The notes under the pieces: model-generated
Told to the model about the DNA's origin: nothing
What the model saw: only the letters and a program-made list of their open reading frames with translations
Database searches by the model: none
Made by a program: the position numbers and the translations under genes
Shown here: positions 1-64,000 of the stretch, one piece after another
Numbering within the stretch: the first letter of the stretch is position 1
How the letters are laid out: the number at the start of each line of letters is the position of its first letter
Origin: a plasmid
Sequence record: NZ_CP041325.1
Reading direction: 5' to 3' (one strand)
Length of the DNA: 64,000 bases

Positions 1-953
1 GTCCGATTGAAGCGATATCCGGCATACGGAAATTCGTCCGGACACCACCGATTTCAACTGCCAGGGAAGATTGGCGAGGGAAAGACCCGACAAGGACTCC
101 GACATCGGTTGTCGTTCCGCCGACATCCACGACCAGTGCATCGGGGTGATCCGTCAGGTAAGCCGCTCCACGCAAGCTGTTGGTCGGTCCACAGGCAATC
201 GTCAATATCGGGTATTTCACTGTGTATTCAACTGACATCAGTGTCCCATCGTTCTGTCCAAAGAATACATCGGCATGGATGCCTTCTTTTTCAAGCGCTT
301 TGACGAAGCCGTCTGCTGTAGAACGGGCGACGTCTACAATCGCAGCGTTTAAAATCGTTGCATTTTCCCGCTCAAGCAAACCGACACTGCCGATTTCACT
401 GGAAAGAGAAATGACGGTCTCCTCACCCATAACTTCTTTAATAATGGCAGCGGCACGCAATTCATGGTCGACCGATACTGGTGAAAAGACAGAAGTGATG
501 GCAATTGAGTCAACTTTACCTTTTAATTCTTCAGCGATACGACGGATTTCCTGTTCATCAAGTGCGGTGATTTCACGGCCATCGAATTCATTTCCTCCAC
601 GCACGATATAAATATGCTTCCCAAGAATCGCTTTCAGGTCGTCCGGAACGCCAACAAGCGGTTTGATGGCCATTGTTGCCGGTGCGCCAATCCGGATTGC
701 AGCGACTTTATTGAGTCGTTTTCGCTCGACAATTGCATTCGTACAATGAGTTGTGCCAAGCATCGCATAACGAAATTGCTCTGTTGGTACACCGGAAGCT
801 GCCACCACTTTATTTAATGCTTCGTAAATTCCGGAACTGACATCCTCTGTCGTGGTTGCCTTTACTTCAGAAATCACATTGTATGATTCATCCAGAACGA
901 CGGCATCTGTATGTGTTCCGCCGACATCGATTCCAATACGGTAATTTGCCATC
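1..953 (-). CDS. hydantoinase/oxoprolinase-family protein, N-terminal about 317 aa (gene runs off the window start)
   Basis: Minus-strand translation from ATG at 951-953, with GGAGGAAG about 9 nt upstream, gives MANYRIGIDVGGTHTDAVVLDESYNVISEVKATTTEDV.... This is a typical N-terminal ATPase fold of hydantoinase-A-like proteins, the usual operon partner of DUF917. All plus-strand ORFs listed here (7..817) are shadow ORFs. Confidence 0.6.
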
Positions 954-2048
954 TTAAACTTCCTCCTTTACAAGCACTAATTCTTCAACTGGCTGGTATG
1001 GCGCGCTGTATCCAAAATATTCAGGGCCTGCGACCTCAATGCCTTTTGGTGTGCGCCATTTCGGATCGCACGGCATACCGATAACGAGGCAGCGTGCGCC
1101 ATAACGAAGGCCTTCGGTCGTAATCGGCATACCGGTTTCTGCATCAAGCACAGCAATCAAATCTGGCGTTACACATACGACTTGGCCGTCCACTTCCGCG
1201 AGCAAGTGCTCGTTTTGGAAATGAAGTTTGCAGGTCTTTCCAGTATTTGAACCGATGCCTTCGATTGAAGCGGTTCCTTTTGCAAAACCATCCTGCGTTT
1301 TTCGATCGATGTCTGTTACTTTTCCTTGGAACAGCTGATGGCCGTTCGTCAATTCAAGAATTTCATCAATTGGATGTTTGCTATTCTTTAATGCTGTCCG
1401 GATTCTGGCACCGATTTTCTCTTCAAGCGACAGGATGTGATGGATTGAAGATTTTTTCATTGTCTTTCCATCCATTTGATAGATGGCATTCATGACAGAA
1501 CCGCCCATCTCGATCGTTGCTTTCCGCGCAATGCGTTCAGCCCACACACTGTCAATGGTATTGAGCAGTAAGCTATTGCCTTTTTCATCAGATATGACCA
1601 TCGGAGTAGCAGAAACACCTTCCAAGTGGAAAGTAACCATCTGAAGTTCCGGGAAAGCCCGTCCCATACCATCTGCATCAATCACCGGAAGCCCAAGTCT
1701 TGCAGCTAGCGCGAGTGGCAGCATTGAGTTCACACCGCCTGCTTCAATTGGCATGGTAGCGTAAATTTTTTTGCCAAGGTACTCCTCAAGCGCTTTAAAC
1801 GCAGCTACAGCTTCATCACCATTTGGAATTTTTTCAACCATGACAGTCGGCGCACCCATCATCGCGGAAGGAACAACCAAGGCATCATCCGGTACTTCCT
1901 CAGGATCGAGTAGACGGATGGGGCCGTATTCTTCGACAGCCTGCAGGGCCATCAATTTCCCGATATACGGATCACCTCCACCCCCAGTACCAAGAAGTGC
2001 TGCACCGATTGCGATATTTTCAATTTCTTCTTTCCCAATTAATCTCAT
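954..2048 (-). CDS. DUF917 family protein (partner of hydantoinase-like protein)
   Basis: Intact 364-aa ORF MRLIGKEEIENIAIGAALLGTGGGGDPYIG.... Its stop abuts the start of the downstream hydantoinase-like gene and its start overlaps the stop of the permease, giving an operon layout. Confidence 0.65.
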   Translation of the reverse strand: MRLIGKEEIENIAIGAALLGTGGGGDPYIGKLMALQAVEEYGPIRLLDPEEVPDDALVVPSAMMGAPTVMVEKIPNGDEAVAAFKALEEYLGKKIYATMPIEAGGVNSMLPLALAARLGLPVIDADGMGRAFPELQMVTFHLEGVSATPMVISDEKGNSLLLNTIDSVWAERIARKATIEMGGSVMNAIYQMDGKTMKKSSIHHILSLEEKIGARIRTALKNSKHPIDEILELTNGHQLFQGKVTDIDRKTQDGFAKGTASIEGIGSNTGKTCKLHFQNEHLLAEVDGQVVCVTPDLIAVLDAETGMPITTEGLRYGARCLVIGMPCDPKWRTPKGIEVAGPEYFGYSAPYQPVEELVLVKEEV

Positions 2049-3389
2049 TGAATGTTCCTCCCTTGTTTAGCTACTAAAGCTGGTTGCTTAGATTCTTGGA
2101 ATGCTTTGCTGACAATCAGTTGAAGTCCGAAGGCAATCAGGAACGCGTCAAATCCTGAAGCTCCCGTCAGATTAAAGAGACCAAATCCGGTCGGGGCAGG
2201 GGTCGTCATAAAGGCGATCAAAGCTGATAGAACCCAGATTGACATGCCCAAGACGTTGACGTTTTTTTGCCGGTCCACTTGTTCGAATGTGTAATTTTTT
2301 CGATTTAGCAGGTAATCTGCCACGTAGATACCGCCAATCGGAGGGATCAGAACACTCAAAAACGATAAGAATGGAATGAAATGTTCATAGATTCCACCGA
2401 CAGCCATTCCTGTGCCAATGATTCCCGCAATAATCGTAAGGATGTATTTGGGTGTCTTCCGGAAAATAACCGAAAACCCGAGAGCTGAAGAATAAAGGTT
2501 GTTATCATTGGTCGTCCACTGCGCCAAGATCAGAATCAGCATAGCTCCTGTACCCCAACCAAGCCCCAACATAATGGAGACAATATCCACTTGAGAAGTC
2601 GCTTTTGCAAGTAAGGCAGCGGTCAGCAGGACAACACTGAAACCGACAAAAAATCCGACGAACGATGAAATGACAGCATCTTTCGGACTTTTTGCATAGC
2701 GAGCGATGTCAGGTCCGATAATAGCACCAACAGCGAGCGAGCCGATGATCAAAGAAATGGATACACCAATCGACAAAGGCTCAGTAGTCAATGGAGCTGC
2801 TGCGACATCCGAAAGCGACTGTCCGTTCATCACACGGATCAGAGATCCGATAAGCAAAAAGCGCGAGAAGCGGGACAGCGAGCAGACTAAGCTTTTCAAT
2901 CGCTTTAAAGCCGATAAAGGCGGTGGTCGTCATGAGAGCTCCGCCGATGATTACCAGTATTTTCCGGTCAACATCTAAGTTGAAAACGTCAAGAAGTATG
3001 GAACGCAAGCTGGAACCAAACAAATCTACTTGAACCCCGAACCAGCCAAAAAGCGAAATGGCGATAATGGCGGATACCGCATAAGAACCATATTTGCCAA
3101 GTGAGAACGTAGAGACAAATGACGTCGAAAGACCGGTTTTTGCACCGACGACTGAGCACAGGGCACTGACTACAGAGAGCAGAAAGCAGCCGATTAAAGT
3201 AGCGATAATGGTATGTGGCATGCTGAGACCAGCACCAAGCGCACCGCCTAAAGCTGTAGCGGAAAGGGCAATAATAGCGCCTATCCAGACGATGGATAAC
3301 CTGAACCAACCCTTACGTTTATCAGCTGGCACCGGCTCCCGTTCGTAATCCTGAATCAATTTTTTTCTCTTGTGTTTTCTCCATCTCAT
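2045..3389 (-). CDS. NCS1-family nucleobase (cytosine/purine/hydantoin-type) permease, split by one apparent frameshift
   Basis: Two overlapping minus ORFs (2781..3389 N-terminal part and 2045..2899 C-terminal part) together give about 448 aa. The product is a polytopic membrane protein with CodB-like N-terminus MRWRKHKRKKLIQDYEREPVPADKRKGWFRLSIVWIGAII.... The frames switch within 2781-2899. Confidence 0.6.
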
Positions 3390-3431
3390 TTCCCCCTCTA
3401 CTTTAAAAAATTTCTCCTAAGCAAGTGATAG

Positions 3432-4023
3432 TCAGACATAGGTTTTTGAAAGTTGATCGAACAAGGTATCAGTCATCTGGATTGCAAGTTTCACTTGTCC
3501 TTCCAAATATGAACTATCGTAAAGGTTGATTCCCCAGAATAAGCCATTTCCAAGCAAGACAAACTGTTTGATAAGTCGATCAACATCGTTTGAATCGATA
3601 GAGGGATAATCTCTGTGCAAAGCATTTTCTAACGAGCCGATAAGCCAGTCGTTAAATTCCAGCATATATTGTTGAAGGTGCGTCTTAATCTCTGGAATCG
3701 GAGCTGTCACGAGCGAGATATAAGAGGATGTCTCGATGTAATCCGAAGTGTGATGGTCAACGATTCCCTGGAGCATGGCAGAAAAAATTCGATCTACCGG
3801 TTCTTCCTGATGTTTCTCCAGCACACGACGCATGGCTTCATGGTGATTGTTTAAAATCTGTTGAAACATTTCAATAAACAAGGCTTCCTTGTTTTCGTAG
3901 AAAAAAGTAGATGGAAGCAGGCTTGATGCCGACTTCATCCGCTATCTTTCTCATCGTTGCTCCTTGATAACCATGCTTCGAATACAGAAGAAGTGCCGCT
4001 TTTAAAATTTCTTCCCGTGTCAT
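3432..4023 (-). CDS. TetR/AcrR-family transcriptional regulator (one-base indel in a T6 run)
   Basis: Start ATG at 4021-4023 with AGGTGG RBS gives N-terminus MTREEILKAALLLYSKHGYQGATMRKIADEVGIKPASIYFF (HTH). It joins the ORF-track frame ...YENKEALFIEMFQQ... if one T is removed from tttttt near 3940. Confidence 0.7.
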
Positions 4024-4139
4024 TTTTTCACCACCTAATAAGTGTTAGGTTGAAGTATAGTACGAAAAAAAGTATAAATCAACAAATTTTTTAGACAAAT
4101 TCGAATTATTGTAATATTGGAATTTACGAAAGGTTTTTA

Positions 4140-4278
4140 TTCCTATACTAAAAAATTATGTTGTTTAAAAATTTTTAAGCTTTACTTAGCTAGTTAAACG
4201 AAAGAAAAGATGGAGGAAACTAGGTTTAAAAAGAATATAAATAGTCCTCATTCGTGAATAGAATTCCTATACTAAAAA
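4140..4278. promoter_or_regulatory. pair of perfect 15-bp direct repeats TTCCTATACTAAAAA (4140-4154 and 4264-4278) in the 640-bp divergent TetR/DUF1177 intergenic region
   Basis: Read directly from the sequence. Their location between the divergent TetR gene and the DUF1177 operon suggests operator sites or a duplicated promoter element. Confidence 0.3.
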
Positions 4279-4663
4279 CCTTTTTTCGTCCTAACCCAAG
4301 GGAAAGAAGAAGAAAAGAAATCAGAAATCACAAATGCACGTCTTTTTTAAGGAGAGGAGGGGTTAAGAAAGAAATTATAAAATTAATTGCCATAGCTTAT
4401 GTTTTTAAAAGAGTGCTAGAAAATAAAATTTGCATCGAGAATTTTAATTGTTAATATAAAGGGGTGTTGGAGTGTTCCGAATTTTCTTTTCATTTGTTTT
4501 TTATTTTCTTGCTATAATACTTATTTTTTCTTTAAGAGCAGAAGAAAATTAAAGGAATGAGGTCTACGGAAGTAGTGCTGAAAAGCCTTCTAAAAAAGGA
4601 AATCGGCAAGTATGGAAATTAAATTTGTGAACTGTACTTAAATCATTTGAAGGAGTGGATTTT

Positions 4664-5602
4664 ATGTCTCTAAAATACACAATGGAGATTATGGAAATAC
4701 TGGATAACGCAAATGTTACTGGTGAAACGGTACAAAATATTTTTAAAGAATTTGAATACTGTGAAGCCAGTTATCAAACAATCCATGGCAACCAAGGCGC
4801 AACTGATTTTGTGAAAATCGTAATCAAGGGAACTGAGGGAAAGGTGAGCGGAGGAAATGCCCCTTCTTTAGGCATTATTGGGAGGTTAGGAGGCATAGGG
4901 GCACGTCCTTCCAAAATCGGGTTTGTTTCGGATGGTGATGGAGCTGTTGCAGCGATTACGTCTGCTTTGAAACTGGCGCATATGTCCGAGAACGATGACC
5001 GACTTCCAGGGGATGTTTATATTACGACCCATGTTTGCCCCCATGCTCCAATAATCCCTCATGAACCTGTTGACTTCATGGGATCACCGGTAGACATTCT
5101 TACCATGAATAAATACGAAGTACTGCCTGAAATGGAAGCTATTCTGTCCATTGATACGACAAAAGGAAATAAAGTGATTAATCATAAAGGAATCGCTATT
5201 TCTCCAACGGTAAAGTCCGGATATATTTTGAAGTTCAGCGAAGACTTGCTGCGAATTATGGAAGTGACTACAGGAGAGCTGCCGGTGACATTTGCTATTA
5301 CAACACAGGATATCACCCCTTATGGGAATGACGTATATCACCTCAACAGCATTCTTCAACCGGCTGTCGCTACACAGTCGCCTGTGGTAGGGGTTGCCAT
5401 AACCGCCAAATCGGCAGTTCCTGGATCAGGGACAGGTGCCAGCCACGAAGTCGATATTGCGCAAGCGGTGCGGTTTAGTATCGAAGTCGCGAAAGAATTT
5501 ACGCAACGCCAACTTAGTTTCTATGACCAAAAAGAATTCGAGCATCTGACGGATTTGTATGGCTCGCTTGAACATTTCCAAACAATGGGGAAAGAAAGTT
5601 AA
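4664..5602 (+). CDS. DUF1177-family conserved protein
   Basis: Intact ORF with ATG at 4664 (MSLKYTMEIMEILDNANV...) and AAGGAG 9 nt upstream. The family assignment is from recollection of the DUF1177/M24-peptidase/OPT gene neighbourhood. The ORF track starts at GTG 4655. Confidence 0.5.
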   Translation: MSLKYTMEIMEILDNANVTGETVQNIFKEFEYCEASYQTIHGNQGATDFVKIVIKGTEGKVSGGNAPSLGIIGRLGGIGARPSKIGFVSDGDGAVAAITSALKLAHMSENDDRLPGDVYITTHVCPHAPIIPHEPVDFMGSPVDILTMNKYEVLPEMEAILSIDTTKGNKVINHKGIAISPTVKSGYILKFSEDLLRIMEVTTGELPVTFAITTQDITPYGNDVYHLNSILQPAVATQSPVVGVAITAKSAVPGSGTGASHEVDIAQAVRFSIEVAKEFTQRQLSFYDQKEFEHLTDLYGSLEHFQTMGKES

Positions 5603-5741
5603 TGAAAAGCTGCAGGTCAATAAACTCATATCTTTGACCAGCCGAAGCTCTCAATGCTAAGCGGTTGTCCCAAAGAGGAAACCTTTTCTTCAGTAAGTTG
5701 AAAATGCAGGATTCCGAAGAAGAAGAAGGAGGTATTATATA

Positions 5742-6828
5742 TGTTTGAAGCACGGAAGAAAAAAGCTGGTGCAGGTATTAAAGAAAAAATGAGATAGGGG
5801 CTATTGTTCTCGTACCGGGACCGAACCTGTATTATTTTACAGGGTTAAAACTCAAACAAAGTGAACGGTTGACGTTGGCAGTTATAACGCAAGAAGCTGA
5901 AACATTTTTTGTTTCACCTCAAGTAGAACTGAGCAAGGTCGAGGAAACAGTAAACGACGATATTTTTTGGTATACCGACGAAGAAGGACCAAGTGGTGCC
6001 TTGTCCCAGTTAAAAAAAAGCAGTGGGAACGCTTGGTATTATCGGGGTCGAATATGATCAAATGAGAGTGATGGAGTTGAAGGCCGTAGAAGCTTTTGAA
6101 GCAGCGGTTGTGGATGGAAATGGGCTGATTAATAACTTAAGGATCTGTAAAGATGAACAGGAAATTGAGCAATTGCAACAGGCTGTCAACATCTTGGAAT
6201 CAAGTTTTGAAGCAGTGCTTCCATATATCAAACCCGGAGTAACGGAAGTTGAAATTGCGGCTCAATTGGAGTTTGAGATGAGAAAGAGAGGTTCTGAAGG
6301 AACACCATTTGGAACAATTGTTGCTTCTGGTGACAGAGGGCCAGTCCTCATGGACGTGCTAGCGAAAAGAAAATTCGTTCGGGAGAACTCGTTGTTATGG
6401 ATTTTGGTGCCATTGTTAATGGATATGTAGGAGATATTTGCAGGACTGTCGCCATAGGAACCGTTTCAACAGAGCTAAAAGAAATCTATGAAATAGTACA
6501 ACTGGCGCAACAGACAGCTCTCGATAGCGTCAAACCCGGCGTGACAGCTCATGAAGTTGACCAAGCTGCGCGCGAAGTCATTGAGAGCCATGGTTATGGA
6601 GAATATTTCACTCATCGTACGGGGCATGGACTGGGTTTGAATTCTCACGAAATGCCTTATCTCATGAAGAACAATGAAATGGTGCTTCTACCGGGAATGG
6701 CTTTTTCAGTAGAACCGGGTATTTATCTCCCGGACAAAGTGGGAGTGCGAATCGAGGATAATCTTATTATTACAGAGGATGGCTTTATCAACCTGATGTC
6801 GTTGCCAAAAGAGCTTCTGACTGTATAG
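5742..6828 (+). CDS. M24-family Xaa-Pro aminopeptidase/dipeptidase (PepP/PepQ-like), fragmented by at least three frameshifts
   Basis: N-terminus MFEARKKK... at 5742 is broken at an A6 run. Pieces 5869..6057, 6023..6430 and 6397..6828 carry pita-bread fold motifs (...GYVGDICRTVAIG..., ...HRTGHGLGLNSHEMPYL..., ...GMAFSVEPGIY...). Confidence 0.65.
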
Positions 6829-6842
6829 AGAGGGGTGCTGGT

Positions 6843-8069
6843 TTGGATACTGAGCAAAGCAGACAAGAGGGCGTTCTTCCGGGAGGGTATTCTTATATCA
6901 ATTCAGCGGCGGCTTCTCCTCCTCCTCAGCAAGTGGTCGACGCGATGGTGGACTATTTGCAAAAAACAGTGGACGTCGGACCGTATTTGCCGGCGTTCAG
7001 AAGCGAGGTTTACCGAAAAATCGATGAAACAAGAGAAAAAGCTGGAAGATTTCTTGGGGCAGATGCATCAGAAATTGCTTTTGTAAAAAATGGGACTGAA
7101 GGAATTAATTTTGTTGCTAATGGCCTTTCCTGGAAGGAAGGCGATGAAATCATATTGGCCGACATTGAATTTCATAGCAATTTTACGCCTTGGCTGAAAT
7201 TGAAGGATAAAGAAAAAGTGACCTTGAAAATTATCGAGACCGATCGATCGGGTGTAATCGATGTACAGCAGATTGAAAAAGAAATCACCGATCAAACCAA
7301 GCTGATAACGGTATCGCATTTGCCGAATGCTTCCGGAGCATTGCAAAAAATTGAGAGGATATGCAACGTGGCACGGAAGCATCAGGTGTTGACGCTCATT
7401 AATGCTTCCCAGACTTTAGGGTTGATTCCTATCAATGTGAAAGAGTTGGATTGTGATTTTTTGACCGGGTGCGGAAGAAAGTGGCTAAGAGGTCCGGAAG
7501 GCTCGGGACTTTTATATGTTAGAAAATCGCTAGTGGAATCGATCGAGCCTACTATTACGGGATGGGGAGGGACCGATTGGGATTTTGAAACAAATGAGTA
7601 TCGTTACATCCCAACGGCCAAAAGACTGGAAGCCGGATGCCCAATTGTTCCATCTATACTTGGACTAAATGCTGCAATCGATTATGCACAAGGGATCGGG
7701 GTAGAAAGCATACGGAAAAAAGTAGAAGCACTAACTCGTTATGCAGTGGCTCAACTTTCTTCAATTCAGGGCATCTCCATTTACGGACCAGAGGACATCG
7801 AAAATCGACTGGCAATTATTCCATTCAATGTTGCCGGCCTCCATCCTGATGAAATCACAAATTATTTAGAGGACCATAAAGTCATCATTGAATCGGGTAC
7901 TTTTATGGCGAACAAGCTGCTTCAACAATATGGTATTGATAAAATGGCAAGATTGTCTCCCCATTACTTTAATACAGAAGAAGATATCGATTTGGTGATT
8001 TCCCTTATAAAGTCTTTACAAAAGAAAAAGAAAAAACTAGCGTTATTCGGTGAATTAAAATCAAAATGA
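6843..8069 (+). CDS. class-V aminotransferase-fold PLP enzyme (cysteine desulfurase/kynureninase-like)
   Basis: Intact 408-aa ORF (TTG start, GAGGGG RBS) with ...TVSHLPNASGALQKIERICNVARKHQVLTLINASQTLGLIPINVKELDCDFLTGCGRKWLRGPEGSGLLYV..., typical of aminotransferase class V. Confidence 0.65.
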   Translation: MDTEQSRQEGVLPGGYSYINSAAASPPPQQVVDAMVDYLQKTVDVGPYLPAFRSEVYRKIDETREKAGRFLGADASEIAFVKNGTEGINFVANGLSWKEGDEIILADIEFHSNFTPWLKLKDKEKVTLKIIETDRSGVIDVQQIEKEITDQTKLITVSHLPNASGALQKIERICNVARKHQVLTLINASQTLGLIPINVKELDCDFLTGCGRKWLRGPEGSGLLYVRKSLVESIEPTITGWGGTDWDFETNEYRYIPTAKRLEAGCPIVPSILGLNAAIDYAQGIGVESIRKKVEALTRYAVAQLSSIQGISIYGPEDIENRLAIIPFNVAGLHPDEITNYLEDHKVIIESGTFMANKLLQQYGIDKMARLSPHYFNTEEDIDLVISLIKSLQKKKKKLALFGELKSK

Positions 8070-8224
8070 ACGATGAGAATAAGCTGCCAGAACCTGAATG
8101 CTACAGGGTACTGGTAAGCTTATTTTTTTGGACAAGTATAAGTTGTTGATCTTACTCTTTAAAAACGCCTTTGCTTATTAAGCAGCATACAGGAGCCAAG
8201 GTATAAGCTTGCCAACGAATAGTA

Positions 8225-8253
8225 TTGACAGTTTCGAATTGTTAAAATATTAT
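8225..8253 (+). promoter_or_regulatory. sigma-A-type promoter for the hyuAB operon (-35 TTGACA 8225-8230, 17-bp spacer, -10 TATTAT 8248-8253)
   Basis: Consensus -35 with correct spacing to a near-consensus -10, 58 bp upstream of the hyuA start. Confidence 0.5.
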
Positions 8254-8265
8254 AAACCTAATTAA

Positions 8266-8280
8266 GAACCAGTGGTTCTA
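8266..8280. promoter_or_regulatory. perfect 15-bp palindrome AGAACCAGTGGTTCT (GAACC-N-GGTTC) just downstream of the -10, candidate repressor operator
   Basis: Perfect inverted repeat read from the sequence. A second half-site TAGAACCAC follows at 8283-8291. It overlaps the predicted transcription start of the hyuAB operon. The spacing is N5, so it is not a LexA box. Confidence 0.45.
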
Positions 8281-8310
8281 TTATAGAACCACAAGAAAGG
8301 GTGCAACTTC

Positions 8311-10359
8311 ATGAGGATTGCGACAGATATCGGAGGAACTTTTACAGATTTAGTATACGTAGACGATAACGGTGAATTTGGATATGCGAAATCCCATACG
8401 ACCCCACCTCAGTTTGAAAATGGGGTAATTGACGTCATCAAAAAGAGCAAAGTGACCGTTGATGGGATTGATATGTTTATCCATGGCTCAACAGTCGTAA
8501 TCAATGCGTTAACTGAAAGAAAAGGTGTAAAAGTAGGGTTGCTTACGACAAAGGGTACGAAAGATGTCTTAGAAATTGCCCGGGGAAACCGTCCGGATTT
8601 ATATAACTTCAAATATCAAAAGCCTGAAGCCTTTGTTGAGAGGCATCTACGTTTTGAAGTGGAAGAGCGACTGGATTACAAAGGAAATGTTATTACGCCA
8701 TTAGTTCAAGCGGATATTGAAAGAGCGATTGATTATTTTAAAAAAGAACAGGTAGAAGCCATAGCGGTCTGCTATTTGCATTCTTACTTGAATACCGAGC
8801 ATGAGCGAAAAACAGCTGAAATCATTAAAGGTCTCTGGCCGCAAGTGTCTGTCAGTGTTTCGAGTGATATCACTAAAGAATGGCGTGAGTATGAAAGAAC
8901 GAATACGACGGTTCTTAATGCATATGTAAAACCGACAGCCAACTCCTATATCGACAAGTTATCCAATAAGCTGAGTGAATTTGATATCAAAGATAATCGC
9001 TATATCATGCAATCCAATGGCGGGGTTACCACGTTCGATAATGCTAAAAACATACCGATCAACATGGTGGAATCAGGACCAGTGGCGGGGATTTTCGGCG
9101 CGGCGATCCTTGGGAAAATGATTGGGGAAGAAAATATCATCGCCTTTGATATTGGAGGAACAACAGCAAAATGTTCATTGATTAATCAAGGTGAAGTGAA
9201 AGTGACAACAGACTATTATATCGAGAAGTCCGAAAAAACAGCGGGGTATCCCATTAAAGTCCCTGTTGTCGACATCGTCGAAATTGGGAATGGCGGAGGT
9301 TCGATTGCTTGGATTGATGAATTAAACTCGTTGAAAGTTGGTCCGGAATCGGCCGGAGCATTGCCTGGCCCTGTCGCCTATGGGCAGGGAGGGACACAAC
9401 CTACTACAACAGACGCAAATTTGTTTGTTGGGCGCCTCTCTGAAAAGAATTTCGATTATAAAGTTGATATGGAGCAAGTCAAAGCTGCCATTGATAAAAG
9501 TGTAGCGAAGCCTTTTGAAACGACTACGGAAGACGGCGCACTGGGAATCATTGACATTGCCAATTCCAATATGCTGAATGCTTTAAAACTCATCTCCGTA
9601 AGAAAAGGGTACGATCCGCAGGACTTTACACTGTTGGCATTTGGCGGGGGAGGGCCGATGCATGCAGCCGAACTCGCAAGGGATCTCGGAGTGAAAAAAG
9701 TGATTATCCCAGTCTCTCCTTCTGTATTCTCTGCTTGGGGAATGCTGATGACGGATTTACGGCATGACTATATCCATACGTACATCAAATTATTAAACAC
9801 CATGGATTTGGCAGAGATGAATGGCAAATGGCAGGAGATGGAACAGAATTCCATAGAGCAGTTCAGGAAAGAAAATGTAAGCAAGGAGAAGATTGTCTTT
9901 AATCGCTTTGCAGACTTACGTTATATCGGTCAAGAGCATACGGTGAAAGTGCCGGTACCAACTGATGAGTGGGACGAGCTAGACATCGTAAAGGTCATGG
10001 AACAATTCCACAATATGCATGAGCAGGTGTACTCCTTTAACTTGCCGGAAAGTGCAGTTGAAATTGTAAACTTGCATCTGACTAGTTTTGGCATCGTGGA
10101 TAAACCGGCTATTTCAGAAATGAAAGAGAGCGGAGCAGCTGTATCTGAAGCAAAAATCGAAGAACGCAATGTCTATTTTCATCAAATTGGCTGGTATAAG
10201 ACCCCAATATATGACCGAGCGAAATTGGCTAGAGGACATGAAATAGAGGGGCCGGCCATTATCGAAGAACAATCCGCTTCTACGGTCCTCATGGAAGGAC
10301 AAAAATTGTCGGTTGATGCTTTTGGGAATTTGATTATTGAAACTGGGGTGGAATCATGA
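8311..10359 (+). CDS. hyuA: hydantoinase A / N-methylhydantoinase A / 5-oxoprolinase subunit A family protein
   Basis: Intact 682-aa ORF MRIATDIGGTFTDLVYVDDNGEF... with the expected length and N-terminal ATPase motif of the HyuA/OplA family. Its stop is translationally coupled (ATGA overlap) to the next gene. Confidence 0.8.
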   Translation: MRIATDIGGTFTDLVYVDDNGEFGYAKSHTTPPQFENGVIDVIKKSKVTVDGIDMFIHGSTVVINALTERKGVKVGLLTTKGTKDVLEIARGNRPDLYNFKYQKPEAFVERHLRFEVEERLDYKGNVITPLVQADIERAIDYFKKEQVEAIAVCYLHSYLNTEHERKTAEIIKGLWPQVSVSVSSDITKEWREYERTNTTVLNAYVKPTANSYIDKLSNKLSEFDIKDNRYIMQSNGGVTTFDNAKNIPINMVESGPVAGIFGAAILGKMIGEENIIAFDIGGTTAKCSLINQGEVKVTTDYYIEKSEKTAGYPIKVPVVDIVEIGNGGGSIAWIDELNSLKVGPESAGALPGPVAYGQGGTQPTTTDANLFVGRLSEKNFDYKVDMEQVKAAIDKSVAKPFETTTEDGALGIIDIANSNMLNALKLISVRKGYDPQDFTLLAFGGGGPMHAAELARDLGVKKVIIPVSPSVFSAWGMLMTDLRHDYIHTYIKLLNTMDLAEMNGKWQEMEQNSIEQFRKENVSKEKIVFNRFADLRYIGQEHTVKVPVPTDEWDELDIVKVMEQFHNMHEQVYSFNLPESAVEIVNLHLTSFGIVDKPAISEMKESGAAVSEAKIEERNVYFHQIGWYKTPIYDRAKLARGHEIEGPAIIEEQSASTVLMEGQKLSVDAFGNLIIETGVES

Positions 10360-12077
10360 ACAGTAATCCGTTTGCGGTAGAGGTAATTAAAGACTCGCTT
10401 TTATCCATAGGGGAAGAAATGTTTATCGCGTTGGCAAGAACCTCTATGAGTCCAATGTTTTACGAGGTATTGGATTATGCGTGCGGGTTAACAGATGCAA
10501 AAGGAAACTTGATTAGCCAAGGGAATGGGGTTACAAGTTTTATTGGCATGTTGAGCCCCATGGTTCAGCACGTATTAAACAAATACGACAACGGAAATAA
10601 ACTGGCAGAAGGCGATATTATTATCATCAATGATCCTTATGTAGGGGGAGGATCGCATTTATCCGACGTCGGTCTCGTGATGCCTATCTTTTATGAAGGT
10701 GAACTTATCGCTTTTTCAGCGAACAAAGGACATTGGACAGAAATAGGCGGGAAAGATCCAGGCTCTTTTACTAACAGTTCGACAGAGATTTATCAAGAAG
10801 GCTTGCAACTGCCGGGGATAAAACTTTTTGATGCCGGTAAAGTCAATGAAGGCATGGTGGAATTAATTGCGATAAATGTTCGGTTGCCTCAATTGTCTCT
10901 CGGTGATATGTGGGCGCAAGTAGCCGCACTTCGAACAGGCGACAAAAGGCTAAAAGAACTGTGTTCAAAGTATGGGGAAAACACGGTTGTCTCCACAATG
11001 GATAATCTCATCGAACAAGCGGAAAGATATTCATTAAGGGAATTGAAAAAACTGCCGCAAGGAACTTTTGAAGCACAGGATTTCATCGAAGGAGATCCAT
11101 CAAAAGGGGGGCCATATCCGATAAAAGTAAAAGTTACAATCACGGAAGATGAGTTTATTTGTGATTTTAGAGGCTCCCATGAACAAGTCATGAATCCAGT
11201 GAATTGTTCTTATTATGGATTATTGTCCAGTGTACGAGTAATGTTTTTGGCAATTATCCGGCCAAACTTCAATGTGAATGAAGGACTGTTTAAGCCTTTA
11301 AAAATCATCACGGATAAAAACTCAATCGTTTCAGCGACAAGGCCTTCACCGGTATCCATGAATTTTGAAGCAAGAATTGGCGGCGCAGAGCTGATTTGGA
11401 AAGCATTAGCTCCATTGCTTCCTGATCGTTTGACCGCTGGTCATCTATTGTCAGTTTGTTCGTTTCTACTGTCTGGAAAACATTCCGAAACGGAAGAACC
11501 ATTCCTCATTGTTGAACCAACTTTAGGGGGCTGGGGAGCTGGTGAAAATCAAGATGGACAACGAGGACAATTTTGTATGGGAAATGGCGAAACTTATAAT
11601 ATGCCAATCGAAATCGCTGAAGCCCGATATGGTGTAAGAGTGGAAAATTACCGGCTTCGATGCGACGGAGCTGGAGCGGGACAGTATATTGGCGGCTCAG
11701 GTGTCATCCGAGCCTATAAAACGTTAAGTGAAGGTCAAGAAATGACAGCTAGTTTTGGAAGACATCAGTTCCAACCTTGGGGAATGAATGAAGGGGAAAA
11801 CGGATCCTCCAGCTATATAAGAATCATAAAAGAAAATGGGGAGGTCCTTGGACCGTTTGGTGTCTCTTCCCGGTTGAAATTAGACGAAGGCGATACAGTT
11901 GAACTCGTTACGGCAACAGGCGGAGGATATGGAAATCCGGCGGAACGGGACGAATTACTCGTATTGCAAGATGTGAAAAATGGTTACATTACAGCTGAAC
12001 AAGCCAAGGAAAAGTACGGAGTTATTATAAGTGAAGACCTTGATGGCATAGCGGGTTATACGGAGTTGCGCCAGTAA
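10356..12077 (+). CDS. hyuB: hydantoinase B / oxoprolinase subunit B family protein
   Basis: Intact 573-aa ORF MNSNPFAVEVIKDSLLSIGEEMFIALARTSMSPMFYEVLDYACGL..., typical of the HyuB N-terminus. Confidence 0.8.
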   Translation: MNSNPFAVEVIKDSLLSIGEEMFIALARTSMSPMFYEVLDYACGLTDAKGNLISQGNGVTSFIGMLSPMVQHVLNKYDNGNKLAEGDIIIINDPYVGGGSHLSDVGLVMPIFYEGELIAFSANKGHWTEIGGKDPGSFTNSSTEIYQEGLQLPGIKLFDAGKVNEGMVELIAINVRLPQLSLGDMWAQVAALRTGDKRLKELCSKYGENTVVSTMDNLIEQAERYSLRELKKLPQGTFEAQDFIEGDPSKGGPYPIKVKVTITEDEFICDFRGSHEQVMNPVNCSYYGLLSSVRVMFLAIIRPNFNVNEGLFKPLKIITDKNSIVSATRPSPVSMNFEARIGGAELIWKALAPLLPDRLTAGHLLSVCSFLLSGKHSETEEPFLIVEPTLGGWGAGENQDGQRGQFCMGNGETYNMPIEIAEARYGVRVENYRLRCDGAGAGQYIGGSGVIRAYKTLSEGQEMTASFGRHQFQPWGMNEGENGSSSYIRIIKENGEVLGPFGVSSRLKLDEGDTVELVTATGGGYGNPAERDELLVLQDVKNGYITAEQAKEKYGVIISEDLDGIAGYTELRQ

Positions 12078-12100
12078 TACAGGATGAAAGAGGTAGAAGG

Positions 12101-12866
12101 ATGACTTTGAAAACCTTAGAAAATGCATTGGATATGCTATCTTACTTCACCACGGATAATCCGGAATGGGGATTAAGGGATTTAGCACGTGAAATGGAAA
12201 TTAATCATACCGTATTGCATCGGATACTAAAAACCTACGAGAAAAAAGGATACATCATTCAAAAATAAAAAAACGAAAAACTATGAGTTGGGCTTGAAGT
12301 TTTTGGAGTTTACGAGCGTAATCAAACACAAAATGAAATTATCCGAATTCATTCAGCCAGTCATGAAAGAACTAGCAAGTGCGATTAATGAAACCGTCTT
12401 TCTGACGTTGCAGGATGGAGATTATGGCGTAACGGTTGAGATTGCTGAATATGAACAACAGCTTAAATTCAATGTCACAATTGGGAGCCGAACACCGCTG
12501 TATGTAGGTGCTTCCTGCAAGACGATTATGGCTTATCTGCCAGAAGAAGAACAGCTTGAAATCATAAACAAAGGCATAAAAGTTTTTACGGATAAAACGA
12601 TGACGGATAAAGAAAAATTGTTAGCGGATTTAAAGGATATTAAAGAAAAGGGCTGGAGTTATACAAGAGGCGAGTACTCGGAAGCTGTTTTTGGCATGGG
12701 AGTCCCGCTATTTAACACATCTGGAAGAATCATCGGATCCGTAACCGCAGCAGGTCCCATTTATCGAATGTCTGAAGAAAAGGCTACAGAAACCTTGGCA
12801 ATTCTAAAGGAAAAAACGAGCATTATCCAGCAATACTTCAATAAGTTCGGTAACTTATACAATTAA
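12101..12866 (+). CDS. IclR-family transcriptional regulator (frameshift in an A-run near 12265-12280)
   Basis: N-terminus MTLKTLENALDMLSYFTTDNPEWGLRDLAREMEINHTVLHRILKTYEKKGYIIQK is an IclR HTH. The effector domain continues in ORF 12288..12866 (...TAAGPIYRMSEEKA...). Confidence 0.65.
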
Positions 12867-12893
12867 AAAATACGTTATTCGAGGAGACTTTAT

Positions 12894-14392
12894 ATGGCAA
12901 ATAACCCCCGAACTGAAGAAAAACATCCTACGATATTCAATCCAGCCATCTTAATTGTCATTGTATTAATGGCAGTAATTGGCGCTATGATTGGTGTTCA
13001 ATTGATCACTACTTTAGGGATTTCTGCAAATACATCGATTGTTGGAGCAGTCTTTGCAATGATCTTAGCGCGAATTCCCTTAAGATACTTGGTTAAATTC
13101 AAATCCATTCATAGTCAAAACCTTGTACAGACATCAATCTCTGCAGCGACTTTTGGGGCAGCAAGCAGTTTGATGTTGCCGATAGGTATACCGTATGTGC
13201 TGGATATGCCGCATTTGATTACGCCATTGTTTATTGGTGTAACGCTTGCAATGCTGGTAGATGCCGTTCTCCTTTACAAGATGTTCGATACAAAGGTTTT
13301 CCCGGCAAAGGTGCATGGCCGCCCGGCATTGCTACTGCTGAAGCGATTAAAGCAGGAGATGAAGGCGGAAGCCGAGCCAAATACTTACTGACTGGTATTG
13401 GAATTGGTATTGTTGGAGCACTGTTGAAAATTCCGATGTCGGCTTTTGGCGTTGCGTTTATCGGGAATATCTGGGCACTTACTATGTTCGGTATTGGACT
13501 TTTATTAAGAGGGTATTCGGTTCCGCTATTTGGGATTGATATCAATGAATTGTATATTCCTCATGGTTTCATGATTGGTGCGGGTATCGTCGCATTGGTA
13601 CAAGTAATAGTGTTGATTTTCAATAAAAAGAAGAAAGAGAACGTCCAGGAAGAGGAATTCTCAAAATCCAATAAAGAGCTGGGACAAGCTTTTGGCCTTG
13701 GATTTATTGCATACACAGCTATAGCCATTCTATTGGCGGTAATGGGCGGATTATACACCGATATGTCAATTGGAATGCTGATTGGCTTCATCTTTTTCGC
13801 CATGTTAGCTGCATTTGCCCACGAATTGATTGTAGGGATTGCGGCTATGCACGCTGGATGGTTCCCAGCTTTTGCTGTTGCCCTTATTACATTAATCATT
13901 GGGATCTTAATTGGATTCCCGGCAGAAGCTCTGGCATTGTTAGTTGGATTTAGTGCATGTACGGGTGTGGCCTTTGCTGATATGGGTTATGACTTGAAAA
14001 CGGGTTATATTCTTCGAGGGAACGGGAAAGATATGGAGTTTGAAAGAATGGGACGTCGGAATCAGCTTTTTGCAGGTTTTGTTGGTTTCATTGTTGCGGC
14101 TGTGGTCGTTTTGCTTTCATTCGAGGCTTACTTTTCTCAGGGCTTAATCCCTCCGGTGGATCTTGTCTACGCAGCGACAATAGAATCCGGCATTTCCAAT
14201 GGTATAGCCACGCAATTGGTACTTTGGGCAATCCCAGGCGCTATACTCCAGCTTCTCGGAGGTTCGAAAAGACAAATGGGAATTCTGTTTGCTACGGGTC
14301 TACTCCTATTAACACCTATTGCAGGTTGGGCTGTACTGACAGGTATTGTTTTGCGAATCATTATTATGAAAAAAAGGCAAAGGGAAATATGA
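12894..14392 (+). CDS. OPT-family (oligopeptide transporter-like) membrane transporter, one frameshift near 13300-13330
   Basis: Two polytopic membrane ORFs (12894..13391 and 13424..14392). The second is open upstream in the third frame (...GKGAWPPGIATAEAIKAGDEGGSRAKYLLTGIGIG...), which is characteristic of OPT transporters. Confidence 0.55.
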
Positions 14393-14528
14393 GCAACAAA
14401 TGACCATCACTGCTGCTGGTATTATTGCAGGAGATGCAATATATAGTTTTATGAACTCAATTCTAAAAGCTGGAAAATAATAAGCTTCTGGTTACTAGTT
14501 TATTATTTAAGTTTAATCTATATAAAAA

Positions 14529-14553
14529 ATACCGCCATTGGGCGGTTTTTTTG
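14529..14553 (+). terminator. rho-independent terminator (CCGCC-ATTG-GGCGG followed by T7)
   Basis: Sequence AAAAAATACCGCCATTGGGCGGTTTTTTT with flanking A and T runs. Likely bidirectional for the converging OPT and DUF3006 genes. Confidence 0.6.
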
Positions 14554-14602
14554 TTGTTACAAAGAATTAAGCCTGAGAATTGCTAAAGTTTTTATAAAAG
14601 AT

Positions 14603-14830
14603 TCAATCTTCCCAGAGCTCCTCCATCAGCTTTTCAATTTCTTTTCTCCGCTTCTCTGTCTCGTCTTTCAGGATGGTCGCCTGTTCATCCTTGATTTCGA
14701 CGAAGTCACCAGGCTTAGCATTCTCAGGGAAGATGCTTTTCTTGAAATCCTGGGGCTCTCCATTAACTTCGACCACAGCGATATCCTCCTCGAACCGGTC
14801 AATAATCCCTTTGATGATCTCCATGGTCAT
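14603..14830 (-). CDS. DUF3006-family small protein
   Basis: 75-aa ORF translationally coupled downstream of the MBL-fold gene, the usual DUF3006 pairing. Codon usage is GC-rich. Confidence 0.5.
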   Translation of the reverse strand: MTMEIIKGIIDRFEEDIAVVEVNGEPQDFKKSIFPENAKPGDFVEIKDEQATILKDETEKRRKEIEKLMEELWED

Positions 14831-15642
14831 TTCACCGTTGCGACCGTGATCTTGGTCCCTGTCGAGGTGAAGATAATGTTGCCCTTCTGGTCGGTTCGAT
14901 AGACAGCCGCCTTGTACGGCTTGTAGCGGTTGAGTACTTCCGCGGTCGGATGACCATAAGCATTCTTGCCGACACTGATGACGGCGTACTTCGGCTTCAC
15001 CGCTTTCAGGAAATCCGCGTTGGAGGACGTCTTCGCCCCGTGGTGTCCGACTTTGATGACGTCCGCGAGGAGCGTCTGTTTTGCTTTGACCATGTCTGCT
15101 TCAGACGCCTTCTCCGCATCACCCGTGAACAGGAATTTGTTCTTGTTGTACGTCACATGCAGCACCGCGCTCCAGTTATTGAGATCGGTCTTGCCATAGT
15201 CGCGCGTCGGTCCGACGAATTTCGCCATCACGGTTTTCAATGGTAGCTTGACGCCGACCTTCGCGGTCTTGATCGTCAGCTTCTCGGCCTTCACAGCTTT
15301 CAAAAAGTTCGCATAGGCATCCGTCGTGTGCGCCACTTTCGGGGCGTAGACCGATTCCACCTTGTACGCTTTCAGCACTTCATCCAGGCCGCCAAGGTGG
15401 TCGGCATCCGGATGTGTGGCAATCATGATCTCGATGTCGTCCACTTTCTGTTTCTTAAGGTAGGCGATGACCTCGTCGCCCTGTCCCTGGCGTCCGCCGT
15501 CGATCAGGACGTCTTCACCGCCCGGCATCTTGATGTAAGTTGCGTCGCCTTGGCCGACGTTGATGAAATGCACCTTCATCGTCGGTGTGGCAGCGGAGGT
15601 GGACGGTACGGACACGAGCCCGGCCAATAGGAACATGGACAT
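14827..15642 (-). CDS. secreted MBL-fold metallo-hydrolase (ComEC C-terminal-domain-like beta-lactamase fold)
   Basis: 271-aa ORF with a signal peptide. Motifs HFINVGQGDATYI, ATHPDADHLGG and VGHHGAKTS are the metallo-beta-lactamase fold motifs of the ComEC/YqgX-like group. Confidence 0.7.
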   Translation of the reverse strand: MSMFLLAGLVSVPSTSAATPTMKVHFINVGQGDATYIKMPGGEDVLIDGGRQGQGDEVIAYLKKQKVDDIEIMIATHPDADHLGGLDEVLKAYKVESVYAPKVAHTTDAYANFLKAVKAEKLTIKTAKVGVKLPLKTVMAKFVGPTRDYGKTDLNNWSAVLHVTYNKNKFLFTGDAEKASEADMVKAKQTLLADVIKVGHHGAKTSSNADFLKAVKPKYAVISVGKNAYGHPTAEVLNRYKPYKAAVYRTDQKGNIIFTSTGTKITVATVK

Positions 15643-15756
15643 GAGGGTGCTTAGGGTCTTCTTCAGTGGGATCTCCTTCTTTCCTGTAAGTTATTTACAT
15701 TCATCATAAGCGATGGTCTCCGAGACGGCAATCTATTTTTTCCTCTTTTTCAGGAT

Positions 15757-15783
15757 TGTTCGTGGGCCTTTGGTGGTATAGAA
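15757..15783 (+). promoter_or_regulatory. candidate promoter of the Y-family polymerase gene (-35 TTGTTC, 17-bp spacer, -10 TAGAAT)
   Basis: Read from the sequence. The element lies immediately upstream of the LexA box. Confidence 0.4.
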
Positions 15784-15785
15784 TT

Positions 15786-15799
15786 AGAACAAGTGTTCT
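15786..15799. promoter_or_regulatory. LexA/Cheo SOS box AGAACAAGTGTTCT (GAAC-N4-GTTC)
   Basis: Exact match to the Bacillus-type LexA operator core GAAC-N4-GTTC. It lies 21 bp upstream of the polymerase start and overlaps the promoter -10/+1 region. Confidence 0.6.
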
Positions 15800-15819
15800 T
15801 TTCGGAAGGGGTGAAGGAT

Positions 15820-17076
15820 ATGGAGAGCCGGGAAGGGGGGGAACGCACGATTGCTTGCCTCGACATGCGCAGTTTTTATGCGAGTTGTGCGGCGGTCGAG
15901 GCCGGGATGGATCCGCTGGAAGCGTATATCGCCGTCGTCGGCAACCAGGAGCGCAAGGGCAGCGTTGTGCTTGCGGCCTCCCCGCGGATGAAGCAGGAGT
16001 TCGGGGTCCGTACCGGCACCCGGCTGTTTGAAATCCCGGGCGACCCGCGGATCCGGCTCCTCGAGCCGAAGATGGGCTTCTTCCTGAAGGTGTCGATGGC
16101 CATCACGGACCTATTGGCGGAGTTTGTGCCGAAGGACTGCATCCACGTCTACAGCGTCGACGAGAGCTTCATCGACTTCACCCGTGTGGAGAGCTTCTGG
16201 GGCGGGGCAGAGGCGCTCATTCGCCACATCCAGGACGCGCTTGTCCGCCAATTCGGGCTGCCGTCTGCGGTCGGGGTGGGGCCGAACATGCTGCTGGCGA
16301 AGCTCGCACTCGACCTAGAGGCGAAGAAGAGCGGCTATGCCGAGTGGACGTATACCGACGTGCCGAAGAAGCTGTGGCCGGTCGCGCCCTTGAGCAAGAT
16401 GTGGGGCATCGGGTCCCGCACTGAACAGACCTTGAATGGCATGGGCATCTTCTCGGTCGGCGACTTAGCCTGCACGGATGTCGCAAAATTGGAAGGTCGC
16501 TTCGGCATCATGGGACACCAGCTCTATCAACATGCCAATGGCATCGACCTGTCGGAGCTCGGCGCGCCGCTCATCGAAGGGCAGGTCAGCTACGGCAAGG
16601 GGCAGATCCTCTACCGGGACTATACCGAAGTGGAAGACATCCTGACGATCATCCTGGAGATGTGCGAGGACGTCGCGATGCGCGCGCGGCAGGCCGGACG
16701 GGCGGGGCGCACGGTCCAGCTGGGGGTCGGCTACAGCAAGACAGCGTTCGGCGGCGGCTTCTCCCGCTCGCGTTCAATCGAGGAGGCGACGAACGAGACG
16801 CTGGCGCTCTACCGGGTCTGCCAGGAACTGTTCCGGGAACATTACCTCGGCAAACCGGTCCGCCAGATTTCGCTGTCCCTCAGCAACCTGGAGGAAGAGT
16901 CATCGATGCAGCTGAGCCTGTTCGAGGCCCAGAAATGGGAGAACCGCAAGCTCGGGGCGGCGATGGACCAGATCCGGAACCGGTACGGCTATTCGGCGAT
17001 CTACCGGGCGGTGTCCGGGACCGAAGCTGGAACGGCCATTGCCCGGACACGCTTGATTGGCGGGCATCAGAAATAA
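15820..17076 (+). CDS. Y-family DNA polymerase (DinB/UvrX/YqjW-like translesion polymerase)
   Basis: ORF from ATG 15820 (MESREGGERTIACLDMRSFYASCAAVE...) with RBS AAGGGGTGAAGG. It carries the Y-family motifs (DMRSFYAS, SVDESFIDFT, little-finger region), a GC-rich codon bias and a LexA box upstream. Confidence 0.8.
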   Translation: MESREGGERTIACLDMRSFYASCAAVEAGMDPLEAYIAVVGNQERKGSVVLAASPRMKQEFGVRTGTRLFEIPGDPRIRLLEPKMGFFLKVSMAITDLLAEFVPKDCIHVYSVDESFIDFTRVESFWGGAEALIRHIQDALVRQFGLPSAVGVGPNMLLAKLALDLEAKKSGYAEWTYTDVPKKLWPVAPLSKMWGIGSRTEQTLNGMGIFSVGDLACTDVAKLEGRFGIMGHQLYQHANGIDLSELGAPLIEGQVSYGKGQILYRDYTEVEDILTIILEMCEDVAMRARQAGRAGRTVQLGVGYSKTAFGGGFSRSRSIEEATNETLALYRVCQELFREHYLGKPVRQISLSLSNLEEESSMQLSLFEAQKWENRKLGAAMDQIRNRYGYSAIYRAVSGTEAGTAIARTRLIGGHQK

Positions 17077-17382
17077 GAAACTTGTTCTAAGAGAATTAAA
17101 AGAAGACGTTATACATATTCTTTATTAGGAATTATTGAGCGTTAATTCTAGAAGGTGCAATAATGCTTCAATATGGATATAAAAGACGGACGGAATAGTT
17201 AGAGCAAATGACAAAGTTTTCTATACAGAAGAGAATTTTTCGTGTTCAAACGTGACGTTTTAGTAGCTTAAACATGTAATATACCTATCAAAAAACACAA
17301 AAACGGCTCATTGTAAACTTTTCTTTCTTTTCATTACGATAATGTTAGTTACAACAAAAAGGAGAGATTGGGATGGATTACG

Positions 17383-17700
17383 AATTGGAATTACCGGAAG
17401 AGTTTGAAGGAATGGAATTGCTGCAGACGTTAATCAGTCCAGCAAAAGTCAGATACGGGAATTATGATTCTTGGTGAGAATTATGCGGAGGGAGTTGAAC
17501 GGCCGACTGTGCGGATTTACCTAATCAGTATCGGAAAAGATGAATGGAATATCGAAGGAGAACTTCAGGCGTTTACATTTCCAAGTTTCGGCAGCGCGAA
17601 GCGGTTTGTCGAGGATTTGCCAAGTATGTCGGCCATCGATTTGTTGCTGCTTATGAACGGGCATCAAGCTACCCATCCTAGTAAACAGATTATGCAATGA
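17383..17700 (+). CDS. hypothetical small protein (two ORF pieces, possible frameshift)
   Basis: MDYELELPEEFEGMELLQTLISPAKVRYG... with RBS AAAGGAGAG continues in 17464..17700. No recognisable family. Its position downstream of a Y-family polymerase is reminiscent of YolD-like partners, but this is unverified. Confidence 0.3.
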
Positions 17701-18180
17701 AATGATATATAATGGTGCTCTTTCGACGATATTCTTATGTCTCCGTAAGAGATTACCTTCTGAAGGTTCTGAAGGTAATGATAAACTGAAATACCGCACC
17801 TGCAAGGTAACAAGGCAAAGAATTCCCGGCTATTTGTGGTCCAAGCTGCTCGAAGTCCGGGAAAAGCAGGCCATCCATCGGCTCTTGAAAAAGGATGCCC
17901 ACTTACAAGAACTTCAATTGTTCATCAGCGAGTTCTAGCAGCTCATGCGACTACAGCGAGAATGCCTGCATTGAATACGAAGAAAAAAAGCGGAATCAAG
18001 GAACTGAAGCAATTTGGACGCTACTTGCAATCAGATTGGCAAGCTGTTGAAAAATTCCCTGATTCATCGCTGGAGCAATGGTTTGGTAGAAGGTCATGTA
18101 AATCGCATTAAAGTGATCAAATGGTAAAGGTATGGCCGGGCTAACTTTAATCTGCTTCGCCTTAAAATTTTATACCGTTC
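17700..18180 (+). mobile_element. degraded ISL3-family transposase C-terminal remnant
   Basis: Translations across the frames give ...LQSDWQAVEKFPDSSLEQWFG... and ...VEGHVNRIKVIKW.RYGRANFNLLRLKIL, matching the conserved C-terminus of ISL3 transposases (...WSNGxVEGxxNRLKxIKRxxYGRAxFxLLRxRIL). The N-terminal two thirds are absent. Confidence 0.55.
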
Positions 18181-18337
18181 CAATTAATACTTTCCTAAAA
18201 AACAAGCTAACCATTCACCAGCTGCCGACAATCATCTTCACCAAATTGCGGAAGAACCAATAATAAACCGGTGTTAACAAATATTATTTTCAATTTTAAA
18301 AAATAAGTTTAATACATCGAGTGCTATATATTTTTAG

Positions 18338-18375
18338 GAACCTAAACAACCGTGTTTAAGTTCCTTTTTTGCTGT
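18338..18375 (+). terminator. hairpin (AGGAACCTAAAC/GTTTAAGTTCCT) followed by a T-run, putative terminator
   Basis: 12-bp near-perfect inverted repeat with a 6-nt loop, then TTTTTTGCTG. Confidence 0.35.
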
Positions 18376-18603
18376 TATTTAGCATTTGGTTATAGAAATT
18401 AGAAATAATAATTACCTTCTTTGATCTATCGAATGGTGCAAATTCACTTTAAATAATTTTCTTAATTTTTTCTCAAAACCTCAAAAATAAATCTCTTTTC
18501 GATGTGAATACTTGTATAATTTAGGTAATAATAAATATTTTTAAAGACTCATAAATTAGATGAATTAATTTAATTAAAATACTATTAAATATATAGGGGG
18601 TTA

Positions 18604-20208
18604 ATGATGGAGAGCATAAGAATAAGAAATTTAAGAAGTTTAAAAGACACAGGGGAGGTTGAACTCAAACCGTTAACTTTATTAGTGGGGAAAAATAGCT
18701 CAGGAAAAAGCACCTTTTTAAGAACCTTCCCATTATTCAAGCAAACTATAGAAACTAAAACTAATGAACCGATTCTTTGGTATAGCAGTAGATACGTTGA
18801 TTTTGGAAGTTTTCATGAAAGTCTTAATAAGATAACAGCTAAAGAAGAGGAGGAAAAGAAAAATATTAGTTTTGATTTCAAATTTAGTATCCCAAGTTCA
18901 GTTGTACAAATGGGAACTGTTGATATATTAAGCTACTATTCTTTAAGACCAAGTAGAATGAGTAGAATTTATAATTATAATTACAGCAATAGTAACCGTA
19001 AAACACCATTTAAAATAAGCATTGAAACGAATCAAAAGTCATTATCTAAATTTACTATTTCTATAGAAGATCATTTACTTGAAATGACTTTAAAAGAAGA
19101 TGAAAAATTTAGTCAAGTAGGACTTAAAATAAACGGAGTACCTATTTCAGAAACTTCTAGTTTAGTAGCTCGATACGCTAAAGATTACTCGCAGTTATTA
19201 CCTTTAATCTTTAGTGACAAAAGTAATTCTTCTGAAAATAATTATTTTAGAGATGAGTTATTTAAAATTTTTCAAAGCTTGGCTTATACTTCTACGAGAA
19301 GAAATACGATTTCAGAGTTTATTGAGGACATAAAGTTTGGTGATAAATCTGAAATTATTAATAATATAAAAAGTCAAGATACTACAGCTAATGTTCTATT
19401 AGAAAATTTAAAAGCATTAGAGTCCGACAATGAGGTAATGCAACAAATTATAATAAATTACATAGGTATGAATATAAATCCTATAATAACAATGTGTAAT
19501 AATTATATAGAACAGTATTTCTCTTCAATTAATTACATCGCTCCTATTAGAGCGAGTGCCGAAAGGTATTACAGAATTCAAGGTCTTTCTGTAGATGATA
19601 TCGATCCACAGGGCGAGAATATACCAATGATTTTCAATAATATGAGTGATATTGAAAAAGAAAATTATAACCATTGGTTATTTGGTAATTTTGGATTTCA
19701 AATATCAGCAAGCCCTACGGAAGGACATTCATCAATAAGAATAAAATATAGTAATGGAGAAGAGGTTAACTTAGCAGATACAGGCTTCGGGTATTCTCAG
19801 ATTCTCCCAATTACTTTAGTTCTATGGCAGACTTCAAAACAAGAACGAAAAGACATATTTGCATATAGTGGATTATATAAAGCTGATTACAATTTTTTTA
19901 ATTTAGTGATTGAGCAGCCTGAACTACATTTGCATCCAGCTATTCAGGCTAAATTAATCGATGCATTTATAAAGATAATTATGCTATGTAAAGAAAAGAG
20001 TATTGATATTAAAATTATTATCGAAACACATAGTGAAACAATGATTAATAGAATTGGATATATAATAGCAAAAAATATAGAGGAATTTACCGAGGATTTA
20101 GTTAAGGTAATTATTTTTGAAAATGATGAGGTCTTTGATACTAAATTAAATGTAAGTACATATTCGGAAAACGGGTATCTAAAAAAATGGCCTTTAGGTT
20201 TTTTTTGA
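18604..20208 (+). CDS. AAA_15/AAA_21-type ABC ATPase with DUF3696-like C-terminus (OLD/PARIS AriA/AbiL-type ATPase component)
   Basis: Intact 534-aa ORF. The Walker A site is at LLVGKNSSGKSTFLRTF. There is a long low-complexity insertion. The C-terminus has the NLVIEQPELHLHPAIQAKLIDAF... (Walker B/D-loop) and ...IIIETHSETMINR (H-loop) motifs. Confidence 0.75.
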   Translation: MMESIRIRNLRSLKDTGEVELKPLTLLVGKNSSGKSTFLRTFPLFKQTIETKTNEPILWYSSRYVDFGSFHESLNKITAKEEEEKKNISFDFKFSIPSSVVQMGTVDILSYYSLRPSRMSRIYNYNYSNSNRKTPFKISIETNQKSLSKFTISIEDHLLEMTLKEDEKFSQVGLKINGVPISETSSLVARYAKDYSQLLPLIFSDKSNSSENNYFRDELFKIFQSLAYTSTRRNTISEFIEDIKFGDKSEIINNIKSQDTTANVLLENLKALESDNEVMQQIIINYIGMNINPIITMCNNYIEQYFSSINYIAPIRASAERYYRIQGLSVDDIDPQGENIPMIFNNMSDIEKENYNHWLFGNFGFQISASPTEGHSSIRIKYSNGEEVNLADTGFGYSQILPITLVLWQTSKQERKDIFAYSGLYKADYNFFNLVIEQPELHLHPAIQAKLIDAFIKIIMLCKEKSIDIKIIIETHSETMINRIGYIIAKNIEEFTEDLVKVIIFENDEVFDTKLNVSTYSENGYLKKWPLGFF

Positions 20209-20223
20209 GCCGGAGGGAATTTA

Positions 20224-21427
20224 ATGTTATTAAAGATTGATAGTTCATTAGTTGATTATTTAAAAGATAATTCCTCAAAGCCCAATTTAATAAATAACGA
20301 AGTTCAGGCTTTAAATAATCTCTCTATAGCACACAGGGACAAAAAACATATTTTATTTGGATCTTTAGATGTAGTAGAATTTTTAAAAGATTTTAAACCC
20401 TTAGATGATACTGCGCTAGGAATTTTTAGCAATTTATTTAAAAAGTTTACTTTCATGGGAATATATGAAGAAATGTTTGATAATCAAATATTAATTAAAA
20501 GTAGAGAACATAAGTTTTTAAAGAAGTTTGTTAAAGAGAAAGTAATATTTGAAATTCCTATAACTGATTTTTTTAGATATAGAGAGTATTAGTAGAACTG
20601 CACTAATTGGAGAAGACAGTACTGACTGTGAATTTTATGAAGGATTAGCAAAACAGTATATTACAGAAAATTATGGGATTTCTGCTATTAATTTAAACTT
20701 TCACCATGTGAATGGAGGGGGAGTAAATACTTGGAAATCCTTGCGTTATTACAGTGAAAATAAAAAAATCTCACTTACTATAACTGATAGTGATAAGCGC
20801 TACCCAACTGGTAACGTAGGAGAGACTTTAAGAAAATTGAGGACTGAATATAATAAACATAAAAATAATACGATAACAGATTTAGTGGAGTTAAAAGTAA
20901 GAGAAAAAGAAAATTTAATTCCTCCTTCAGTTTATTTGTATTGCTGCAACAGTTCTGATAAAAGTAGATTGGAAAACTTCATGTTATTAGAGGATTCTAA
21001 TAAGCATTCCGAAAAATTATTTTATTTAGATTATAAAGAAGGGTTAAACGTTAAGAGCTATAAACGAGATTCTCAATTGCAAGGATATATAGAAGAAATG
21101 GTGAAAGATTTTCCGCACTTAGCCACTTGTAGTTTGGAAGATATAGATTCCTTATCTGACGATTATCGTATTATTGAAGGTATAAGTATGAATGTTTCAG
21201 ATTATTTTAGTGTAGGAGTTTTTTACGAAGGTTTAGAAAAAGAATTAGAAGATAAATTAATGATAGAAAAAATACCAGCAGAAGTTATAGATGATTTGCG
21301 TAATAGTATAGACAAAAAAAATAAAATGTTTAGACATATGCCAGAAAGCTTTCAAGTTCATTTGGAGGAAATTTGCAAAAAGCTTATTGATTGGGGATGT
21401 GCTAATAGTTCTTTTATTGCGACCTAA
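20224..21427 (+). CDS. TOPRIM/DUF4435-like putative nuclease partner (AriB/OLD C-terminal-domain-like). Either one gene split by a +1 frameshift at a T-run near 20566-20574, or two genes.
   Basis: ORF 20224..20592 continues in frame 2 from 20564 (..LIFLDIESISRTALIGEDSTDCEFYEGL...ISLTITDSDKRYPTGNVGETL...) into ORF 20708..21427. The conserved Glu (GEDSTD) and DxD (TDSDK) match a TOPRIM-type catalytic signature. It starts 16 bp after the ATPase stop with RBS GGAGGGAA. Confidence 0.5.
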
Positions 21428-21785
21428 ATACTTTGAAAAAGCATTTAAAAATATTTATGAAAGTATTACTTAAATTGTAAATTGATTTGTCAAGTGTATA
21501 GTGATTACGTGAATTTTTTTCATAAAAGATGGTTTATAAGAGGCCGAAAAGAAGATTCCAATTTCTTCTCGGCTACTTCTAATTTAGTCTCAAAATTTAT
21601 ATCAAAAGCACTCTATTATAATATTGCTTAAGAATGATCCAGCTAAGAAAAGGAAGGACATCGATTCTTATAACGAATCTAATACAGTATCTATATTTAA
21701 GTGTTTATACAATAAAGTTATTTTTTGCTTAGTCTCGGCTGCGTACTTACTCGAACGAACCCTGGAATCGCAAGCTCGTCCAACT

Positions 21786-24700
21786 TTATCGTAAAAGTAT
21801 GGTGTGAGTTACTTTATCTATGATTTGCTGTGAAATTTCTCGATCGAAATCTGCTATCTCTGGTAATATAGCATTAATATTTGCTAAATCTATTTCTTCA
21901 AAGTTCGATATTGCTTCAGCAATTATAGTTGATTTCTTGAGTAAAAATAATCTCAATGAATTGGGGTCTTCATTTATTAAGTGGAAAATAAGAATATGCA
22001 GAGCTTGCCATTCTAATCGATCTTTTGAGTAAGAATCTCTATGCATAGGAATATCAAAATCATTTTCTATATAATACTTAACTAGCGAAGGAGAAAAAGC
22101 GAACTGATAAAGGTTTATTTTCTCAAATTTCTCTTTATTACTGTAAAGAAAATTATCAATTATTCGAACGTGCTTTTTATCAAGATACAAAAAGAGGAAC
22201 TCAAGTATTTCACTATGAAAGCTCGCCCAAACATTATGCTCATCAAATTTAGTTTTTATTCGGGTTAAATCTATAGCTTTAATAAGCTCAGAGTATTTAC
22301 CTGAATCAAACTTTCTCAGAATCTTATAGAAACTAGATAAGTTGTGCCAACTGCGAAAGGGAACTGTTACTAATTCTTCAGCCAATTGCTTGGGTTCAAT
22401 AAAACTAATGATTTTTTCACCAATGACTCTTTGATCTTTTTTAATATAATCTCTTTTTTCGCTTAAAGAGTTGAATCCCATTACTATTGCTAAAAATTTG
22501 AAATCTAGCATATGCCAAGCGTTAATTGAATGTTGTTTAAATGCATTGCGGAAATTGTCAGACATCACGTGAAATAATTTAATGCCATAAAGTCTGTCGT
22601 AGTTAAAAATGTTCCCAATGAAATCAACTAAGTCTTCGAAATCTAACTGGTTATTTTCCAATAAAAGTAGTTCTGTTTCAATCTGGTTTTTGTCTAAAAG
22701 CTTGAAAAATTCCTTTGCTCTTTCAATTGATAAAAGAAGACCTAACCTAGAAATAAAATAACTCCAGTGATATAAATCTTCTTTCTTTAAATTAGAAAAT
22801 CTATTAGCAATTTCAGTTATATTTAAGTTGTTACCAAAATCTTTTGCTTTAATTCTATCCGAATTATACATATCATTTATTATAGTGCCCAATGAATAAG
22901 CCGTTATACTATTTACATTTTCAATTTCTTTATGAATTGTTGAAGAAAAATGATATATATCAAAATACTCGGTTTTACTAAACTTTGTAAAAGTATTGGC
23001 GAAGTATAAAGCATGAGTAGTGAGAGTTTTTTTCTTCTGACGACAAGCTTTCTTCAATGATATGGTAAACTTCGTCTTTCGAAATAATATAAGGCATTCT
23101 AAAATGCAGTTCACTAGTGAAAATTGTATTCATAAACCATACTTTTCCTAAAAGCGGATTATTTAGAGATATCATTTCATTGTGTACTATTTGCTCATAT
23201 TTTTTTCTATTTTCTGTGTCATTATCGAATATGAACTTCAATTGTCTTTTAGCTGCTTCATAGTGAATCATTCTAAGGAAGAAACCATCAATTAACCTTT
23301 TCTTTCGTAGTGCTTTTAAATTTTTATTTAGCCATTCTTCATCTTCAGAAAAGTATTCTTTTACGTTCTGTATTAACCAATTTTCATTTACTGTATTATC
23401 TTTGGTTATTATCTGTTTTAGAGCCAGTAAAAAAATTAATCTTTGTGAGTTGTCTAGATCTTTTGATTTAAAGTAGTTATCTTTAGTAGTTTTCCACCCG
23501 CCTCTAATTACATAATTAAAGGTCCAAAGATTGTCCTCTTTCGAGGCGGCATCTATTCTTTGATCGAACGATTCTTGCAGAAAGTAATTTCCTAAGTCTC
23601 CATCTATTTTTGAAATAATATGTGAAACTGTTTTTTCATTTTTTCTGTAAAATTCACTAATGCAAGCGATATTCTCATTATTAGAAATTGAAACTGTAGC
23701 GGAATCAACTTCTATATCTTCAGTAACTGTCAAAATGATCTTTTGATAATTACTGCTTTTTTCTTGTAAGATTTGCAAAATCGAACTGGGTAGAATATGT
23801 CCATCATCAATGATATATATTGCTTTAGGATTGCTGGGTAAAGAAAAATTATCGATATCTGTAAAATCATTGGTTTTGAAACGTAAAACTTCATATCCAT
23901 GTTTTAAAAAATGAAAAGCGATTTGGTAACAAGAAATGGATTTACCAGATCCGGGTTTTCCTTGAAGAATAACAAAGTTATTCAACTCTAAAACTTTAAT
24001 AGCTTTTTTGAACTTGGGGCATTTCGGGACAAACGCTCACGTCTTGAGGGGTAAGTTTGTACCCTAAAACGGCTCTTCCAATACTATCATTTTGATTTTT
24101 AAAATTTAAGTACTCCCATTTATTATAATTATTCTCGTCTATCAAATTTTCAACTAATTCCTCAAAAAATTCCGACGCCGATAAATTAATCACTCTTTCA
24201 TCAGTTGAAAATGGGGAAACTCTATAGACTTTCCATTTATCTTCTAAAGGCGAAATCAATTCTTCTACAATTTTTGCATCGCTTTCTGAATAGCCAACGA
24301 TAACTAGAGTTCTAGGTCTTTCCATTGCTAGTAGATTAATATGTTTTTGTTCTTCGTCACTTATATTTCCTGGAGAGTTTGGAAGTACCCACTCAGAATT
24401 TAAATTTAAGACATCTCCGTGTGGTTTGATCAAATTTATTTTACTGTCGTTTATTCGGGTACCATATAATTCAGACCATGACATTTCTAATAAGCTATCC
24501 CAATTAAAAGAGACAATTAGCTCAAAAAATTTTCATGAACTAATTTAGCTATATTATTATGTATACGAGGGGCAACGGTTATTTTACTGTTAACCTTGCT
24601 AAACTTGCTTTTAAATAAACTTACCGCATCTTCATTCTGTTCAATATATGAAAACGCCCTTTTGATTTTTTACAAAATCTTCTCCTATTCTACTCTTTGT

Positions 24701-24886
24701 ACTTCCAATGCCTTTAAACTTCTGATCGATACTAGGAAAAGAACTTACTACCTCCCAAACAATAGGAGCAAGCTGGTTACCTAGTGGCATTCCAGGTTCA
24801 AAGGAAACTCCCGCCCCAATAACTACGACAGCATTATTAACTCTTATTTCATTAATTATTGAGGTTAAATTATTAACAGACTTCAT
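21786..24886 (-). CDS. SIR2-domain / STAND P-loop NTPase / C-terminal helical-repeat protein (Avs type-5-like antiviral STAND), about 1030 aa, interrupted by about four homopolymer frameshifts
   Basis: N-terminal SIR2-like Rossmann region (VVVIGAGVSFEPGMP ... LIKPHGDV ... IVGYSESD) spans 24886-23996 with two shifts at T-runs. At the A6 run 24003-24008 the SIR2 frame (..CPEMPQVQKSY*) and the NTPase frame (..KAIKVLELNNFVILQGKPGSGKS, Walker A; AIYIIDDGH, Walker B) are both open. This argues for one fused ORF. The C-terminal 442-aa helical domain (23114..21786) overlaps the NTPase ORF by 136 nt in another frame. Confidence 0.6.
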
Positions 24887-24984
24887 CTCACTTGCTCCTT
24901 TTTTTAGTGATACTTTAATTATTCCATATAGGGAAAAATAATAAAAACGTTATAAATTAAACTGTTTTATAGGAGTTTCTTCTA

Positions 24985-25603
24985 TTATAAAGGAGTTGCT
25001 GTCTCTGCTTCGATTTCTCTCACTAATTTATAAAAACTAGTTTTTTTAACTCCAGTTTCTTGCATGGCTTCAACTGCTGTTAATTCTCCAGATTTCCATT
25101 TTCTATAAACCTCTTTAAATTCTTCTGAAACAAGAACAGGAGTCCTGCCAAACTGAATGCCGTTTTTCAACGCTAAGTCGATTCCTTCGCGTTGCCGTTT
25201 TCGTATGCGTTCCCGTTCTTCTTCTGCCATCCAGGAAAGAATCTGCAAAACCAAATCTGCAATGAATGTTCCCATACTATCTTTATACTGCGTCGTATCG
25301 AGTAACGGCATATCCAGCACCACGATATCCGCTTCGATTTTTTTTCGTCAGGTCATTCCATTCCTGGAGGATCTCTTCTTTGTTCCGGCCAAACCGATCC
25401 AGCGAGTGGATATATAAAATGTCGCCTTTCCGGATAATCCGTTTGAGCAGCTGATAGTTCGCTCGCTCGAAATTCTTACCACTTTGCTTGTCCAAATAAA
25501 TATCCCGTTCAGTGATGCCCATTTTTCTCATTGCTTCCAATTGACGGCCTTCGTTTTGATCTTTGCTGCTGACACGTATGTAGCCAAATTTGCGATGTTC
25601 CAT
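24985..25603 (-). CDS. serine recombinase (resolvase/invertase family), one frameshift at a T-run near 25325
   Basis: N-terminus MEHRKFGYIRVSSKDQNEGRQLEAMRKMGI...IYIHSLDRFGRN has the catalytic Ser and the resolvase motif. The C-terminal piece (...GRTPVLVSEEFKEVYRKWKSGELTAVEAMQETGVKKTSFYKLVRE) is the HTH domain. Confidence 0.75.
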
Positions 25604-25639
25604 AATTCACCTCGAAAACGATTGTTTCCTCTCATTATA

Positions 25640-25775
25640 CCTGAAAAGCGTTCGTAAAAGTGTCTGCAATTTCGCGAACGTTCGTAAAGTCATTTGACAC
25701 GTTTACGAACGCTGTTTTAGCCGTTTAGCCCTTTTCAAAGCGTTCGTAAAAGTGTACTTTTACGAACGCTTTAAA
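25640..25775. repeat. res-like array of CGTTCGTAAA-containing inverted repeats immediately upstream of the resolvase gene
   Basis: Four elements are read from the sequence. GCGTTCGTAAAAGTG lies at 25648-25662. The palindrome CGAACGTTCG lies at 25676-25685. An inverted pair CGTTCGTAAA(G)/(C)TTTACGAACG is separated by about 12 bp at 25679-25711. A perfect 16-bp inverted repeat AAAGCGTTCGTAAAAG/CTTTTACGAACGCTTT with a 4-bp centre lies at 25737-25772. This arrangement is typical of a three-subsite resolvase res. Confidence 0.5.
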
Positions 25776-26116
25776 AAGTATAGTGGCATGTATAAAAAGG
25801 GAATAAAGGAGAATTCGGCGAATTACCTGTTTAAGGAAATAAACCAATTGTTAAAGAAGACAACTAGGGGCGAGGGGAGTGATTCGTTTTATTCGATATG
25901 AAGAGGATCAAATGTATTTAGAATTCACAGAAATAGAACCGGCTGTAAGTTTAACGGAATTTGTAAAATATCTATAAGATGAAGAAATCACAAGACGAAA
26001 GGATGCCTTGGCGATGGCTTTCAAAAAGCAAAAAACAGAAAGAAATCCAGGCAGTCTTCCGAACTTTGCTCGCCTGAAATCATGAATTGAAAAATTTGCC
26101 GAAAGGATGTGATGAT

Positions 26117-26515
26117 ATGACGATTAACGTATTTATCAGCTATGACTACACCAGCGATAAAGAGTATGCATCCTTATTAAAAGCTTGGGCTGAAAACGAT
26201 GCCGAACATTTTAAGAACATTAATTTTATTGATGGTTCTAGCGATTTTTCAAGAGAATCTACTAAAGTGAACGCCTTCAAAAATTCAATTTCAAGAAGAA
26301 TGAATGCGTGTGATAAAATACTTGTTTTAGTTGGAAAAGAAACCTACAAAAGTGATTGGTGTAAATGGGAGATCAAGAAAGCTGAAGAACTTGAGCTTGA
26401 TTTTGCAGCAGTTAACATTGAACATGCAAATGCATCTCCCATCAGCTTGTACGGAAAAGGAGTAAAAAGGGCGAGAAGTTTTACTGAAGCAGCCATTGAA
26501 AGCGTCTTAACGTAA
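26117..26515 (+). CDS. TIR-domain protein (ThsB-like / DUF1863 MTH538-type TIR)
   Basis: 132-aa ORF from ATG 26117 (RBS AAAGGATG): MTINVFISYDYTSDKEYA...CDKILVLVGKETYKSDWCKWEIKKAEE. The FISY.., ..ILVLV... and S.WC..EI signature marks a bacterial TIR-like domain. The ORF track starts at TTG 26087. Confidence 0.65.
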   Translation: MTINVFISYDYTSDKEYASLLKAWAENDAEHFKNINFIDGSSDFSRESTKVNAFKNSISRRMNACDKILVLVGKETYKSDWCKWEIKKAEELELDFAAVNIEHANASPISLYGKGVKRARSFTEAAIESVLT

Positions 26516-26682
26516 GATCAAATCAACATGTGGATGTTTATAAGCTTTTACCTTTTCGAGGGTTTAACTTAAGCTAGGCAGTTTCTTTTGTAGTTAGAAT
26601 TTTAATAGGTTTACATATCTTCACTTATAGGAAGCAGCAACCTAAATTAATCTTCAATTGGCGTTGCTACAGTTACATGTAA

Positions 26683-26718
26683 AACAGACAGCCGACTTGC
26701 TCAGGCTGTCTGTTTTTG
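26683..26718 (+). terminator. rho-independent terminator (CAGACAGCC...GGCTGTCTG followed by TTTTTG)
   Basis: AAAACAGACAGCCGACTTGCTCAGGCTGTCTGTTTTTG gives a 9-bp stem and a T-run downstream of the TIR gene. Confidence 0.6.
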
Positions 26719-27003
26719 TAACTCTAGAGATAGACTTTGTGGCTCAGTTTTAATGATTACTGGACAAACTGCTTACCGATTCGCACCTATAATAATGAAG
26801 TGTATTGAAAATAATAGTTAATTATTTAAAAATTTAATTATTTAATAGAAAAAGTTTTATTTCTTGCTATACTAAAAGCTAAAAGAAGAGATACATGGGG
26901 CAGAGAAACGGGGAGTGAGAATGCTTTTGAAATCAAAACACTTTAAAGAAATTATTAATCTACAAGTATTTTTAATACATCCTTTTCAAGGGAGTGAAGA
27001 AGT

Positions 27004-27138
27004 ATGGAGAACTTTTTAATTCTATTTTCTCCTTACCTCATTGGCTTAGCGCTATGCTTAGGAATCAGCTCGCTTATCGCAAGTATTTTAGAAAATAAGA
27101 AAAACACTAATTCAAGTAGAAAGAGGATATCATTATAA
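27004..27138 (+). CDS. possible 44-aa small hydrophobic peptide
   Basis: ATG with GGGAGTG RBS 8 nt upstream encodes MENFLILFSPYLIGLALCLGISSLIASILENKKNTNSSRKRISL, a single TM helix. A -10-like TATACT lies about 120 bp upstream. There is no homology support. Confidence 0.25.
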   Translation: MENFLILFSPYLIGLALCLGISSLIASILENKKNTNSSRKRISL

Positions 27139-27252
27139 ACTACCTCTTTGATAAGAAGAACCGCGGAGAGAACGGGCAAACAATCATTAACGGAAATATT
27201 GGTTGAGTTGTATATTTGTTTGTCCGACTATCGCCTTGTGCTTTTGATCCGT

Positions 27253-27660
27253 TTATTTACTCACTAACTCTTCAATGTATTCATAAGCAATTGCTTCATC
27301 TTCTGACTTGTAGAAAAACCCCTTGTACGTCATTGTATCCCTTGAATTGATGGTGAGGTCCTGGATTACTTCGCCTTTCTCGTCGAAAAAGACGGCGCGA
27401 TAACTAAATGCGATATCCCCGATTGAGGGTGCCCCTTTTTGAAAAATGGTTTTGTTCAGATTGCTGACCAGATGATTAATCTCGCTTTCTTCGGTAATCT
27501 CCAGTAATTTTATTGAGTTCTCATCTGAAACAGCTATTTTGGAAACCTTTGCTGGCTCGATGCTTACAACTTTATGAGGGGCATAGGACCACGCAAAAGC
27601 CAACAGCAATAAGAATGGAACCGCTAGTACAACCCATTTGATCCACTTTCTTTTATTCAT
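27253..27660 (-). CDS. hypothetical secreted/membrane-anchored protein
   Basis: 135-aa ORF with a signal-anchor (MNKRKWIKWVVLAVPFLLLLAFAWSYAP) and GGAGG RBS. No family recognised. Confidence 0.4.
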   Translation of the reverse strand: MNKRKWIKWVVLAVPFLLLLAFAWSYAPHKVVSIEPAKVSKIAVSDENSIKLLEITEESEINHLVSNLNKTIFQKGAPSIGDIAFSYRAVFFDEKGEVIQDLTINSRDTMTYKGFFYKSEDEAIAYEYIEELVSK

Positions 27661-27792
27661 AAGAAAAACCTCCTTGACGGATAGAGAGCGCTATAAATGT
27701 CAGCTGCCGCTTCTTAATCACTTCCTAGCATTCGAATGGAAAGTAAGGAAAAAAGTAAACATTGCCGGTTGTTCAAAGGAATCGTGCAGAAT

Positions 27793-28360
27793 TCAGCAGC
27801 TAGCTTCATATAGGTCCGTTTCGGGTTTGGGGCAATAGGTTGCTTCGCTGGGCGGAAGATTTAAAGCAGTGGTGAAACGCTGGATCGGTCCAGGCCAATC
27901 AGTTTTCCAGATTTCCGAGTAGTGGTGGTTCGTATACGCAGCGATGACGTTTCGCCAAAATTTCTGTGCAGGAAGATTGGTTTCCAACTCCGCCACTTCC
28001 CATGTTCCAGGATAGAGATCAAACAAATACCAGGCAGCCTGTTTGCCGATGCCTTCCTTCCGGTATTTTCTCAGGATGAAAAATTCGCAGATTTTGTAAT
28101 AGGAGGAGGTCTGGAGCTCCGCCGAAGTGATTTCTCGTACCAAGGCGAATCCTGCCAGTTTTCCGTCCACTTTGATCAGAAATGGGAAGTGGCCAGGAAC
28201 CGCCCAGTAATAGTCCAGATACTTGTATCCATATGAGCCTTCTTAGTTTACATCTTCCGATTCGAATTCAGTGAACTCGTACTGGTACAACTCCAGCAAG
28301 TTGCGCAAAACATTCCGTTGTTCGATCGTTGGCTGCAAGATTTCTAGTTTCATCATACGT
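27793..28360 (-). pseudogene. GNAT-family N-acetyltransferase with an in-frame TAA stop (not a homopolymer indel)
   Basis: The frame MMKLEILQPTIEQRNVLRNLLELYQYEFTEFESEDVN*EGSYGYKYLDYYWAVPGHFPFLIKVDGKLAGFALV... continues into ORF 27793..28170, which ends ...RKYRKEGIGKQAAWYLFD. The TAA is at about 28247-28249 in the same frame. Confidence 0.5.
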
Positions 28361-28748
28361 CCTCCGTTCTAGTTATATACTCTTTTTTCTTTTTTACTAC
28401 TGGTAGACTCGTTTGCCATTCCGGTTCTCAAAGAAAAATAGATACTTTTTTCTAGAAAACCTTCCCCGATGTTCGTTCAGTGAATGAAGTACGGCCAGCG
28501 GTAACGCCGGCAAAATCGCTCCCTGTATGCGAATTTTATTGTTCTCTTTTATTAAAGAAAGTTCAAGCTGGTCAGACCCAAAGAGATTCCAGTGCTTAAA
28601 TATATCCCCACTATAAAGAAAGAAAGTGAAATCCAGATGAAAAAACAAGAAAAGGGGAAGAAATGCTTTATTTTCTTCCCCTTTTCTTATTTTTTTTTTA
28701 CTAGTATCCCTGCTATTTTAACTAAGAAATGCCGAAAAAGTGATCCAC

Positions 28749-29413
28749 TCAAGGCTTAAAAGCTCTGTATGCCCTCAATGTTCCGACAATCGTCGAAAAC
28801 TGCCTTGTCTCTTCAATGGCCACAAAACCGGTTTCCTTAAGCAAATCCGGGATGATGCCTTGAACATGCGGTGAAGTGGTTTCAAATCCGTCCATGAATT
28901 GGACAGGGAGAAAGGCCACGCGCATCAGCGCGTTTTGTGGCTTCTCGAAATCCAGGACATGGAATTGGCCGCCCGTTTTAAGGACCCGGCAAACTTCTTT
29001 AAACGTTTCCAGCTTCTTCTCCACAGTCAGATGATGGATGAACAGACTGGTGAAGACATGATGAAACCGGTTACTAGAAAAAGGGAGCTGTTCCGAAAAG
29101 CCTTCCACAAAGTGGATCGATTCAGCACGGTTTTTCTTTCATCTTCTTTTTCGCAATAGCCAGGATTTCGGGATCGGCATCGAGTCCCATTACATGCACG
29201 CCGGAGTGGGATTGCTGAAGCAAAAGGGCGAGCGTTCCAGTACCACACGCCAAGTCCATTGTCAGCTCGCCCGGTTGAAGGGCCGCCTGGTTGACCAGAT
29301 GTATTTTCATCTTTTTTTTCTTGCATGCCCCGTTCGATTAGCGGGTCATAAAAACGAGTCAGCCAACGGTACTTGAGTGCCGGTATATAAGCTCTTTTCG
29401 GAGTTTCCTTCAT
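28749..29413 (-). CDS. class-I SAM-dependent methyltransferase (UbiE/type-11-like), three ORF pieces
   Basis: Motif-I LDLACGTGTLALLLQ in ORF 29122..29310, the N-terminus in 29027..29413 and the C-terminal domain in 28749..29108. Confidence 0.55.
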
Positions 29414-29425
29414 AAAAATCGTCTC

Positions 29426-30130
29426 CTATCGTAGACTGCCCTGGTCAGTAACTTCCACGATGAACGGAAAGGCGAGGACGCCTGTATCAGCGAAGTGGAA
29501 CTCCGCCCATAATTTGTAAAATCCTGCAGACGGAAATCGGACTTGAAATATGGGATGGTCTTTGGATGATGGATGCACATGGATAAATCGCTTTCCTTGC
29601 TCGTCCAGCACAACAACATGCCCCAACGCTCCCAAATACAGCAGAGGGGATTCTCCGTTCAAATCAAAAGACAGCGTAGCCGGTTCGCCGGCCGTCAATT
29701 TCGGATGCTGAAAAGTAACGGTTTTTCCTTGAATTTCTTTGGTCGGACGGTCACTTTTCACAAGCTTGCTGAAATCGTTAGCGATGCTTTCGGTTTCTTC
29801 TCCGACCATTAGCAACACTGGCTCAATGACATAAATTCCTTTGATTGGGCTGATGTCTGCAAAGAGGAAATATCGGCCAGAGGGGAGGTTTACTTTCACT
29901 TCAAAATCTCCTGAAATTGTTTCTATCGGATGAACGTGTAAAAAGGTCTCTAAGTCGGCACTGACGATTATCAAATGTAGACTCTTTTCATGATCCTTTA
30001 ACAGCTCAACCGTCATGTCTTTCGCGTCGCGGACTTGAATCAGTATCCGGTCGGAGCGATAGACGGCATTCACATAGACGCTAGGTAGCTTGTAATTCAT
30101 TTTATGATGCGAATGGTGTTCATGCTTCAA
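29426..30130 (-). CDS. hypothetical protein with His-rich N-terminus (MKHEHHSHHK...)
   Basis: Intact 234-aa ORF. The His-rich start next to copper genes hints at metal binding. No family recognised. Confidence 0.4.
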   Translation of the reverse strand: MKHEHHSHHKMNYKLPSVYVNAVYRSDRILIQVRDAKDMTVELLKDHEKSLHLIIVSADLETFLHVHPIETISGDFEVKVNLPSGRYFLFADISPIKGIYVIEPVLLMVGEETESIANDFSKLVKSDRPTKEIQGKTVTFQHPKLTAGEPATLSFDLNGESPLLYLGALGHVVVLDEQGKRFIHVHPSSKDHPIFQVRFPSAGFYKLWAEFHFADTGVLAFPFIVEVTDQGSLR

Positions 30131-30157
30131 ATGAAACGCCTCCTCTTTTAGGTGAGT

Positions 30158-31630
30158 CTATTCGGATTCAATTACAAATTCAATTGTCTCCCGGTCGGAA
30201 ATCGTCGGAAGTTGATAGGATTGCTGGTAGTTTTCATGGCCTTTGCCGGTGATTACAACCCAATCGCCCGTCTTGCTTTCGTTGATTGCTTTTTGAATGG
30301 CGACTGTCCGATCCGGAATTATGCTTCCCTTTTCATTACCGTAAGTCTCATTTAGTCGTTTTAAGTCGTCCACCATCTCGATTTGCGACACCGTGTTCAG
30401 GTCATCCAATGTCAAATGTACCGGTCACTCCATTCTGCGCTTATCGACAGCATGGCGCTTCGCTTGCTAGGGTCCCGGTCCCCACGAAAGCCAAAAACAT
30501 GGATAATCCGTTTGGCGCCCTGTAATTTTACGGTTTCCAAGCAGTAAGAAACGGCATCCGGTGTATGGGCATAGTCCACCACGACGGTTGAGCCATTGGT
30601 TAGTTTGGAAACTTCAAAACGTCCTTCGACCCCCCTTGAAATGTGGAACGGAATCCAAAAGCTTTTCTTTGGGAATCCCCAGAAGCCGTGAAGTTCCATA
30701 CGCCATCAAGGTGTTGTACATATTGTGCATGCCGTTCATCGCTGAGTCCATTTGGTACGTTTCGTTCCTTTCCTCCACCAGCATCGTGGAGGTCGTTGGG
30801 GTAAAGTAGACAACGCGCAGATCGCAGTCAGAGGACCTGCCAATCGCATACACCGATTTCCCTTCCCTTTGCAGGGTTTCCGTAAGCTTTCGCCCCCACA
30901 CATTATCCGCATTCACCACAGCGGTTCCGTTCGCTTTCAACTGATGGAACATCAAAAGCTTCGTCTGGAAGTACTCCGCCATGGAGCCGTGGTAATCCAG
31001 GTGCTCCGGATGAAGATTGGTAAACAAGCTGTAATCAAATGTAATACCTGCCAAACGGTGTTGGGCCAATCCGTGAGAAGAGACCTCCATGATGATGACC
31101 TCATCGCGGCTGAGGGATAATAGCTTGTGCAAAGCCAGCGAACTGGGCGTGGTGTTGGCGCTTTTCGTCTTCTGACCATTGATCACATTTTGGATGGTCC
31201 CGATGACAGCACAAGTCATCCCGTTGTTTTCTAGAAAATGCTGCAGCATGTAACTTGTGGTCGTTTTCCCATTGGTTCCTGTTATGCCAATCATTACTTT
31301 CTCTTTGGACGGATGCCCATAGAAATTCCTCGCCATTATGCCAAGGGCTTTGCGGCTATTCTCCACTTGAAGATAAGGGATGGATAGGCCGGTGATTTCC
31401 TGTTCTCCCACGACCACTAAAGTGCCTTTTTCAATTGCTTGTTCAATATACTGATGGCCATCACTTTTAAAGCCTGCAATGGCGACAAAGACGAATCCTG
31501 CCTCGACATCTCTGGAATTATCGGCAATGCCTTGGATATCTAACTCTAACGTGCGGGAATTCAACCGATTAATCAAATCAATTTCCTGCAAAAGTTGCCT
31601 TATTTTCATTGATTGGGTAACCTCTCTCAA
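30158..31630 (-). CDS. Mur-ligase family protein, MurE-like (UDP-MurNAc-tripeptide synthetase paralog), three ORF pieces
   Basis: The N-terminal domain reads ...DSRDVEAGFVFVAIAGFKSDGHQYIEQAIEKGTLVVV and the P-loop reads IGITGTNGKTTTSYML. The C-terminal pieces (..VVVDYAHTPDAV.., ..VVITGKGHE..) are in other frames. Confidence 0.65.
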
Positions 31631-31880
31631 ACAATTTAAATTCGATTTATTCTATAAGATGGATGTTGAGAAAGTGTGCAGAATTCAAACCAAGCACTCT
31701 CATAAGAAAAACTTAATTTTCTTGTAACACAAATGAAGTCTATCGTTTTCTAGAGGGAACAGTAGCACGGTTTGTTCATTCCAATAAAAACCCGAAATCT
31801 TATTGACAAGATTTCGGGTTATACCGTTACTATTGGGGACATTTTGGTCTTCCTCTTCCATGTTGATTTTTTTAAAAAAA

Positions 31881-32333
31881 TTATTCCTCGTTCTCCAGCT
31901 CTTCAATCAAACTTTTCATTTTCGCAATTTCTTCGCGCTGCGTCTTGATGATTGTATCAGCCAGCTCTCTTGCTCGTGGGTCTGAAATGTTGGCTCGTTC
32001 ACTTGTCAGGATGGCGATGGAATGATGAGGGATCATTGCTTTCATCCATCCGGTATCCTCTATTAATATTTGGCTGCGGACGAGCCAAAGTGAAAGCGCA
32101 AATACTACCGCACTGCCAGCTAAAATCAACGAATTCACTTTTTTATTCTTGTACATTGGCCACATGAATAACAGCATGACAATGGCCATGACAGAGCCCA
32201 TAATCAGCGCCATATAGATTCTTGTTTCACTGAGTGTAATATGTTCGAATTGAAAAACGTTTAAGAACATCAACCAATACATCAAAAAGGTCGAAGTGAC
32301 AATCATGATTCCAAACTTAACGTAACTGTTCAT
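31881..32333 (-). CDS. DUF305-family protein (copper-resistance associated)
   Basis: 150-aa ORF with two N-terminal TM helices and ...MIPHHSIAILTSE...DPRARELADTIIKTQREEIAKM, characteristic of DUF305. Confidence 0.55.
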   Translation of the reverse strand: MNSYVKFGIMIVTSTFLMYWLMFLNVFQFEHITLSETRIYMALIMGSVMAIVMLLFMWPMYKNKKVNSLILAGSAVVFALSLWLVRSQILIEDTGWMKAMIPHHSIAILTSERANISDPRARELADTIIKTQREEIAKMKSLIEELENEE

Positions 32334-32622
32334 AAAATCCTCTCCTTATAGTAAAAGATTGATTTTTACAAGAATGCCTGAACGGGATCGATGCCTTTCT
32401 TATCTGTTTACCATTTAAATTCCCATATAAACTCCATAGAAAATGCATAATTTACTGTAGAAGAAAGAATTACAACGAATTTTATCGTCACTCCATGCAA
32501 TTTTCGTCTGAAATATAAAGAAGCCGGCCAATCACCCTCAGATTAGCCGGCATCCTGCATATTTTCTGGTTTTGCATGATCGTCAGCACTTGGGAATCGG
32601 AGAAGCTACAGCTTAAGCTGGG

Positions 32623-33210
32623 TTATTTGGCTGATAATTCAGCTTCAGTTACCCATTTATGATTGGTGACCGGTTCGCCGCCAGTCGTCGGCGTGAAATC
32701 AACCATGTAGACAGTTGTTTCCTCGGCAGTATCAATCGTAGCTGTGGCACCGTCCATTCCTTCCATGTGATCGGCAGCGATTGTTGCTTCATCACCTGGT
32801 TTCAACGGTTGGTCTCCTGGATTTTCAAGTTCTTCGTGGATGACCCATTTGTGGTTTTCCACCGGTTCGCCGCCATTGGTCGGAGTGTAAGTGACGGCAT
32901 AAACAGTCGTATCGTAAGCTCCAACAATCGTAGCTTCCGCGCCTTTCATCCCTTCCATATGATCCGTTTCAATGATGGCTTGGCTTCCTACCTCATAGGT
33001 TGGACTTTCCGCTTCCTGTAAATCTGCTGGTACTTCTCCTGAACCGGAATGGTCCATATTCATATGCCCCGAATCCTCGCTCATGTTTTCTTCGGTTGCA
33101 TTATTCATATCCATTGATTCTTCACTCGTCTCGCTATCTGTATTGCAGGCGCTTAACGTGACGGCGACTACAAGTGACAGTATCCCCATCATCCATTTGT
33201 TTTTCGGCAT
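32623..33210 (-). CDS. YdhK-like lipoprotein with two tandem DUF1541 domains
   Basis: Lipobox LSAC. There are two repeats of the ...DHMEGM.GA.ATI....TTVY.V.YTPT.GGEPV.NHKWV..E.L... module. Confidence 0.6.
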   Translation of the reverse strand: MPKNKWMMGILSLVVAVTLSACNTDSETSEESMDMNNATEENMSEDSGHMNMDHSGSGEVPADLQEAESPTYEVGSQAIIETDHMEGMKGAEATIVGAYDTTVYAVTYTPTNGGEPVENHKWVIHEELENPGDQPLKPGDEATIAADHMEGMDGATATIDTAEETTVYMVDFTPTTGGEPVTNHKWVTEAELSAK

Positions 33211-33450
33211 TGCGATCTCCTTCTTTCTACATTTGTCTTTAGATACTTTACCCCTTAACTTTGCATATTGTGTGCAGGAACCATGACATTTTCTTGTGCA
33301 AATGGTCTGGGCAGTGGATTATGGCAAGTTCGTGAACCACTAAGGGAAGTTCTCTATTCTATAGAAGAAACTGCACAAAAATCGAAACTTATTTAGTAAA
33401 CTGGTGGAGAAGAACATTTTCTAGAAAGAAAGAGCTGGAGGAATAGAGAA

Positions 33451-34348
33451 ATGAAGATGAAAAGAAAAGCGATCGGTGCACTGTTGGCGGTAATTATGTT
33501 GGCCGGCTGCAGCGGAGAGGATACGGGCTCTTTGAGGCCCCGTACGATGGAGAAATGAATCATGTCCATGGAATGGGCTATGCGGGAAATGACAAAGGCT
33601 TGTATTTTGCGTCACACATTGGATTGAAAATCTACCGGGACGGTGAGTGGTTCGAAACAACGGATAATTTCCATGATTACATGGGGTTCAATGCGACAGA
33701 TGACGGTTTTATTACGTCTGGCCACCCGAGCGCAGATTCTGAGTTACCCAATCCGCTTGGAATTCAGCGCAGTGTGGACGGTGGAGAAACCCTTGAAGAA
33801 ATTGCGTTCCAGGGAGAGACGGATTTTCATGCCATGGCTGTCGGTTACAATAGCCATGACCTCTTTTTGATTAATCCGGCTCCCAATTCCTTGCTGGAAG
33901 CAGGCGTTTATAGAAGCACGAAAAAGGGGAGTCGTGGCAACCTGTAAAAGCTGAAGGACTGGAAGGCGAAGTGACAGGACTGGCTCTTCACCCGACAGAT
34001 TCAGCTTTTGTGGCGGCGGCTACTTCGACAGGCATTTATTTCTCGGAAGATGCAGGAGAATCGTTCCAAGCCCTTACGGCTGAAGGAGAAAGAGGGACCG
34101 CGGTGCATTTCACCGAGCAAGGGCTGTACTTCGGGAGCTTCGGGACAGCGGCGGCTTTGATGCAGTATACTGGTGAAAATGAGGCGTTGAAAAGACTGAA
34201 CATACCGGCTCTTCCGGAAGACGGCATCGCTTTTATCGCCGTAAATCCGGCGAATGACCAGGAACTGGCTTTTTTACACGCTGCGGGGCGATGCCTACTT
34301 CTCTGAAGACGGTACCCAAAGTTGGAAACCGCTGCTGCAAAACAGCAA
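33451..34348 (+). CDS. lipoprotein with beta-propeller-like (BNR/Ycf48-like) repeats, fragmented into about three frames
   Basis: Signal and lipobox MKMKRKAIGALLAVIMLAGCSG at 33451. The pieces 33555..33947 and 33971..34306 carry repeated ...GLYF...DGG.S... units. The family call is tentative. Confidence 0.35.
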
Positions 34349-34462
34349 AACCCAATAAAATACGTAAACTGGAAAGGGAAATATGTGAATTGAAACTAAT
34401 GACTCACAGGAAGGGACAGCATGCCCCTGAACCTGATGCGTTGAGGCTGGAAGAGGGTTGCC

Positions 34463-35871
34463 ATGTTCAATAAACTTGCTTTGAAAATCGGATTGCTGTT
34501 TTTTGTCTTTATCATCCTCATCGAGTCGGTGTTGTTTTTGATCTTGTATGTCAACTACGTAGAGGAACGGGTGGAAGAAGTCATGTCCAATCTATTGGCC
34601 CGGGGGAACACGCACAGCGAAGTGCTGGAAGACAGCTTTGAATCCAGCACGTTGAACCATGTAGCCATGATGGAATTGGCTTCCGATTTCATTGTCATCA
34701 TCACGGATGCGGAAGGGAATGAGCTGACCCATTCCGATACGATTGAACCCGAAATGAGGGATGTGCTGCAGCACACTGATTTTGGCCAAGTTCCGCAAAA
34801 AGGAGAAATCGTGGAGGATCGGTGGGATGAAAAACGGTTTATTGCGACCGACAGTCCCATTACGGTAGCAGGTGAACACCGAGGGCATGTATTTATGTTT
34901 GCTGAAACCAACCACATCAAAGGGATAGTCGAACACCTTCGGAATCAATTTTTGTTCGTTGGATTGATTGCGTTCGGCCTTACCATTGCTGCAATTTTTA
35001 TCTTGTCGCGCTTGATCACGCTTCCACTGATCCGGATGAAAGAAGCCACAGAGCAATTGAGCGAAGGCAATAATGAAGTCAGCCTTCATCTCGACCGGAA
35101 TGACGAACTGGGGAGCTGGCGAACGCCATTAACACCTTATCGACGGATCTGAATCGCTTAAAGCAGGCACGGAACGAATTCCTGGCCAGCATTTCGCATG
35201 AATTGCGAACGCCACTGACCTACATCAAGGGCTACGCTGACATAGCCGGACGTCCGGATACGTCTGATGATGAACGGCGGGAGTACATTGATATCATCCG
35301 GGAGGAAACGACCCATTTGACGGAATTGATTCGGCAATTATTCGAATTAGCCCAGCTTGATCACAACCAGTTTTCCATCCGGAAAGAGCAGGTTTCAATC
35401 AATCGGCTGTTTCGTTCGGTTGCCGGTTTGGTCCGTCCCGCGTTCGATGAGAAACACATTTTCTTGGTCGTCCAGTGTCCTCCGGATATGACGGCATTCA
35501 TCGATCCGGAACGCTTTCAGCAGGTGCTGTTGAATGTACTCGACAATGCCCGGAAATACTCGCCGGAAGGGACGGTGGTGACGCTTCTCGCTGTGCAAGA
35601 GGAGGATACGGTAGTGATTAGTGTCAGCGATGAAGGGGAAGGCATTCCAGAAGCTGATCTTCCCTTTGTCTTTGACCGGCTGTACCGCGTCGACAAATCT
35701 CGGTCTCGGCAGCACGGCGGCAGCGGTCTCGGTCTTGCCATCGCCAAAGAAATCGTTGAGTCGCACAGCGGCCAAATTTCGATTCAAAGTAAACAAAGCA
35801 AAGGGACGACGGTCCGTATTGAATTGACAAGGGGGGATTCGTTTGCAGAAAGTGCTGTTGGTGGACGATGA
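34463..35871 (+). CDS. two-component sensor histidine kinase (frameshift near 35120-35200)
   Basis: N-terminal TM and sensor part 34463..35152. The second piece has the H-box ...FLASISHELRTPLTYIKGY and the ATPase G-boxes ...VSDEGEGIPEADLPFVFDRLYRVDKSRSRQHGGSGLGLAIAKEIVE. Confidence 0.7.
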
Positions 35872-36511
35872 AAAACGGATGCTGGATTTGGTGGCATTGT
35901 ATTTAAAGCCCCACCACTATCTTTGTACAAAAGCGCTGGGACCTTTTGAAGCTTTACGCTATTTGGACAAAGAAACCTATGACTTGATACTCCTCGATGT
36001 CATGATGCCAGAAATGGACGGCTGGGAGCTATGCCGGGAAATCCGGAAAGTCTCGGATGTGCCGATCATTATGCTGACGGCTCGTGAGCAACAGGAGGAC
36101 ATTATTAAGGGGCTGAAACTGGGGGCGGATGATTACGTCACGAAGCCGTTCAATGAAGGGGAACTGCTGGCTCGGATGGAAGCGTTGCTGCGCAGAAGAG
36201 CGCCTAAAAAAAGCATTGAAGTAAAGGGCCTCTTCTGGGATGAAGACCGGTTCGAACTCAGCTATCAAAACCAATCCATCAAGCTGACACCGAAAGAGTT
36301 CCTGATGCTGGGGCAGCTGTTGAAAAATCCGGACAAAGTGTTCAGCAGGGACCAGCTGATCCAATTGGTTTGGGGATTCGATTCGGAAACGGAAGGACGG
36401 ACCATCGATTCGCACGTACGGAATGTTCGGGAAAAGATTCGGCAGGTCGGATTCCCCATCGATGACCATTTCCTGACTGTTTGGGGGGATTGGCTACAAA
36501 TGGGTGAATGA
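35843..36511 (+). CDS. OmpR-family response regulator
   Basis: Intact 222-aa ORF with receiver motifs (LLVDDE...LILLDVMMPEMDG) and a winged-helix C-terminus. It overlaps the kinase stop. Confidence 0.8.
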   Translation: MQKVLLVDDEKRMLDLVALYLKPHHYLCTKALGPFEALRYLDKETYDLILLDVMMPEMDGWELCREIRKVSDVPIIMLTAREQQEDIIKGLKLGADDYVTKPFNEGELLARMEALLRRRAPKKSIEVKGLFWDEDRFELSYQNQSIKLTPKEFLMLGQLLKNPDKVFSRDQLIQLVWGFDSETEGRTIDSHVRNVREKIRQVGFPIDDHFLTVWGDWLQMGE

Positions 36512-36578
36512 GACAGAATAACGCTCAAAGAAAGAACTCCCCACCGGAAATACATTTTCCGGCGGGGAGTTCATGTAA

Positions 36579-36912
36579 TTAGGCGATGTTCCGGCAAGCT
36601 TCTGCGCATCTGTGGCAAGCTTCCGCACAGCGTTTACAGTGTTCATGCATGTCTGCATGTTTGTCGCATTCATTGCCGCATGCTTCACAGATTTTCGCGC
36701 AAACAGCTGCCAGTTCAGCTACAAACGGCGAATTGCGGGTGATTGCGTGTTCCAAAATGCGCATATGTCTGCGCACTCCCGGTCGAGTCGGATGCAGTCA
36801 GCCAGCATTTTTACGTTATCTTCCTGCAGGCAAGCGTCAAAACAGTGATTGCATTCCGCTGCGCAATCGTGCAAAGCCTGAATCAATTCCTGATGCTGTT
36901 CATGTGCCATGT
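36579..36912 (-). CDS. DUF326 Cys-rich four-helix-bundle copper-binding protein (YhjQ/Csp3-like), one frameshift
   Basis: Start ATG 36910-36912 with GGAGG RBS: MAHEQHQELIQALHDCAAECNHCFDACLQE.... The C-terminal half in ORF 36579..36776 has repeated CxxxC motifs (...CAKICEACGNECDKHADMHEHCKRCAEACHRCAEAC). Confidence 0.55.
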
Positions 36913-37130
36913 GTAAAACCTCCATTTTTAGTTTTGTCTCTTGTCTACTTCTTCCCTTTGGACTCGCCACTAAACGGAATTTCTTAAACTCCATAGAAAC
37001 TGCACAATTTGATGCGTTTCCTCTATGAAACTGAATTTTCTCCATAATTTCTCGATAGTTTCTTTCTATAATCAACAGAAGAAGATTGGATTTTTCGAAA
37101 CCGAAAAATTGATGGAAGAGGTGAACCGCA

Positions 37131-39218
37131 ATGGCGAAACAGGAAGAGCATCATCATCATGAACCGGCACATTCCAAGGACTACCCAAATCCTTCGGACA
37201 GGAAGCTTCAAGATGAATCCACCATCCAGCCGAAACAGACACATCCGAAACATGGGAGCCACGGGCACCAGGGGCATTCCGGACATGGCGATATGGTGGC
37301 GGATTTCAAAAACGGTTCTTTATTTCTTTGATACTCACCATCCCGATTTTAGCGTTATCGCCAATGATTCAGCACTTTATGGGCGTTAATTGGCGTTTCA
37401 ACAACGATCTTTATATCTTATTCGCATTATCCTCCATCGTCTTTTTCTACGGAGGCTGGCCATTCTTAACCGGCGGAATCCAGGAACTCAAAGAGAAGAA
37501 TCCGGGCATGATGACCTTGATTGCGTTGGCCATCACCATCGCTTATGGATACAGCACCGTAGTGGTCTTCGGATGGGACGGCAACCAGCTGTTCTGGGAG
37601 CTGGCGACGCTGGTGGTCATTATGCTGCTCGGGCACTGGGTTGAGATGCGTTCCATAATGGGGGCCTCCAATGCGTTGGAACAGTTGGTGAAGCTGATGC
37701 CGAGCGAAGCGCACAAGCTCGATGAACACAATCAGGTTCAAGACATCCCGTTAGCTGATATCCAAAACAATGATCGGGTGCTGGTCAAGCCGGGCGAGAA
37801 GATCCCAGTGGATGGGTTGATATTGGAAGGCAAATCGACAATCGACGAATCGATGCTGACTGGGGAATCGGTTCCGATTGATAAAGGAACAGGGGACAGT
37901 GTCATTGGTGGTTCGGTAAACAAGGAAGGCTCGCTCATCATCCAAGTGGAAAAACGGGGAGGCTTCCTATCTATCGCAAGTCATCAAGATGGTCAAGGAA
38001 GCACAGGAATCCAAATCCCGGACACAGGATCTGACAAACCGGGCAGCCAAATGGCTCTTTTATTTGGCGCTGGCAGTAGGGTTTATCACCCTATTCGCGT
38101 GGCTGGCGTTCGGTTATGCGTTTGATGTCGCGATTGAACGCATGGTGACGGTAATGGTCATCGCATGTCCGCATGCGTTGGGCTTGGCGGCACCGCTGGT
38201 CGTAGCGGTCTCCACATCCATCTCCGCCAAGCAAGGGCTCTTGATCCGGAATCGCGCCGACTTCGAAGGGGCCCGAAACTTGGATGCCGTGGTGTTTGAT
38301 AAAACCGGGACACTGACGCTAGGGAAGTTCGGTGTCACAGATGTTGTGCCGATCGAGAATTATACCGATGAAGGAGTGCTGCAACTGGCTGCGGCCATCG
38401 AACAGAATTCCGAGCATCCGATCGCCGCCGGTATCGTAAATTCGACCAAAGAAAAAGGGCTAACCATCGGAAAAGTAAGCGATTTTGAATCGATACCCGG
38501 TAAAGGGATTCAAGGAAATGTGAATGGCCAGAAAGTGAATGTGGTCAGCCCAGGCTATATGGACAGTCATGAACTTCGCTACAATCAGGAACGATTTGAA
38601 CAGTTATCCGAAGAAGGGAAAACAGTCGTCTTTGTACTGGCGGAAGATCAACTAGCTGGAATGATTGCCTTGGCGGATATTGTCCGCGATAGCGCCAAGG
38701 AAGCTGTTGCTGCCTTGAAGGCGAAAGGCATCCATTCAATCATGCTGACGGGCGACAACCGGAAAGTGGCCAATTGGGTAGCGAAACAAGTGGCCATCGA
38801 TGAAGTCTATGCGGAAGTACTGCCGAACGAGAAAGCCCATCAAATTCAGCAAGTCAAAGATAGCGGGCGCAGAGTGGCAATGACGGGAGACGGCGTGAAC
38901 GATGCGCCGGCACTGGCGACAGCTGACCTCGGGATTGCCATCGGCGCAGGGACGGATGTCGCGATGGAGACAGCCGATGTGGTCCTTGTCCGAAGCGATC
39001 CGAACGATGTGGTGTCGCTGATCGACTTGTCGAAAAAGACGTACCGGAAACTGGTGCAAAATCTATGGTGGGCGACCGGCTATAATATTTTTGCGATTCC
39101 ACTCGCTGCCGGCGTCTTGGCTCCTTGGGGCATCGTGATCAGTCCGGCAATCGGCGCGGTCTTCATGAGTCTCAGCACCGTCATTGTTGCCATCAATGCC
39201 AAATTATTAAAAGCATAG
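37131..39218 (+). CDS. P1B-type heavy-metal (copper, CopB-like) translocating P-type ATPase with His-rich N-terminus, three ORF pieces
   Basis: The His-rich N-terminus is MAKQEEHHHHEPAHSKD...HGSHGHQGHSGHGD. The TM and actuator region contains TGESVPIDK. The third piece contains CPH (ACPHALGLA), DKTGTLT, and [10 protein letters not shown]. Confidence 0.75.
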
Positions 39219-39289
39219 AAGGAAGGATTTCTAAAAAGTGAGCTGCATAGATAAGGCACCCAGAGTCTTTTCAACTGGAGGAGAGGGAA

Positions 39290-39622
39290 ATGAAGATTCA
39301 AATCATTTGTGAAGCGTGTAAGGTAATTGACGAATTAACTCCATCTAAGAGAAACGGCGAAGTCGGCATCCACTCAGTCGAAAAGAATTTTCGGATAGGT
39401 GTGAGCTGGAAGAACGAGGTCATCGAGAATTTTCAGGAAGAATTTATTAACGAATTGGGCAAAGCGACAAGCAATAAAGAACGAAGAGAACTCCTGGAGG
39501 ACCAGATTACTGAAAATGCGTTTTCAGAAACCATTGATTTTGAATTGAGCTTCACCTGCAAAGGCTGCGGAAATCGGATTACCTTGAATGACTTTCATTT
39601 GATTGACCTGATTGGATTCTAG
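39290..39622 (+). CDS. hypothetical protein with two CxxC pairs (zinc-ribbon-like)
   Basis: 110-aa ORF with GGAGGAGAGGG RBS and C-x2-C ... C-x2-C. No family recognised. Confidence 0.35.
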   Translation: MKIQIICEACKVIDELTPSKRNGEVGIHSVEKNFRIGVSWKNEVIENFQEEFINELGKATSNKERRELLEDQITENAFSETIDFELSFTCKGCGNRITLNDFHLIDLIGF

Positions 39623-39786
39623 GGGAAAAGCCGTTCTAAAGATCCTTTTACCAGTTAAAGTGTTAAGGAAAAGGAGACGCAGCCGATATAAAGAAAGATA
39701 AAACGAAAATGCTCAAACGAAAATAACGGGAATGCCCATTGCCCGTAAGGTGTGAAAGAGGCGTGTTGAGAAAAGGAAGGTCCTTC

Positions 39787-40835
39787 ATGGTTTTGGATAA
39801 CAAAAGAAAAGAACAAATCAAGAAGAAAGGAGAAGGCGTGGTCAATCGAATCTGACTCTTGTGCTTCTGCTGTTTTGCTGGTTCTATGCCTCGTGCTCGG
39901 CTATTACTTTATAAAGAATGAAAATCAGAAACAAAATAGGGTGGATGTGGCATCTTCTATTGAAACAGACAAGGAGAATGTTTACTTTGAACTTTTGGAA
40001 TCATCAAATGAAACCGCTGATGGACAGGCCGGTGAAGCAGCCAATTCGGAAAGACCTATAGGTCCGCGATTCAGAGATGAATTCCAGCCCACTATGGAAA
40101 GCCTGTTCCAGGATAGAGAACTGATTAGAGCAAACATTGAAAGATATTTTATAGACAGAAGACACCCAAAAGAAATAGATCCGATGCATACAACCGATGG
40201 AAAAGATGTACTGTACATTTATCACTCCCATAGCCGAGAAGCGTTCTTGACGTATTTAAAAACACTGAAAAGCCGGAAGAAGCCTATCACGCGACAGCAA
40301 ACGTCACGTTGATCGGAAAGATGCTGGGAGAAGCGATGGAACGTCGTGGAATCGGGACGCAAGTAGACGCTTCAGACATTGGAGAAGAACTCGATGCCAG
40401 AGGATTGACTTATGGCAGTTCTTATCCGGTATCACGGGAACACGTCCAGGCTGCCCAAAAGAAAACCGCAATCTGGAAGTTTTCTTGGATATCCACCGGG
40501 ATTCTTTGCGAAAAGATTCCACAACAACAGAAATTAAAGGAAATGCGTTTGCGCAATTGCTGTTTGTCGTTGGAACAGGCCACGCAGAGTTTGAAAAGAA
40601 CCTGTCGTTCACAGCCGGTTTACATCAAAAGATCGAAGAGAGATACCCCGGCCTGTCCAAAGGAATATTGGAAAAAGACAGCAGCCAAGGAAACGGGGTT
40701 TATAATCAAGACCTTGCGCCTCAATCGGTGATTATTGAAGTTGGTGGAGTGGACAATACGGCGGAAGAAATCAGCCGGACCATTGAAGCGTTTGCCGAAG
40801 TACTTAGTGATTATTATTGGCACGGTGAAAGATAA
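39787..40835 (+). CDS. spoIIP: stage II sporulation protein P (SpoIIP), at least three frame changes
   Basis: ATG 39787 with AGGAAGG RBS gives MVLDNKRKEQIKKKGEGV..., then the TM segment in the 39875 frame. The pieces ...DVLYIYHSHSREAFL..., ...RGIGTQVDASDIGEELDARGLTYGSSY... and ...MDIHRDSLRKDSTTT...APQSVIIEVGGVDNTAEE... match SpoIIP. Confidence 0.6.
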
Positions 40836-40954
40836 ATCGGATTTTTCAGTTTCTGTATTACAATGCTTTCGGAAAGAAAGGACTGGAGATTGAGCTTTTA
40901 CTCTTCCTTTTGTATGTGTTGAGATTGCCAATAATGTTGACACAGCTACAATTA

Positions 40955-40989
40955 AAACAGGCAGCCCGATTTATTCTGGCTGCCTGTTT
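40955..40989. terminator. perfect 12-bp stem hairpin AAACAGGCAGCC/GGCTGCCTGTTT, likely bidirectional terminator
   Basis: Read from the sequence. The minus-strand side is followed by TTTTAATT, which would terminate the 41039..41389 gene. The plus-strand side terminates spoIIP more weakly. Confidence 0.5.
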
Positions 40990-41038
40990 ACGCTTCTTTC
41001 AAAATCATCATTCAATTGATTGGCAGCAGACACAACTG

Positions 41039-41389
41039 CTAATTTTGACGGCTACATAAAAACAATTTCAGAGCCGCCCAGCTTATCAACAGAAAGCCAC
41101 TTGATAGCGCTGTGACATATCCTATAAACAGTTTGCTTTCTTTATTTTGCAACTGTTTATACTCCTTATAAGTGATTTCTCCTGCAGCATAACGTAAACC
41201 AATCTCATTTGGTTCTATTCCGAAGCGCGCGCCTTCTTTATCTTCTAAAATGACGCGGCTAACTAAGGGGACGTCTTTTCCGTTCGCAAGGTCTTCTAAA
41301 GCCCCATTCTTAAATTCCGTGCTTTTTCCGTTAATGAAATCAAGCCTGATTGGTTTGTAGATAGAATTCTTTCTGATTTTTTCGCTCAT
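41039..41389 (-). CDS. hypothetical protein with C-terminal TM helix
   Basis: ORF probably starting at the internal Met (MSEKIRKNSIYKPIRLDFINGKST...). No family recognised. Confidence 0.3.
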   Translation of the reverse strand: MSEKIRKNSIYKPIRLDFINGKSTEFKNGALEDLANGKDVPLVSRVILEDKEGARFGIEPNEIGLRYAAGEITYKEYKQLQNKESKLFIGYVTALSSGFLLISWAALKLFLCSRQN

Positions 41390-42452
41390 AATATATGCCT
41401 GACGTTCAATTTCATTATGGGAAATGCACATACTTCCACCTCCTGCTTTGTATATTCCAGTGAAAGGCCCTCTGGCTTTAAAACTTGATTTAAAATTCTT
41501 TAATTACCTCATTATCTATGCTTGAAGTGGAATTTTTCCATCTCGCGAAGTCTAGTCAGAGGCAAGGTCTATAATTACTTTAGTTTTACCACGTTTCCTA
41601 TTGCTTATCAATTTAAGTTGTTTAATGGAAGTATATACTCATTATGTGATGGAATAGAGGATTCCGACAGATGCTAAATTAGTTTACATATCATGAGTTT
41701 TATCGGAGGTTGCATAAATAGAAAAGGAGAGAAGAGGCCAAACAAAGCACATCTTGTCTCCTTTTCCATTTGATATAGTGTACTTTTACAAACGGTTTCT
41801 TCACCTTAGAAATATTTGAAAAATTTTTATAGAACTTTCAATTTAAAGGTGCTTTCAAACTTTAATATTTATTTTACGAAAACAAAAGTACTTCCAACTA
41901 TATGGAAGTCCTTCGGATGTTACAAATGACTAATTAAGCTTCAAGATATCCTCAATTAAAAATTTAAATTTTGAAAAAGTGAAACTGTTAGAATTAGTGT
42001 AAGCAATGTACCTGCGGAAGTTAAAGTAATTAATTTTTGTTGCTCTGAGTTTTTCAGGTTTTGAAAACTCTTGTATTGCTACGAACCATATAACAATAGA
42101 TATTAAGGCAATAATTCCAATACTCATATCAAACTCTCCTTTCTTATATTAATTTGAATAAGAGATGTTACTATTTAAGAAATTAGATAACTTGATTGTA
42201 TCATATAGTTCCTTATTTGGCAGAGAATTCCTTATTACTATAAGTTCGTTTATAGTAACTTGATTATTTTATTAAAAGAAAAGATAGTTTTAGTACGTTG
42301 ATAGATTTCAAGTTTTTGTTTACATATGAAGGCTTATCGGAAGTCATAAATAAAGAAAAGGGAGATGCTGGCTGAACTGAACCCCAAATGGTAAACACTT
42401 AAAAAAGTGACCCCATTTGGGTTCGGTTCAATACCTAAGCCGCTCCCCATTT

Positions 42453-43563
42453 TTATTCTTTTCTTTTATTGCTGGAATCCATTCTCTTTAAAACGGAACG
42501 CTGCTCTTCCTGGCTAACGTTCATGTACAGTGAGGTGGTTTCGATACTATTATGGCCGAGCTGATCACGTAAAGCGGGAAGGGAGCCGCCTTCGTCCAGA
42601 AAGCCTTTCGAAAAGGAATGGCGAAGTTTGTGAGGGCTAAGACGTTTGCCGTCCATAAATGCTTCCGAATACTTCTTCACAAGCTTTTCGATGCTCTCAA
42701 CCGTAATCGGATTGGCTTTTCCACGGTATTTCGTCAAAAGACAAACTGATTCTTTTATCAGGCTTATAGAGCCAGTCCCGCTCTTCTAAATACTCTTTTA
42801 AGTCCTGCATAGCCGTTTCAGTCACGCTTATGGTATCAAGCTGGTTGCCTTTGCGGAGGGCGGTAATGTCACCATGGACCGTATCAATATCCGCCAACAA
42901 CAGTCCTGCCACTTCATTAACCCGGGCGCCAGAACCCTGTAAAAGCGAAATGATGGCAATGTCGCGCAACCGATTATGCTCGAAACGTGCTGCTGCACGA
43001 GATTCAAGAGTATTCACGTAATCGCGTTTTACAAAGTTAAGAAAATCAGTCATTTGCTTGCCGCTGTACATGCTGGCACTGATCCGTTTGGAGCGGAAGG
43101 CCGTTGATTCCTGCTTTTCGGTGTTTTGATTTTAGCCATTACGTTCCGATAAAAATAACACTCGCCATCATCACTTTCGCTTTCCTGCGTCAAGTAATTA
43201 AAAGCGACTTCAACGATTGAATGAAGCGGTTTGTGCTATCTGCCGATCGCTTAACAAAGACGCCTTCATTTTTCTCGATTTTCTCTTCCATCAGCATTTC
43301 AATGAACAACTCAATGTCTTTCTTCTGAAGCTTCTCCAGGACGGTGTAAGGCACGTCTTTGGTCGTTTCTGCAGTTGCTAATCCTTCTTGCCGCAGCCAG
43401 TCGAAGAAGCGCTTGTAATCATGCAGGTAACCGCTCAAAGTAAGGGAAGAGTAGGATGCCCGCTTTTAGAACGGATGTATTCCACAACATAAAAGGGCAT
43501 ATCTTGAATAGCTTGCTCGATGTGCTGTTCGGCTAAAATGGTTTTTCGCGTTGGTGCAGGCAT
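42453..43563 (-). CDS. tyrosine-type site-specific recombinase/integrase, fragmented into four or more ORF pieces
   Basis: The C-terminal catalytic region is ...LSPHKLRHSFSKGFLDEGGSLPALRDQLGHNSIETTSLYMNV (the HxxR...Y motif). The middle piece is ...LQGSGARVNEVAGLLLADID. The N-terminal SAM-like domain pieces are at 43190..43438 and 43440..43563. Confidence 0.6.
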
Positions 43564-43603
43564 AAAATTCTCCTTACATGTTTAAAGATACTAGAAAAAG
43601 GAA

Positions 43604-43870
43604 TTATAGCTGGTCAACTAAATCGTTGATCGCTTCTTTGGCTAACTTCATTGCCGTTACATTGCTTCTAATTTCGGGATGGGAGTACTCTTGGTAGACC
43701 TTAACTTCATGGGCGTAATTAACGGCTCTTAATGTGATCAAGGTAGTCAAGTCTGAAAAATCAACATCGTCGTTCCAGCCTTGAACTTCAGTTTCAACAA
43801 ACTCGAATCCATCTTCAGTAACTCCGAAACCATATGAATCGTCTAACTCGATAAATTTCCATTCTTTCAT
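43604..43870 (-). CDS. hypothetical acidic 88-aa protein
   Basis: Intact ORF with no family assignment, next to the integrase. Confidence 0.3.
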   Translation of the reverse strand: MKEWKFIELDDSYGFGVTEDGFEFVETEVQGWNDDVDFSDLTTLITLRAVNYAHEVKVYQEYSHPEIRSNVTAMKLAKEAINDLVDQL

Positions 43871-44864
43871 TTGAAATTCCTACTTTCTTGGTTTAATGGT
43901 CAAAGTTGATCAAATTTTACGCTAAATATAATTTTAGCGAAAACTTATGTGGCATACTTTTTACTCATCTTGGTACATAAATACGGTAACACCTACACTA
44001 AACAAGGAAGTACTTGTAATTAGAACTTCGTAAGTATGGCCGCTATATTTATAGACGTTTTTATCGCCCACTTTTAAACCACTAAAGGTTTCTTCAACTT
44101 CATTATTTGCGCTAACAGTCATATCGATAAGGTAAGAATCAGTGTCATTATTTATATTGACGATTGATACATTCAAATCATTAAAGAATACGGCCGAGTC
44201 CTGTTTATCAATGGTTGTTTCAGCAGGTTCTGAAACAAGTTTAATTTCCCCAGAGGAATGCTTGTTTTGTAAAACAGAAAGAGAGTCGAAACTTTTTGGA
44301 GTTCCTCTAATTTTCCTTGTGTTTCTTCAAGTTCTTCTTTTAAATCTTTGTTCTGATCATCAGATTCTATTCGAAGATTTTTCTCGTAGTCTTTCTGATT
44401 CTCTAACCTTTTAATGATTGCTGGCTGCTGTTGCTCCGTTTTCTCTACTCCGTAGTTTACTCCAATTTCAAATACAGCATAAATAGCTGCTACAGCGGCA
44501 AACGTTGCTAAGATTACTTTACCTATATATTTAAAGGTTGGGGTATATTAGCTAGTATTTCTTTTTAGCATCACTTTTCTCAGGGGCGGTACTTTTGTTT
44601 TTCTCGTAGGCATTGCTGTTACGTTGCGTAGCTTTCCTGTGGAAGTCTTTCTCTTCCAAATATTATTTTTCTCTTCATTTTTACTCATTCCACTACCTCA
44701 CCACTTCAAATGTTTTAGCCCACTTCTGGATATTCAATAATTTTACCATATCTGGTTATGCTAATTTTTTCTCAAGTTTTTACTTTTAACAAAGAATAAG
44801 TTTTACCAGGAACATTGTGATGATTTTGTCACCCATCGAAGTGCTCATAATCAAACTCCCTCAT

Positions 44865-45381
44865 TTAAGTAGATTCTTGATATTCTCGGCTGCTCCACTT
44901 TCCGCAATTCATCATTCCTAGAAATATGAATGGGATTTGCTTTTGTGTAACTATGCCATACACTTCCAAACTAATGGATTCCAACTGTGAAAAGTCCAGG
45001 GAAGAATCGGCACTAAACTGATTCAGTCTGGTCATATAATCTTGTATCGACAAATCAAACCAATACGTTGACCCTTTTTCAGTGAATCTATTACCTCGAA
45101 GGGTGACTTGAATACTTCGATCAATCTTTCTAAAGATAATTGTATCATGTTTAAATTTGGGAGCGGCAAGCAGTTCATAATTTTTCTTCCTACATACCTT
45201 TAACGATAAAAGAGGGGAGACAGTGTTTTTGTGTAACTGCCTCACATGTACCTGAAAATAAATGCTCTGCAAGAGCAGCAGCTTGTGACAGGGTTTCACT
45301 TGTTAGATGGCGGTAGTAAACACGTGCTGGATCACTAGAGTATAGTCCTTCATTAGTTTGTTCAGTATTGTTCATTTTCAC
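44865..45381 (-). CDS. hypothetical protein (two overlapping ORF pieces)
   Basis: ORFs 45190..45381 and 44865..45299 overlap in different frames. No family recognised. Confidence 0.25.
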
Positions 45382-46814
45382 ACGATATGCTCTCCCGATA
45401 AAACTCCTTTCAACTGTAGTGGTAGCAAGGAAGTGTAATCTGAGCTGAATTAAAAGGGCTTTCCAATCGAAAGAAAGCCCATTAGATATTATTTTAAGTC
45501 TGCTTTTTCATCTTTCAGGTGTACGCTGAATTGTTCTTCAGATAGGCTTAGCATTAGATTTGTACTAACAACAAATAGTTTTGCTTTTCCACGAGAAATC
45601 TTGCCGATTACGACCGATTGGATGCCTAATTTAGTTCTGACGTATCCGCAATTTCCTTCAACCATCAATTTTCTTGCTTTGCAGACTCTGAACGCTTATT
45701 TCGGGCCTCTTCAAATGTGGCAGTCGATTTTTAAAGAAGCTCCGCGGTGCTTGAACCATTTTTCCATTTTGATACATAACATTAATGGTTTTATTAATTT
45801 TGGGTTACAATACCGAGCAAATTCTCTTGGTTTTCAACAACTTGACCTGTCTGAACTGTCTTGAAAGTTAAAGATTCTGCAGGCGAACAGCTGTAAGTTT
45901 GAAGATTCGGCAGTCCACCAGTCTGCAAAAGCTTTCTTGGCATTCTTTAATAATTCCGCATCGGTAGCACCTGAAACTTGGAAAGATACTGAAGCAAGGT
46001 TAAGCGTTACAGTTTGAAGCGTTTTTCTTTTGTCATTTGAAATTCCCTATCTATGTTAGTTTATTTTAAACTAAATTAGAATTTAGCGTAAAGTTAAAAT
46101 TCAAGCTGGAACTATGAATTCTCCTCTCTCCCTCATTCTCAAATAGCTTTTGTATTTATTCGTTAAATAGGTATTTTGCGAACAAATAAAAGTTCAGATA
46201 GAAAGATAACCGATATACATAGTTATCTTCCCTTCCGCTACACTTTCCAACTTTCCGATAAGCCCTTAGCATGTTTATCTGTTGTGGCTGCCCCATGGCG
46301 ATTCCTGAATTTTATCTTTTTCAGTAGACAGCTACATTCTTCTAAAATTCACTTAGAATCTGCGTTGCCCAGTAATAGAACCAGCCCAATCCTGCAGACA
46401 CAATTCCAATCCGCACCATGAAAAAGGCATTCTCATAACCTTTAGCATTCCGCCTACCAGCAAAGGAAGCAATAGACAATCTGCCGCCAATATCCCCATA
46501 AACAACGCCATTCGGTCAATGACACTCGTATCTACTTGAGAAAAATCTATTTGCATCTTTTTCATGCCTCCCGCTTATTTCTAACGGTAGGCGCATTCCA
46601 TTTGTTTAGCTATCTTTGTGTTGAGATTACGGTGTTTTGTAGCGTTTTGGTAAGGATGAATGAATATTTTAAGCCTTGCAAAACTATTCGGTCTATAGTT
46701 CAAGAGAGCTTCGACTCTCTTTTTCTTAATGAACGATATGCGTGCTGCCGTCTTCCATAATTTGAATCGGCTGATAACTATTCATGAATTCCATTCCTAC
46801 ATAGCCATTAGTAT

Positions 46815-47033
46815 TTAAATCCGATGCCCTTTTATATAGGCCTCTTCATCTGTAATTAACCGATAGAAGAAGCAAATCCCATCTCCGATCTCTGAAGACT
46901 CTTCAAAGACGAATTTCTCTCCATACTTCTCTTCAAAATAATCTCTCGCTTCTTCATGGCTTTTGAATATTGGCAATTCGGCTTCTTCCTGTCTATTAAT
47001 CCCCTGCATTTTCATCATTTTTTCACCCCTCAA
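46815..47033 (-). CDS. hypothetical small protein
   Basis: 72-aa ORF (MMKMQGINRQEEAELPIFKSHEEARDYFEEKYG...) with a plausible RBS. Confidence 0.3.
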   Translation of the reverse strand: MRGEKMMKMQGINRQEEAELPIFKSHEEARDYFEEKYGEKFVFEESSEIGDGICFFYRLITDEEAYIKGHRI

Positions 47034-47382
47034 AATTTGAGTTTATTTTATAAATTGATTCGAAGATACGGCCACTTCATTGAGCAGTTTTCCTGTTCTA
47101 CTACTATTTTATCTCAATTGTTAAATCAAATCACTCTCAGATTGTAAGTGTGCAATTTTTCGCACTTACGAAAGAGGATACCGATTAACGCAGGTCTTCT
47201 CTCTTTGAATTCAACCAACTTCTGAGAAGCCTCATCTGTAAACTTAAAAATAATTTAAATTTCAAAAAATCAGATATTTTAATTGCATTTCTCATAAATT
47301 CGTCATATAGTTTCACAAAGGAAACATTCTATCTTAAAGGAAACTTGTTGAGGGTCTTCCAGACTGAAAAGGAGGAATGTAT

Positions 47383-48661
47383 CATGTTAGAGGTGAAAGC
47401 CAAACCGGTGGAGTCCGAGTACAAATCGTTCGAGGAAATCACCGCTTACCGGAGGCAGCATCACAAAGTACTGGTTTTCTTGGACCTGCTTTCATTGCCG
47501 GCGTCGCTTACATCGATCCGGGGAATTTTGCCACGAACATCACGGCGGGTTCGAAATACGGCTATCTCTTGCTGTGGGTCGTACTGGTATCCAATTTAAT
47601 GGCCATTCTTATTCAATCTTTATCAGCTAAACTAGGCATTGCTACCGGATTGAATCTTCCGGAAGTGTCGCGGGAAAATCTGCCCAAACCGGTATCTTTC
47701 GGTCTATGGATTCAAGGCGAACTGGTCGTCATGGCAACTGATCTGGCCGAATTTATCGGAGCGGCTTTGGGGTTATATCTCTTGTTTGGCATTCCGTTGT
47801 TTCCAGCAGCATTGATCGCTGCTGTCGGTTCTTTGCCATTCTGGAGTTGCAGCGAAGAGGGTGCGCCAGCTGGAAGCCGGGATTGCGGGAATGGTACTGA
47901 TTGTGGTCCTCGCTTTTGGGCTGCAGATGGTTTTGCGCAGCCGGAACCGTCTTCGATTTTCAAGGGGCTGTTCACACCTCAATTCCAAGGCGTGGATAGT
48001 GTCATGTTGGCCGCCGGTATCCTCGGGGCCACTGTTATGCCGCATGCTATCTACCTGCATTCCGCTCTAACGCAAAAACGCGTCATCGGGAAAACGGAAA
48101 TCGAACGGAAACAGATTTTCCGCTATGAATTTTTGATGTGTTGATTGCCATGATCATTGCAGGCGCAGTAAACGCCAGTATGCTGATTGTTGCGGCTTCC
48201 CTTTTCTTCGGCAATGGCCTGCTCGTTGAAGACTTGGATGTAGCTTTCACTCAATTTGGCGAGATCATCGGCCCGTTTTCCGCCATCTTGTTTGGGGTTG
48301 CCTTGCTGGCGTCCGGATTGGCGAGTTCTTCCGTTGGGACAAAACCGGCGACATCATCATGCAGGGGTATATCAAACGCCGAATCCCGCTTTATGTGAGA
48401 AGAGCCATTACGATGATTCCGCCGCTGGCCATTATCGCGTTGGGCGTCAATCCGACAGCTGCGCTGGTGTTAAGCCAAGTCATCCTGTCTTTCGGCATCC
48501 CGTTCGCCTTGGTTCCCCTGATCATTTTCACCAGTAACCGAAAAATCATGGGTAGCTTGGTGAACCATTGGCTAACAAAGTTCCTTGCTTGGGCCATTGC
48601 CTCAGTCATCATTGTCTTGAATCTGTTCCTGCTGTACCAAACGCTCCAGGTGCTATTTTAA
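47383..48661 (+). CDS. mntH: NRAMP-family Mn2+/Fe2+ transporter MntH, about four frame changes
   Basis: ATG 47383 with GGAGGAA RBS. The pieces contain ...GPAFIAGVAYIDPGNFATNITAGSKYGYLLLWVVLVSNLMAILIQSLSAKLGIATG... (NRAMP consensus), ...GILGATVMPHAIYLHSAL... and C-terminal TM segments. Confidence 0.7.
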
Positions 48662-49174
48662 GAAGAACTTCCGTTACTAGAAGCAAAAGAGTAATCCTTT
48701 GTCATCCTTTGTATGGGGAAGGAATTTTCATCAATATGCCATAAAGATGAATTGATTTTAAACAAACCTGTACTACAGTTAAACTTGGGTATGTCCTGTA
48801 TCAGTTTGCAAAGCTTTTGCTGGTATCTCTTCTGATGCAGTTGCCTTGATGAATGTTTCAATAGTTCATCATGAAAAGAGGAGGTAACAACATGACGGGA
48901 AGAAAAACGACCAAAAGGATTGGTCTTCTACTATTGGGTTTCTCTTTTATAGCGGAGCCCTACTCATTTGGTCCATATACGATTTCATAGCAGCGGATCA
49001 GATTGGCTGGCAAATGCCCATTCTCTTTATTGGATTGGCACTTTTCTCTGGTTGAAGGTATACAAGCATCAAAAGAGCGTGAAGGCGTCTCTGGCAGCCA
49101 GACATTAAAGAATATGGATTCAATAAAAGCGCTTCACACTCGAAAATGTGAAGCGCTTTTGCATATTCTTATGA

Positions 49175-49733
49175 TTAAATAGGTTTGATCTGTTCCATGT
49201 AGCTTTGGATGTCTTCTTCCGACATTTCCCCGGTGATGATCTTTTCGATGTTGCCTTCTGCATTCACCAGAAGTGTCGTCGGCAGCGGGATGATGTTATA
49301 AGCTTCCATGACACTCTTGTTCTTATCAATGACAATCGGGAACGTCAAATCACGCTGTTCGGCATATTGCTTCACTTCAAAATCCGATTGCGCGATGTTG
49401 ACGGCCAAAATCTGGACCCCTGGTCCTTGTAGACCTGGTACTGCCTTTCCATCAGCGGAAATTCCTTTTCGCACGGTTTGCACCACGTTCCCCAGAAATT
49501 GACGAATACCCCTGCCCTTTATAGTCAGACAGCTGATGCTCTTCCCCGTTCAAATCCGTCAACTTAAAATCCGGTGCCGGATCTCCCACCTGGAGCACTT
49601 CCCGGTTCTCTTTGGTGGCATTGTTGTAGAGTGTAAACCCGATTGCCCCGGCGAGAACCAGCAAGATGGCGGTTCTCATGAAAAGCGGTTCTTCTTCTTT
49701 GTCGCCAAGCCACATTCCTCCCTTTCTTTTCAT
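49175..49733 (-). CDS. TlpA/ResA-like membrane-anchored thiol-disulfide oxidoreductase (thioredoxin fold), one frameshift
   Basis: N-terminal anchor plus ...[27 protein letters not shown]... The second frame has WCKPC-type context (..[17 protein letters not shown].. on back-translation) and ...[32 protein letters not shown].... Confidence 0.55.
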
Positions 49734-49750
49734 CTATTCCCTCTGTACGG

Positions 49751-50452
49751 TCAGAATCCTGTGAATCCGCCCGTGAACTGCGACAGGTATGCGATGACAT
49801 TCGTCATCATATCAAAATACAGCATGACGCCCATGAGGACCATCAAGCCCCCGCCAATCGACATGAACTGGGCACTCCGTTTTTCAGGAAGGTCATCTTC
49901 TCGATGAAGAACGACATCAAGAGGAACGGAATCGCAAAGCCCAAAACATAAAACAGCATATACAAGAGCCCTCGGCTCGGATCGGCGATGCCCATCGCCA
50001 TGACCGCAGCGAGGATAGGGCCGGTGCACGGCGTCCATCCGGCGGCGAAACCCAGTCCGATTACCACGGAGCCCGTATAGCCCGAAGGCCGCTTCTGAAA
50101 ATGGACTTTCTTATCCGAAAGCAGGAAATCGAATTTCAGGACGCCGGTCAGCACCAAGCCGAAAAACACCATCAAGATGGCGCCCAGCTGGCGCAGCAGG
50201 TCGGCGTTCTCAAAAAGAAAGCACCGATAAACGAAGTTGATAAGCCAAGCGCCAGAAAATGATGGAAAATCCGAATAAAACAGCACGGTATGAATCAGCG
50301 CACTCTTTTCATCGCGCCTTTCCCCGTTTTCAGCTCATTGACCGAGACACCTGTGATGTAGGACAAAAAGCCGGATACAGTGGAAGCGCGCAAGGCGACA
50401 GGAACGATAACAGCCCGGCGCCGAACGCCAGCACTAAACTTACTTCTGCCAT
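49751..50452 (-). CDS. ccdA: cytochrome c-type biogenesis / thiol-disulfide electron transporter CcdA (DsbD core), about three frame changes
   Basis: Minus-strand translation from 50452 gives [34 protein letters not shown].... The later pieces are ...[25 protein letters not shown].... Both conserved Cys are present. Confidence 0.65.
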
Positions 50453-50515
50453 AGAAAGAACTCCTTTTGAATGACGCTCATTTATTTACGTCATCCTATT
50501 GTAGAATACGGTATA

Positions 50516-50950
50516 TTAATTGTTTTTCTTCACAATCAACAGCACCATCGCAATCGTAATCATCAGAAAAGCAATGAGCGCAAGGAACGGAATGGTGATG
50601 AACCCCAGCCAGTTGATGTACTCCGCGCTGCAGGAACCCCACTCACACAGGGACGGATGCCGCCGAATCCTGGAATTTTCTGTTCCATGTAGTGCATGGC
50701 CGAGATGCTGCCGCCGATAAGGGTCAACGGCAGGCGTAACGGAAGCAATCTTCCAATCGTTCTGGAATGTTGCGATCCCTAAAAACACTTCGAGGGGATA
50801 CATGAAGATTCGTTGGAACCAGCACAGGTCACATGGAATGAAGCCTTTGATTTCACTGAAGTACAGGCTGCCGAGCGTTGCCAATAATGAAACGAACCAG
50901 GCTCCATAAAGCCAAAACCACTCTTGTCAGATTGCTTGTGGGTCTCTTCC
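50516..50950 (-). CDS. bdbC: disulfide bond formation protein BdbC (DsbB family), frameshifted
   Basis: ...[30 protein letters not shown]... and the C-terminus ..[17 protein letters not shown]... closely parallel B. subtilis BdbC. The middle section is out of frame. Confidence 0.6.
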
Positions 50951-50951
50951 A

Positions 50952-51633
50952 TCAGTTTGCCTCCGCTAATGCTTCATCGATGAGCGCTTTGATGGCGTCG
51001 TAATCAAACGGATCTTCCAGAGTCTGGCCATTGACGACGATTGTTGGCGTCATCGACACGTCGTGCTCCTCTACCAACGCCTTGTCCGCTTCCACTTTAT
51101 CCATCGTCTCTTGCTTTTCCATGTCCGCTTTCAGCTTTTCTGGATCAATGGCTGGGAATTGAGAAGCCACTTCCAAGGTTTTTCCGGCGTCAGCCAAGCC
51201 CCATCGTGATTTTCAGTCGGCTGTTCCGCAAATAAGGCTTTGTGGAAATCCCAGTAGGATTCCGGTTTTGTTCATAGACCGCTTCGGCTGCCAATGAGCC
51301 CACAACCGATTCATTGCCGTGGAACAGGACATTGATATAGGCGAATTTCACATCGCCCGTGTCGACATAGTCTGCCACCAGCTGCGGGTACACCATTTCT
51401 CCCCACGCTTTACAAGAAGGGCACTTGAAGTCCCCGAATTCCACGATTGTGACTGGTGCATCGCTTTCGCCAAGCGTCGGTTGGCCCGTGATGTCCACTT
51501 TTGCGGTTTCCACGGACGAGGCACTTTGCTGGTTCGTCAAGACCACGATGGCTGCGAGAACCGCGACTGCTGCCAATGTCAGGATTACCGCTAGCTTCAT
51601 CCCCGATTGTTTCTTCTTATTTTTCTGATTCAT
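50952..51633 (-). CDS. bdbD: thiol-disulfide oxidoreductase BdbD (DsbA family), one frameshift near 51190
   Basis: Signal-anchor MNQKNKKKQSGMKLAVILTLAAV.... The active site is in ...VTIVEFGDFKCPSCKAW. The C-terminal piece is ...DVSMTPTIVVNGQ.... Confidence 0.65.
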
Positions 51634-51664
51634 AAAATCCCTCTTTTCTATGGTGATCTATTGA

Positions 51665-52755
51665 TTAAATGCTTGTCATCAATCCCAAGTACATCGCTAA
51701 GACACAACATAAACTCATGACTAGCGAAACGCGTGCCGGCATCTTTTGCTTGAAGCAATACACAACCAGGAAGCCGAACACGGCTGCCACGAGTAAAAAT
51801 AACATACTTAACAGATTAAACCCGAACTGCAAGGTCATGGCCGAATCGATACTTCCGGAATAGAAATAATCGAAGATTTTCGAGGGGCCACTGCTCCGTA
51901 AATAGGTCTCAATGGAATGGGGCGGCTCCTGCTGCCCCAAAACCCCGTCGCAATGAAAATCAGCAGCAAGATAACACTTTCCGCCTTTGCCCAAGGCAGC
52001 GGGTTGATGTTGCTGCCGCGCTGCAGTTTCCGTCGGATCCAAACCCCGTTGATGAGAGCAAAGAGCAGAACCGGCAGAACCATTAAATGCTTCAGCAACA
52101 ACGCTTGCCCATAAGGCATCATCCACGTTTCCTGATATTCCGTCAGTTCGACGGCCAGGGTCATGATGAAGAGGCCGGAAACGATCACCACCGCCAAACA
52201 GCTCAGGGCTACTGGCGTGTACCACTTCAAGAAGGGCAGCCAGTTCTGCTGGGACGTGGAAAACCAGCTGACGACCAGCAACAGGCCGACCCAGACCGTG
52301 ACAGCCGCAAAATGAAGGGTATGGAAAACCAGCCCGCTCCAATCGGTCAGAGAAGCGGAATGGCTCGCCCAGCCTAAGGCGACCAGCAGAACTGCCGTGA
52401 ATGCCAGAGCTGCCGCAATGAAGGCCTTTCGCTCCAATACAGGAATTACAGAAACAAATAGATAGAAAAAGAGCGATACGATAATGGTCAATGTCCAGGC
52501 TTTCCCTACTGCAAATTCTCCGATCACGTTCCGAATCGTCAGCAGCAACCCAATGTCTTCATATAAAAACAGGATCACGCGAACTACGGGTGCAGCAGAC
52601 AACAGGACGATCCCCAGAATCGACACCTGCAGCACCCGTTTGGATAGCTTCAGCGGCGGCTTCAGATGAGGCGGAACCAAATGGATGAGCAACGTTCCGA
52701 TTAGTAGTGAAAAACAAAGATAAAGCAACGCTTCCGTTACGTATACCGCAATCAT
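51665..52755 (-). CDS. copper resistance protein CopD-family membrane protein, frameshifted near the C-terminus
   Basis: 306-aa polytopic ORF 51835..52755 (..HFAAVTVWVGLLLVV..) continues into 51665..(about 51900) in another frame. Confidence 0.6.
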
Positions 52756-53285
52756 CTAGTTCGCCCTTCTCTTCGCCGTCCAGATTAAAGTACCGGCCGC
52801 CACCACGATTAGTGCCATGAGTACCAGCACTAAGGTGTATGAGGATCCCGCTTCTTCTTCTGGTTCTGCCTGCACTTCCTGCACTGTCTGTGTCGGCTCT
52901 TCTGTCACTTTTGGAACATCCGGCACTGCTGTTTCCGCTCCCGTTTTTAAAGTGAACGCATAGGCGCCTTCAATGGGATGGCCATCTGCCCCGATAATAT
53001 TCCAGTTGACTGTGTATTCTCCATCTGCCATTGCAGCCCCGAGCGTCCCAACCATTGTGTCGTTCTCGACTGAGACTCCGAGTGGAATTTCCACTCCCTC
53101 AGCATCTTTACGGTGAAGGAGCTGGCTTTCTCTAACTCGGTATTGAATGCCAGCACCATTTCCTGCAGCTCTTCGGTCACAACCTCCCCTTCAGCGGGTG
53201 TGCTGCTTTCGAGTCCAGTATGAGCAAAAGCGCTTGGTCCAGACAGAAAGAAGACCAATAACGTCAATGCGATAATCTTTTTCAT
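52756..53285 (-). CDS. CopC-domain copper-binding protein with C-terminal membrane anchor, frameshifted
   Basis: Signal peptide, then mature HTGLESSTPAEGEVV... (CopC-type N-terminal His). The second piece is ..GEYTVNWNIIGADGHPIEGAYAF... plus a TM anchor. It lies immediately upstream of copD. Confidence 0.6.
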
Positions 53286-53521
53286 GATTTTGCCTCCTTA
53301 TGCTTAGAAGAAAAGATGTACTATTTAAGTTCGAAGGAGCCTTTCGGTTGTTCACTCCCTGTTCATTCTAACAAGCAAGCTCAAACATTAAAACAACCAT
53401 TTGAATATATAATTGACAATTCAGCGAAAAATTTATACACTTACATTAATCAAACGTTCGTTTGAATGTTTAATTATCAGACGGCTAATAGATAGTGCTG
53501 GTATCCACAAAGGAGTTGGTG

Positions 53522-54137
53522 ATGCTGATAGCCACGATTTTCACAGCGGTTGTCGCTTATGTTGCGACAAGCATTGATTACGTCATTATTTTGCTGATCC
53601 TTTTTCGCAGACGTTGAAAAAGGCCAATTAAGATCCATTGTCATTGGACAATATTTAGGAACTACCATCTTAGTGGGCGTCAGTCTGTTGGCTGCCTACG
53701 GCCTGACACTTGTCCCTCCTCATTGGGTCGGCTTGCTGGGCCTCATTCCCATCTACCTGGGCATCCGGGTCTGGAAACGAGAAGAAGAAGAGGAAGACGA
53801 AGAGAATCTTTTGTCCCGCTTGTCTTCAGGAAAGCCGAACCGTTTGTTTATCACCGTGACAGTCATTACCTTGGCAGCTGGCGGCGATAACATCGGCGTG
53901 TACATACCGTATTTCTCAACCCTGAATCCAAGTGAGACCGTCGTGATGCTGGTCGTCTTCACCATTTTGGTCGCTGTCTTGTGTTACCTCAGTTACCGTT
54001 TGGCATCCATTAAAACAATCTCGGAAACGATCGAGAAATGGGAGCATTGGATTGTCCCCATTGTCTTTATTGGACTCGGCATCTTGATTATGATGGAGAA
54101 CGGAACCTTCCGTTTCCTTTGGGAATTGGTGAGTTAA
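53522..54137 (+). CDS. cadD: CadD-family cadmium resistance transporter, one frameshift near 53610-53640
   Basis: MLIATIFTAVVAYVATSIDYVIILLILF... with GGAG RBS. It continues as ...LGLIPIYLGIRVW...GGDNIGVYIPYF...IVFIGLGILIMMEN, parallel to staphylococcal CadD. Confidence 0.65.
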
Positions 54138-54213
54138 GGTAATTTCCAAAGCTTTGAATGACTAGAGGAAAGTGAACTGCTGGAAGAACGAAACGAAAAA
54201 GGAGTGAAAGAAA

Positions 54214-54579
54214 TTGGCAAAAGATATTTGTGATGTGGTCTGTATAGATGAAGAAAAGGTGGAACGAGTCCAGCAACAATTGGCGGAACAGAATCCATTG
54301 GAAGTGGCGAAAATCTTCAAGGCGTTGTCGGATGATACGCGTATCAAGATTGCCTATGCCTTATCGCTGGAAGACAAACTTTGTGTGTGCGACGTGGCGA
54401 ATATCATCGGCTCTTCCACCGCAACCGCCTCCTACCACCTGCGCTTGTTGAAGAATATGGGACTCGCGAAATACCGCAAGGAAGGCAAATTGGTCTACTA
54501 CTCGCTGGATGACGCACATGTAAAGCACTTGGTGCAAGTGGCCTTCCTTCAACAGAAAGAGGGTGTCACGGTTGGTTGA
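54214..54579 (+). CDS. cadC: ArsR/SmtB-family metalloregulator CadC
   Basis: 121-aa ORF with the Cys-pair context and ...LSDDTRIKIAYALSLEDKLCVCDVANIIGSSTATASYHLRLLKNMGLAKYRKEGKLVYYSL.., which aligns with CadC. Confidence 0.75.
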   Translation: MAKDICDVVCIDEEKVERVQQQLAEQNPLEVAKIFKALSDDTRIKIAYALSLEDKLCVCDVANIIGSSTATASYHLRLLKNMGLAKYRKEGKLVYYSLDDAHVKHLVQVAFLQQKEGVTVG

Positions 54580-55040
54580 AAAACAAAACCGAAGACAAAA
54601 CCGTTTACCGGGTTGAAGGCTTCTCGTGTGCGAACTGCGCGGGAAATTCGAAAGAACGTCAAGCAGATTCCTGGAGTCCAGGATGCGAAAGTGAACTTCG
54701 GAGCTTCAAAATTGCGGTTTACGGCGCAGCGACGGTCGAGGAATTGGAAAAAGCCGGTGCCTTTGAGAACTTGAAAGTGGCACCGGAAAACCGAAACGCC
54801 AACCGGTTCCCGAAATGAAGGTGGCAGTCGAAGACAAAAGTGTTTACCGGGTCGAGGGCTTTTCGTGCGCGAACTGCGCCGGGAAATTCGAGAAGAATGT
54901 GAAGCAGATTCCGGGCGTCCAGGATGCCAAAGTGAATTTCGGTGCATCTAAAATTTCTGTTTACGGAGCAGCGACCATCGATGAACTGGAGAAAGCCGGT
55001 GCCTTTGAAAACCTGAAGGTGGCGCCTGAAATCACCGGAC
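54576..55040 (+). repeat. tandem direct repeat (about 240 bp each) encoding two CadA HMA metal-binding domains
   Basis: Copy 1 (54576-54818) and copy 2 (54815-55040) are roughly 80% identical at the nucleotide level by eye. Copy 1 has two compensating indels relative to copy 2 within the [21 protein letters not shown] stretch. Confidence 0.55.
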
Positions 55041-56997
55041 GTCCAGCTATCCCGAATACCGGAACCGAAAAGCGCCAGAACGAACAGAGAAGAAAGTGCC
55101 GTTCTACCAAAAGCATAGTGTCCTGCTCTACTCCGCCCTGCTGATCGTCTTCGGGTACGTTTCCCAATCGGTGAACGGAGAAGAAAACTTACTGACGTCC
55201 CTCCTGTTTGTGGCAGCCATTGCCATTGGCGGGTACTCGCTCTTCAAGGTCGGGTTGCAGAACTTGGTACGTCTGGATTTCGACATGAAGACCCTCATGA
55301 CCGTCGCGGTCATCGGGGCAGCCTTTATCGGCGAATGGGCGGAAGCGTCCATCGTGGTCATCCTCTTTGCGATCAGTGAAGCACTGGAACGCTATTCGAT
55401 GGACCGGGCCCGGCAATCCATCCGTTCGTTGATGGACATTGCGCCGAAAGAGGCACTGGTCCGGCGGAATGGCCAGGAACTTCTAATCTCGGTGGACGAC
55501 ATTGTGGTGGGCGACACCATGATTGTCAGACCCGGCCAGAAGATTGCAATGGATGGCACGGTGACTAACGGCTATTCGGCGGTCAATCAGGCAGCAATTA
55601 CCGGTGAATCCGTGCCGGTTGCCAAGACCGTGAACGATGACGTCTTCGCCGGCACGCTGAACGAAGAAGGCTTGCTGGAAGTCCAAATCACCAAACTGGT
55701 CGAAGACACGACCATCGCAAAAATCATTCATCTGGTCGAGGAAGCGCAGGGCGAACGCGCCCCATCACAGGCATTTGTCGACAAGTTCGCGAAATACTAC
55801 ACACCGATCATCATGGCAGTAGCTGCACTCGTGGCCATTGTTCCGCCTCTTCTGTTTGATGCCAGCTGGGAAACCTGGGTTTATCAAGGATTAGCTGTTT
55901 TAGTGGTAGGTTGTCCGTGTGCGTTGGTTATTTCGACACCGATTTCAATCGTATCGGCCATCGGGAACGCAGCGAAAAAGGCGTGCTAATCAAAGGCGGC
56001 GTCTACTTGGAGGAAATGGGTGCACTGAAGGCCATCGCGTTTGATAAGACCGGTACCCTGACTAAAGGAGTTCCGGTTGTAACGGATTTTGAAGTTATAA
56101 ACAAACAAATAAACGAAAAAGAGCTGCTTTCCATCGTGACAGCGCTGGAGTACCGCTCGCAGCATCCCTTGCCTCCGCCATCATGAAAAAGCGGACGAGG
56201 AAAATATCCCTTATACCTCTGTCTTAGTCGAAGAGTTCTCTTCCATCACCGGCAAAGGAATTAAAGGAACTGTCGAAGGAATTACGTACTACATCGGCAG
56301 CCCGACCCTCTTTACCGAGTTGGGCGCCGCAAGTACGGATAAGAACTTGGAACAAAATGTCACAGCTCTTCAAAATCAGGGCAAGACGGCCATGATCATC
56401 GGAACGGAACAAAACATCCTGGCGGTCATCGCCGTGGCCGATGAAGTCCGGGACTCCAGCAAGGAAGTCATCCAGAAGCTGCACGACATGGGCATCAAGA
56501 AGACGATCATGCTGACGGGCGACAACAAAGCGACCGGTCAGGCCATCGGCCGAAAGGTCGGTGTCACGGAAATCCAGGCCGAGCTGATGCCGGAAGACAA
56601 ATTGAATGTCATCAAACGCTTACGGGCCGAGTACGGCAAGGTGGCGATGATTGGAGACGGCGTGAACGACGCGCCGGCACTCGCCGCTTCTACCGTCGGG
56701 ATTGCCATGGGCGGTGCTGGAACCGATACGGCTTTGGAAACGGCAGATGTCGCTTTGATGGGCGACGATTTGAGCAAGCTGCCATTCACGGTGAAACTCA
56801 GCCGGAAATCCCTGAATATCATCAAAGCGAACATTACGTTCGCCATCGGCATCAAAGTGATTGCGCTGCTGTTGGTCATTCCGGGCTGGCTGACCCTGTG
56901 GATCGCCATCATGTCGGATATGGGTGCTACTCTCCTGGTCGCCCTCAACAGTTTACGGCTGATGCGCGTAAAGAATAAAGAAACAGCGTGCACCTGA
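54576..56997 (+). CDS. cadA: Cd2+/Zn2+/Pb2+ P1B-type ATPase CadA with duplicated N-terminal HMA domain, about four frame changes
   Basis: Two HMA modules ([13 protein letters not shown]...[15 protein letters not shown]). The TM region contains CPC ([11 protein letters not shown]), DKTGTLT, and ...[13 protein letters not shown].... The ORFs are 54576..54818, 54815..55144, 55096..55989, 55911..56186 and 56320..56997. Confidence 0.8.
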
Positions 56998-57018
56998 AAA
57001 GATGCACGCTGTTTTGCA
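56981..57018 (+). terminator. rho-independent terminator after cadA (12-bp perfect stem AAACAGCGTGCA/TGCACGCTGTTT, then TTGCATTT)
   Basis: Read from the sequence, immediately after the cadA stop. Confidence 0.55.
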
Positions 57019-57024
57019 TTTCTA

Positions 57025-58427
57025 TTAGAAGAAATTCATCGGGTTTACGGCGTTTGAACGAGCTCCGTTCCACGAGCCGATGTGTACTTCAAAGTGAAGG
57101 TGAGGCCCGGTCGAACGGCCTGTACTGCCGACCAGTCCAACCGTTTGACCTTGTGAAATTGCTTGGCCAGCTGAGACTTTAATGGCACTCATATGAGCGT
57201 AAACTGTCGCATAGGATTGACCATTGATGGAATGCGTCAAGATGACGACATTTCCGTAGCCGCCCATTGCTCCTGCATAAGAAACATAACCAGAGGCTGC
57301 TGCAGAAATTGGCGTGCCGGTTACATTGGCAATATCTTGGCCAAGATGCGATTCTGCCCCTGCTCCAATATCACGTCCACCAAATCCAGATGAATAACGA
57401 CCAGATACGGGACGGATAAACATCGCGTTTGATGAAGGCGCCGCTACAGCTTCTTTCGAGCACTTACAGCTGCACGTTCAACTTTTGGCGTGCTCACAGA
57501 TTCTGCCTTAGCAGAAGAAGCCTTGGCACTTCTGGCAGCTTCCGCTTCACGGGCTGCTTGCGCGCTTCTTCTCTTGCTGCTGCTTCTGCCCGCGCTTCTG
57601 CGGCAGCTTTCTCAGCGGCTAGTTTCCGTTGACGTTCTTCTTCCGCTTTTCTCGCAATTTCAGCCAAGCGGGCCTGTTCGTTGGCGATTTGTTGCTCAAA
57701 TCCGCACTAATTTCGATGACTTCGTTGCGTTGATTTTCCAAGCTGCCTTTTTCTGCCGCTAAGCGTTGCTGTTCCGCTTCCAGATTCTGAACCAATCCAG
57801 CCTGTTCTTTCTTCTGACCATCTAAGGAAGCTTTTAACCCGACAAGTTCCGAACGACGTGATTCCTGTTCGGCCAGTTTGGTTTCCACTTGCGCTTTTTG
57901 CTCGGCCAATAATTCTTTGTCGGCCGCCTGGTCGCGCATGATTTCCCGGTCTGCTTCAATCAATGTATTGACAGCCGAGAACCGGTCAATGAAATCGATA
58001 AAGCTATTGGCTCCAAGCAAGACGTCAACGTAATCCACGGAACCGCCACTTAACTGAATGGCACGCGCACGTTCTTCCAAGAGATCTTCACGTTCGGCAA
58101 TTTTTCGTTCCAGTTCTTCAATCGATTTTCTCAATTCATCGATTTCGACTTTTGTCTGATCGATTTGAGCTTGAACATTGTTGATTTTGGCTTGGGTATC
58201 ATTGATTTGGGTATTCAGATCCGCTATTTTCGCCGCCAGCTGTTCCAGCTTGGAAGCGTTTTGATTGATCTGCCCAGCTTTTCATTGATGCCGGAATTCA
58301 ATTCACTTTGCTGCTGTTGTGCTTCTTGCTGTTTTGTTCCAATTCGCTTAATTTATCCGCATTCGCTGTTGGCACTAAAATTGACAAGGCCAAGACAGTG
58401 GATAAACCGGTTACCATCCATTTCGAA
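57025..58427 (-). CDS. M23-family peptidoglycan DD-metalloendopeptidase with N-terminal signal peptide and coiled-coil region, frameshifted
   Basis: C-terminal M23 domain (..HLGQDIA...GNVVILTHSINGQSYATVYAHMS...GSTGRSTGPHLHFEV). The coiled-coil segment is 57619..58134. An Ala/Lys/Arg-rich low-complexity linker lies near 57430-57640. The N-terminal signal MVTGLSTVLALSILVPTANA starts at 58425-58427. Confidence 0.6.
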
Positions 58428-58791
58428 ATCAAGTACTTGTTCCCCTTCCAGAATCTTTCTACTGTTTTGCTATGTATTAGTTGGATTAAGCTCCAAGTCG
58501 ATTGCTCGGTGAAGCTAAAAATTTGTCTAGGTTATGTGATTCTACATTTTGTCGAATTATGTTTCCTTAAAAATCCGACTTGCTTAGTATACCAGCTAAA
58601 CATTTAGTTCCTGTTACATTTATATTTCATTTTATTCTAGCAACGAAATATTTGTGTTTTAATTTTACAATTCCGATTGCTCTACTAATACGCTTTTTAT
58701 TAAGGTTACCTACTTAATTTCTTTTACCCAGAAGATGACTGGAAGGAAAAATAAGGAGCATGCAGAAATTAAAACTGACAGGGGCAGAGTG

Positions 58792-59413
58792 TATTGAATA
58801 ACTACTGGAATAAAATCATTTATAAATTATGGTCCCCGGTCTACGATATATTCTTCAACGCGGGCCCTTTCTGGCTGCACGGAAAAACGTGTTCCATGGA
58901 ATAACCATCAATCATCAACAACAAGTTTTGGTGGTCGGTGTCGGAACGGGAGCTGATTTAGAACTGTTGGATCTGGATGGAATGGAGATTACCGCCATAG
59001 ACTACTCGGAAGATATGCTCAATCAAGCCCGAAAGAAGTTTAAAGACTCCTCCATTCAATTCATAGAAATGGATGCCCAACAAATGACATTCGCTGACAA
59101 CCAATTTGATGTGGTCATCGGAAGTTTGATTCTTTCCGTGGTTCCCCATGCAGAAGATTGTTTTAAGGAAATGGAAAGAGTGTTGAAGCCTGGTGGAGAA
59201 ATACTGCTCTTTGATAAGTTCCTTCCTAGAGAAAAAAGCTCTCACTTCCTAAAAATGATTCGACCCGCCATTAAATTATTAGGAACCGATATTGGCTTAG
59301 ACTTTGATAGATTGGTCGAAAATAATAATGGAACCTTACTTGTTAAAGAAGATGTCCCGGTCCTGTTCAATGGAATGTATAGAAAGATTGTTCTCAGCAA
59401 ACAACGTATTTAA
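58792..59413 (+). CDS. class-I SAM-dependent methyltransferase (one frameshift at an A5 run near 58880)
   Basis: TTG 58792 gives LNNYWNKIIYKLWSPVYDIFFNAGPFWLHGK..., then ORF 58829..59413 with motif-I VLVVGVGTGADLELL. Confidence 0.55.
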
Positions 59414-59620
59414 GGGGTTCATAAAAATATACTTACCTATATTATATGGAAGGTATTTAATCTATCTTGATAAGGACGGACTATCAACCGTGTTAAGTTA
59501 GAATTTATACAGGACTTAGCTTGACATTCCTTCACATTCTTCCTTATAATCAATATATGAACATATGCTCATATATTGATATTTGTTTATCCATTCTATT
59601 GGAGGTGTCTACCAACATGA

Positions 59621-59948
59621 CGCAGGAGTTTGAAAAAGAAGTAGGTTATATGGAAAACGAACATCCGTTGGATGAAGAAACCCTTTTGTCGTCTCTCAAA
59701 CATTCAAGGCATTGAGCGATCCGACCCGTATCCGTATCTTGAATTTGCTTTGTTCCGCGGAACACTCGGTGAACGAATTGGCTGAACGATTGATTTGGGC
59801 CAGTCTACCGTGTCGCACCAATTGCGTTTTTGAAGCAGTTGCGACTGGTGAAATACAGAAGAGCTGGGACCACTTTATACTATTCAAAGACGACGACCAC
59901 ATCATGAACCTGTTGAAACAAGCCATTGAGCACGCTGCGCATCATTGA
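59621..59948 (+). CDS. ArsR/SmtB-family metalloregulator (CzrA-like), about two frame changes
   Basis: Pieces MTQEFEKEVGYMENEHPLDEETL..., ..FKALSDPTRIRILNLLCSAEHSVNELAERL.. and ...DDDHIMNLLKQAIEHAAHH (C-terminal His-rich metal site) lie across frames. Confidence 0.6.
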
Positions 59949-60021
59949 GAACAAAATTGGAAAATGTCTAAAAGCATGAATGGCTTTATAAGGAAGAATA
60001 ATTTTGAAAGGAGGAGTTGAA

Positions 60022-60980
60022 ATGGCACATGATCACAATCATGACCACACGCACGGAGCAAACAAAAGGTGCTGTTCATTTCTTTTTAATCATTACAAGT
60101 TACATGATTATCGAGGCCATCGGAGGTTTTCTCACCAATAGTTTGGCGCTTTTAGCGGATGCCGGCCATATGCTGAGCGATTCCATTTCACTGGCGATTG
60201 CCCTCATTGCCTTCAAACTGGCTGAAAAAGTGGCGAACTACAGCAAAACCTATGGCTACAAACGGTTTGAAATTATCGCCGCGGTCATCAACGGTGCCAC
60301 ATTGATTGGCGTGGCCCTTTATATCTTTTATGAAGCCATTGACCGGTTTGCTAACCCACCAGAAGTAGCAACGACCGGCATGCTCATTATCAGCGTCTTT
60401 GGATTACTGGTTAACATCCTGGTCGCTTGGATTATGATGCGCGGTGGAGATACAGAAGATAACTTGAATATGCGTGGAGCGTATTTGCATGTACTGAGTG
60501 ACATGCTGGGATCAATCGGCGCCATTGCGGCCGCCTTGCTCATCATGTTTTTGGCTGGGGATGGGCGGATCCCGCAGCAAGTGTAATCGTGGCAGTCCTC
60601 GTCCTACGAAGCGGGTACTATGTAACGAAGGCTTCTCTTCATGTGCTAATGGAGGGAACGCCTCAAAACATTGATGTAGAGGACGTCCTACAGACCATTA
60701 AAAGACAGAGGGAATCCAAGGTGTTCACGATTTGCACATTTGGTCGATCACCAGTGGACTCAATGCCTTGTCGTGCCATGCGGTTGTAAATGATCAGCTC
60801 ACCATCGCTGAGAGTGAAAGTATGCTGCACCGGATTGAACACGATTTGACGCATAAAGGAATTACGCATGTCACAATCCAGCTGGAAACCAGTGCCCATG
60901 AACATGATGAGTCCATTCTTTGTACGGCAAAAATGAACCTTCACACGATCATCACCATTAGGATGAACAGTTGTAGTTAA
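60022..60980 (+). CDS. czcD: cation diffusion facilitator family Zn/Co/Cd efflux transporter (CzcD-like), frameshifted
   Basis: N-terminus MAHDHNHDHTHGANK... (His-rich). The TM domain has ...LLADAGHMLSDSISLAIALIAF...HVLSDMLGSIGAIAAA. The C-terminal cytoplasmic domain is in ORF 60589..60789 and 60732..60980 (...HVTIQLE...). Confidence 0.7.
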
Positions 60981-61212
60981 ATCTTTATAGTTTTGTGATG
61001 CAAGAAATTCATTTTTCGTTTGGTAAGTAATTTAATATATTTCATAGTTGATTGTCTGTTACTTTTCTTTGAAAGTTAGACTTCAATAAAAATTAAAATG
61101 TGAAAAAGAAGAAGGTCAACCGGCCTCTTCTCTTCTTAAATCTATTGTCTCTTTTCAGCTACCGTTGTTAAAAGGGTATATTCTGGAGCGGCAGTCAAAA
61201 ACAGGCTTTCCT

Positions 61213-61506
61213 TTAATTTTTCCATAATCCAATCATGCCTCTTCGGCGATAAATCACCTTTTCACGTTCGAGAACCTCGAGTATTTTAACAAGCATATAA
61301 GAAGGAATACTTAAATCAAAAGCTATCTCTTTGACTGTCTTAACCAAAACTCCATCTGCCGTAGAATTCTTCAGGAAGTATTTCGTAAATCTCTCCCCAT
61401 TTTTGATGATTTCCTTGCTTTCTTCAGCCAAACAATTCCGTGCCTCCTCTACCATTCTTGGCTCTATAGACAACTTCGTGTGCTCGTATCGATATTTCGA
61501 AAACAT
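61213..61506 (-). CDS. hypothetical 97-aa protein (possible winged-helix regulator)
   Basis: Intact ORF ending ..LVKILEVLEREKVIYRRRGMIGLWKN, weakly wHTH-like. No confident family. Confidence 0.3.
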   Translation of the reverse strand: MFSKYRYEHTKLSIEPRMVEEARNCLAEESKEIIKNGERFTKYFLKNSTADGVLVKTVKEIAFDLSIPSYMLVKILEVLEREKVIYRRRGMIGLWKN

Positions 61507-62132
61507 TTAGAAACCTCCTCTCCTCCTTGAATCGCACAAATCATCAAAAGGTAAAATTTTTAAGGAGCTTGGCTTAGTTCCAGAAGGATAATTTTCTTAT
61601 GTAAGATAACAGACCGACTATTTTAAGCTTTAATTCAGCAACTTGAGCACAAGCATAGGTATAAAAGGTTTTCTATGATTATCTAGTTAATATTCTATCG
61701 GTTGAACGTTTTGAAAATCTATCTTCTCTAAATTATACAATGAGTATTTAGTTGAGAGTATAGTAATTAAAGTGTTCGTAGAATCACGCTGACGTAAAAA
61801 CTTCACGAGAAGCTCTTTTTCTGCCAATATTCTGATGGTACGTAAACGTACTTTTAGAAAACATAGAAAAAGCGCCTAAAATGAATTCTCTTAGGCGCTT
61901 CTTCTATAAATGAATTTTATCTTTCCTCACTCGAAGACTGCACGGCCAACTGAAAATTTTCGTAGCTCTCCGGTCCAAACTTTTCCGGATCCCCTGGAAA
62001 AGGTTGCCAGCATGAAATCCCGTGCGCAATCGACGTCACATTCCTGTGAGTTCATAACAAGGGATAAATAAGAACGGAAATAGTCGGGCTGCAAACACCC
62101 TCCGTGATTTATGGTCATCTTTCACCGCTCCT

Positions 62133-63415
62133 TTAGCAGCAGCCTGAACTACCAGCTGCAACCGGTTGTGTGCCGTTCGGTGAAAGGTTGACGCTGCAGA
62201 CACCGGTTTCCGGCAGATCCAATTCCACGTTCTGGGCGGCCTCGAAATCTCCCGTGAGGTACGCCACGACGGAACGGACCTGTTCATATCCGGTGGCCAT
62301 CAGGAACGTTGGCGCCCGGCCGTAGCTCTTCATGCCGACGATGTAGAAATTCTTTTCGGGCTGCCGCAGTTCCCGTTCGCCGTGCGGGCGGACTGTGCCG
62401 CAGCTGTGAAGGTTCGGGTCAATCAGCGGCGCCAGTGCATCCACACTTTCGGTGGCCGGATCGATGCTGAGGCGCACTTCGCGCAGGAATGAAAAGTCCG
62501 GTTGACTGCCAGTATTGACGATCACTTCATCGAATCCCTCAATCGAATGGTTCGCTTCCTTCCATTCCCCTTCCAGCGTCAACGTTTCCCCGTTTCGGTT
62601 CACGTCATAAATCCGATAAGGTGTGTACACGTCCACTTGGCCTGAATCCACCAGCTGATGAATCCGGGAACCCAGTTCGCCCCGTGCTTGAAGCGCATCG
62701 TTCGCTTCTCCGCCATAAGCGTCTTCCACGTTGTTCTTGCGCAGAATCCACGTGATTTTCGAATCGGGCAGTTCGGCCAGTTCCAGGATGGTATTGATGG
62801 CGGAATGGCCGCCGCCTACCACCGCAATCTGCTTTCCGGTGAACCGTTCACGATCCTTTCCTTGAACATCCGGGATGCCGTAATAGATGTGCTGACTCAG
62901 CTTCTCTTCGTTTTCGTCGTTATGCCGCCGGCACTCAACGAGTTCGGCTGTCCCCAAGTTCCCGTAGCGTCGATGATGGCTTTCGCTTCGATGCGCTGGG
63001 TCGTTTCTCCGTTTTCTTCTAGATAAAGGACAAACGGCAGATTTCCCCGGCCAGCGGTCTTCATTTTGTCTTGGCCTTTTCGGCTGATGCCCAGTACCCG
63101 GGTATGGAGCTGGATAAAGGGCTGAATGGCTGGCAGCTCTGCCAGTTTCATCAAATACTGGTCGACCAACTCCTTGCCTGTCGGCAGCTCTTCGTCCGAA
63201 GGCGCTTCCCACCCGATTGTTCCAACAATTCCCGGGCGACTTTGTCGATGTTGTACTGCCAAGGGGAAAACAGGCGAACGTGTCCCCACTGCGATACGTG
63301 ATGGCCGATGGAGGTCCCTGCTTCGAGCACCGGAACTTCTCTCCGGCTTTCGCCAGATGCGCGGCCGTGGCCAATCCAACCGGACCGGCCCCAATGATGA
63401 CAATCGGCAACGCAT
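62133..63415 (-). CDS. FAD/NAD(P)-binding flavoprotein oxidoreductase (CzcO-like), spread over three frames
   Basis: Dinucleotide-binding N-terminus LPIVIIGAGPVGLATAAHL. The pieces are ..VLEAGTSIGHHVSQWGHVRLFSPWQYNIDK.., ..PTGKELVDQYL...KAIIDATGTWGQPN.. and a second Rossmann motif ..KQIAVVGGGHSAINTILELA... The GC-rich codon usage differs from its neighbours. Confidence 0.55.
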
Positions 63416-63550
63416 TCGTTTCTTTTTCGGTAAGTCAAACTGGATGGGAAATGCCTTCGGTGAACAACAAGCTGCTTGCGTGTTCATATAACTTCCTCCT
63501 TTGGTCGTTCTATAATAAAACTTGATTTTGCAAGTATTAATTCCGTTCAT

Positions 63551-63823
63551 TTAAAACATGGGCTTGCAACAGACCGTTGACTTGGCCATGGCTTGGTTCA
63601 ACAACTGCATCGATTGCAAGACAATTTCGCGTTCGAATTCATTCAAGTGCGAGAAAATCTCGTCCAGATGCGTCTCGATGCCTTGCAGCTCCATCTGAAG
63701 AACGGTTTTCGGGAAGTCGGCCGCCGGGAACGCATCGGCCAACGCGCTGGCGTATGGCGAGACACGATTCTCCTGGAAAGAAGAAGCCAAGTGAATGGAT
63801 GGGCATAAAAAGAGCTCACCCAT
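63551..63823 (-). CDS. hypothetical 90-aa protein
   Basis: ORF only. It overlaps several alternative-frame ORFs in a GC-rich stretch. Confidence 0.25.
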   Translation of the reverse strand: MGELFLCPSIHLASSFQENRVSPYASALADAFPAADFPKTVLQMELQGIETHLDEIFSHLNEFEREIVLQSMQLLNQAMAKSTVCCKPMF

Positions 63824-63838
63824 GAGCTCTTTTCATCT

Positions 63839-63997
63839 AGCACCCGGTTGGTGCGCCAATCATGACCAGACCGGCTTGTTCTCCCTGTTCCTCGAAATCC
63901 AAGGTCAGGTTGTCTGCGATTTCTTTTGCTTCCGGGGCAACCGCCATCCGGATGCCGTTAACGTCCAGTACATCGTCTTTTCGCTTCCGGCGCATCC
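63839..63997 (-). CDS. hypothetical small protein at the window edge (may extend beyond 64000)
   Basis: Minus-strand ORF ...MRRKRKDDVLDVNGIRMAVAPEAKEIADNLTLDFEEQGEQAGLVMIGAPTGC* ending at about 63839. Whether the N-terminus is complete is unclear. Confidence 0.25.
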
Positions 63998-64000
63998 AGC

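Follow-up and report, generated by a model that had tools for sequence, protein, structure and literature searches.

Gene fragmentation in the plasmid window

The window analysed here is a stretch of 64,000 nucleotides from a plasmid of Planococcus glaciei, and most of its recognisable genes are broken into pieces. The question is whether these pieces are pseudogenes or the product of sequencing. The fragmentation is genuine in the deposited sequence and goes well beyond chance. Annotation of near-identical relatives gives 55 genes, of which 41 contain an indel private to the window; this matches the preliminary description of at least 35 split genes among about 55. At least 22 frame junctions are bridged by Pfam domain alignments of frame-repaired translations. 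The plasmid consensus almost certainly carries uncorrected homopolymer-length errors from sequencing and assembly, and these cut functional genes. Because each gene is intact in independent assemblies, the breaks are attributed to single-base length errors at runs. Such errors gain or lose one base in runs of identical bases, and the shifted frames divide real, working genes into 2–6 ORF pieces.

Altogether 159 private indels are found in 51.7 kb of the window that align with near-identical independent assemblies. There are 20 at positions 1–14,816 (compared with locus L095), 38 at 25,744–43,184 (L108) and 101 at 44,265–63,684 (L099); these comparisons leave uncovered the island at 17.7–25.7 kb and positions 63,685–64,000. 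Single bases make up 147 of the 159, and the remaining 12 are of 2–4 bases. No large deletions occur among the differences between the window and the near-identical assemblies, and one nonsense codon was found, in a GNAT acetyltransferase gene. The density of about one indel per kb first read from the ORF pattern is an underestimate. The actual density is ~3 per kb overall (~1.4 in the left part and 3.5–5.2 in the right), and neighbouring indels cancel, which hides them from the ORF pattern. Coding and non-coding DNA are struck alike, whatever the function, at 0.8–4.6 indels per kb in coding and 3–7.5 per kb in non-coding DNA. Given their run content, the genes left intact could have escaped by chance. 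Two of those thought to be intact are in fact altered at the C-terminus: the response regulator by a +1 in a G6 run at 36483, and an aminotransferase that is lengthened by a +1 at 8031.

Comparison with independent assemblies

Exact-protein look-up retrieved independent assemblies whose DNA is nearly the same. The HyuA protein of the window is 100% identical (0 differences) to P0176, annotated as 'hydantoinase/oxoprolinase family protein (plasmid) [Planococcus glaciei]'. A 48 kb Logan contig, SRR31173164_146356, spans positions 25,744–63,684 of the window as loci L108 and L099. Over 36.9 kb, 22 substitutions and 139 indels separate it from the window; nearly all of the indels are single bases within homopolymers. 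All 44 genes on this contig are intact. L108 by itself shows 6 substitutions in 17.4 kb. Across positions 8,182–13,180, L096 is 99.94% identical to the window, with 2 substitutions and one indel, the additional A that breaks the IclR gene. L095 is 98.75% identical over 1–14,816, with 163 mismatches and 20 indels. Relative to assemblies of 95–98.75% identity, a small number of non-coding indels may be real evolutionary differences. Another relative, L094, has a 4-bp insertion of its own in a permease gene.

At least 10 independent records carry the genes at full length, among them MEGAHIT-style ENA contigs and the NCBI assembly GCA_024171615.1. In a six-way alignment the window has 7 private single-base indels and its five relatives have none; in a three-way alignment it has 20, as against 2 and 5 in the two relatives. 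The preliminary description had pointed to orthologous loci in close relatives as a check, and this comparison, run at almost zero divergence, finds the genes intact there.

Individual affected genes

The breaks that were located are collected in Table 1 together with the two error regimes described below. Of the six junctions traced in the preliminary description, four (TetR, IclR, M24 and methyltransferase) are confirmed by comparison with reference sequences. The +1 in the IclR gene is the sole indel relative to L096, and it is also private when compared with L093, L094, L095 and L098. In all five relatives the gene is intact and encodes 254 aa. The earlier placement of this break in an A-run is borne out. 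The TetR insertion is private relative to L093, L094 and L095, and its junction is bridged by the Pfam TetR_N alignment. The T6 run to which this break had been assigned is the A6 at 3901, since the plus-strand A6 reads as T6 on the coding strand. The M24 peptidase gene, intact in relatives (361 aa), has junctions bridged by alignments to Creatinase_N and Peptidase_M24. Its break had been ascribed to an A6 run; an A-run is indeed affected, at 6012, but it is an A8. The methyltransferase gene is intact (220 aa) in L108, L109 and L110, and its proposed break at an A5 run agrees with the T5 at 29131 when checked against reference sequences. For the resolvase, frameshift-aware alignment puts the insertion at 25342 with 91% amino-acid identity, and the Resolvase domain bridges the junction.

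Table 1. Positions of the error regimes and of the affected genes in the window
Feature	Position	Strand	Observation
Left error regime	1..36483	.	Mixed +1/-1 single-base homopolymer errors, ~1.4 per kb
Switch interval	36484..36530	.	Intergenic terminator region between response regulator and four-helix-bundle copper-binding gene
Right error regime	36531..64000	.	Almost only deletions, mostly of one base, 3.5–5.2 per kb
TetR regulator, HTH domain	3901..3906	-	A6, true A5; +1
M24 peptidase	5759..6338	+	+1 at 5759, +1 at 5784, +1 at 6012 (A8), -1 at 6338 (G-run)
IclR regulator	12261..12265	+	A5, true A4; +1 splits gene
Resolvase	25338..25345	-	T8 with +1 splitting gene; DNA alignment to L003
GNAT acetyltransferase	28243..28245	-	In-frame TAA; GAA in relatives (Glu to stop)
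Methyltransferase	29131..29319	-	Two +1: T4 at 29131 appears as T5, T7 at 29312 as T8
Response regulator	36483..36488	+	G6, true G5; +1 alters C-terminus
CcdA/DsbD	49754..50452	-	Six single-base deletions within 700 nt
CadA P-type ATPase	54579..56977	+	12 deletion events
ArsR-family regulator and CDF transporter	59617..60958	+	4 deletions in 330 nt; 5 deletions

The repaired CcdA/DsbD protein is 97% identical to that of Planomicrobium L012, and the gene is intact (235 aa) in L099–L102. The deletions in cadA, which is intact (806 aa) in L099, L100 and L104, include those at 55975 and 56186, where A6 runs appear as A5, and one at 56166, where a C4 run appears as C3. Both the ArsR-family regulator (111 aa) and the CDF transporter (314 aa) are intact in L099 and L100. 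In the island at 17.7–25.7 kb there is no near-identical reference, so its 5–7 apparent frameshifts come from frame-path and junction-zone analysis alone. For the same reason the SIR2/NTPase junction, whose zone includes a T6 run at 24004, and the two shifts in SIR2 were examined by frame-junction zones only.

Homopolymer dependence and two error regimes

The indels lie at homopolymers far more often than do random coding positions (Mann-Whitney p = 4e-8 in the left part and 2e-9 in the right). The preliminary description named A/T homopolymers as the sites. These are affected, but G/C runs are hit too, accounting for 22 of 100 deletions at 44,265–63,684. Towards the right, A/T runs of three are read correctly in 99.4% of cases, runs of four in 95.9%, runs of five in 59.7%, runs of six in 3.2% and runs of seven or eight in 0%; for G/C runs the corresponding values are 89% at length 4 and 11% at length 5. 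The miscall probability thus climbs smoothly with run length, from ~4% at 4 to 97–100% at 6 or more, where each affected run loses 1–3 bases.

The error profile varies along the length of the window and falls into two regimes. Relative to L095 (1–14,816) the left regime shows twelve +1, one +3, six -1 and one -2 differences, and relative to L108 (25,744–36,483) eight +1 and seven -1. Its insertions are found in runs that read 5–8 bases in the window. True A/T runs of 5 are read there as 6 in 6 of 53 cases and as 4 in 2 of 53, and true runs of 6 are read as 7 in 2 of 27. The resulting run-length spectrum looks natural (148, 64, 22 and 5 runs of 5, 6, 7 and 8 bases, compared with 212, 72 and 17 for lengths 5–7 in a finished Planococcus plasmid). 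In the right regime there are 107 A/T runs of 5, 6 of 6 and none of 7 or more, and 2 C/G runs of 5. Nearly every homopolymer of 6 or more is read too short, so that runs in this part effectively reach a maximum of 5, and those of 6 or more are 8-fold fewer than in the finished plasmid (Fisher p = 1.6e-8). The right regime contains 23 deletions and 0 insertions at 36,531–43,184, and 100 deletions (91 of one base), 1 insertion and 16 mismatches at 44,265–63,684. In sum, its 123 deletions and 1 insertion stand against a mixed, insertion-rich left regime, and the direction of the indels differs between the two (Fisher p = 2.6e-5). These different patterns indicate two profiles instead of one consistent bias.

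The final insertion of the left regime is at 36483, where G5 is read as G6, and from 36531 to 43,184 only deletions occur. With A/T runs alone, a change-point test places the switch within a support interval of 28.7–37.1 kb. No biological boundary lies at 36484–36530, and the contig of the relatives continues unbroken through this point. Up to ~36.5 kb the errors are moderately frequent and bidirectional, mostly +1 in runs of 4–7, and from there to the end they are frequent and almost purely deletions. The right profile probably represents an unpolished nanopore-type long-read consensus, and the left one a stretch of the same assembly that was polished in part or sequenced differently.

Known error profiles

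Flow-based chemistries (454 and Ion Torrent) miscall runs of 4–7 in both directions, by +1 and by -1. The left regime is similar, but the pure deletion bias of the right regime does not fit them. Unpolished R9-type nanopore assemblies share with the window single-base homopolymer indels that are biased towards deletion and rise with run length, and fragmented gene calls that are absent from the short-read assembly (PMC9262707, PMC8812927). However, runs of 6 or more have vanished almost completely, a harsher loss than modern basecallers cause, and the insertions that abound in the left 36 kb are not what an unpolished nanopore consensus usually shows. In bacterial assemblies built from long reads, the typical error still left in the sequence is a homopolymer indel that fragments genes, and such indels survive wherever polishing does not succeed (PMC8812927, PMC9262707). 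Contigs with cleaner stretches beside a raw long-read profile have been attributed to short reads that could not be placed (PMC8812927). The window resembles such mixed contigs, yet its 'cleaner' left half has ~1.4 errors per kb, and no repeat that would explain an unpolished right half was found inside the window.

Alternative explanations

The alternative that survives best is a mixture in which almost all lesions are errors and a few are real and strain-specific, such as the GNAT stop and some of the non-coding indels relative to L095. We regard this as unlikely. The GNAT stop is a substitution rather than a homopolymer indel, in a gene that is intact (187 aa) in L108 and L109, and it may be a real mutation or a substitution error. 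Some non-coding indels relative to the 95–98.75% relatives resemble products of real divergence, and the permease insertion of L094 also favours such a mixture. On the other hand, the stop is one of 6 substitutions relative to L108 in 17.4 kb, among which a stop-creating error is not improbable, and at single sites a real lesion and an error look the same. There is only a slim chance that the uncorrected-error account needs amendment in this way, with a few real lesions (the GNAT stop and a few homopolymer changes in the left part), or that the switch at ~36.5 kb has a physical cause in the DNA itself, for instance a plasmid segment whose modification or coverage differs, rather than being a matter of assembly bookkeeping.

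Genuine large-scale pseudogenisation, in which frameshifts have been fixed in the strain on a decaying plasmid, is highly improbable. Pseudogene-rich genomes, such as Mycobacterium leprae and recent host-restricted symbionts, show nonsense codons, varied indels, IS expansion and relaxed selection. The window is like them in that most genes are interrupted (41 of 55), one nonsense codon looks real, and homopolymers are favoured by slipped-strand mutation. Unlike them, it shows no spread of indel sizes and no relaxation of selection; its lesion spectrum is narrow, with no large deletions and that single, possibly real, nonsense codon. The dN/dS of the disrupted genes is 0.036–0.13, and the 0.04–0.05 of genes with 6–7 shifts (0.036 for CcdA with 6 shifts, 0.052 for CadA with 7) is on par with that of an intact ArsR (0.025). 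Along the branch that leads to the window, substitutions in the broken genes comprise 11 non-synonymous changes, 61 synonymous ones and no stop codons (relatives: 38 non-synonymous, 133 synonymous), where the neutral expectation is ~3:1 in the opposite direction. Strong purifying selection persists in the broken genes. The 139:22 ratio of indels to substitutions relative to the near-identical contig, the shortening of 97–100% of runs of 6 or more by 1–3 bases each, the equal effect on non-coding DNA and the abrupt change of profile at an intergenic point without functional meaning also argue against decay.

A lineage deficient in mismatch repair, with very recent real homopolymer indels, is just as improbable. 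Loss of mismatch repair strongly increases single-base homopolymer indels, at a rate that grows with run length. However, many transitions should accompany them, and there are only 22 substitutions to 139 indels. Private substitutions in the three-way alignment are fewer in the window (270) than in its relatives (361 and 343). If nearly all runs of 6 or more had truly mutated, the genome as a whole should hold thousands of frameshifts, essential genes included, and mutation cannot account for two directional biases that differ so sharply within one replicon.

Programmed frameshifting and phase-variable loci, which would involve a small set of particular genes with long tracts or slippery sites shared by relatives, were considered and rejected: genes of all functional classes are broken (41 of 55), at ordinary runs of 4–7 nt, and relatives encode the genes in a single frame. 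That the window is correct and the relatives' assemblies wrong, for example through mis-sizing of homopolymers by short-read assemblers, is practically inconceivable, given that 10 or more independent records, drawn from different samples and made with different assemblers, concur, with full-length ORFs and complete Pfam domains, and that the longer runs are also present in the more distant finished genomes L012, L015 and L001. The reading given first, of sequencing indels rather than pseudogenes, was already that of the preliminary description, and it is upheld by lesions that are private, dependent on run length, present in non-coding DNA and accompanied by continued purifying selection.

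Consequences for use of the record

The broken genes are an ordinary data-quality artefact and not a real feature of the plasmid. The window is untrustworthy for pseudogene calls, split-versus-fused calls, start and stop coordinates and homopolymer lengths. Caution applies especially to the apparent SIR2/NTPase split in the defence-like island at 21.8–24.9 kb, and also to the metal-resistance genes, which seem dead here and are intact in every relative. Intact relatives against which the record can be cross-checked are the Logan SRR31173164 contigs, ENA ERZ27265761 and ERZ27285383, and GCA_024171615.1. The near-absence of runs of 6 or more in the homopolymer spectrum serves as a reference-free flag for unpolished stretches.

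Comparison with near-identical assemblies

Independent near-identical assemblies were found by exact-protein look-up with the intact window proteins and the members of their 99% clusters. One of these, L096 (Logan SRR31173159), aligns with window 8,182-13,180. The two differ by 2 mismatches and a single indel, an extra A at 12261 in the window that splits IclR. L095 (SRR31173164) covers 1-14,816 at 98.75% identity (163 mismatches, 20 indels). A single 48-kb Logan contig, SRR31173164_146356, contains both L108 and L099, which align with 25,744-43,184 (6 mismatches, 38 indels) and 44,265-63,684 (16 mismatches, 101 indels), respectively. Every gene broken in the window is a single full-length ORF in these assemblies and in at least six further records, among them ENA contigs named in the MEGAHIT style (k141_) and the NCBI assembly GCA_024171615.1. 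When the indels are mapped onto the gene calls of the relatives, 41 of 55 genes are hit by one or more that are private to the window, which confirms the fragmentation noticed in the preliminary description. A six-way alignment covering CadD, ArsR and CadA shows seven private single-base deletions in the window and none in the five relatives. The cytosine/purine permease of a further relative locus, L094, is interrupted by an insertion of its own, 4 bp long (AATA, at ~1,463-1,684, window ~3,272), which is the kind of change that real evolution produces, unlike the single-base homopolymer changes of the window.

HyuA, HyuB and the Y-family polymerase, listed initially as intact, are so; the response regulator and the aminotransferase are not, and have altered C-termini owing to a base gained relative to the reference run (+1) at 36483 and 8031, respectively. 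The survival of the first three calls for no special explanation. Approximately 15% of long runs before ~36.5 kb (left) are mis-sized, so the eight in HyuA and HyuB would all escape with a probability of ~0.27, a rough estimate from the run positions and ~14 events at left long runs.

Frameshifts identified without near-identical relatives

Frameshifts were also located from a codon-usage frame path (Viterbi), and the frame-repaired translations were searched for Pfam domains. In at least 22 cases the alignment is continuous over a frame junction (TetR_N, Transp_cyt_pur, Creatinase_N, Peptidase_M24, OPT, Resolvase, Mur_ligase_C, methyltransferase, HAMP, two E1-E2_ATPase, two SpoIIP, two Nramp, DsbD_2, AhpC-TSA, CopC, Thioredoxin_4, Cad, Hydrolase and Cation_efflux). 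The frame path is adequate at normal GC, but yields too few calls in the island of 28-30% GC. It also fuses close double deletions into a false '+1' (CadD, 53,600/53,617; CadA, 54,640/54,652), and insertion and deletion labels were therefore taken from reference-based alignments. For a 2,985-aa concatenated chain, the protein homologue search returned only giant histidine kinases, while tblastn against plasmids was productive. An in-house frameshift-aware protein-to-DNA alignment, with finished plasmids and GTDB genomes as the source of intact homologous references, gave 13 events on the left and ~47 after ~36.5 kb (right). Adjacency to homopolymers is far commoner among these events than among random coding positions (p = 4e-8 left, 2e-9 right); within 8 nt, the longest run averages 5.6 versus 3.2 on the left and 4.1 versus 3.0 on the right.

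Two error regimes on one contig

The errors follow two distinct regimes, a feature that was not part of the preliminary description. In the left regime (1-36,483) the run-length spectrum is natural and there are ~1.4 errors/kb. Errors are typically +1, in runs of 4-7 (6 of 53 true A/T runs of 5 are read as 6), and the portion compared with L108 is mixed, with eight gains and seven losses of a base. The right regime (36,531-64,000) has 3.5-5.2 errors/kb, and runs of six or more are nearly absent. All 23 events from 36,531 to 43.2 kb are deletions relative to L108, as are 100 of the 101 events relative to L099 between 44.3 and 63.7 kb. The initial figure of one frameshift per kb is thus an underestimate; close events cancel in the ORF pattern (e.g. 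53,601/53,617 and 54,641/54,651).

The number of A/T runs reflects the same division. Positions 1-37,000 hold 148 runs of 5, 64 of 6, 22 of 7 and 5 of 8; positions 37,001-64,000 hold 107 of 5, 6 of 6 and none of 7 or more. The spectrum of a finished Planococcus plasmid used as a control is 212/72/17, from which the right spectrum differs significantly (Fisher p = 1.6e-8). The switch lies in an intergenic terminator region where the contig of the relatives is unbroken, and no internal repeat that could account for it was found in the window. Its cause is presumably technical; for example, polishing may have been partial, or the two sides may differ in data or coverage. Both homopolymer indel error and an uneven residue of errors after polishing have been described (PMC8812927, PMC9262707).

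Gene content and individual features

In composition, the window is a Bacillales accessory-gene mosaic whose GC content ranges from 28% to 54%. Scans for tRNAs and Rfam families gave no matches, nor did an exact scan of viral contigs.

Features of the window and their coordinates
Feature	Position	Remarks
Hydantoinase/DUF1177/OPT cluster	0-14.5 kb	
IclR-OPT transporter-DUF1177 neighbourhood	4,655-14,475	also on a Klebsiella pneumoniae plasmid (L007)
Low-GC defence-like island	17.7-26.5 kb	GC 28-30% over 18,604-26,515
Near-perfect palindrome	25,731-25,778	48 nt, directly upstream of resolvase
ThsB-like TIR protein	26,087-26,515	orphan
In-frame TAA in GNAT acetyltransferase	28,243-28,245	- strand; GAA in all relatives
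Error regime switch	36,484-36,530	intergenic
Metal-resistance and thiol-oxidoreductase genes	~36.6 kb onward	P-type ATPases, Nramp, ResA/CcdA/DsbB/DsbA, CopC/CopD, CadD/ArsR/CadA, CDF
CadA N-terminal heavy-metal-associated domain, tandem duplication	54,590-55,031	~200 nt repeat, 85% identity, 242 nt spacing
cadA mismatch cluster	55,296-55,326	31 nt
Y-family polymerase		in window
MurE paralogue		in window
Two-component system		in window

HyuA is identical over all 682 residues to a database protein, P0176 (QDY47001.1, QKX52881.1, WP_176295305.1), whose source name is hydantoinase/oxoprolinase family protein, Planococcus glaciei plasmid. The window thus almost certainly belongs to a P. glaciei plasmid record. 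A first genome-contig scan with HyuA found no relative. P0176 is listed on two contigs in the cluster table, the longest of 157,805 nt, and the exact-protein contig look-up returns none. A literature search for a P. glaciei genome paper yielded nothing relevant. Because the IclR-OPT-DUF1177 neighbourhood recurs on the K. pneumoniae plasmid, where the OPT protein is ~55% identical, the hydantoinase cluster is suggested to be a horizontally mobile catabolic module.

No nonsense lesion other than the stop codon in the GNAT acetyltransferase was found in the window. This codon, one of the six substitutions relative to L108, may be a real mutation or an erroneous substitution. A further candidate stop, in frame with the FAD oxidoreductase at 63553, was rejected, as the position is upstream of the true start codon. 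The heavy-metal-associated domain that is duplicated in CadA is single-copy in L001, a plasmid homologue from Planococcus that is more distant. The cluster in cadA accounts for seven of the 16 mismatches to L099, which is otherwise 99.9% identical, and resembles a small tract of recombination or a local problem in the consensus.

The exact look-up with the 534-aa ATPase also gave no match. With the look-ups for HyuA, P0176 and this ATPase all empty, the island at 17.7-25.7 kb therefore has no near-identical reference, and its frameshifts, including the SIR2/NTPase junction, were assessed by frame-junction zones only. The best PADLOC matches of the island's AAA_15 ATPase are NsnB and AriA (PARIS-like), and its 400-aa partner has no family match. 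A SIR2-like region is followed by an nSTAND3 NTPase (~1,040 aa as repaired, no PADLOC matches); these may be one gene or two. The island also contains a resolvase. The palindrome is probably a res site or the repeat boundary of a mobile module, since the 48-kb Logan contig of the relatives ends within it, at window 25,744.

Origin of the indels

Sequencing indels had been proposed in preference to pseudogenes, and this reading is supported by the full-length state of the broken genes in the near-identical assemblies and by the balance of changes. Against sequence 99.9% identical in substitutions (L108 and L099), the window has 139 indels and 22 substitutions, a ratio that is not biological. 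Mis-sizing becomes smoothly more likely as runs lengthen. Relative to L099, A/T runs are correct in 99.4% of cases at length 3 (n=493), 95.9% at 4 (n=193), 59.7% at 5 (n=72), 3.2% at 6 (n=31) and never at 7-8, and G/C runs in 89% at 4 and 11% at 5. A mutational origin of this curve would have to involve a saturated process. Indels are at least as dense in non-coding as in coding DNA, and the 101 events relative to L099 comprise 91 of one base and 10 of 2-4 bases, with no large deletions seen.

Selection on the broken genes is intact. CcdA carries six shifts, yet after repair it shares 97% identity with a Planomicrobium protein, at a dN/dS of 0.036; this value and that of CadA (0.052) match that of the intact ArsR (0.025). 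Neutral drift would give approximately three non-synonymous changes per synonymous one. On the terminal branch of the window, the private substitutions in the five broken genes of the hydantoinase cluster are 11 non-synonymous and 61 synonymous, and there are no stops; the same genes, intact in the relatives, show 38 and 133. Nor is the window a long branch: its 270 private substitutions are fewer than the 361 and 343 of two relatives, which argues against a hypermutator lineage as the source of the indels. On this evidence the frameshifts are a known data-quality artefact and not a real biological feature of the plasmid.

What the first reader, a model, noticed from the sequence alone, without database searches (positions are those of the whole stretch)
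18200..26720. AT-rich 8.5-kb defence island with three distinct immunity-type modules plus a resolvase
This is the lowest-GC stretch in the window and is gene-sparse at its edges. It contains three modules. The first is a split OLD/PARIS/AbiL-like ATPase plus TOPRIM pair. The second is a SIR2-STAND NTPase of about 1030 aa. The third is an orphan TIR-domain gene. A serine resolvase with a res-like site lies between them, and an IS remnant sits at one end. Both the composition and the content fit a mobile anti-phage defence island. The exact combination of a SIR2 effector on a STAND NTPase, a separately encoded TIR protein and an ATPase/TOPRIM pair does not match any single described system as far as I can tell from sequence alone.
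Basis: partly seen in the sequence, partly recalled or inferred. Interest (0 to 1): 0.7.

Follow-up and report, generated by a model that had tools for sequence, protein, structure and literature searches.

The report
Mosaic plasmid anti-phage defence island
An AT-rich 8-kb stretch of a Planococcus glaciei plasmid holds three unrelated, separately mobile anti-phage gene cassettes joined at a plasmid resolvase site; each resembles a known kind of system, one has lost its partner genes, and the many broken reading frames are most likely sequencing errors.

Summary

It is a mosaic of independent cassettes, not one composite system:
1. **ATPase plus nuclease, 18488-21467.** An NsnB-like ABC ATPase and a separately encoded 400-aa protein with an OLD-type TOPRIM fold. 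The pair recurs as a two-gene cassette in other Bacillales and never has a Menshen NsnA gene. Its logic is PARIS-like.
2. **SIR2-STAND, 21525-25772.** A single-gene protein of 1071 aa travelling with a serine resolvase and its res site. Its closest solved relative is Avs5.
3. **Small TIR gene, 26117-26515.** A ThsB-family gene. Its relatives sit beside SLATT or TPR effector genes (Thoeris types VII/VIII), and none is present in this window.

DNA similarity to five other records stops exactly at the res palindrome, so this site is a cargo-exchange junction.

Seven frameshifts break three of the genes. All are one-base length changes in homopolymers. About twenty similar sites occur across the rest of the window, so assembly error is the likely cause.

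Novelty is modest: distant variants of known kinds. No defence function was tested.

The parts
17804..18280 (+). Remnant of the 3' part of an ISL3-family transposase gene. It marks the left edge of the island.
   Evidence: blastn gives 69% identity to the last ~400 nt of a transposase CDS, plus sequence beyond it, on a Planococcus sp. MB-3u-03 plasmid. Short hits fall under 'ISL3 family transposase' features. No intact ORF is present.
18488..21467 (+). Two-gene ATPase + TOPRIM cassette, taken as a DNA unit.
   Evidence: DNA similarity to L001 (76.5%), L080 (78.9%) and L007 (67%) begins about 110 bp upstream of the ATPase start and ends at or just after the partner's stop codon. GC is 28.1%.
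18604..20208 (+). NsnB-like (OLD-ABC, AAA_15/AAA_21) ATPase of 534 aa, intact.
   Evidence: Pfam AAA_15 3.6e-27 and AAA_21 2.2e-16. PADLOC NsnB 1.2e-45, PDC-M55A 1.1e-36, AriA 3.6e-28. It is 100% identical to an 'AAA family ATPase (plasmid) [Planococcus glaciei]'. The only sequence match among solved structures is an OLD nuclease, 6p74, at 2e-4. Read directly from the sequence: Walker A G29-S36 (GKNSSGKS), 'IEQPELHLHP', and a GFG signature.
20224..21427 (+). Partner nuclease of 400 aa: N-terminal alpha/beta domain, OLD-type TOPRIM, helical C-terminus. One frameshift lies in the T7 run 20568-20574.
21525..25772 (-). DNA unit res - resolvase - SIR2-STAND, shared with Planococcus sp. S3-L1.
   Evidence: 90.9% identity over 4255 nt to L002, with the same gene order and orientation.
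21668..24886 (-). Avs5-like SIR2-STAND (nSTAND3) protein, 1071 aa after correction. Five one-base frameshifts lie in runs at 24666-24671, 24524-24529, 24004-24009, 23027-23033 and 21793-21796.
   Evidence: 93% identical to the intact 1070-aa P0136. The corrected ORF has no in-frame stop, and dN/dS against L002 is 0.16. Pfam nSTAND3 5e-13. GAGxS, N128-W-D130, K-P-H156-G and G-x-GKS are invariant in 33 homologues. The model of P0136 has pLDDT 88.5. Foldseek top hits are EfAvs5 9jap (3e-13), the AVAST5 filament 9nc9, then SAMD9, DSR2 and ThsA. A PDB profile search gives 9jap at 1.4e-6.
24985..25603 (-). Serine resolvase of 205 aa, with one frameshift in the 8-base run 25338-25345.
   Evidence: Pfam Resolvase hits on both halves. 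tblastn with the intact L001 resolvase gives 87-95% identity in two frames joining at 25343. DNA is 82-89% identical to 'recombinase family protein' genes on 24 plasmids.
25644..25778 (.). res site: five copies of CGTTCGTAAA arranged as three subsites, including a near-perfect 23-nt-arm palindrome at 25731-25778. This is the recombination junction of the mosaic.
   Evidence: Repeat families D1-D3 and inverted repeats I1-I6. The five exact copies are found only here in the window. Similarity to L001, L002, L078 (S. aureus pSA8589) and L079 (P. versutus) stops at 25770-25772 in every record.
26117..26515 (+). Orphan ThsB-family TIR gene of 132 aa, counted from the ATG at 26117 that follows an AGGA. 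The conserved W-x-x-W-E motif is intact.
   Evidence: Pfam ThsB_TIR 6e-19. PADLOC ThsB 6e-15 and PDC-M50B 1.5e-12. A family profile matches solved TIR/ThsB structures 8fz9 (6e-13) and 6lhy. In 49 of 65 loci holding relatives, a SLATT and/or TPR-S gene lies within 3.5 kb. Six-frame HMM searches of the whole window find neither.

Best explanation
**What it is.** The window comes from a roughly 158-kb plasmid of Planococcus glaciei. The AT-rich stretch is a patchwork of three independent defence-type cassettes, assembled next to a promiscuous plasmid resolvase/res module. It is not a single system.

**Cassette 1: ATPase plus nuclease.**
- An NsnB-like ABC ATPase and a separately encoded nuclease with an OLD-type TOPRIM core.
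- By analogy with PARIS (AriA/AriB) and with Menshen NsnB/NsnC, I infer that the ATPase holds the nuclease inactive and acts as the sensor.
- A phage cue would then release or activate the nuclease, which cuts an essential nucleic acid, possibly tRNA, and aborts the infection.

**Cassette 2: SIR2-STAND.**
- A single-gene NLR-like protein built like Avs5.
- I infer that its C-terminal helical-repeat domain recognises a phage protein.
- The STAND module would then oligomerise and switch on the N-terminal SIR2 NADase, which depletes NAD+.
- This gene travels with the resolvase gene and its res site.

**Cassette 3: small TIR gene.**
- It belongs to a ThsB lineage that normally works with a SLATT membrane effector or a TPR effector, as in Thoeris types VII/VIII with cADPR signalling.
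- Neither effector is present in the window. On its own the TIR gene is probably inert unless an effector is encoded elsewhere in the genome.

**The frameshifts.** The seven frameshifts in three genes are most likely homopolymer-length errors of the assembly, so the genes are probably intact in the organism.

**Shown versus inferred.**
- Shown here: gene content, folds, conserved catalytic motifs, modular distribution, the res breakpoint, and the nature of the frameshifts.
- Inferred: the triggers, the enzymatic activities, and protection against phage.
For: **Source.** The ATPase is 100% identical to a P. glaciei plasmid protein on a 157,579-bp contig. The 239-aa fragment of the partner is on record there as FK545_20725.

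**Modularity.**
- The ATPase + ~400-aa partner pair occurs alone in Planococcus sp. 4-30, Peribacillus, B. velezensis and a metagenome contig. No DUF262 gene is listed among the called neighbours in any of these loci.
- The partner diverges in step with the ATPase: 62%/51% and 46%/32% identity.
- SIR2-STAND homologues stand alone in B. cereus and Peribacillus. In Planococcus sp. S3-L1 the homologue sits with only the resolvase.
- DNA similarity splits the island into 18488-21467 and 21525-25772.

**The res site as junction.**

**The orphan TIR.**. The SLATT and TPR effector configurations are described as Thoeris VII/VIII in bioRxiv 10.64898/2025.12.03.692087.

**Mechanistic analogies.** PARIS: PMC11464382. 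EfAvs5: PMC11897194. Menshen: PMC12065111.

**The frameshifts.**
- All seven are one-base changes in homopolymers. Six lie in runs of 6 or more, which cover 3% of positions (P about 5e-9).
- After correction there are no in-frame stops. dN/dS is 0.13-0.16, similar to the intact ATPase at 0.10.
- About 20 further homopolymer sites across unrelated genes behave the same way, including C6 and G6 runs.
Against: - No function was tested.
- The SIR2-STAND has no PADLOC or NCBIfam hit. Its SIR2 domain falls below Pfam's threshold (17 bits on a fragment). Identity to Avs5 is only 12-14%.
- I could not find an independent assembly of this plasmid, so real frameshifts cannot be excluded.
- Only 64 kb of the genome was visible. 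A SLATT or TPR effector could lie elsewhere.
Confidence: 0.72

Rival explanations
1. The island is genuinely decaying. The seven frameshifts are real mutations, and the partner nuclease, the SIR2-STAND and the resolvase are pseudogenes on a degenerating plasmid.
For: Three of five genes are broken. The deposited annotation carries a fragment as a separate protein. The TIR gene has already lost its operon partners. An IS remnant lies next door.
Against: Every lesion is a one-base homopolymer change. There are no nonsense substitutions or larger deletions. dN/dS is 0.13-0.16. The same kind of lesion hits transporters, a Mur ligase and P-type ATPases across the window, including C6 and G6 runs. 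That pattern fits a sequencing artefact better than selective decay.
Confidence: 0.12
2. The modules cooperate as one composite system. For example, the TIR protein makes a nucleotide signal that activates the SIR2-STAND, in a Thoeris-like arrangement with a STAND in place of SLOG. Alternatively the ATPase pair regulates the others.
For: The genes lie within 8 kb. Thoeris type I pairs a TIR with a SIR2 effector (established knowledge; ThsA appears among the Foldseek hits).
Against: None of the SIR2-STAND loci examined lists a TIR-domain gene among the called neighbours. Of 65 TIR loci, 49 have a SLATT and/or TPR-S gene within 3.5 kb, and no SIR2-STAND partner was noticed. The genes lie on opposite strands and are separated by a resolvase gene and a res site where similarity to all other records breaks. 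Pfam detects no SLOG or Macro signal-binding domain in the SIR2-STAND.
Confidence: 0.04
3. The ATPase/TOPRIM cassette is not an anti-phage system. It would instead be a plasmid-maintenance or DNA-repair module: an OLD/RecF-like nuclease, or an addiction module.
For: The cellular roles of most OLD-family nucleases are poorly defined. In the window and in L080 the cassette lies near a Y-family DNA polymerase gene. There is no experimental defence record for this exact family, and a literature search for PDC-M55 found nothing.
Against: The best HMM matches are defence ATPases: NsnB, PDC-M55A, AriA, GajA and Old. In other genomes the cassette sits in variable, mobile contexts: an integrase/DUF927 element in Peribacillus, and next to AbiEi and Mrr_N genes in L080. 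Its very low GC relative to its surroundings suggests horizontal acquisition.
Confidence: 0.1
4. The homopolymer frameshifts are phase-variation switches that turn costly defence genes on and off.
For: All the frameshifts lie in A/T runs of 4-8 bases inside potentially toxic defence genes. Slipped-strand phase variation is known for restriction-modification systems in other bacteria (established knowledge).
Against: The same lesions occur in about 20 unrelated genes, including metabolic and transport genes. Five independent switches in one gene would almost never be in frame together.
Confidence: 0.04

Closest known systems
PARIS (AriA ABC ATPase + AriB DUF4435 TOPRIM nuclease)
   Different: The partner is 400 aa against about 300 for AriB, and it has an extra N-terminal alpha/beta domain. 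It does not match Pfam DUF4435 or the PADLOC AriB models. The ATPase scores far better against NsnB than against AriA.
Menshen (NsnA-NsnB-NsnC)
   Same: The best HMM hit of the ATPase is NsnB, at 1.2e-45 over the whole profile. Read from the sequence, it shares NsnB peculiarities described in PMC12065111: GxG in place of SGG, and Arg in place of the Q-loop Gln. Some NsnC effectors carry an N-terminal domain followed by a TOPRIM nuclease, as this partner appears to.
   Different: There is no NsnA (ParB-DUF262) gene in the window or in five related loci. NsnA is what defines Menshen in that study. Whether the partner's N-terminal domain is an inactive PIN was not tested.
PADLOC candidate PDC-M55 (untested two-gene candidate)
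   Same: The ATPase hits PDC-M55A at 1.1e-36. The partner and its homologues give their only PADLOC hit of note to PDC-M55B, over the DxD to REKEN region.
   Different: The partner's match is marginal (E 0.002-0.04). No paper in the searched library mentions PDC-M55, so the name carries no functional knowledge.
Avs5 / AVAST type 5 (SIR2-STAND)
   Same: A single gene with an N-terminal SIR2, a central STAND NTPase and a C-terminal helical sensor. EfAvs5 (9jap) and the AVAST5 filament (9nc9) are the best Foldseek hits (3e-13 and 7e-10), and 9jap is the best PDB profile hit. The SIR2 motifs are conserved.
   Different: Identity is only 12-14%. The NTPase is of the nSTAND3 type. No PADLOC model matches it. 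The host is a Bacillota member, whereas Avs5 is described mainly from Gram-negative phyla (PMC11897194). It is about 200 aa longer than EfAvs5.
Thoeris types VII and VIII (TIR + SLATT effector ThsH; TIR + CMP-hydrolase/TPR effector ThsI)
   Same: The TIR is a ThsB_TIR family member. Its relatives lie directly beside SLATT/DUF4231 genes in 30 loci and TPR-S genes in 23 loci out of 65. These are the configurations described in bioRxiv 10.64898/2025.12.03.692087.
   Different: The window has no effector gene of either type in any frame. This is a lone TIR gene, not a Thoeris system.
Plasmid serine resolvase / res modules, such as the recombinase beside cfr on S. aureus pSA8589
   Same: 88% DNA identity over the gene and the res site. 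The N-terminal catalytic domain is present. The upstream res site has repeated binding motifs.
   Different: The cargo on the 3' side of the resolvase gene is a defence gene here, rather than resistance genes. No Tn3-type transposase is nearby.

Membership tests
PARIS | AriA-type ABC ATPase (AAA_15/AAA_21) | tested here: met
   PADLOC AriA 3.6e-28 over 1-373/373. Pfam AAA_15 at 96 bits against a cutoff of 32. The AriA model is generic, and NsnB scores higher.
PARIS | AriB: DUF4435-type TOPRIM nuclease encoded next to AriA | tested here: inconclusive
PARIS | Release of the nuclease on sensing a phage protein, followed by tRNA cleavage | not testable with these tools
   This needs biochemistry and phage assays.
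Menshen | NsnA (ParB-DUF262 + ParBDB) gene upstream of NsnB | tested here: not met
   No ORF of gene size lies upstream of 18604. No DUF262 is listed among the neighbours in L001, L007, L008-L010 or L080.
Menshen | NsnB-type ABC ATPase | tested here: met
   PADLOC NsnB 1.2e-45, covering profile positions 1-332 of 345.
Menshen | NsnC: N-terminal inactive PIN domain plus C-terminal effector | tested here: inconclusive
   A TOPRIM effector is supported. The N-terminal alpha/beta domain (residues 1-115) was not compared with PIN domains on its own.
OLD family nucleases (classes 1 and 2) / Gabija GajA | ATPase and TOPRIM fused in one polypeptide; for Gabija, also a GajB helicase gene | tested here: not met
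   The ATPase and TOPRIM are two separate genes, here and in all the homologous loci. No helicase gene is adjacent.
Avs5 (AVAST type 5) | Single polypeptide: SIR2 - STAND NTPase - C-terminal sensor | tested here: met
   Invariant GAGxS, NWD, KPHG and GKS motifs with Walker B DD. nSTAND3 at 5e-13. The region from about residue 560 to 1070 is all-helical. The top structural hits are Avs5.
Avs5 (AVAST type 5) | Sequence membership through a defence-database HMM | tested here: not met
   PADLOC at E up to 10 returns only a chance-level mad8 hit. NCBIfam returns nothing.
Avs5 (AVAST type 5) | Phage-triggered filamentation or oligomerisation and NAD+ hydrolysis | not testable with these tools
   This needs protein work. 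The mechanism is cited from PMC11897194.
Thoeris | ThsB-type TIR protein with the catalytic glutamate | tested here: met
   PF08937 at 68.7 bits against a cutoff of 21.2. E85 in the W-x-x-W-E motif is conserved in at least 90% of 30 homologues and is present in the window protein. A family profile hits the solved ThsB structures 6lhy and 9b7d.
Thoeris | Adjacent effector gene (ThsA SIR2-SLOG, Macro, SLATT ThsH, TPR ThsI and others) | tested here: not met
   Six-frame HMM searches of the whole window with SLATT and TPR-S profiles built from the relatives' neighbours give no hit at E up to 10. The flanks hold no gene-sized ORF.
Serine resolvase / res module | N-terminal serine-recombinase catalytic domain and an adjacent multi-subsite res | tested here: met
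   Pfam Resolvase at 60.6 and 26.8 bits on the two halves. Five copies of the motif lie in three subsites directly upstream.

The most novel reading that the evidence does not exclude
The lone TIR gene is not a dead remnant. It would feed a nucleotide signal of the cADPR type to an effector that is not its usual neighbour, either the adjacent SIR2-STAND or an effector elsewhere in the genome. That would make the island a hybrid Thoeris/Avs circuit assembled by resolvase-mediated shuffling.

A milder novel reading is that the NsnA-less NsnB-like ATPase + TOPRIM cassette is a distinct, still unnamed defence family spread through Bacillales. I would give that about 0.5 probability and an interest of about 0.45.
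Probability: 0.04. Interest if true: 0.75.

Novelty: new variant of a known kind. Interest (0 to 1): 0.35.

Why it matters
- **Cargo exchange at a resolvase site.** The locus gives a clean example of how defence cargo is shuffled on Gram-positive plasmids. Similarity to five unrelated records ends at the same res palindrome. The same resolvase module accompanies the cfr and erm resistance genes on clinical plasmids. This supports the idea that resolvase/res sites act as exchange points for both resistance and immunity genes.
- **Two candidates for experiment.**
  - A two-gene NsnB-like ATPase + TOPRIM cassette without NsnA, conserved from Planococcus to Bacillus velezensis. It would test whether the Menshen ATPase-effector pair can work without its ParB-like sensor, in the way PARIS does.
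  - A Gram-positive, nSTAND3-type counterpart of Avs5 with an unrelated sensor domain.
- **Practical warning.** This assembly carries many homopolymer errors. Automatic defence-system finders will miss or fragment these genes unless the sequence is corrected first.

Tried and rejected
- Exact look-ups of the window's ATPase in the contig index found nothing, so no independent copy of this plasmid could be compared.
- There was no similarity to the phage collection, no tRNA and no Rfam family. This rejects a prophage or a tRNA-integrated island.
- The promoter and terminator scans gave no more sites than shuffled sequence and were not used.
- The afdb50 structure library was unavailable.
- The first genome scan, with the single TIR protein, found no relative. 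A 30-sequence alignment was too diverse to derive search patterns. A 6-sequence alignment worked.
- A literature search for PDC-M55 returned nothing, and so did a search for TPR-S + SLATT + TIR together.
- The right flank, 25773-27700, has no informative match among plasmids.
- Membership of Menshen was rejected because NsnA is absent. Membership of OLD or Gabija was rejected because the ATPase and nuclease are separate genes and no helicase is present.
- A Tn3-type transposon was considered and rejected. There is no Tn3 transposase and only one res site in the window.

Full report
**1. Source and observation**

The 534-aa ATPase encoded at 18604-20208 is 100% identical to an 'AAA family ATPase (plasmid) [Planococcus glaciei]' on a 157,579-bp contig. 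The 239-aa fragment at 20708-21427 is on record in the same plasmid as FK545_20725. The window is therefore part of a large plasmid of a psychrotolerant member of the Bacillales.

The composition claim holds. The 1-kb bins from 18 to 24 kb have 27-30% GC, the lowest in the window. The island as a whole has 31.1% GC against 43.2% for the window. It lies 1.4 kb from a Y-family polymerase gene of 62.6% GC. Both edges lack gene-sized ORFs.

**2. Gene content**

- an AAA_15/AAA_21 ATPase, with PADLOC best hits NsnB (1.2e-45), PDC-M55A (1.1e-36) and AriA (3.6e-28);
- fragments of an nSTAND3 NTPase with a weak SIR2 signal;
- two halves of a serine resolvase;
- a ThsB-type TIR protein at 6e-19.

The left edge, 17804-18280, is a remnant of the 3' part of an ISL3-family transposase gene.

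Directly upstream of the resolvase gene there are five exact copies of CGTTCGTAAA within 120 bp. They are arranged as inverted pairs and include a 23-nt-arm palindrome at 25731-25778. The exact motif occurs nowhere else in the window. None of 100 shuffles reached the total of 11 matches at up to one mismatch. This is a credible res site.

**3. The frameshifts**

I compared the window with intact homologues:
- The partner of the ATPase is one 400-aa protein broken once.
- The resolvase is one 205-aa protein broken once.
- The SIR2-STAND is one 1071-aa protein broken five times.

Every break is a one-base length change in a homopolymer: T7, A8, A6, T6, A6, A7 and T4 on the coding strand. Six of the seven lie in runs of six or more, which occupy 3% of the positions in these genes. 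The chance probability is about 5e-9.

After correction no in-frame stop remains. dN/dS against the closest intact relatives is 0.16 for the SIR2-STAND and 0.13 for the partner, similar to 0.10 for the intact ATPase.

The same test applied to the whole window finds about twenty more homopolymer sites where adding or removing one base fuses two open frames. These include C6 and G6 runs. They fall at or near a permease, an IclR regulator, a Mur ligase, P-type ATPases, Nramp and a tyrosine recombinase, all of which Pfam shows as truncated pieces.

The simplest reading is an assembly with homopolymer-length errors. Real decay or phase variation cannot be excluded without accurate reads. No independent copy of the plasmid was on record.

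**4. Module 1: ATPase plus nuclease (18488-21467)**

*Conservation.* The ATPase is followed by a gene of about 400 aa in every related locus examined:
- Planococcus sp. 4-30;
- Peribacillus, inside an integrase/DUF927 element;
- Bacillus velezensis, on the chromosome;
- a metagenome contig that also shares the upstream Y-family polymerase gene.

The two proteins diverge in step. DNA similarity begins about 110 bp before the ATPase start and ends at the partner's stop codon. This is a self-contained two-gene cassette.

*Classification.* Read from its sequence, the ATPase shares NsnB's unusual GxG signature and arginine Q-loop described for Menshen. However, the defining NsnA (ParB-DUF262) gene is absent here and in all five related loci (one search gives the definition). 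The cassette is therefore not Menshen. It is not a fused OLD or Gabija enzyme either. By HMM it is not PARIS.

*Likely mechanism.* By architecture it most likely works like PARIS. In PARIS an ABC ATPase scaffold senses a phage protein and releases a TOPRIM nuclease that cuts tRNA (PMC11464382). This step is inference.

**5. Module 2: SIR2-STAND with resolvase (21525-25772)**

*Distribution.* The corrected protein is 93% identical to an intact 1070-aa protein of Planococcus sp. S3-L1. There the resolvase gene lies immediately upstream in the same orientation, and the 4.25-kb unit is 91% identical in DNA. More distant homologues in B. cereus and Peribacillus stand alone beside topoisomerase or partition genes. 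No TIR or OLD-type ATPase gene is listed among their neighbours.

*Motifs and fold.* Thirty-three homologues keep GAGxS, N-W-D, K-P-H-G, the P-loop GKS and a Walker B DD. The first three are the classical SIR2 NAD-binding and catalytic motifs (established knowledge). A full-length model of P0136 has pLDDT 88.5. Its best Foldseek matches are EfAvs5 (9jap, 3e-13) and the AVAST5 filament (9nc9), followed by SAMD9, DSR2 and ThsA. A sequence profile also finds 9jap first, at 1.4e-6.

*Classification.* PADLOC and NCBIfam have no model that recognises the protein. It is a distant, Gram-positive, nSTAND3-type analogue of Avs5.

*Likely mechanism.* I expect it to deplete NAD+ after sensor-driven oligomerisation, as shown for EfAvs5 (PMC11897194). 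This is inference.

**6. The resolvase and res site as a junction**

The resolvase-res segment is 82-89% identical to 'recombinase family protein' loci on 24 plasmids. These include Planococcus and Sporosarcina plasmids, and the cfr/erm(33) plasmid pSA8589 of S. aureus with its relatives in Proteus, Escherichia and Pasteurella.

In every record compared, similarity to the window ends at 25770-25772, inside the palindrome. Sequence to the right of the palindrome, including the TIR gene, is unrelated in all of them. The cargo on the other side of the resolvase gene also differs between records. This fits site-specific recombination at res as the event that joined these pieces. The event itself is inferred.

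**7. Module 3: the TIR gene (26117-26515)**

A full HMMER scan of 1.84 billion representative proteins found only 165 relatives, mostly single-domain proteins of 130-180 aa. A profile of thirty of them matches solved TIR and ThsB structures. The W-x-x-W-E motif with the catalytic glutamate is kept.

I retrieved 65 loci from representative genomes and examined the neighbours:
- 30 have a SLATT/DUF4231 two-transmembrane protein, usually ending within 10 bp of the TIR start.
- 23 have a protein of about 415-465 aa with a TPR-S domain.
- 49 have one or both.

In the closest relative, Thalassobacillus at 63% identity, the gene order is TPR-S, SLATT, TIR. A 2025 preprint names these configurations Thoeris types VII (SLATT effector ThsH) and VIII (CMP-hydrolase/TPR effector ThsI), and reports canonical cADPR as the signal.

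Profiles built from these neighbours find nothing in any frame of the whole window. The 340 bp between the res site and the TIR start holds only short ORFs. The TIR gene is therefore a true orphan of such an operon. How the effector gene was lost is unknown.

**8. One system or three?**

No locus holding a homologue of one module carried a second module; the resolvase is the only shared neighbour. The modules lie on different strands and have separate DNA-similarity blocks. They are separated by a recombination site. Three independent cassettes is the supported reading. A hybrid TIR-to-SIR2-STAND circuit remains possible but unlikely; I put it at about 4%.

**9. Verdict**

The combination is an accident of mosaic assembly rather than a new system. 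Each piece is a distant variant of a known kind, and one piece is incomplete.

The points worth following up are:
- the NsnA-less ATPase-TOPRIM cassette;
- the nSTAND3-type Avs5 analogue;
- the res site as a shared exchange point for defence and resistance cargo.

Interest is 0.35.

Noticed in passing
whole window, e.g. 2856, 6012, 12229-12265, 30630, 35831, 37950, 40258, 48130, 52565-52714, 55975: About twenty homopolymer sites outside the island where adding or removing one base fuses two open frames. They fall at or near a permease, an IclR regulator, a Mur ligase, P-type ATPases and Nramp. This looks like an unpolished assembly with homopolymer errors, so any gene call in this record needs care.
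   Followed up: partly
window 24965-25772: The resolvase + res module is about 88% identical in DNA to the recombinase next to cfr and erm(33) on S. aureus pSA8589, and to similar plasmids of Proteus, Providencia, Pasteurella, Salmonella and E. coli. The same module therefore moves between Gram-positive environmental plasmids and clinical resistance plasmids.
   Followed up: partly
window 15793-17076: A Y-family (IMS/DinB-UmuC type) DNA polymerase gene with 62.6% GC lies only 1.4 kb from the 28% GC cassette. The same polymerase gene lies upstream of the ATPase cassette in metagenome contig L080. There five small genes, including HTH, Mrr_N and AbiEi_4, fill the gap that the IS remnant occupies here.
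   Followed up: partly
L011 3167-5393; L019, L020 and other TIR loci: In the relatives' operons, the TPR-S proteins next to the small TIR also match a PADLOC 'Effector TIR' model in their N-terminal part. Several loci carry two or three TIR-type genes together, with an Ogg-like glycosylase and a TGT-like gene. These arrangements were not analysed further.
   Followed up: no
window 41000-47300: A second low-GC stretch (34-40%) with only short ORFs. A tyrosine recombinase is split into two pieces at 42453-43071. The rest has no Pfam hits.
   Followed up: partly
window 27253-27660 (-): A 135-aa protein with an N-terminal hydrophobic helix and no family hit, convergent with the TIR gene after a 740-bp gap without genes. 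It is 68% identical in DNA to a hypothetical gene on a Pontibacillus plasmid.
   Followed up: no
window 4655-12077: A metabolic cluster (DUF1177, class-V aminotransferase, hydantoinase/oxoprolinase A and B) that appears intact. Not all long genes in the window are broken.
   Followed up: no

Follow-up and report, generated by a model that had tools for sequence, protein, structure and literature searches.

The stretch of DNA analysed here (the window; 64,000 nucleotides of sequence record NZ_CP041325.1, from a plasmid of Planococcus glaciei) carries two adjacent genes on the + strand, set within a low-GC (29%) defence island. The upstream gene (gene A) encodes an OLD-type ABC ATPase and occupies 18604–20208 as written, or 18604–20224 once a surplus T is removed. 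The downstream gene (gene B; 20224–21427) encodes a single 400-aa protein, a putative nuclease. In the written sequence, 15 nt lie between the stop codon of gene A and the ATG of gene B at 20224. A SIR2-STAND gene adjoins the cassette, and a gene for a ThsB-like TIR protein is found ~4.7 kb away in the window. Scanning this AT-rich DNA for promoters and terminators at the cassette gave 21 promoter-like sites, compared with 22 expected, and no terminators. Positions 18000–22000 had no match among PLSDB plasmids by megablast, and searching the contig index for an exact copy of the window's ATPase gave no entry. The first-pass annotation, made from the nucleotide sequence, placed gene A at 18604–20208 and the start of gene B at 20224, and read the pair as a split ABC-type ATPase with a Toprim-like nuclease. 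The positions are borne out, and the reading is supported by AAA_15 and AAA_21 matches in the first protein and by an invariant Glu, a DxD motif and other OLD-type positions in the second.

As written, gene A encodes 534 aa and stops at 20208. Removal of one T from a T8 run gives 538 aa with the C-terminus GFFEPEGI, and the stop codon (20222–20224) then overlaps the ATG of gene B. The protein matches the Pfam families AAA_15 (PF13175; E = 3.6e-27, 96.4 bits, curated cut-off 32.1) and AAA_21 (PF13304; E = 2.2e-16, 61.2 bits, curated cut-off 27). Among PADLOC models, the top matches are NsnB (1.2e-45, over model positions 1–332 of 345) and PDC-M55A (1.1e-36), with further matches to HEC-03B (1.1e-27) and HEC-01A (1.7e-15). 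By these profile matches, gene A is assigned to the OLD-ABC (AAA_15/AAA_21) ABC ATPases and, within them, to an NsnB-like clade.

The OLD-ABC motif set (Walker A, Walker B-PExxLHP and H-loop) is present in gene A and invariant in 32 homologues, and the three blocks that had been named beforehand were all located. The Walker A motif or P-loop, GKNSSGKST (residues 29–37; 18688–18714, +), has G29, N31, G34, K35 and S36 invariant in these homologues. A degenerate ABC signature, TGFGYSQ (19780–19800, +), carries GxG instead of SGG, with D392, G394, G396, S398 and Q399 invariant. The Walker B region, LVIEQPELHLHP (19903–19938, +), is invariant from E437 to P445, and in the H-loop or sensor His motif ETHSE (20023–20037, +) E474, T475, H476 and S477 do not vary. 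Within Walker B the sequence reads IEQPE, with E437-Q438 replacing the canonical D-E dyad throughout the clade, and an Arg stands at the position of the Q-loop Gln. Given Gln at the catalytic position, the gene A protein may act chiefly as a switch operated by ATP binding, with slow or absent hydrolysis. A DUF3696 domain (PF12476), previously proposed for the ATPase, was not detected by Pfam at E<=1; only one of the listed gene A homologues has a precomputed PF12476 match and one is named DUF3696. The C-terminal tail WPxGFFxPE is conserved, so a divergent equivalent of DUF3696 on the ATPase is possible.

Gene B appears in the written window as two ORFs, the first at 20224–20592 (122 aa) and the second in frame +1 up to 21427, annotated from a GTG at 20708 (239 aa). 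Homologues of 375–406 aa are collinear through the frame break, and AF2 predicts one compact model (pLDDT 91, pTM 0.89) for the joined protein. Judged by these homologues, the two ORFs are one 400-aa protein. Three regions can be recognised. The N-terminal ~115 aa (residues 1–115; 20224–20568, +), which the first-pass annotation could not place, form an alpha/beta domain of their own whose likeness to PIN is weak, and in which H42 is almost invariant and the ‘first Asp’ position is unconserved; this domain may be an inactive PIN-like adaptor. The Toprim core (residues ~125–235; 20597–20929, +) runs as beta1-E130xxxD134, beta2-NGGG (G166), beta3-D188xD190 and beta4, followed by VREKENLIPPS (E227, E229, N230). 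The C-terminal helical region (residues ~236–400; 20930–21427, +) has near-invariant D269, K271 (21035–21037) and G273, and a C-terminal WGC motif.

The arrangement that marks a Toprim domain, a conserved Glu after beta1 and a DxD after beta3, is found in gene B. The Glu of ALIGEDSTD (E130; 20612–20614) and the two Asp of ITDSDKRYP (D188/D190; 20786–20794), both picked out in the first-pass annotation, are present, and 90 diverse relatives show no variation in the columns concerned. Across the 90 family members, E130, D134, G166, D188, D190, E229 and N230 are invariant, and E227 and K271 nearly so. The catalytic set of the Burkholderia pseudomallei OLD protein comprises E400, E404, D455, D457, T506, E508 and K562 (PMC6755086). 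The conserved residues of gene B fall in the linear order of that set. Within it, E404, T506, E508 and K562 are the second-metal ligands and the catalytic Lys; the gene B candidates for these roles, D134, E227, E229 and K271, are invariant or at least 90% conserved and stand in matching linear order. From its place in that order, K271 is put forward as a candidate counterpart of the catalytic K562. The gene B protein has an OLD-like Toprim domain with a full set of conserved acidic residues, followed by helices that carry a conserved Lys.

Profile libraries recover little of this. Neither the two pieces of gene B nor the repaired 400-aa protein matched Pfam, the repaired protein even at E<=10, and the earlier expectation of a DUF4435 or TOPRIM profile match did not hold up. 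Gene B matched nothing in NCBIfam and had no significant match in PADLOC (best PDC-M55B, E = 0.04), and gene B HMM profiles built from 15 and from 90 sequences found chance matches only among PDB sequences (E of at least 0.04). At the level of the family, PDC-M55B is matched by 50 of the 90 members (best 6.4e-13), and weak links are seen to GajA (three of 90, at 3e-5) and to Pfam OLD-like_TOPRIM (one of 90, at 0.0014).

As written in the record, both genes are interrupted by a surplus T. In gene A, a T8 homopolymer (20199–20206, +) has one T in excess where relatives have T7 or T6 and read GFFEPE; because of the extra T, a TGA comes too early, the ATPase ends five residues short (EPEGI is lost) and the two genes no longer share the TAATG stop/start overlap that is seen in relatives. 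This indel was missed in the first-pass annotation. In gene B, a T7 homopolymer (20568–20574, +) likewise has one T too many and breaks the frame. Removal of one T from each gene yields proteins 100% identical to QKX52785.1 (538 aa) and QKX52786.1 (400 aa), respectively, both from a second P. glaciei plasmid assembly. This settles in favour of one protein the choice, raised beforehand, between a single ~400-aa product with a shift at the T-run and two separate products. The two plasmid assemblies are near-identical (157,805 and 157,579 bp), and the cassette is 100% identical between them outside the indels. Homopolymers of 6–8 nt coincide with ORF junctions across the window, and unrelated genes, such as one for a P-type ATPase, are split as well; because other genes of the window also break at homopolymers, the split in the cassette probably arose in assembly. 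The record also contains another copy of gene A (QDY46925.1), which is frameshifted in a different way. Both +1 T indels are most likely assembly errors, and the real cassette is therefore probably intact.

The alternative that survives best, though it is unlikely, is that both surplus Ts are real mutations and that the cassette is truly inactivated in the strain, through decay of a costly or toxic system or through slipped-strand switching. The deposited record does carry both indels, they lie in T-runs, which slip in vivo too, and the neighbouring SIR2-STAND gene and a resolvase gene are also broken, as would fit a decaying island. Sporadic pseudogenisation of such systems has moreover been noted in the Menshen paper (PMC12065111). 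However, the near-identical assembly encodes both proteins intact, and the unrelated split genes, the homopolymers at ORF junctions and the frameshift in QDY46925.1 together form a pattern of homopolymer miscalls. The T-run of gene B was also weighed as a site of programmed frameshifting or phase variation; this was rejected, given that an intact, otherwise identical copy exists and that the run is absent from one related locus (L005), which argues against a programmed switch.

The gene B family is large. An exhaustive profile search found 1,938 representatives (clusters at 50% identity) at E<=1e-3, and ~1,600 at E<=1e-10; a family of 15 proteins, returned by a word-indexed homologue search, proved to be an artefact of sensitivity. 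Related loci were sought by scanning contigs with a profile built from a 15-sequence gene B alignment, and neighbourhoods were compared at 16 distinct loci (24 fetched, some of them duplicates). Gene A lies directly upstream of gene B in 23 of the 23 loci that hold upstream DNA, and in relatives the pair is usually translationally coupled. The contexts of the pair include the variable slot of a prophage integrase-AimR hotspot, a plasmid on which the pair sits beside a resolvase gene, a site between purK and purB in S. mitis and another chromosomal site beside transport genes. The cassette moves as a unit among prophage hotspots, plasmids and chromosomal sites.

Occurrence on plasmids and prophages would also suit a toxin-antitoxin-like addiction module, in which gene B would be the toxin and gene A the antitoxin or regulator, and which would chiefly stabilise the plasmid or prophage with no specific role against phage. 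The pairing of a nuclease with a binding partner is akin to toxin-antitoxin logic, and the Pfam text for AAA_21 reads ‘putative AbiEii toxin, Type IV TA system’. This explanation is nonetheless improbable, as the purK-purB and transport-gene sites are unrelated to maintenance of a mobile element, the integrase-AimR slot and the nearby SIR2-STAND and TIR genes point elsewhere, and the characterised pairs of an AAA_15/AAA_21 ATPase and a nuclease are all defensive.

Less probable again is that the pair is a true PARIS (AriA/AriB) or AbiL system with an Ocr-type trigger and cleavage of tRNA-Lys, the likeness first suggested for it. PARIS is a class 4 OLD-like system (Burman et al. Nature 2024, PMC11464382) in which Ocr anti-restriction proteins are the activators, AriB is released and tRNA-Lys is cleaved (PMC11464382). 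Gene B, however, is not a DUF4435 (PF14491) protein, as this family was unmatched by gene B at E<=10 and by its 90 relatives at E<=0.01, and it has an extra N-terminal domain. No AriB or AbiL model of PADLOC was matched, and the AriA models (373 and 304 positions, as long as Pfam AAA_15 and AAA_21) score below NsnB and PDC-M55A. Gene A also belongs to another clade, with a degenerate Walker B. Judged on their defining domains, the pair is not PARIS or AbiL. The last alternative, that gene A is a housekeeping repair or chromosome protein of the SMC/RecF/RecN type with gene B as an unrelated neighbour, has a negligible probability and is effectively refuted, since the weak N-terminal P-loop matches that favour it (SMC_N, 0.0041; RecF, 0.0033) cover the first ~40 residues only and fall far below the curated cut-offs (17 bits against 40 for SMC_N and 16.6 against 172 for RecF TIGR00611), and since the location is mobile, low in GC and patchily distributed and the linkage of genes A and B is strict (23/23); the ATPase thus lies outside that clade, as had been set as a check at the outset.

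[quoted passage not shown] PARIS, Septu, Gabija and the NsnB4-NsnC2 complex predicted for Menshen suggest, as analogues, how the pair may work. Gene A protein would oligomerise and keep gene B protein inactive, with the C-terminal tails of the ATPase probably clamping the N-terminal domain of its partner; such a clamp between NsnB and NsnC is predicted for Menshen (PMC12065111). The variable Insert-1 region of the ATPase (residues ~90–300) may then sense a protein or nucleic acid made by the phage, in a way that depends on ATP binding, upon which gene B protein would be freed or activated. Its two-metal Toprim site would cut nucleic acid, and phage growth would be halted at the sacrifice of the cell. 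The site may act on tRNA or RNA, like AriB, or on DNA, like OLD and GajA.

Pairs of an ABC ATPase and a nuclease are among the commonest designs of bacterial immunity, and to our knowledge few of them (PARIS, Septu and Gabija) are well understood. The gene B family, for all its 50%-identity representatives, has no Pfam or NCBIfam model. In the FK545 record, the 400-aa gene is annotated as two hypothetical proteins on account of homopolymer indels, which affect many genes. The pair is judged an ordinary, candidate variant of the ABC-ATPase and Toprim-nuclease defence theme, and its place within that theme can be considered by comparison with known systems.

In class 1 and class 2 OLD proteins (P2 Old, Ts OLD 6p74 and Bp OLD 6nk8) and in Gabija GajA (8u7i), the ATPase and the Toprim domain are fused, whereas they are two separate genes in all 23 loci examined here, unlike the fused OLD classes 1–3. 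For class 2 OLD and Gabija a UvrD-like helicase is required as well, and neither in the window nor at the related loci does a helicase gene corresponding to GajB adjoin the pair. HEC-01 (ABC ATPase and Toprim) and HEC-03 (ABC ATPase and PIN) resemble the pair as two-gene cassettes of an ATPase and a nuclease, but their partner models do not match gene B. [quoted passage not shown] 2024).

The closest catalogued relatives, by sequence, are the PADLOC candidate PDC-M55 and the NsnB-NsnC part of Menshen. PDC-M55 is a phage-defence candidate with genes A and B, predicted by ‘guilt by embedding’ (Payne et al., bioRxiv 10.1101/2024.01.29.577857), and shares with the present pair the layout of an ABC ATPase and a partner in two genes. 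It differs in that gene A scores better against NsnB than against PDC-M55A and that gene B barely registers against PDC-M55B; the lineage in the window would therefore be a divergent branch that PADLOC would miss. Menshen consists of NsnA, NsnB and NsnC (Millman 2022; Li et al. NAR 2025, PMC12065111). Its NsnB has EN in place of the Walker B dyad and GxG in place of SGG (PMC12065111), and gene A resembles it in the loss of the catalytic Glu of Walker B, in GxG for SGG and in Arg for the Q-loop Gln. Gene B may share the layout of NsnC, a small N-terminal Rossmann/PIN-like domain (a likeness that is weak in gene B) followed by a C-terminal nuclease, and effectors with a Toprim fold occur among NsnC proteins (PMC12065111). 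The Toprim of gene B differs in being OLD-like and not DUF4276 or RloB, and the C-terminal DUF3696 helix of the Menshen ATPase was not seen by Pfam in gene A. No counterpart of NsnA (ParB-DUF262 and ParBDB) was found upstream of gene A, where 17100–18600 holds no ORF longer than 91 aa and has no Pfam match, and no DUF262 gene lies beside the pair at the 16 distinct related loci.

An NsnB-type ATPase with a degenerate Walker B that is paired with a nuclease partner in the absence of NsnA bears on how Menshen senses phage. It is conceivable, though we hold it doubtful, that the pair is an NsnB-NsnC module that stands by itself and represents the autonomous core from which Menshen arose by the addition of NsnA as a DNA sensor. 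The ATPase, poor at hydrolysis through the Gln of its Walker B, would itself be the phage sensor, and ATP binding alone would latch the OLD-type Toprim nuclease via the PIN-derived adaptor. If true, this would make the pair a widespread candidate defence family, with some 1,900 cluster representatives and a sensing logic unlike that of PARIS.

Gene A, the OLD-type ABC ATPase gene of the pair (18604-20208, + strand; 534 aa as written), encodes an ABC ATPase of an NsnB-like clade, NsnB being a component of Menshen (NsnA-NsnB-NsnC). A long insertion separates its Walker A site, GKNSSGKST, from LVIEQPELHLHP and ETHSE. Pfam returned AAA_15 (3.6e-27) and AAA_21 (2.2e-16), both far over their curated cut-offs; only the P-loop was matched by SMC_N, RecF and ABC_tran, under their cut-offs. 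In PADLOC the top match was Menshen NsnB (1.2e-45), then PDC-M55A (1.1e-36), followed by 'AriA' models, which have the same lengths as Pfam AAA_15 and AAA_21, and by HEC-03B. The Walker A site, APxRAxAERYYR, DTGFGYSQ, IEQPELHLHP and ETHS are invariant across 32 homologues; in these motifs E-Q takes the place of the canonical Walker B D-E, GxG that of the signature SGG, and an arginine occupies the Q-loop glutamine position. Menshen NsnB, for which Li et al. described a Walker B EN, Q to R and SGG to GxG (PMC12065111), thus matches gene A in three departures, in Walker B, the Q-loop and the signature motif. The glutamine at the catalytic-base position suggests that ATP would be bound with little hydrolysis. 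Insert-1 of A (residues ~90-300) is poorly conserved.

Gene B is the strictly linked partner of gene A and has an OLD-like Toprim active site. Searches of Pfam and NCBIfam gave zero matches for its product, and the sole PADLOC match, to PDC-M55B, was marginal (E=0.04). A confident AlphaFold2 model built from a 15-sequence alignment (pLDDT 91, pTM 0.89) shows the Toprim order of secondary structure in residues 125-235: beta1 ending at E130, a helix, beta2 ending in NGGG, a helix, beta3 ending in D188-S-D190, a helix, and beta4 followed by VREKENLIPPS. The family is large by exhaustive profile search: of 1,938 cluster representatives that pass E<=1e-3, 1,575 also pass E<=1e-10. Among 90 diverse members with a mean column identity of 24%, E130, D134, G166, D188, D190, E229 and N230 are invariant, and conservation reaches 90% or more at H42, G199, E227, D269, K271 and G273. 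The two-metal site of the Burkholderia pseudomallei OLD nuclease comprises E400, E404, D455, D457, T506 and E508, with the catalytic K562 (PMC6755086). Judged by linear order, similar spacings and conservation, we infer that E130, D134, D188, D190, E227, E229 and K271 of B parallel this set. Across the family, weak sequence links to OLD-type Toprim come from a GajA model, matched by 3 of the 90 members (3e-5), and from Pfam OLD-like_TOPRIM, matched by one (0.0014).

In the window, B is read as two ORFs on the + strand in different frames, one of 122 aa (20224-20592) and one of 239 aa that ends at 21427 and is annotated from a GTG at 20708. The first-pass annotation left open whether these were one gene or two, and the answer is one. 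Deletion of a single base from the T7 run at 20568-20574 fuses the frames into a 400-aa protein, which is 100% identical to QKX52786.1, and collinear homologues of 375-406 aa align over the junction. QKX52786.1 is encoded, next to a 538-aa ATPase (QKX52785.1), on the HF394 plasmid record of Planococcus glaciei (157,805 bp). In the annotation of the FK545 plasmid record of the same species (157,579 bp), the source of the window, QDY47006.1 is the ATPase, and B appears as QDY47007.1 (122 aa) plus QDY47008.1 (239 aa). With one T fewer in the T8 run at 20199-20206, the ATPase in turn matches QKX52785.1 with 100% identity and regains EPEGI at its C-terminus, and its stop overlaps the start of B (TAATG) as it does in relatives.

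Homopolymer miscalls in the FK545 assembly are, with good confidence, the likeliest cause of both indels, given the intact and otherwise identical HF394 copy and the broken genes and homopolymer junctions elsewhere in the record; the split of B is very probably an assembly artefact. Homopolymers of 6-8 nt lie at ORF junctions throughout the window, including A8, T8 or C6 runs at 6012-6019, 29312-29319 and 30630-30635, and the record appears to contain many such indels. A serine recombinase (resolvase; 24985-25603, - strand) is split into ORFs of 106 and 112 aa by a +1 in the T8 run at 25338-25345, according to a comparison with an intact counterpart of 86% identity in Planococcus sp. 4-30 (L005 12756-13373). 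A P-type (E1-E2) ATPase (37328-39218, + strand) is broken near 38.0 kb, with profile positions 2-89 and 101-180 in separate ORFs. The FK545 record also holds a 159-aa fragment of a second gene A copy with a different frameshift (QDY46925.1, FK545_20130). The module is listed twice in HF394 (QKX52785/52888 and QKX52786/52889), the second FK545 listing being that fragment, outside the window. The double listing reflects either two genuine copies of the module on the plasmid or the assembly of a ~79-kb plasmid as a dimer in the ~158-kb records.

The surroundings of A/B form a defence island. Downstream lies a SIR2 and nSTAND3 NTPase gene (21786-24886, - strand), broken into at least four ORFs that look like a single Avs-type SIR2-STAND defence gene: a SIR2-like N-terminus (24641-24886 and 23996-24484), the nSTAND3 NTPase (22978-23985; 1.8e-9) and a 442-aa C-terminal region (21786-23114), with one break at the homopolymer 23027-23033. 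Just past the resolvase is a 142-aa ThsB-like TIR-domain protein (26087-26515, + strand; Pfam ThsB_TIR, 6.1e-19). The G+C content of the island is ~29% from ~18.0 to 25 kb, and that of the flanking sequence on both sides is 40-63%. Adjoining it are a Y-family DNA polymerase (IMS/IMS_C; 15793-17076, + strand; 55-63% G+C) and a metallo-beta-lactamase-fold gene (14827-15642, - strand). A relative of the polymerase (75% DNA identity) lies upstream of A/B in two metagenome contigs (L003, L004), which points to a mosaic backbone in common.

A homologue of A lies directly upstream of B, on the same strand and abutting or overlapping it, in 23/23 fetched loci that include DNA upstream of B. The pair occurs in Planococcus, Bacillus, Peribacillus, Fictibacillus, Paenibacillaceae, Clostridia, Eubacteriales and Streptococcus mitis, and on six IMG/VR viral contigs. 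Both genes move together, with sites in prophages, on plasmids and in defence islands, and the flanks differ: in B. cereus-group prophages (L001, L012, L013) the pair fills a variable slot between an integrase and AimR, the arbitrium regulator; in Planococcus sp. 4-30 it is plasmid-borne beside a resolvase; in S. mitis (L020, L022) it is inserted between the housekeeping genes purK and purB; and in B. velezensis ABC transporters lie alongside. On one IMG/VR prophage contig (L009 3-2093), a 406-aa AAA_21/AAA_15 ATPase lies directly upstream of A/B and is followed by a 290-aa protein without a Pfam match; the two may make up another ABC-ATPase two-gene system, distinct from A/B and in tandem with it.

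In PARIS (AriA/AriB), six AriA hold three AriB, and ATP-dependent detection of a phage protein frees AriB to cut tRNA-Lys (PMC11464382). In the AlphaFold3-predicted NsnB4-NsnC2 complex, the C-terminal tails of the ATPase pair up and clamp NsnC at its N-terminal domain. By analogy with PARIS, Septu, Gabija and this predicted complex, an oligomer of A may sequester B through the N-terminal domain of B, and Insert-1 would detect a phage product. B, once freed or switched on, would cleave RNA or DNA, and the infection would be aborted.

A/B belongs to the split 'OLD-ABC + Toprim' theme, which is grouped with PARIS, AbiL and MADS3-4 under class 4 of the OLD-like systems (PMC11464382). The first-pass annotation of a split ABC ATPase and TOPRIM-like module was right in kind, as AAA_15/AAA_21 and the conserved Toprim positions show; a PARIS or AbiL identity fails by their defining domain, DUF4435, which Pfam detected neither in B nor in the 90 family members, and the DUF3696 it expected in the ATPase was not found in a Pfam search of gene A. 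No ParB-DUF262 (NsnA) gene lies beside A/B in the window or the related loci examined, which places the pair outside Menshen as a three-gene system and suggests that a core of the NsnB-NsnC type is able to stand alone. Among related two-gene candidates put to the test, protection by HEC-01 (ABC + Toprim) was not seen in E. coli, and HEC-03 (ABC + PIN) is protective, with both genes required (Payne et al. 2024). For specialists A/B is unsurprising and of moderate interest, which derives from the degenerate catalytic site of A, from the lone NsnB-NsnC type core, and from the breadth of this candidate defence family, whose nuclease has no database model. The closest catalogued entity is PDC-M55, one of 145 PADLOC candidates whose role in defence was predicted from their position within BREX, DISARM or type I RM loci; its PDC-M55B model recognises 50 of the 90 B-family members, the window's own lineage falling outside them. 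A/B is a variant of a familiar defence plan, catalogued solely as a candidate.

What the first reader, a model, noticed from the sequence alone, without database searches (positions are those of the whole stretch)
21786..24886. SIR2-STAND NTPase (Avs type-5-like) reconstructed across about four homopolymer frameshifts
Reading through the indels gives a single roughly 1030-aa protein with three parts. The N-terminal part is a SIR2-like NADase-type domain (GAGVS...GMP, KPHGD, VGYSESD). The central part is a P-loop NTPase (GKPGSGKS, hhhhDDGH). The C-terminal part is a 440-aa all-helical domain. This tripartite effector/NTPase/sensor layout is that of antiviral STAND proteins. At the A6 run 24003-24008 the SIR2 and NTPase frames are both open, which supports a fusion rather than two genes.
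Basis: partly seen in the sequence, partly recalled or inferred. Interest (0 to 1): 0.7.

Follow-up and report, generated by a model that had tools for sequence, protein, structure and literature searches.

The report
Avs5-like SIR2-STAND defence gene, mis-sequenced
This is one intact-looking anti-phage gene for a roughly 1071-residue protein (a SIR2 NAD-destroying domain, a STAND ATPase switch and a helical sensor) that only looks broken because the assembly miscounts runs of A and T; it is a distant, untested relative of the known Avs5 defence proteins.

Summary
Four consecutive minus-strand ORFs (24886-21786) are pieces of one gene. A fifth frameshift at 21796 was missed. The corrected CDS runs 24886-21668, gives 1071 aa, and is 92% identical without gaps to an intact 1070-aa Planococcus protein.

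All five disruptions are single-base indels in or next to A/T runs. The same error type occurs across the window: 20 indels in 14.5 kb against a 98.7%-identical short-read contig, breaking housekeeping genes. That error rate predicts 5.25 indels in this CDS, and 5 are seen. dN/dS against the intact ortholog is 0.15. So this is an assembly artefact, not a pseudogene.

The fusion is real. Every full-length relative is a single 1060-1110-aa protein, and the disputed A-run lies just after an invariant linker motif (CPxxPQV).

"Avs5-like" is supported:
- Pfam nSTAND3 scores above its cut-off.
- A profile-profile alignment to the EfAvs5 clade gives 94% probability over SIR2 plus the nucleotide-binding domain.

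The helical/winged-helix region and the sensor do not align with EfAvs5.

This is a new member of a known kind and only moderately interesting. No function was tested.

The parts
21668..24886 (-). Whole SIR2-STAND gene. The corrected CDS gives 1071 aa plus a stop at 21670-21668. As assembled it is broken by five single-base indels.
   Evidence: After correction it is 92.3% identical to P0001 over 1068 aa with no gaps.
24122..24886 (-). SIR2-like NADase effector domain (about aa 1-255). Motifs: GAGVS at 24817-24803, N128/D130 (SFNWD) at 24505-24497, H156 (KPHGD) at 24421-24419, VGYSESD at 24298-24278.
24001..24121 (-). Conserved linker (about aa 256-295) ending in CPEMPQV (24031-24011). The disputed A-run at 24004-24009 directly follows it.
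   Evidence: C286 and P290 are invariant. The linker is retained in relatives with HNH or other N-terminal domains.
23686..24000 (-). Nucleotide-binding domain of the STAND NTPase (about aa 296-400). Walker A GKPGSGKS at 23961-23938, Walker B IIDD at 23814-23803.
   Evidence: Pfam nSTAND3 at 50.3 bits on P0001 and 37.9 bits on the window fragment, cut-off 27.2. PDB profile hit to EfAvs5 residues 375-478.
23086..23685 (-). Helical and winged-helix part of the NOD module (about aa 401-600), containing the family motif FNYVIRGGW. Boundaries are approximate.
21671..23085 (-). C-terminal all-helical repeat (alpha-solenoid) domain, about aa 601-1071. This is the presumed sensor.
24671..24671 (-). 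Indel 1: extra A in an A-run (A5 in the ortholog, A6 here).
24524..24525 (-). Indel 2: one base missing directly after the T6 run.
24004..24009 (-). Indel 3: extra A in the A-run at the SIR2/NTPase junction (A5 in the ortholog).
23027..23033 (-). Indel 4: extra A (A6 in the ortholog, A7 here).
21793..21796 (-). It creates the false stop at 21786.
24985..25603 (-). Serine recombinase (resolvase) gene directly upstream, itself split by an extra A at 25345. It travels with the SIR2-STAND gene in a shared 4.25-kb block.
   Evidence: Pfam Resolvase on both halves. An intact 205-aa ortholog sits in the same position in L001. The block is 90.9% identical in nucleotides, with unrelated flanks.
25644..25778 (.). 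Three res-like inverted-repeat sites with core AAAGCGTTCGTAAAAGT, upstream of the resolvase. The shared block begins at the outermost palindrome (25731-25778).

Best explanation
The region encodes one single-gene anti-phage immune protein of the antiviral STAND (Avs) type. It is a distant relative of Avs5. It has an N-terminal SIR2 NADase effector, a central nSTAND3 NOD-type NTPase, and a C-terminal alpha-solenoid sensor of about 470 aa.

Proposed mechanism, by analogy with EfAvs5 and PaAvs5 (inferred, not tested here):
1. The protein is held inactive.
2. The helical sensor binds a phage protein made during infection.
3. The NOD module drives oligomerisation or filament formation.
4. This brings the SIR2 domains into an active arrangement.
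5. The SIR2 domains hydrolyse NAD+ and stop phage replication.

The five frameshifts are homopolymer-length errors of the assembly. The real gene is most likely intact. In this genome and in one Planococcus genome the gene sits in a 4.25-kb block with a serine resolvase and res-like sites, inside a low-GC defence island.
For: Shown here:
- One gene: intact 1067-1090-aa orthologs exist, and the corrected CDS is 92.3% identical without gaps.
- Artefact: the window differs from a 98.7%-identical short-read contig by 20 indels in 14.5 kb, nearly all single bases in or next to A/T runs, inside conserved housekeeping genes. The per-run error rates predict 5.25 indels in this CDS and 0.88 in the resolvase. 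Observed counts are 5 and 1. dN/dS is 0.154 overall, and 0.10, 0.12 and 0.21 for the three parts.
- Modularity typical of Avs: about 36 of the top 150 family representatives keep the linker, NTPase and sensor but carry another N-terminal domain. In two of them (P0136, P0147) it is an HNH nuclease above the Pfam cut-off.
- Single-gene system: six homolog loci share no conserved neighbour. Their contexts are variable and rich in defence or mobile-element genes.

From the literature: EfAvs5 N141, K379 and D426 are required for defence, and filaments activate the NADase (PMC11897194). PaAvs5 depletes NAD+ after sensing the phage protein JADA (PMC12931631).
Against: - No functional data exist for this family. 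NADase activity, trigger and oligomeric state are all inferred.
- Pfam SIR2_2 is below its cut-off (E 0.004-0.008).
- The similarity to EfAvs5 covers only SIR2, linker and the nucleotide-binding domain. The helical/winged-helix region and the sensor do not align. Global TM-scores to 9JAP are low (0.17-0.22).
- The arginine of the EfAvs5 'TTR' motif appears not to be conserved here (LTVTE). This comes from inspecting the alignments.
- No raw reads are available, so the artefact explanation for the frameshifts is statistical rather than direct.
Confidence: 0.8

Rival explanations
1. The gene is a true pseudogene, inactivated by real frameshift mutations in this strain.
For: The sequence as given carries five frameshifts. 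Defence genes are often lost or decay. No reads are available to check.
Against: The same homopolymer indel signature breaks housekeeping genes across the window, measured against a near-identical short-read contig. The expected number of such errors in this CDS is 5.25, and 5 are observed. There are no in-frame stops, no large deletions, and dN/dS is 0.15 once the five bases are corrected. The neighbouring resolvase and the ATPase partner gene are split the same way.
Confidence: 0.08
2. There are two or more separate genes: a stand-alone SIR2 protein followed by a separate NTPase-sensor protein that starts at the TTG at 23985. They would work as a multi-gene system.
For: As assembled, the SIR2 frame ends in TAA at 23996-23998, and a TTG start lies 11 bases downstream.
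Against: Every full-length relative is fused, including the 92%-identical ortholog. The Walker A would start 9 residues from that TTG start, whereas the nSTAND3 profile and the invariant CPxxPQV linker extend upstream into the SIR2 frame. The site is an A-run carrying one extra A relative to the ortholog.
Confidence: 0.03
3. It is part of a Thoeris-like system, acting as the SIR2 effector (ThsA-like) for the TIR gene at 26087-26515.
For: A ThsB_TIR gene (Pfam 68.7 bits) lies about 1.2 kb from the gene's start, beyond the resolvase. ThsA proteins carry SIR2 domains, and SeThsA is a structural match for the SIR2 part.
Against: No SLOG or Macro sensor domain is present. Instead there is a P-loop STAND module. 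The TIR gene lies outside the block shared with Planococcus and is absent from all six homolog contexts examined. It is on the opposite strand and separated by a resolvase and its res-like sites.
Confidence: 0.04
4. The frameshifts are real slipped-strand (phase-variable) switches that turn the defence gene on and off.
For: All the indels lie in or next to homopolymer tracts.
Against: Five independent shifts would all have to revert together. The tracts are short (3-7 bases). The same pattern is seen in unrelated housekeeping genes.
Confidence: 0.01

Closest known systems
Avs5 / AVAST type 5 (SIR2-STAND), e.g. EfAvs5 (PDB 9JAP) and PaAvs5 (PDB 9NC9)
   Different: About 220 aa longer than EfAvs5 (1071 against 849 aa). 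The helical/winged-helix region and sensor show no detectable sequence similarity. Identity in structural alignments is 11-15%. The relatives that carry a species name are mostly Bacillota (Planococcus, Bacillus, Peribacillus, Rossellomorea, Clostridium), plus single hits from Streptomyces and Holophagales, whereas the tested Avs5 are from Proteobacteria. SIR2_2 is sub-threshold here but precomputed for the EfAvs5 clade. Trigger unknown.
Pfam PF20720 nSTAND3 NTPases (NCBI name 'nSTAND3 domain-containing NTPase')
   Same: Scores above the curated cut-off, and NCBI already names close relatives this way.
   Different: Only the first half of the profile (positions 5-73 of 155) is matched. The Pfam family says nothing about effector or sensor.
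DSR2 (defence-associated sirtuin 2)
   Same: N-terminal SIR2 NADase plus a long helical C-terminal sensor. Strong Foldseek matches, E about 5e-8.
   Different: DSR2 has no P-loop NTPase between the effector and the sensor. This protein has Walker A and B motifs and a NOD fold.
Human SAMD9/SAMD9L
   Different: 11% identity. SAMD9 has additional SAM, AlbA_2 and OB domains and uses a nuclease effector (PMC12680541).

Membership tests
Antiviral STAND (Avs) architecture in general | Three parts in a single polypeptide: N-terminal effector, central STAND NTPase, C-terminal repeat sensor | tested here: met
   Intact orthologs and the corrected CDS. AF2 model and fold matches.
Antiviral STAND (Avs) architecture in general | Central domain belongs to the STAND/NOD clade of P-loop NTPases (NBD, helical domain, winged helix) | tested here: met
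Antiviral STAND (Avs) architecture in general | Effector swapping on a conserved NTPase-sensor core | tested here: met
   About 36 of the top 150 representatives match only profile positions from about 236-258 to 1075 and carry a different N-terminus. It is HNH in P0136 and P0147.
Antiviral STAND (Avs) architecture in general | Confers phage resistance and is activated by a phage protein | not testable with these tools
Only the defence-island context supports it.
Avs5 (AVAST type 5) | SIR2 (sirtuin-fold) effector with the NAD-binding GAG motif and catalytic Asn/His | tested here: met
Avs5 (AVAST type 5) | NTPase of the nSTAND3 type (PF20720), as reported for PaAvs5 and precomputed for the EfAvs5 clade | tested here: met
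   PMC12931631.
Avs5 (AVAST type 5) | Detectable homology to a characterised Avs5 over effector plus NTPase | tested here: met
   hhalign of A1 against A2 gives 94.3% probability and E 1e-7 over 353 columns. hmmsearch of the PDB gives 9JAP at E 3.8e-6.
Avs5 (AVAST type 5) | Homology of the helical/winged-helix region and C-terminal sensor to a characterised Avs5, or placement inside one of the four published Avs5 clades | tested here: inconclusive
   No alignment beyond the NBD against the EfAvs5 clade. Sequences of the PaAvs5 and EcAvs5 clades were not available, so no phylogeny was built.
Avs5 (AVAST type 5) | Recognition by a curated defence-system model (PADLOC) | tested here: inconclusive
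   No Avs model hits the family. The positive control failed as well: an EfAvs5-like protein hits only ThsA SIR2 models. The negative result therefore carries no weight.
Avs5 (AVAST type 5) | NAD+ depletion on infection; filament or oligomer-dependent activation | not testable with these tools
   Known for EfAvs5 and PaAvs5 (PMC11897194, PMC12931631). Inferred here.
Thoeris ThsA | SIR2 (or other effector) fused to a SLOG/Macro signal-binding domain and encoded next to ThsB | tested here: not met
   There is no SLOG or Macro domain; a P-loop STAND follows the SIR2 instead. The nearby ThsB_TIR gene is not a conserved neighbour.
DSR2 | SIR2 directly followed by a helical sensor, without an NTPase | tested here: not met
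   Invariant Walker A and Walker B motifs and a NOD fold lie between SIR2 and the helical domain.

The most novel reading that the evidence does not exclude
This family of about 1070-aa proteins may be a separate Avs family, or a fifth Avs5 clade. The relatives that carry a species name are mostly Bacillota. The family would have its own large alpha-solenoid sensor that recognises a phage protein different from the known Avs5 triggers (T7 gp1.7, jumbo-phage JADA). Its conserved linker-NTPase-sensor core is combined with SIR2, HNH and at least two unidentified effectors. Here it also rides on a small resolvase/res cassette that moves between Planococcaceae-like genomes.
Probability: 0.4. Interest if true: 0.45.

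Novelty: new member of a known kind. Interest (0 to 1): 0.3.

Why it matters
For the scan, the main lesson is technical. This window comes from an assembly with about 1.4 homopolymer indels per kb. Any apparent pseudogene or "frameshifted" gene in it, especially in the AT-rich island, should be read as a sequencing artefact until polished.

Biologically, the locus adds a Gram-positive, longer-sensor relative to the Avs5/SAMD9-like group of SIR2-STAND immune proteins. The experimentally studied members are all from Proteobacteria. The family has about 1,175 representatives at 50% identity and shows effector swapping. It could therefore be a useful comparison for asking how sensor identity sets phage specificity. 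It does not open a new category.

Tried and rejected
- Megablast of the 3.3-kb region against the E. coli genomes and against plasmids found nothing.
- PADLOC on the fragments and on intact homologs gave no Avs hit. I first read this as evidence against Avs5. I rejected that reading after the control showed that PADLOC v2 does not call an EfAvs5-like protein either.
- NCBIfam gave nothing useful.
The full-length EfAvs5-like sequence was recovered through tblastn on plasmids instead.
- hhalign against that single sequence was weak: 81% probability over 82 columns. An alignment of the clade was needed.
- Pfam could not identify two of the alternative N-terminal domains, in P0137 and P0123. From their motifs they look like a PD-(D/E)xK nuclease and a caspase-like protease, but that is only my reading.
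- The viral-contig scan found one weak partial hit, so the family is not typically phage-borne.
- The promoter and terminator scan was no better than shuffled sequence.
- The Thoeris, two-gene, pseudogene and phase-variation readings were considered and rejected. The reasons are given under the rival explanations.

Full report
**1. What is in the sequence**

On the minus strand, four ORFs follow one another at 24886-24641 (81 aa), 24484-23996 (162 aa), 23985-22978 (335 aa) and 23114-21786 (442 aa). A three-frame read shows a further 50-aa open stretch at 24669-24520 that bridges the first two. It also shows that at the SIR2/NTPase junction the downstream frame is already open from 24036, while the upstream frame stops at 23996-23998. 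The DNA here is 28-30% G+C, set in a window that is mostly 40-52% G+C.

**2. One gene, and five indels rather than four**

A search with the stitched protein found intact relatives of 1067-1090 aa. The closest is a 1070-aa protein of Planococcus sp. S3-L1 at 93% identity. Others come from Bacillus cereus (64%), Peribacillus, Rossellomorea and Clostridium (about 31%).

I fetched the Planococcus contig and aligned its DNA. A 4.25-kb block is shared at 90.9% nucleotide identity (window 25772-21525). Within the CDS the window differs by these single-base indels:
- 24671: extra A.
- 24524: one base missing after a T6 run.
- 24009: extra A.
- 23033: extra A.
- 21796: extra T.
- 21677: an in-frame 3-base difference.

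It creates the false stop at 21786. Correcting the five bases gives a 1071-aa protein that ends at 21668. It is 92.3% identical to the Planococcus protein over 1068 residues without a gap.

**3. The frameshifts are assembly errors**

An intact window ORF (hydantoinase B) has an exact protein match on a short-read (Logan) contig. That contig covers window 350-14816 at 98.7% identity. The two sequences differ by 20 indels, almost all single bases in or next to A/T runs and mostly an extra A in runs of 5-7. Several lie in stretches with almost no substitutions. They split a transporter, an M24 peptidase and an OPT transporter that are intact on the short-read contig.

Elsewhere in the window, single Pfam domains are divided between overlapping ORFs. 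Examples are the P-type ATPase and the Mur ligase.

I took the per-run error rates from those 14.5 kb and applied them to the homopolymer content of the SIR2-STAND CDS. The expected number of indels is 5.25, and 5 are observed. For the resolvase the expected number is 0.88, and 1 is observed.

After correction, dN/dS against the Planococcus ortholog is 0.154. By part it is 0.10 for SIR2, 0.12 for the NTPase and 0.21 for the C-terminal region. There are no other lesions. I therefore put the pseudogene reading at under 10%. No reads are available, so this conclusion is statistical.

**4. Fusion or two genes**

The A-run at 24004-24009 follows directly after a linker whose Cys286 and Pro290 (CPxxPQV) are invariant in 31 relatives. 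The nSTAND3 profile match on the intact ortholog starts at residue 290, upstream of the TTG that would otherwise start a separate NTPase gene.

A search of 1.84 billion representative proteins found 1,175 relatives (430 at E <= 1e-30). The full-length ones are single proteins of about 1060-1110 aa. About 36 of the top 150 match only from the linker onward and carry a different N-terminal domain. In P0136 and P0147 that domain is an HNH nuclease above the Pfam cut-off. So the linker belongs to the NTPase-sensor core, and the effector is a swappable module. Both points argue for a fusion.

**5. What the parts are**

- *SIR2.* The residues GAGxS, N128, D130 and H156 are invariant. Pfam SIR2_2 is only sub-threshold. 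The AlphaFold2 model (mean pLDDT 88.5, pTM 0.64) superposes on sirtuins and SIR2 NADases as follows:
- *C-terminal region.* The region after the nucleotide-binding domain is predominantly helical and continuously so from about residue 555. Its matches are generic alpha-solenoids such as importins. TPR identity is not shown.

**6. Relation to Avs5**

- The family profile's best PDB sequence hit is 9JAP (E 3.8e-6). The paper identifies 9JAP as the EfAvs5 filament (PMC11897194).
- 9JAP is also the top Foldseek hit (E 2.6e-12). The PaAvs5 filament 9NC9 is at E 5.7e-8.
- I recovered an EfAvs5-like gene from an E. coli plasmid, collected its clade and aligned 30 members. hhalign between the two family alignments gives 94.3% probability and E 1e-7 over 353 colinear columns. 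These run from the GAG motif through the catalytic Asn, VGYSxxD, the linker, Walker A and Walker B.
- Nothing aligns beyond the nucleotide-binding domain.
- PADLOC gave no Avs hit for this family. It also fails on the EfAvs5-like control, so that negative result is uninformative.
- Published Avs5 clades share only 18-21% identity with one another (PMC12931631). A distant extra clade is therefore plausible. I could not test clade membership.

**7. Context**

Six homolog loci share no conserved neighbour. Their neighbours include restriction enzymes, AAA_15/21 ATPase pairs, PIN proteins, a Cap4-STAND protein, transposases and topoisomerases. That pattern fits a single-gene defence system that moves between variable islands.

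In this window, and only in the closest relative, a serine resolvase lies directly upstream. Three res-like inverted repeats lie upstream of the resolvase, and the shared block starts at the outermost palindrome. The host is a Bacillales bacterium. The best match for a housekeeping protein is Peribacillus at 88%.

**8. Mechanism**

By analogy with EfAvs5 and PaAvs5, the chain of events would be: the sensor binds a phage protein, NOD-driven assembly follows, the SIR2 NADase is activated, NAD+ is depleted, and infection is arrested. The domain identities and catalytic residues are shown here. Every step of activation is inferred.

**9. Verdict**

The frameshifts are artefacts. This is a new, untested member of a known kind, and close relatives are already deposited in NCBI as "nSTAND3 domain-containing NTPase". 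Interest is modest.

Noticed in passing
whole window; measured on 350-14816: The assembly carries systematic homopolymer-length errors. Against a 98.7%-identical short-read contig there are 20 indels in 14.5 kb, mostly an extra A in A5-A7 runs. They split housekeeping genes such as the transporter at 2045-3389, the M24 peptidase at 6023-6828, the OPT transporter at 12894-14392, the P-type ATPase at 37328-39218 and the Mur ligase at 30412-31630.
   Followed up: yes
24985-25778: A serine resolvase gene is split by an extra A at 25345. Three res-like inverted-repeat sites (core AAAGCGTTCGTAAAAGT) lie upstream of it. The 4.25-kb block shared with Planococcus sp. S3-L1 (90.9% nucleotide identity, unrelated flanks) begins at the outer palindrome 25731-25778. 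This may be a small resolvase-borne mobile defence cassette.
   Followed up: partly
18604-21427 (+): A second defence candidate lies in the same low-GC island. A 534-aa ATPase matches PADLOC NsnB (E 1e-45), PDC-M55A and AriA. It is followed by a partner gene of about 400 aa (20224-21427) that is split at a T7 run (20567-20573). The partner has only a faint PDC-M55B hit.
   Followed up: partly
26087-26515 (+): A lone ThsB-type TIR gene (Pfam ThsB_TIR, 68.7 bits) has no recognisable ThsA next to it. It lies outside the block shared with Planococcus.
   Followed up: partly
18000-24000: This stretch is 28-30% G+C, whereas the rest of the window is mostly 40-52% G+C. That is consistent with a horizontally acquired defence island.
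   Followed up: no
relatives P0136, P0147, P0137, P0123 (not in the window): These relatives share the linker, NTPase and sensor core but have HNH (two cases) or unidentified N-terminal domains in place of SIR2. About a quarter of the top 150 representatives are such effector-swapped forms.
   Followed up: partly
L082:1939-4488 (E. coli plasmid p30EVA2-1): PADLOC-DB v2.0.0 does not label this EfAvs5-like protein as Avs5. It hits only ThsA SIR2 models. PADLOC-negative results for SIR2-STAND proteins should therefore not be read as evidence against Avs5.
   Followed up: yes
15793-17076 (+), 51665-53285 (-): A Y-family (UmuC/DinB-type) polymerase gene and a CopC/CopD copper-resistance pair are also in the window. 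The CopC/CopD pair also looks fragmented.
   Followed up: no
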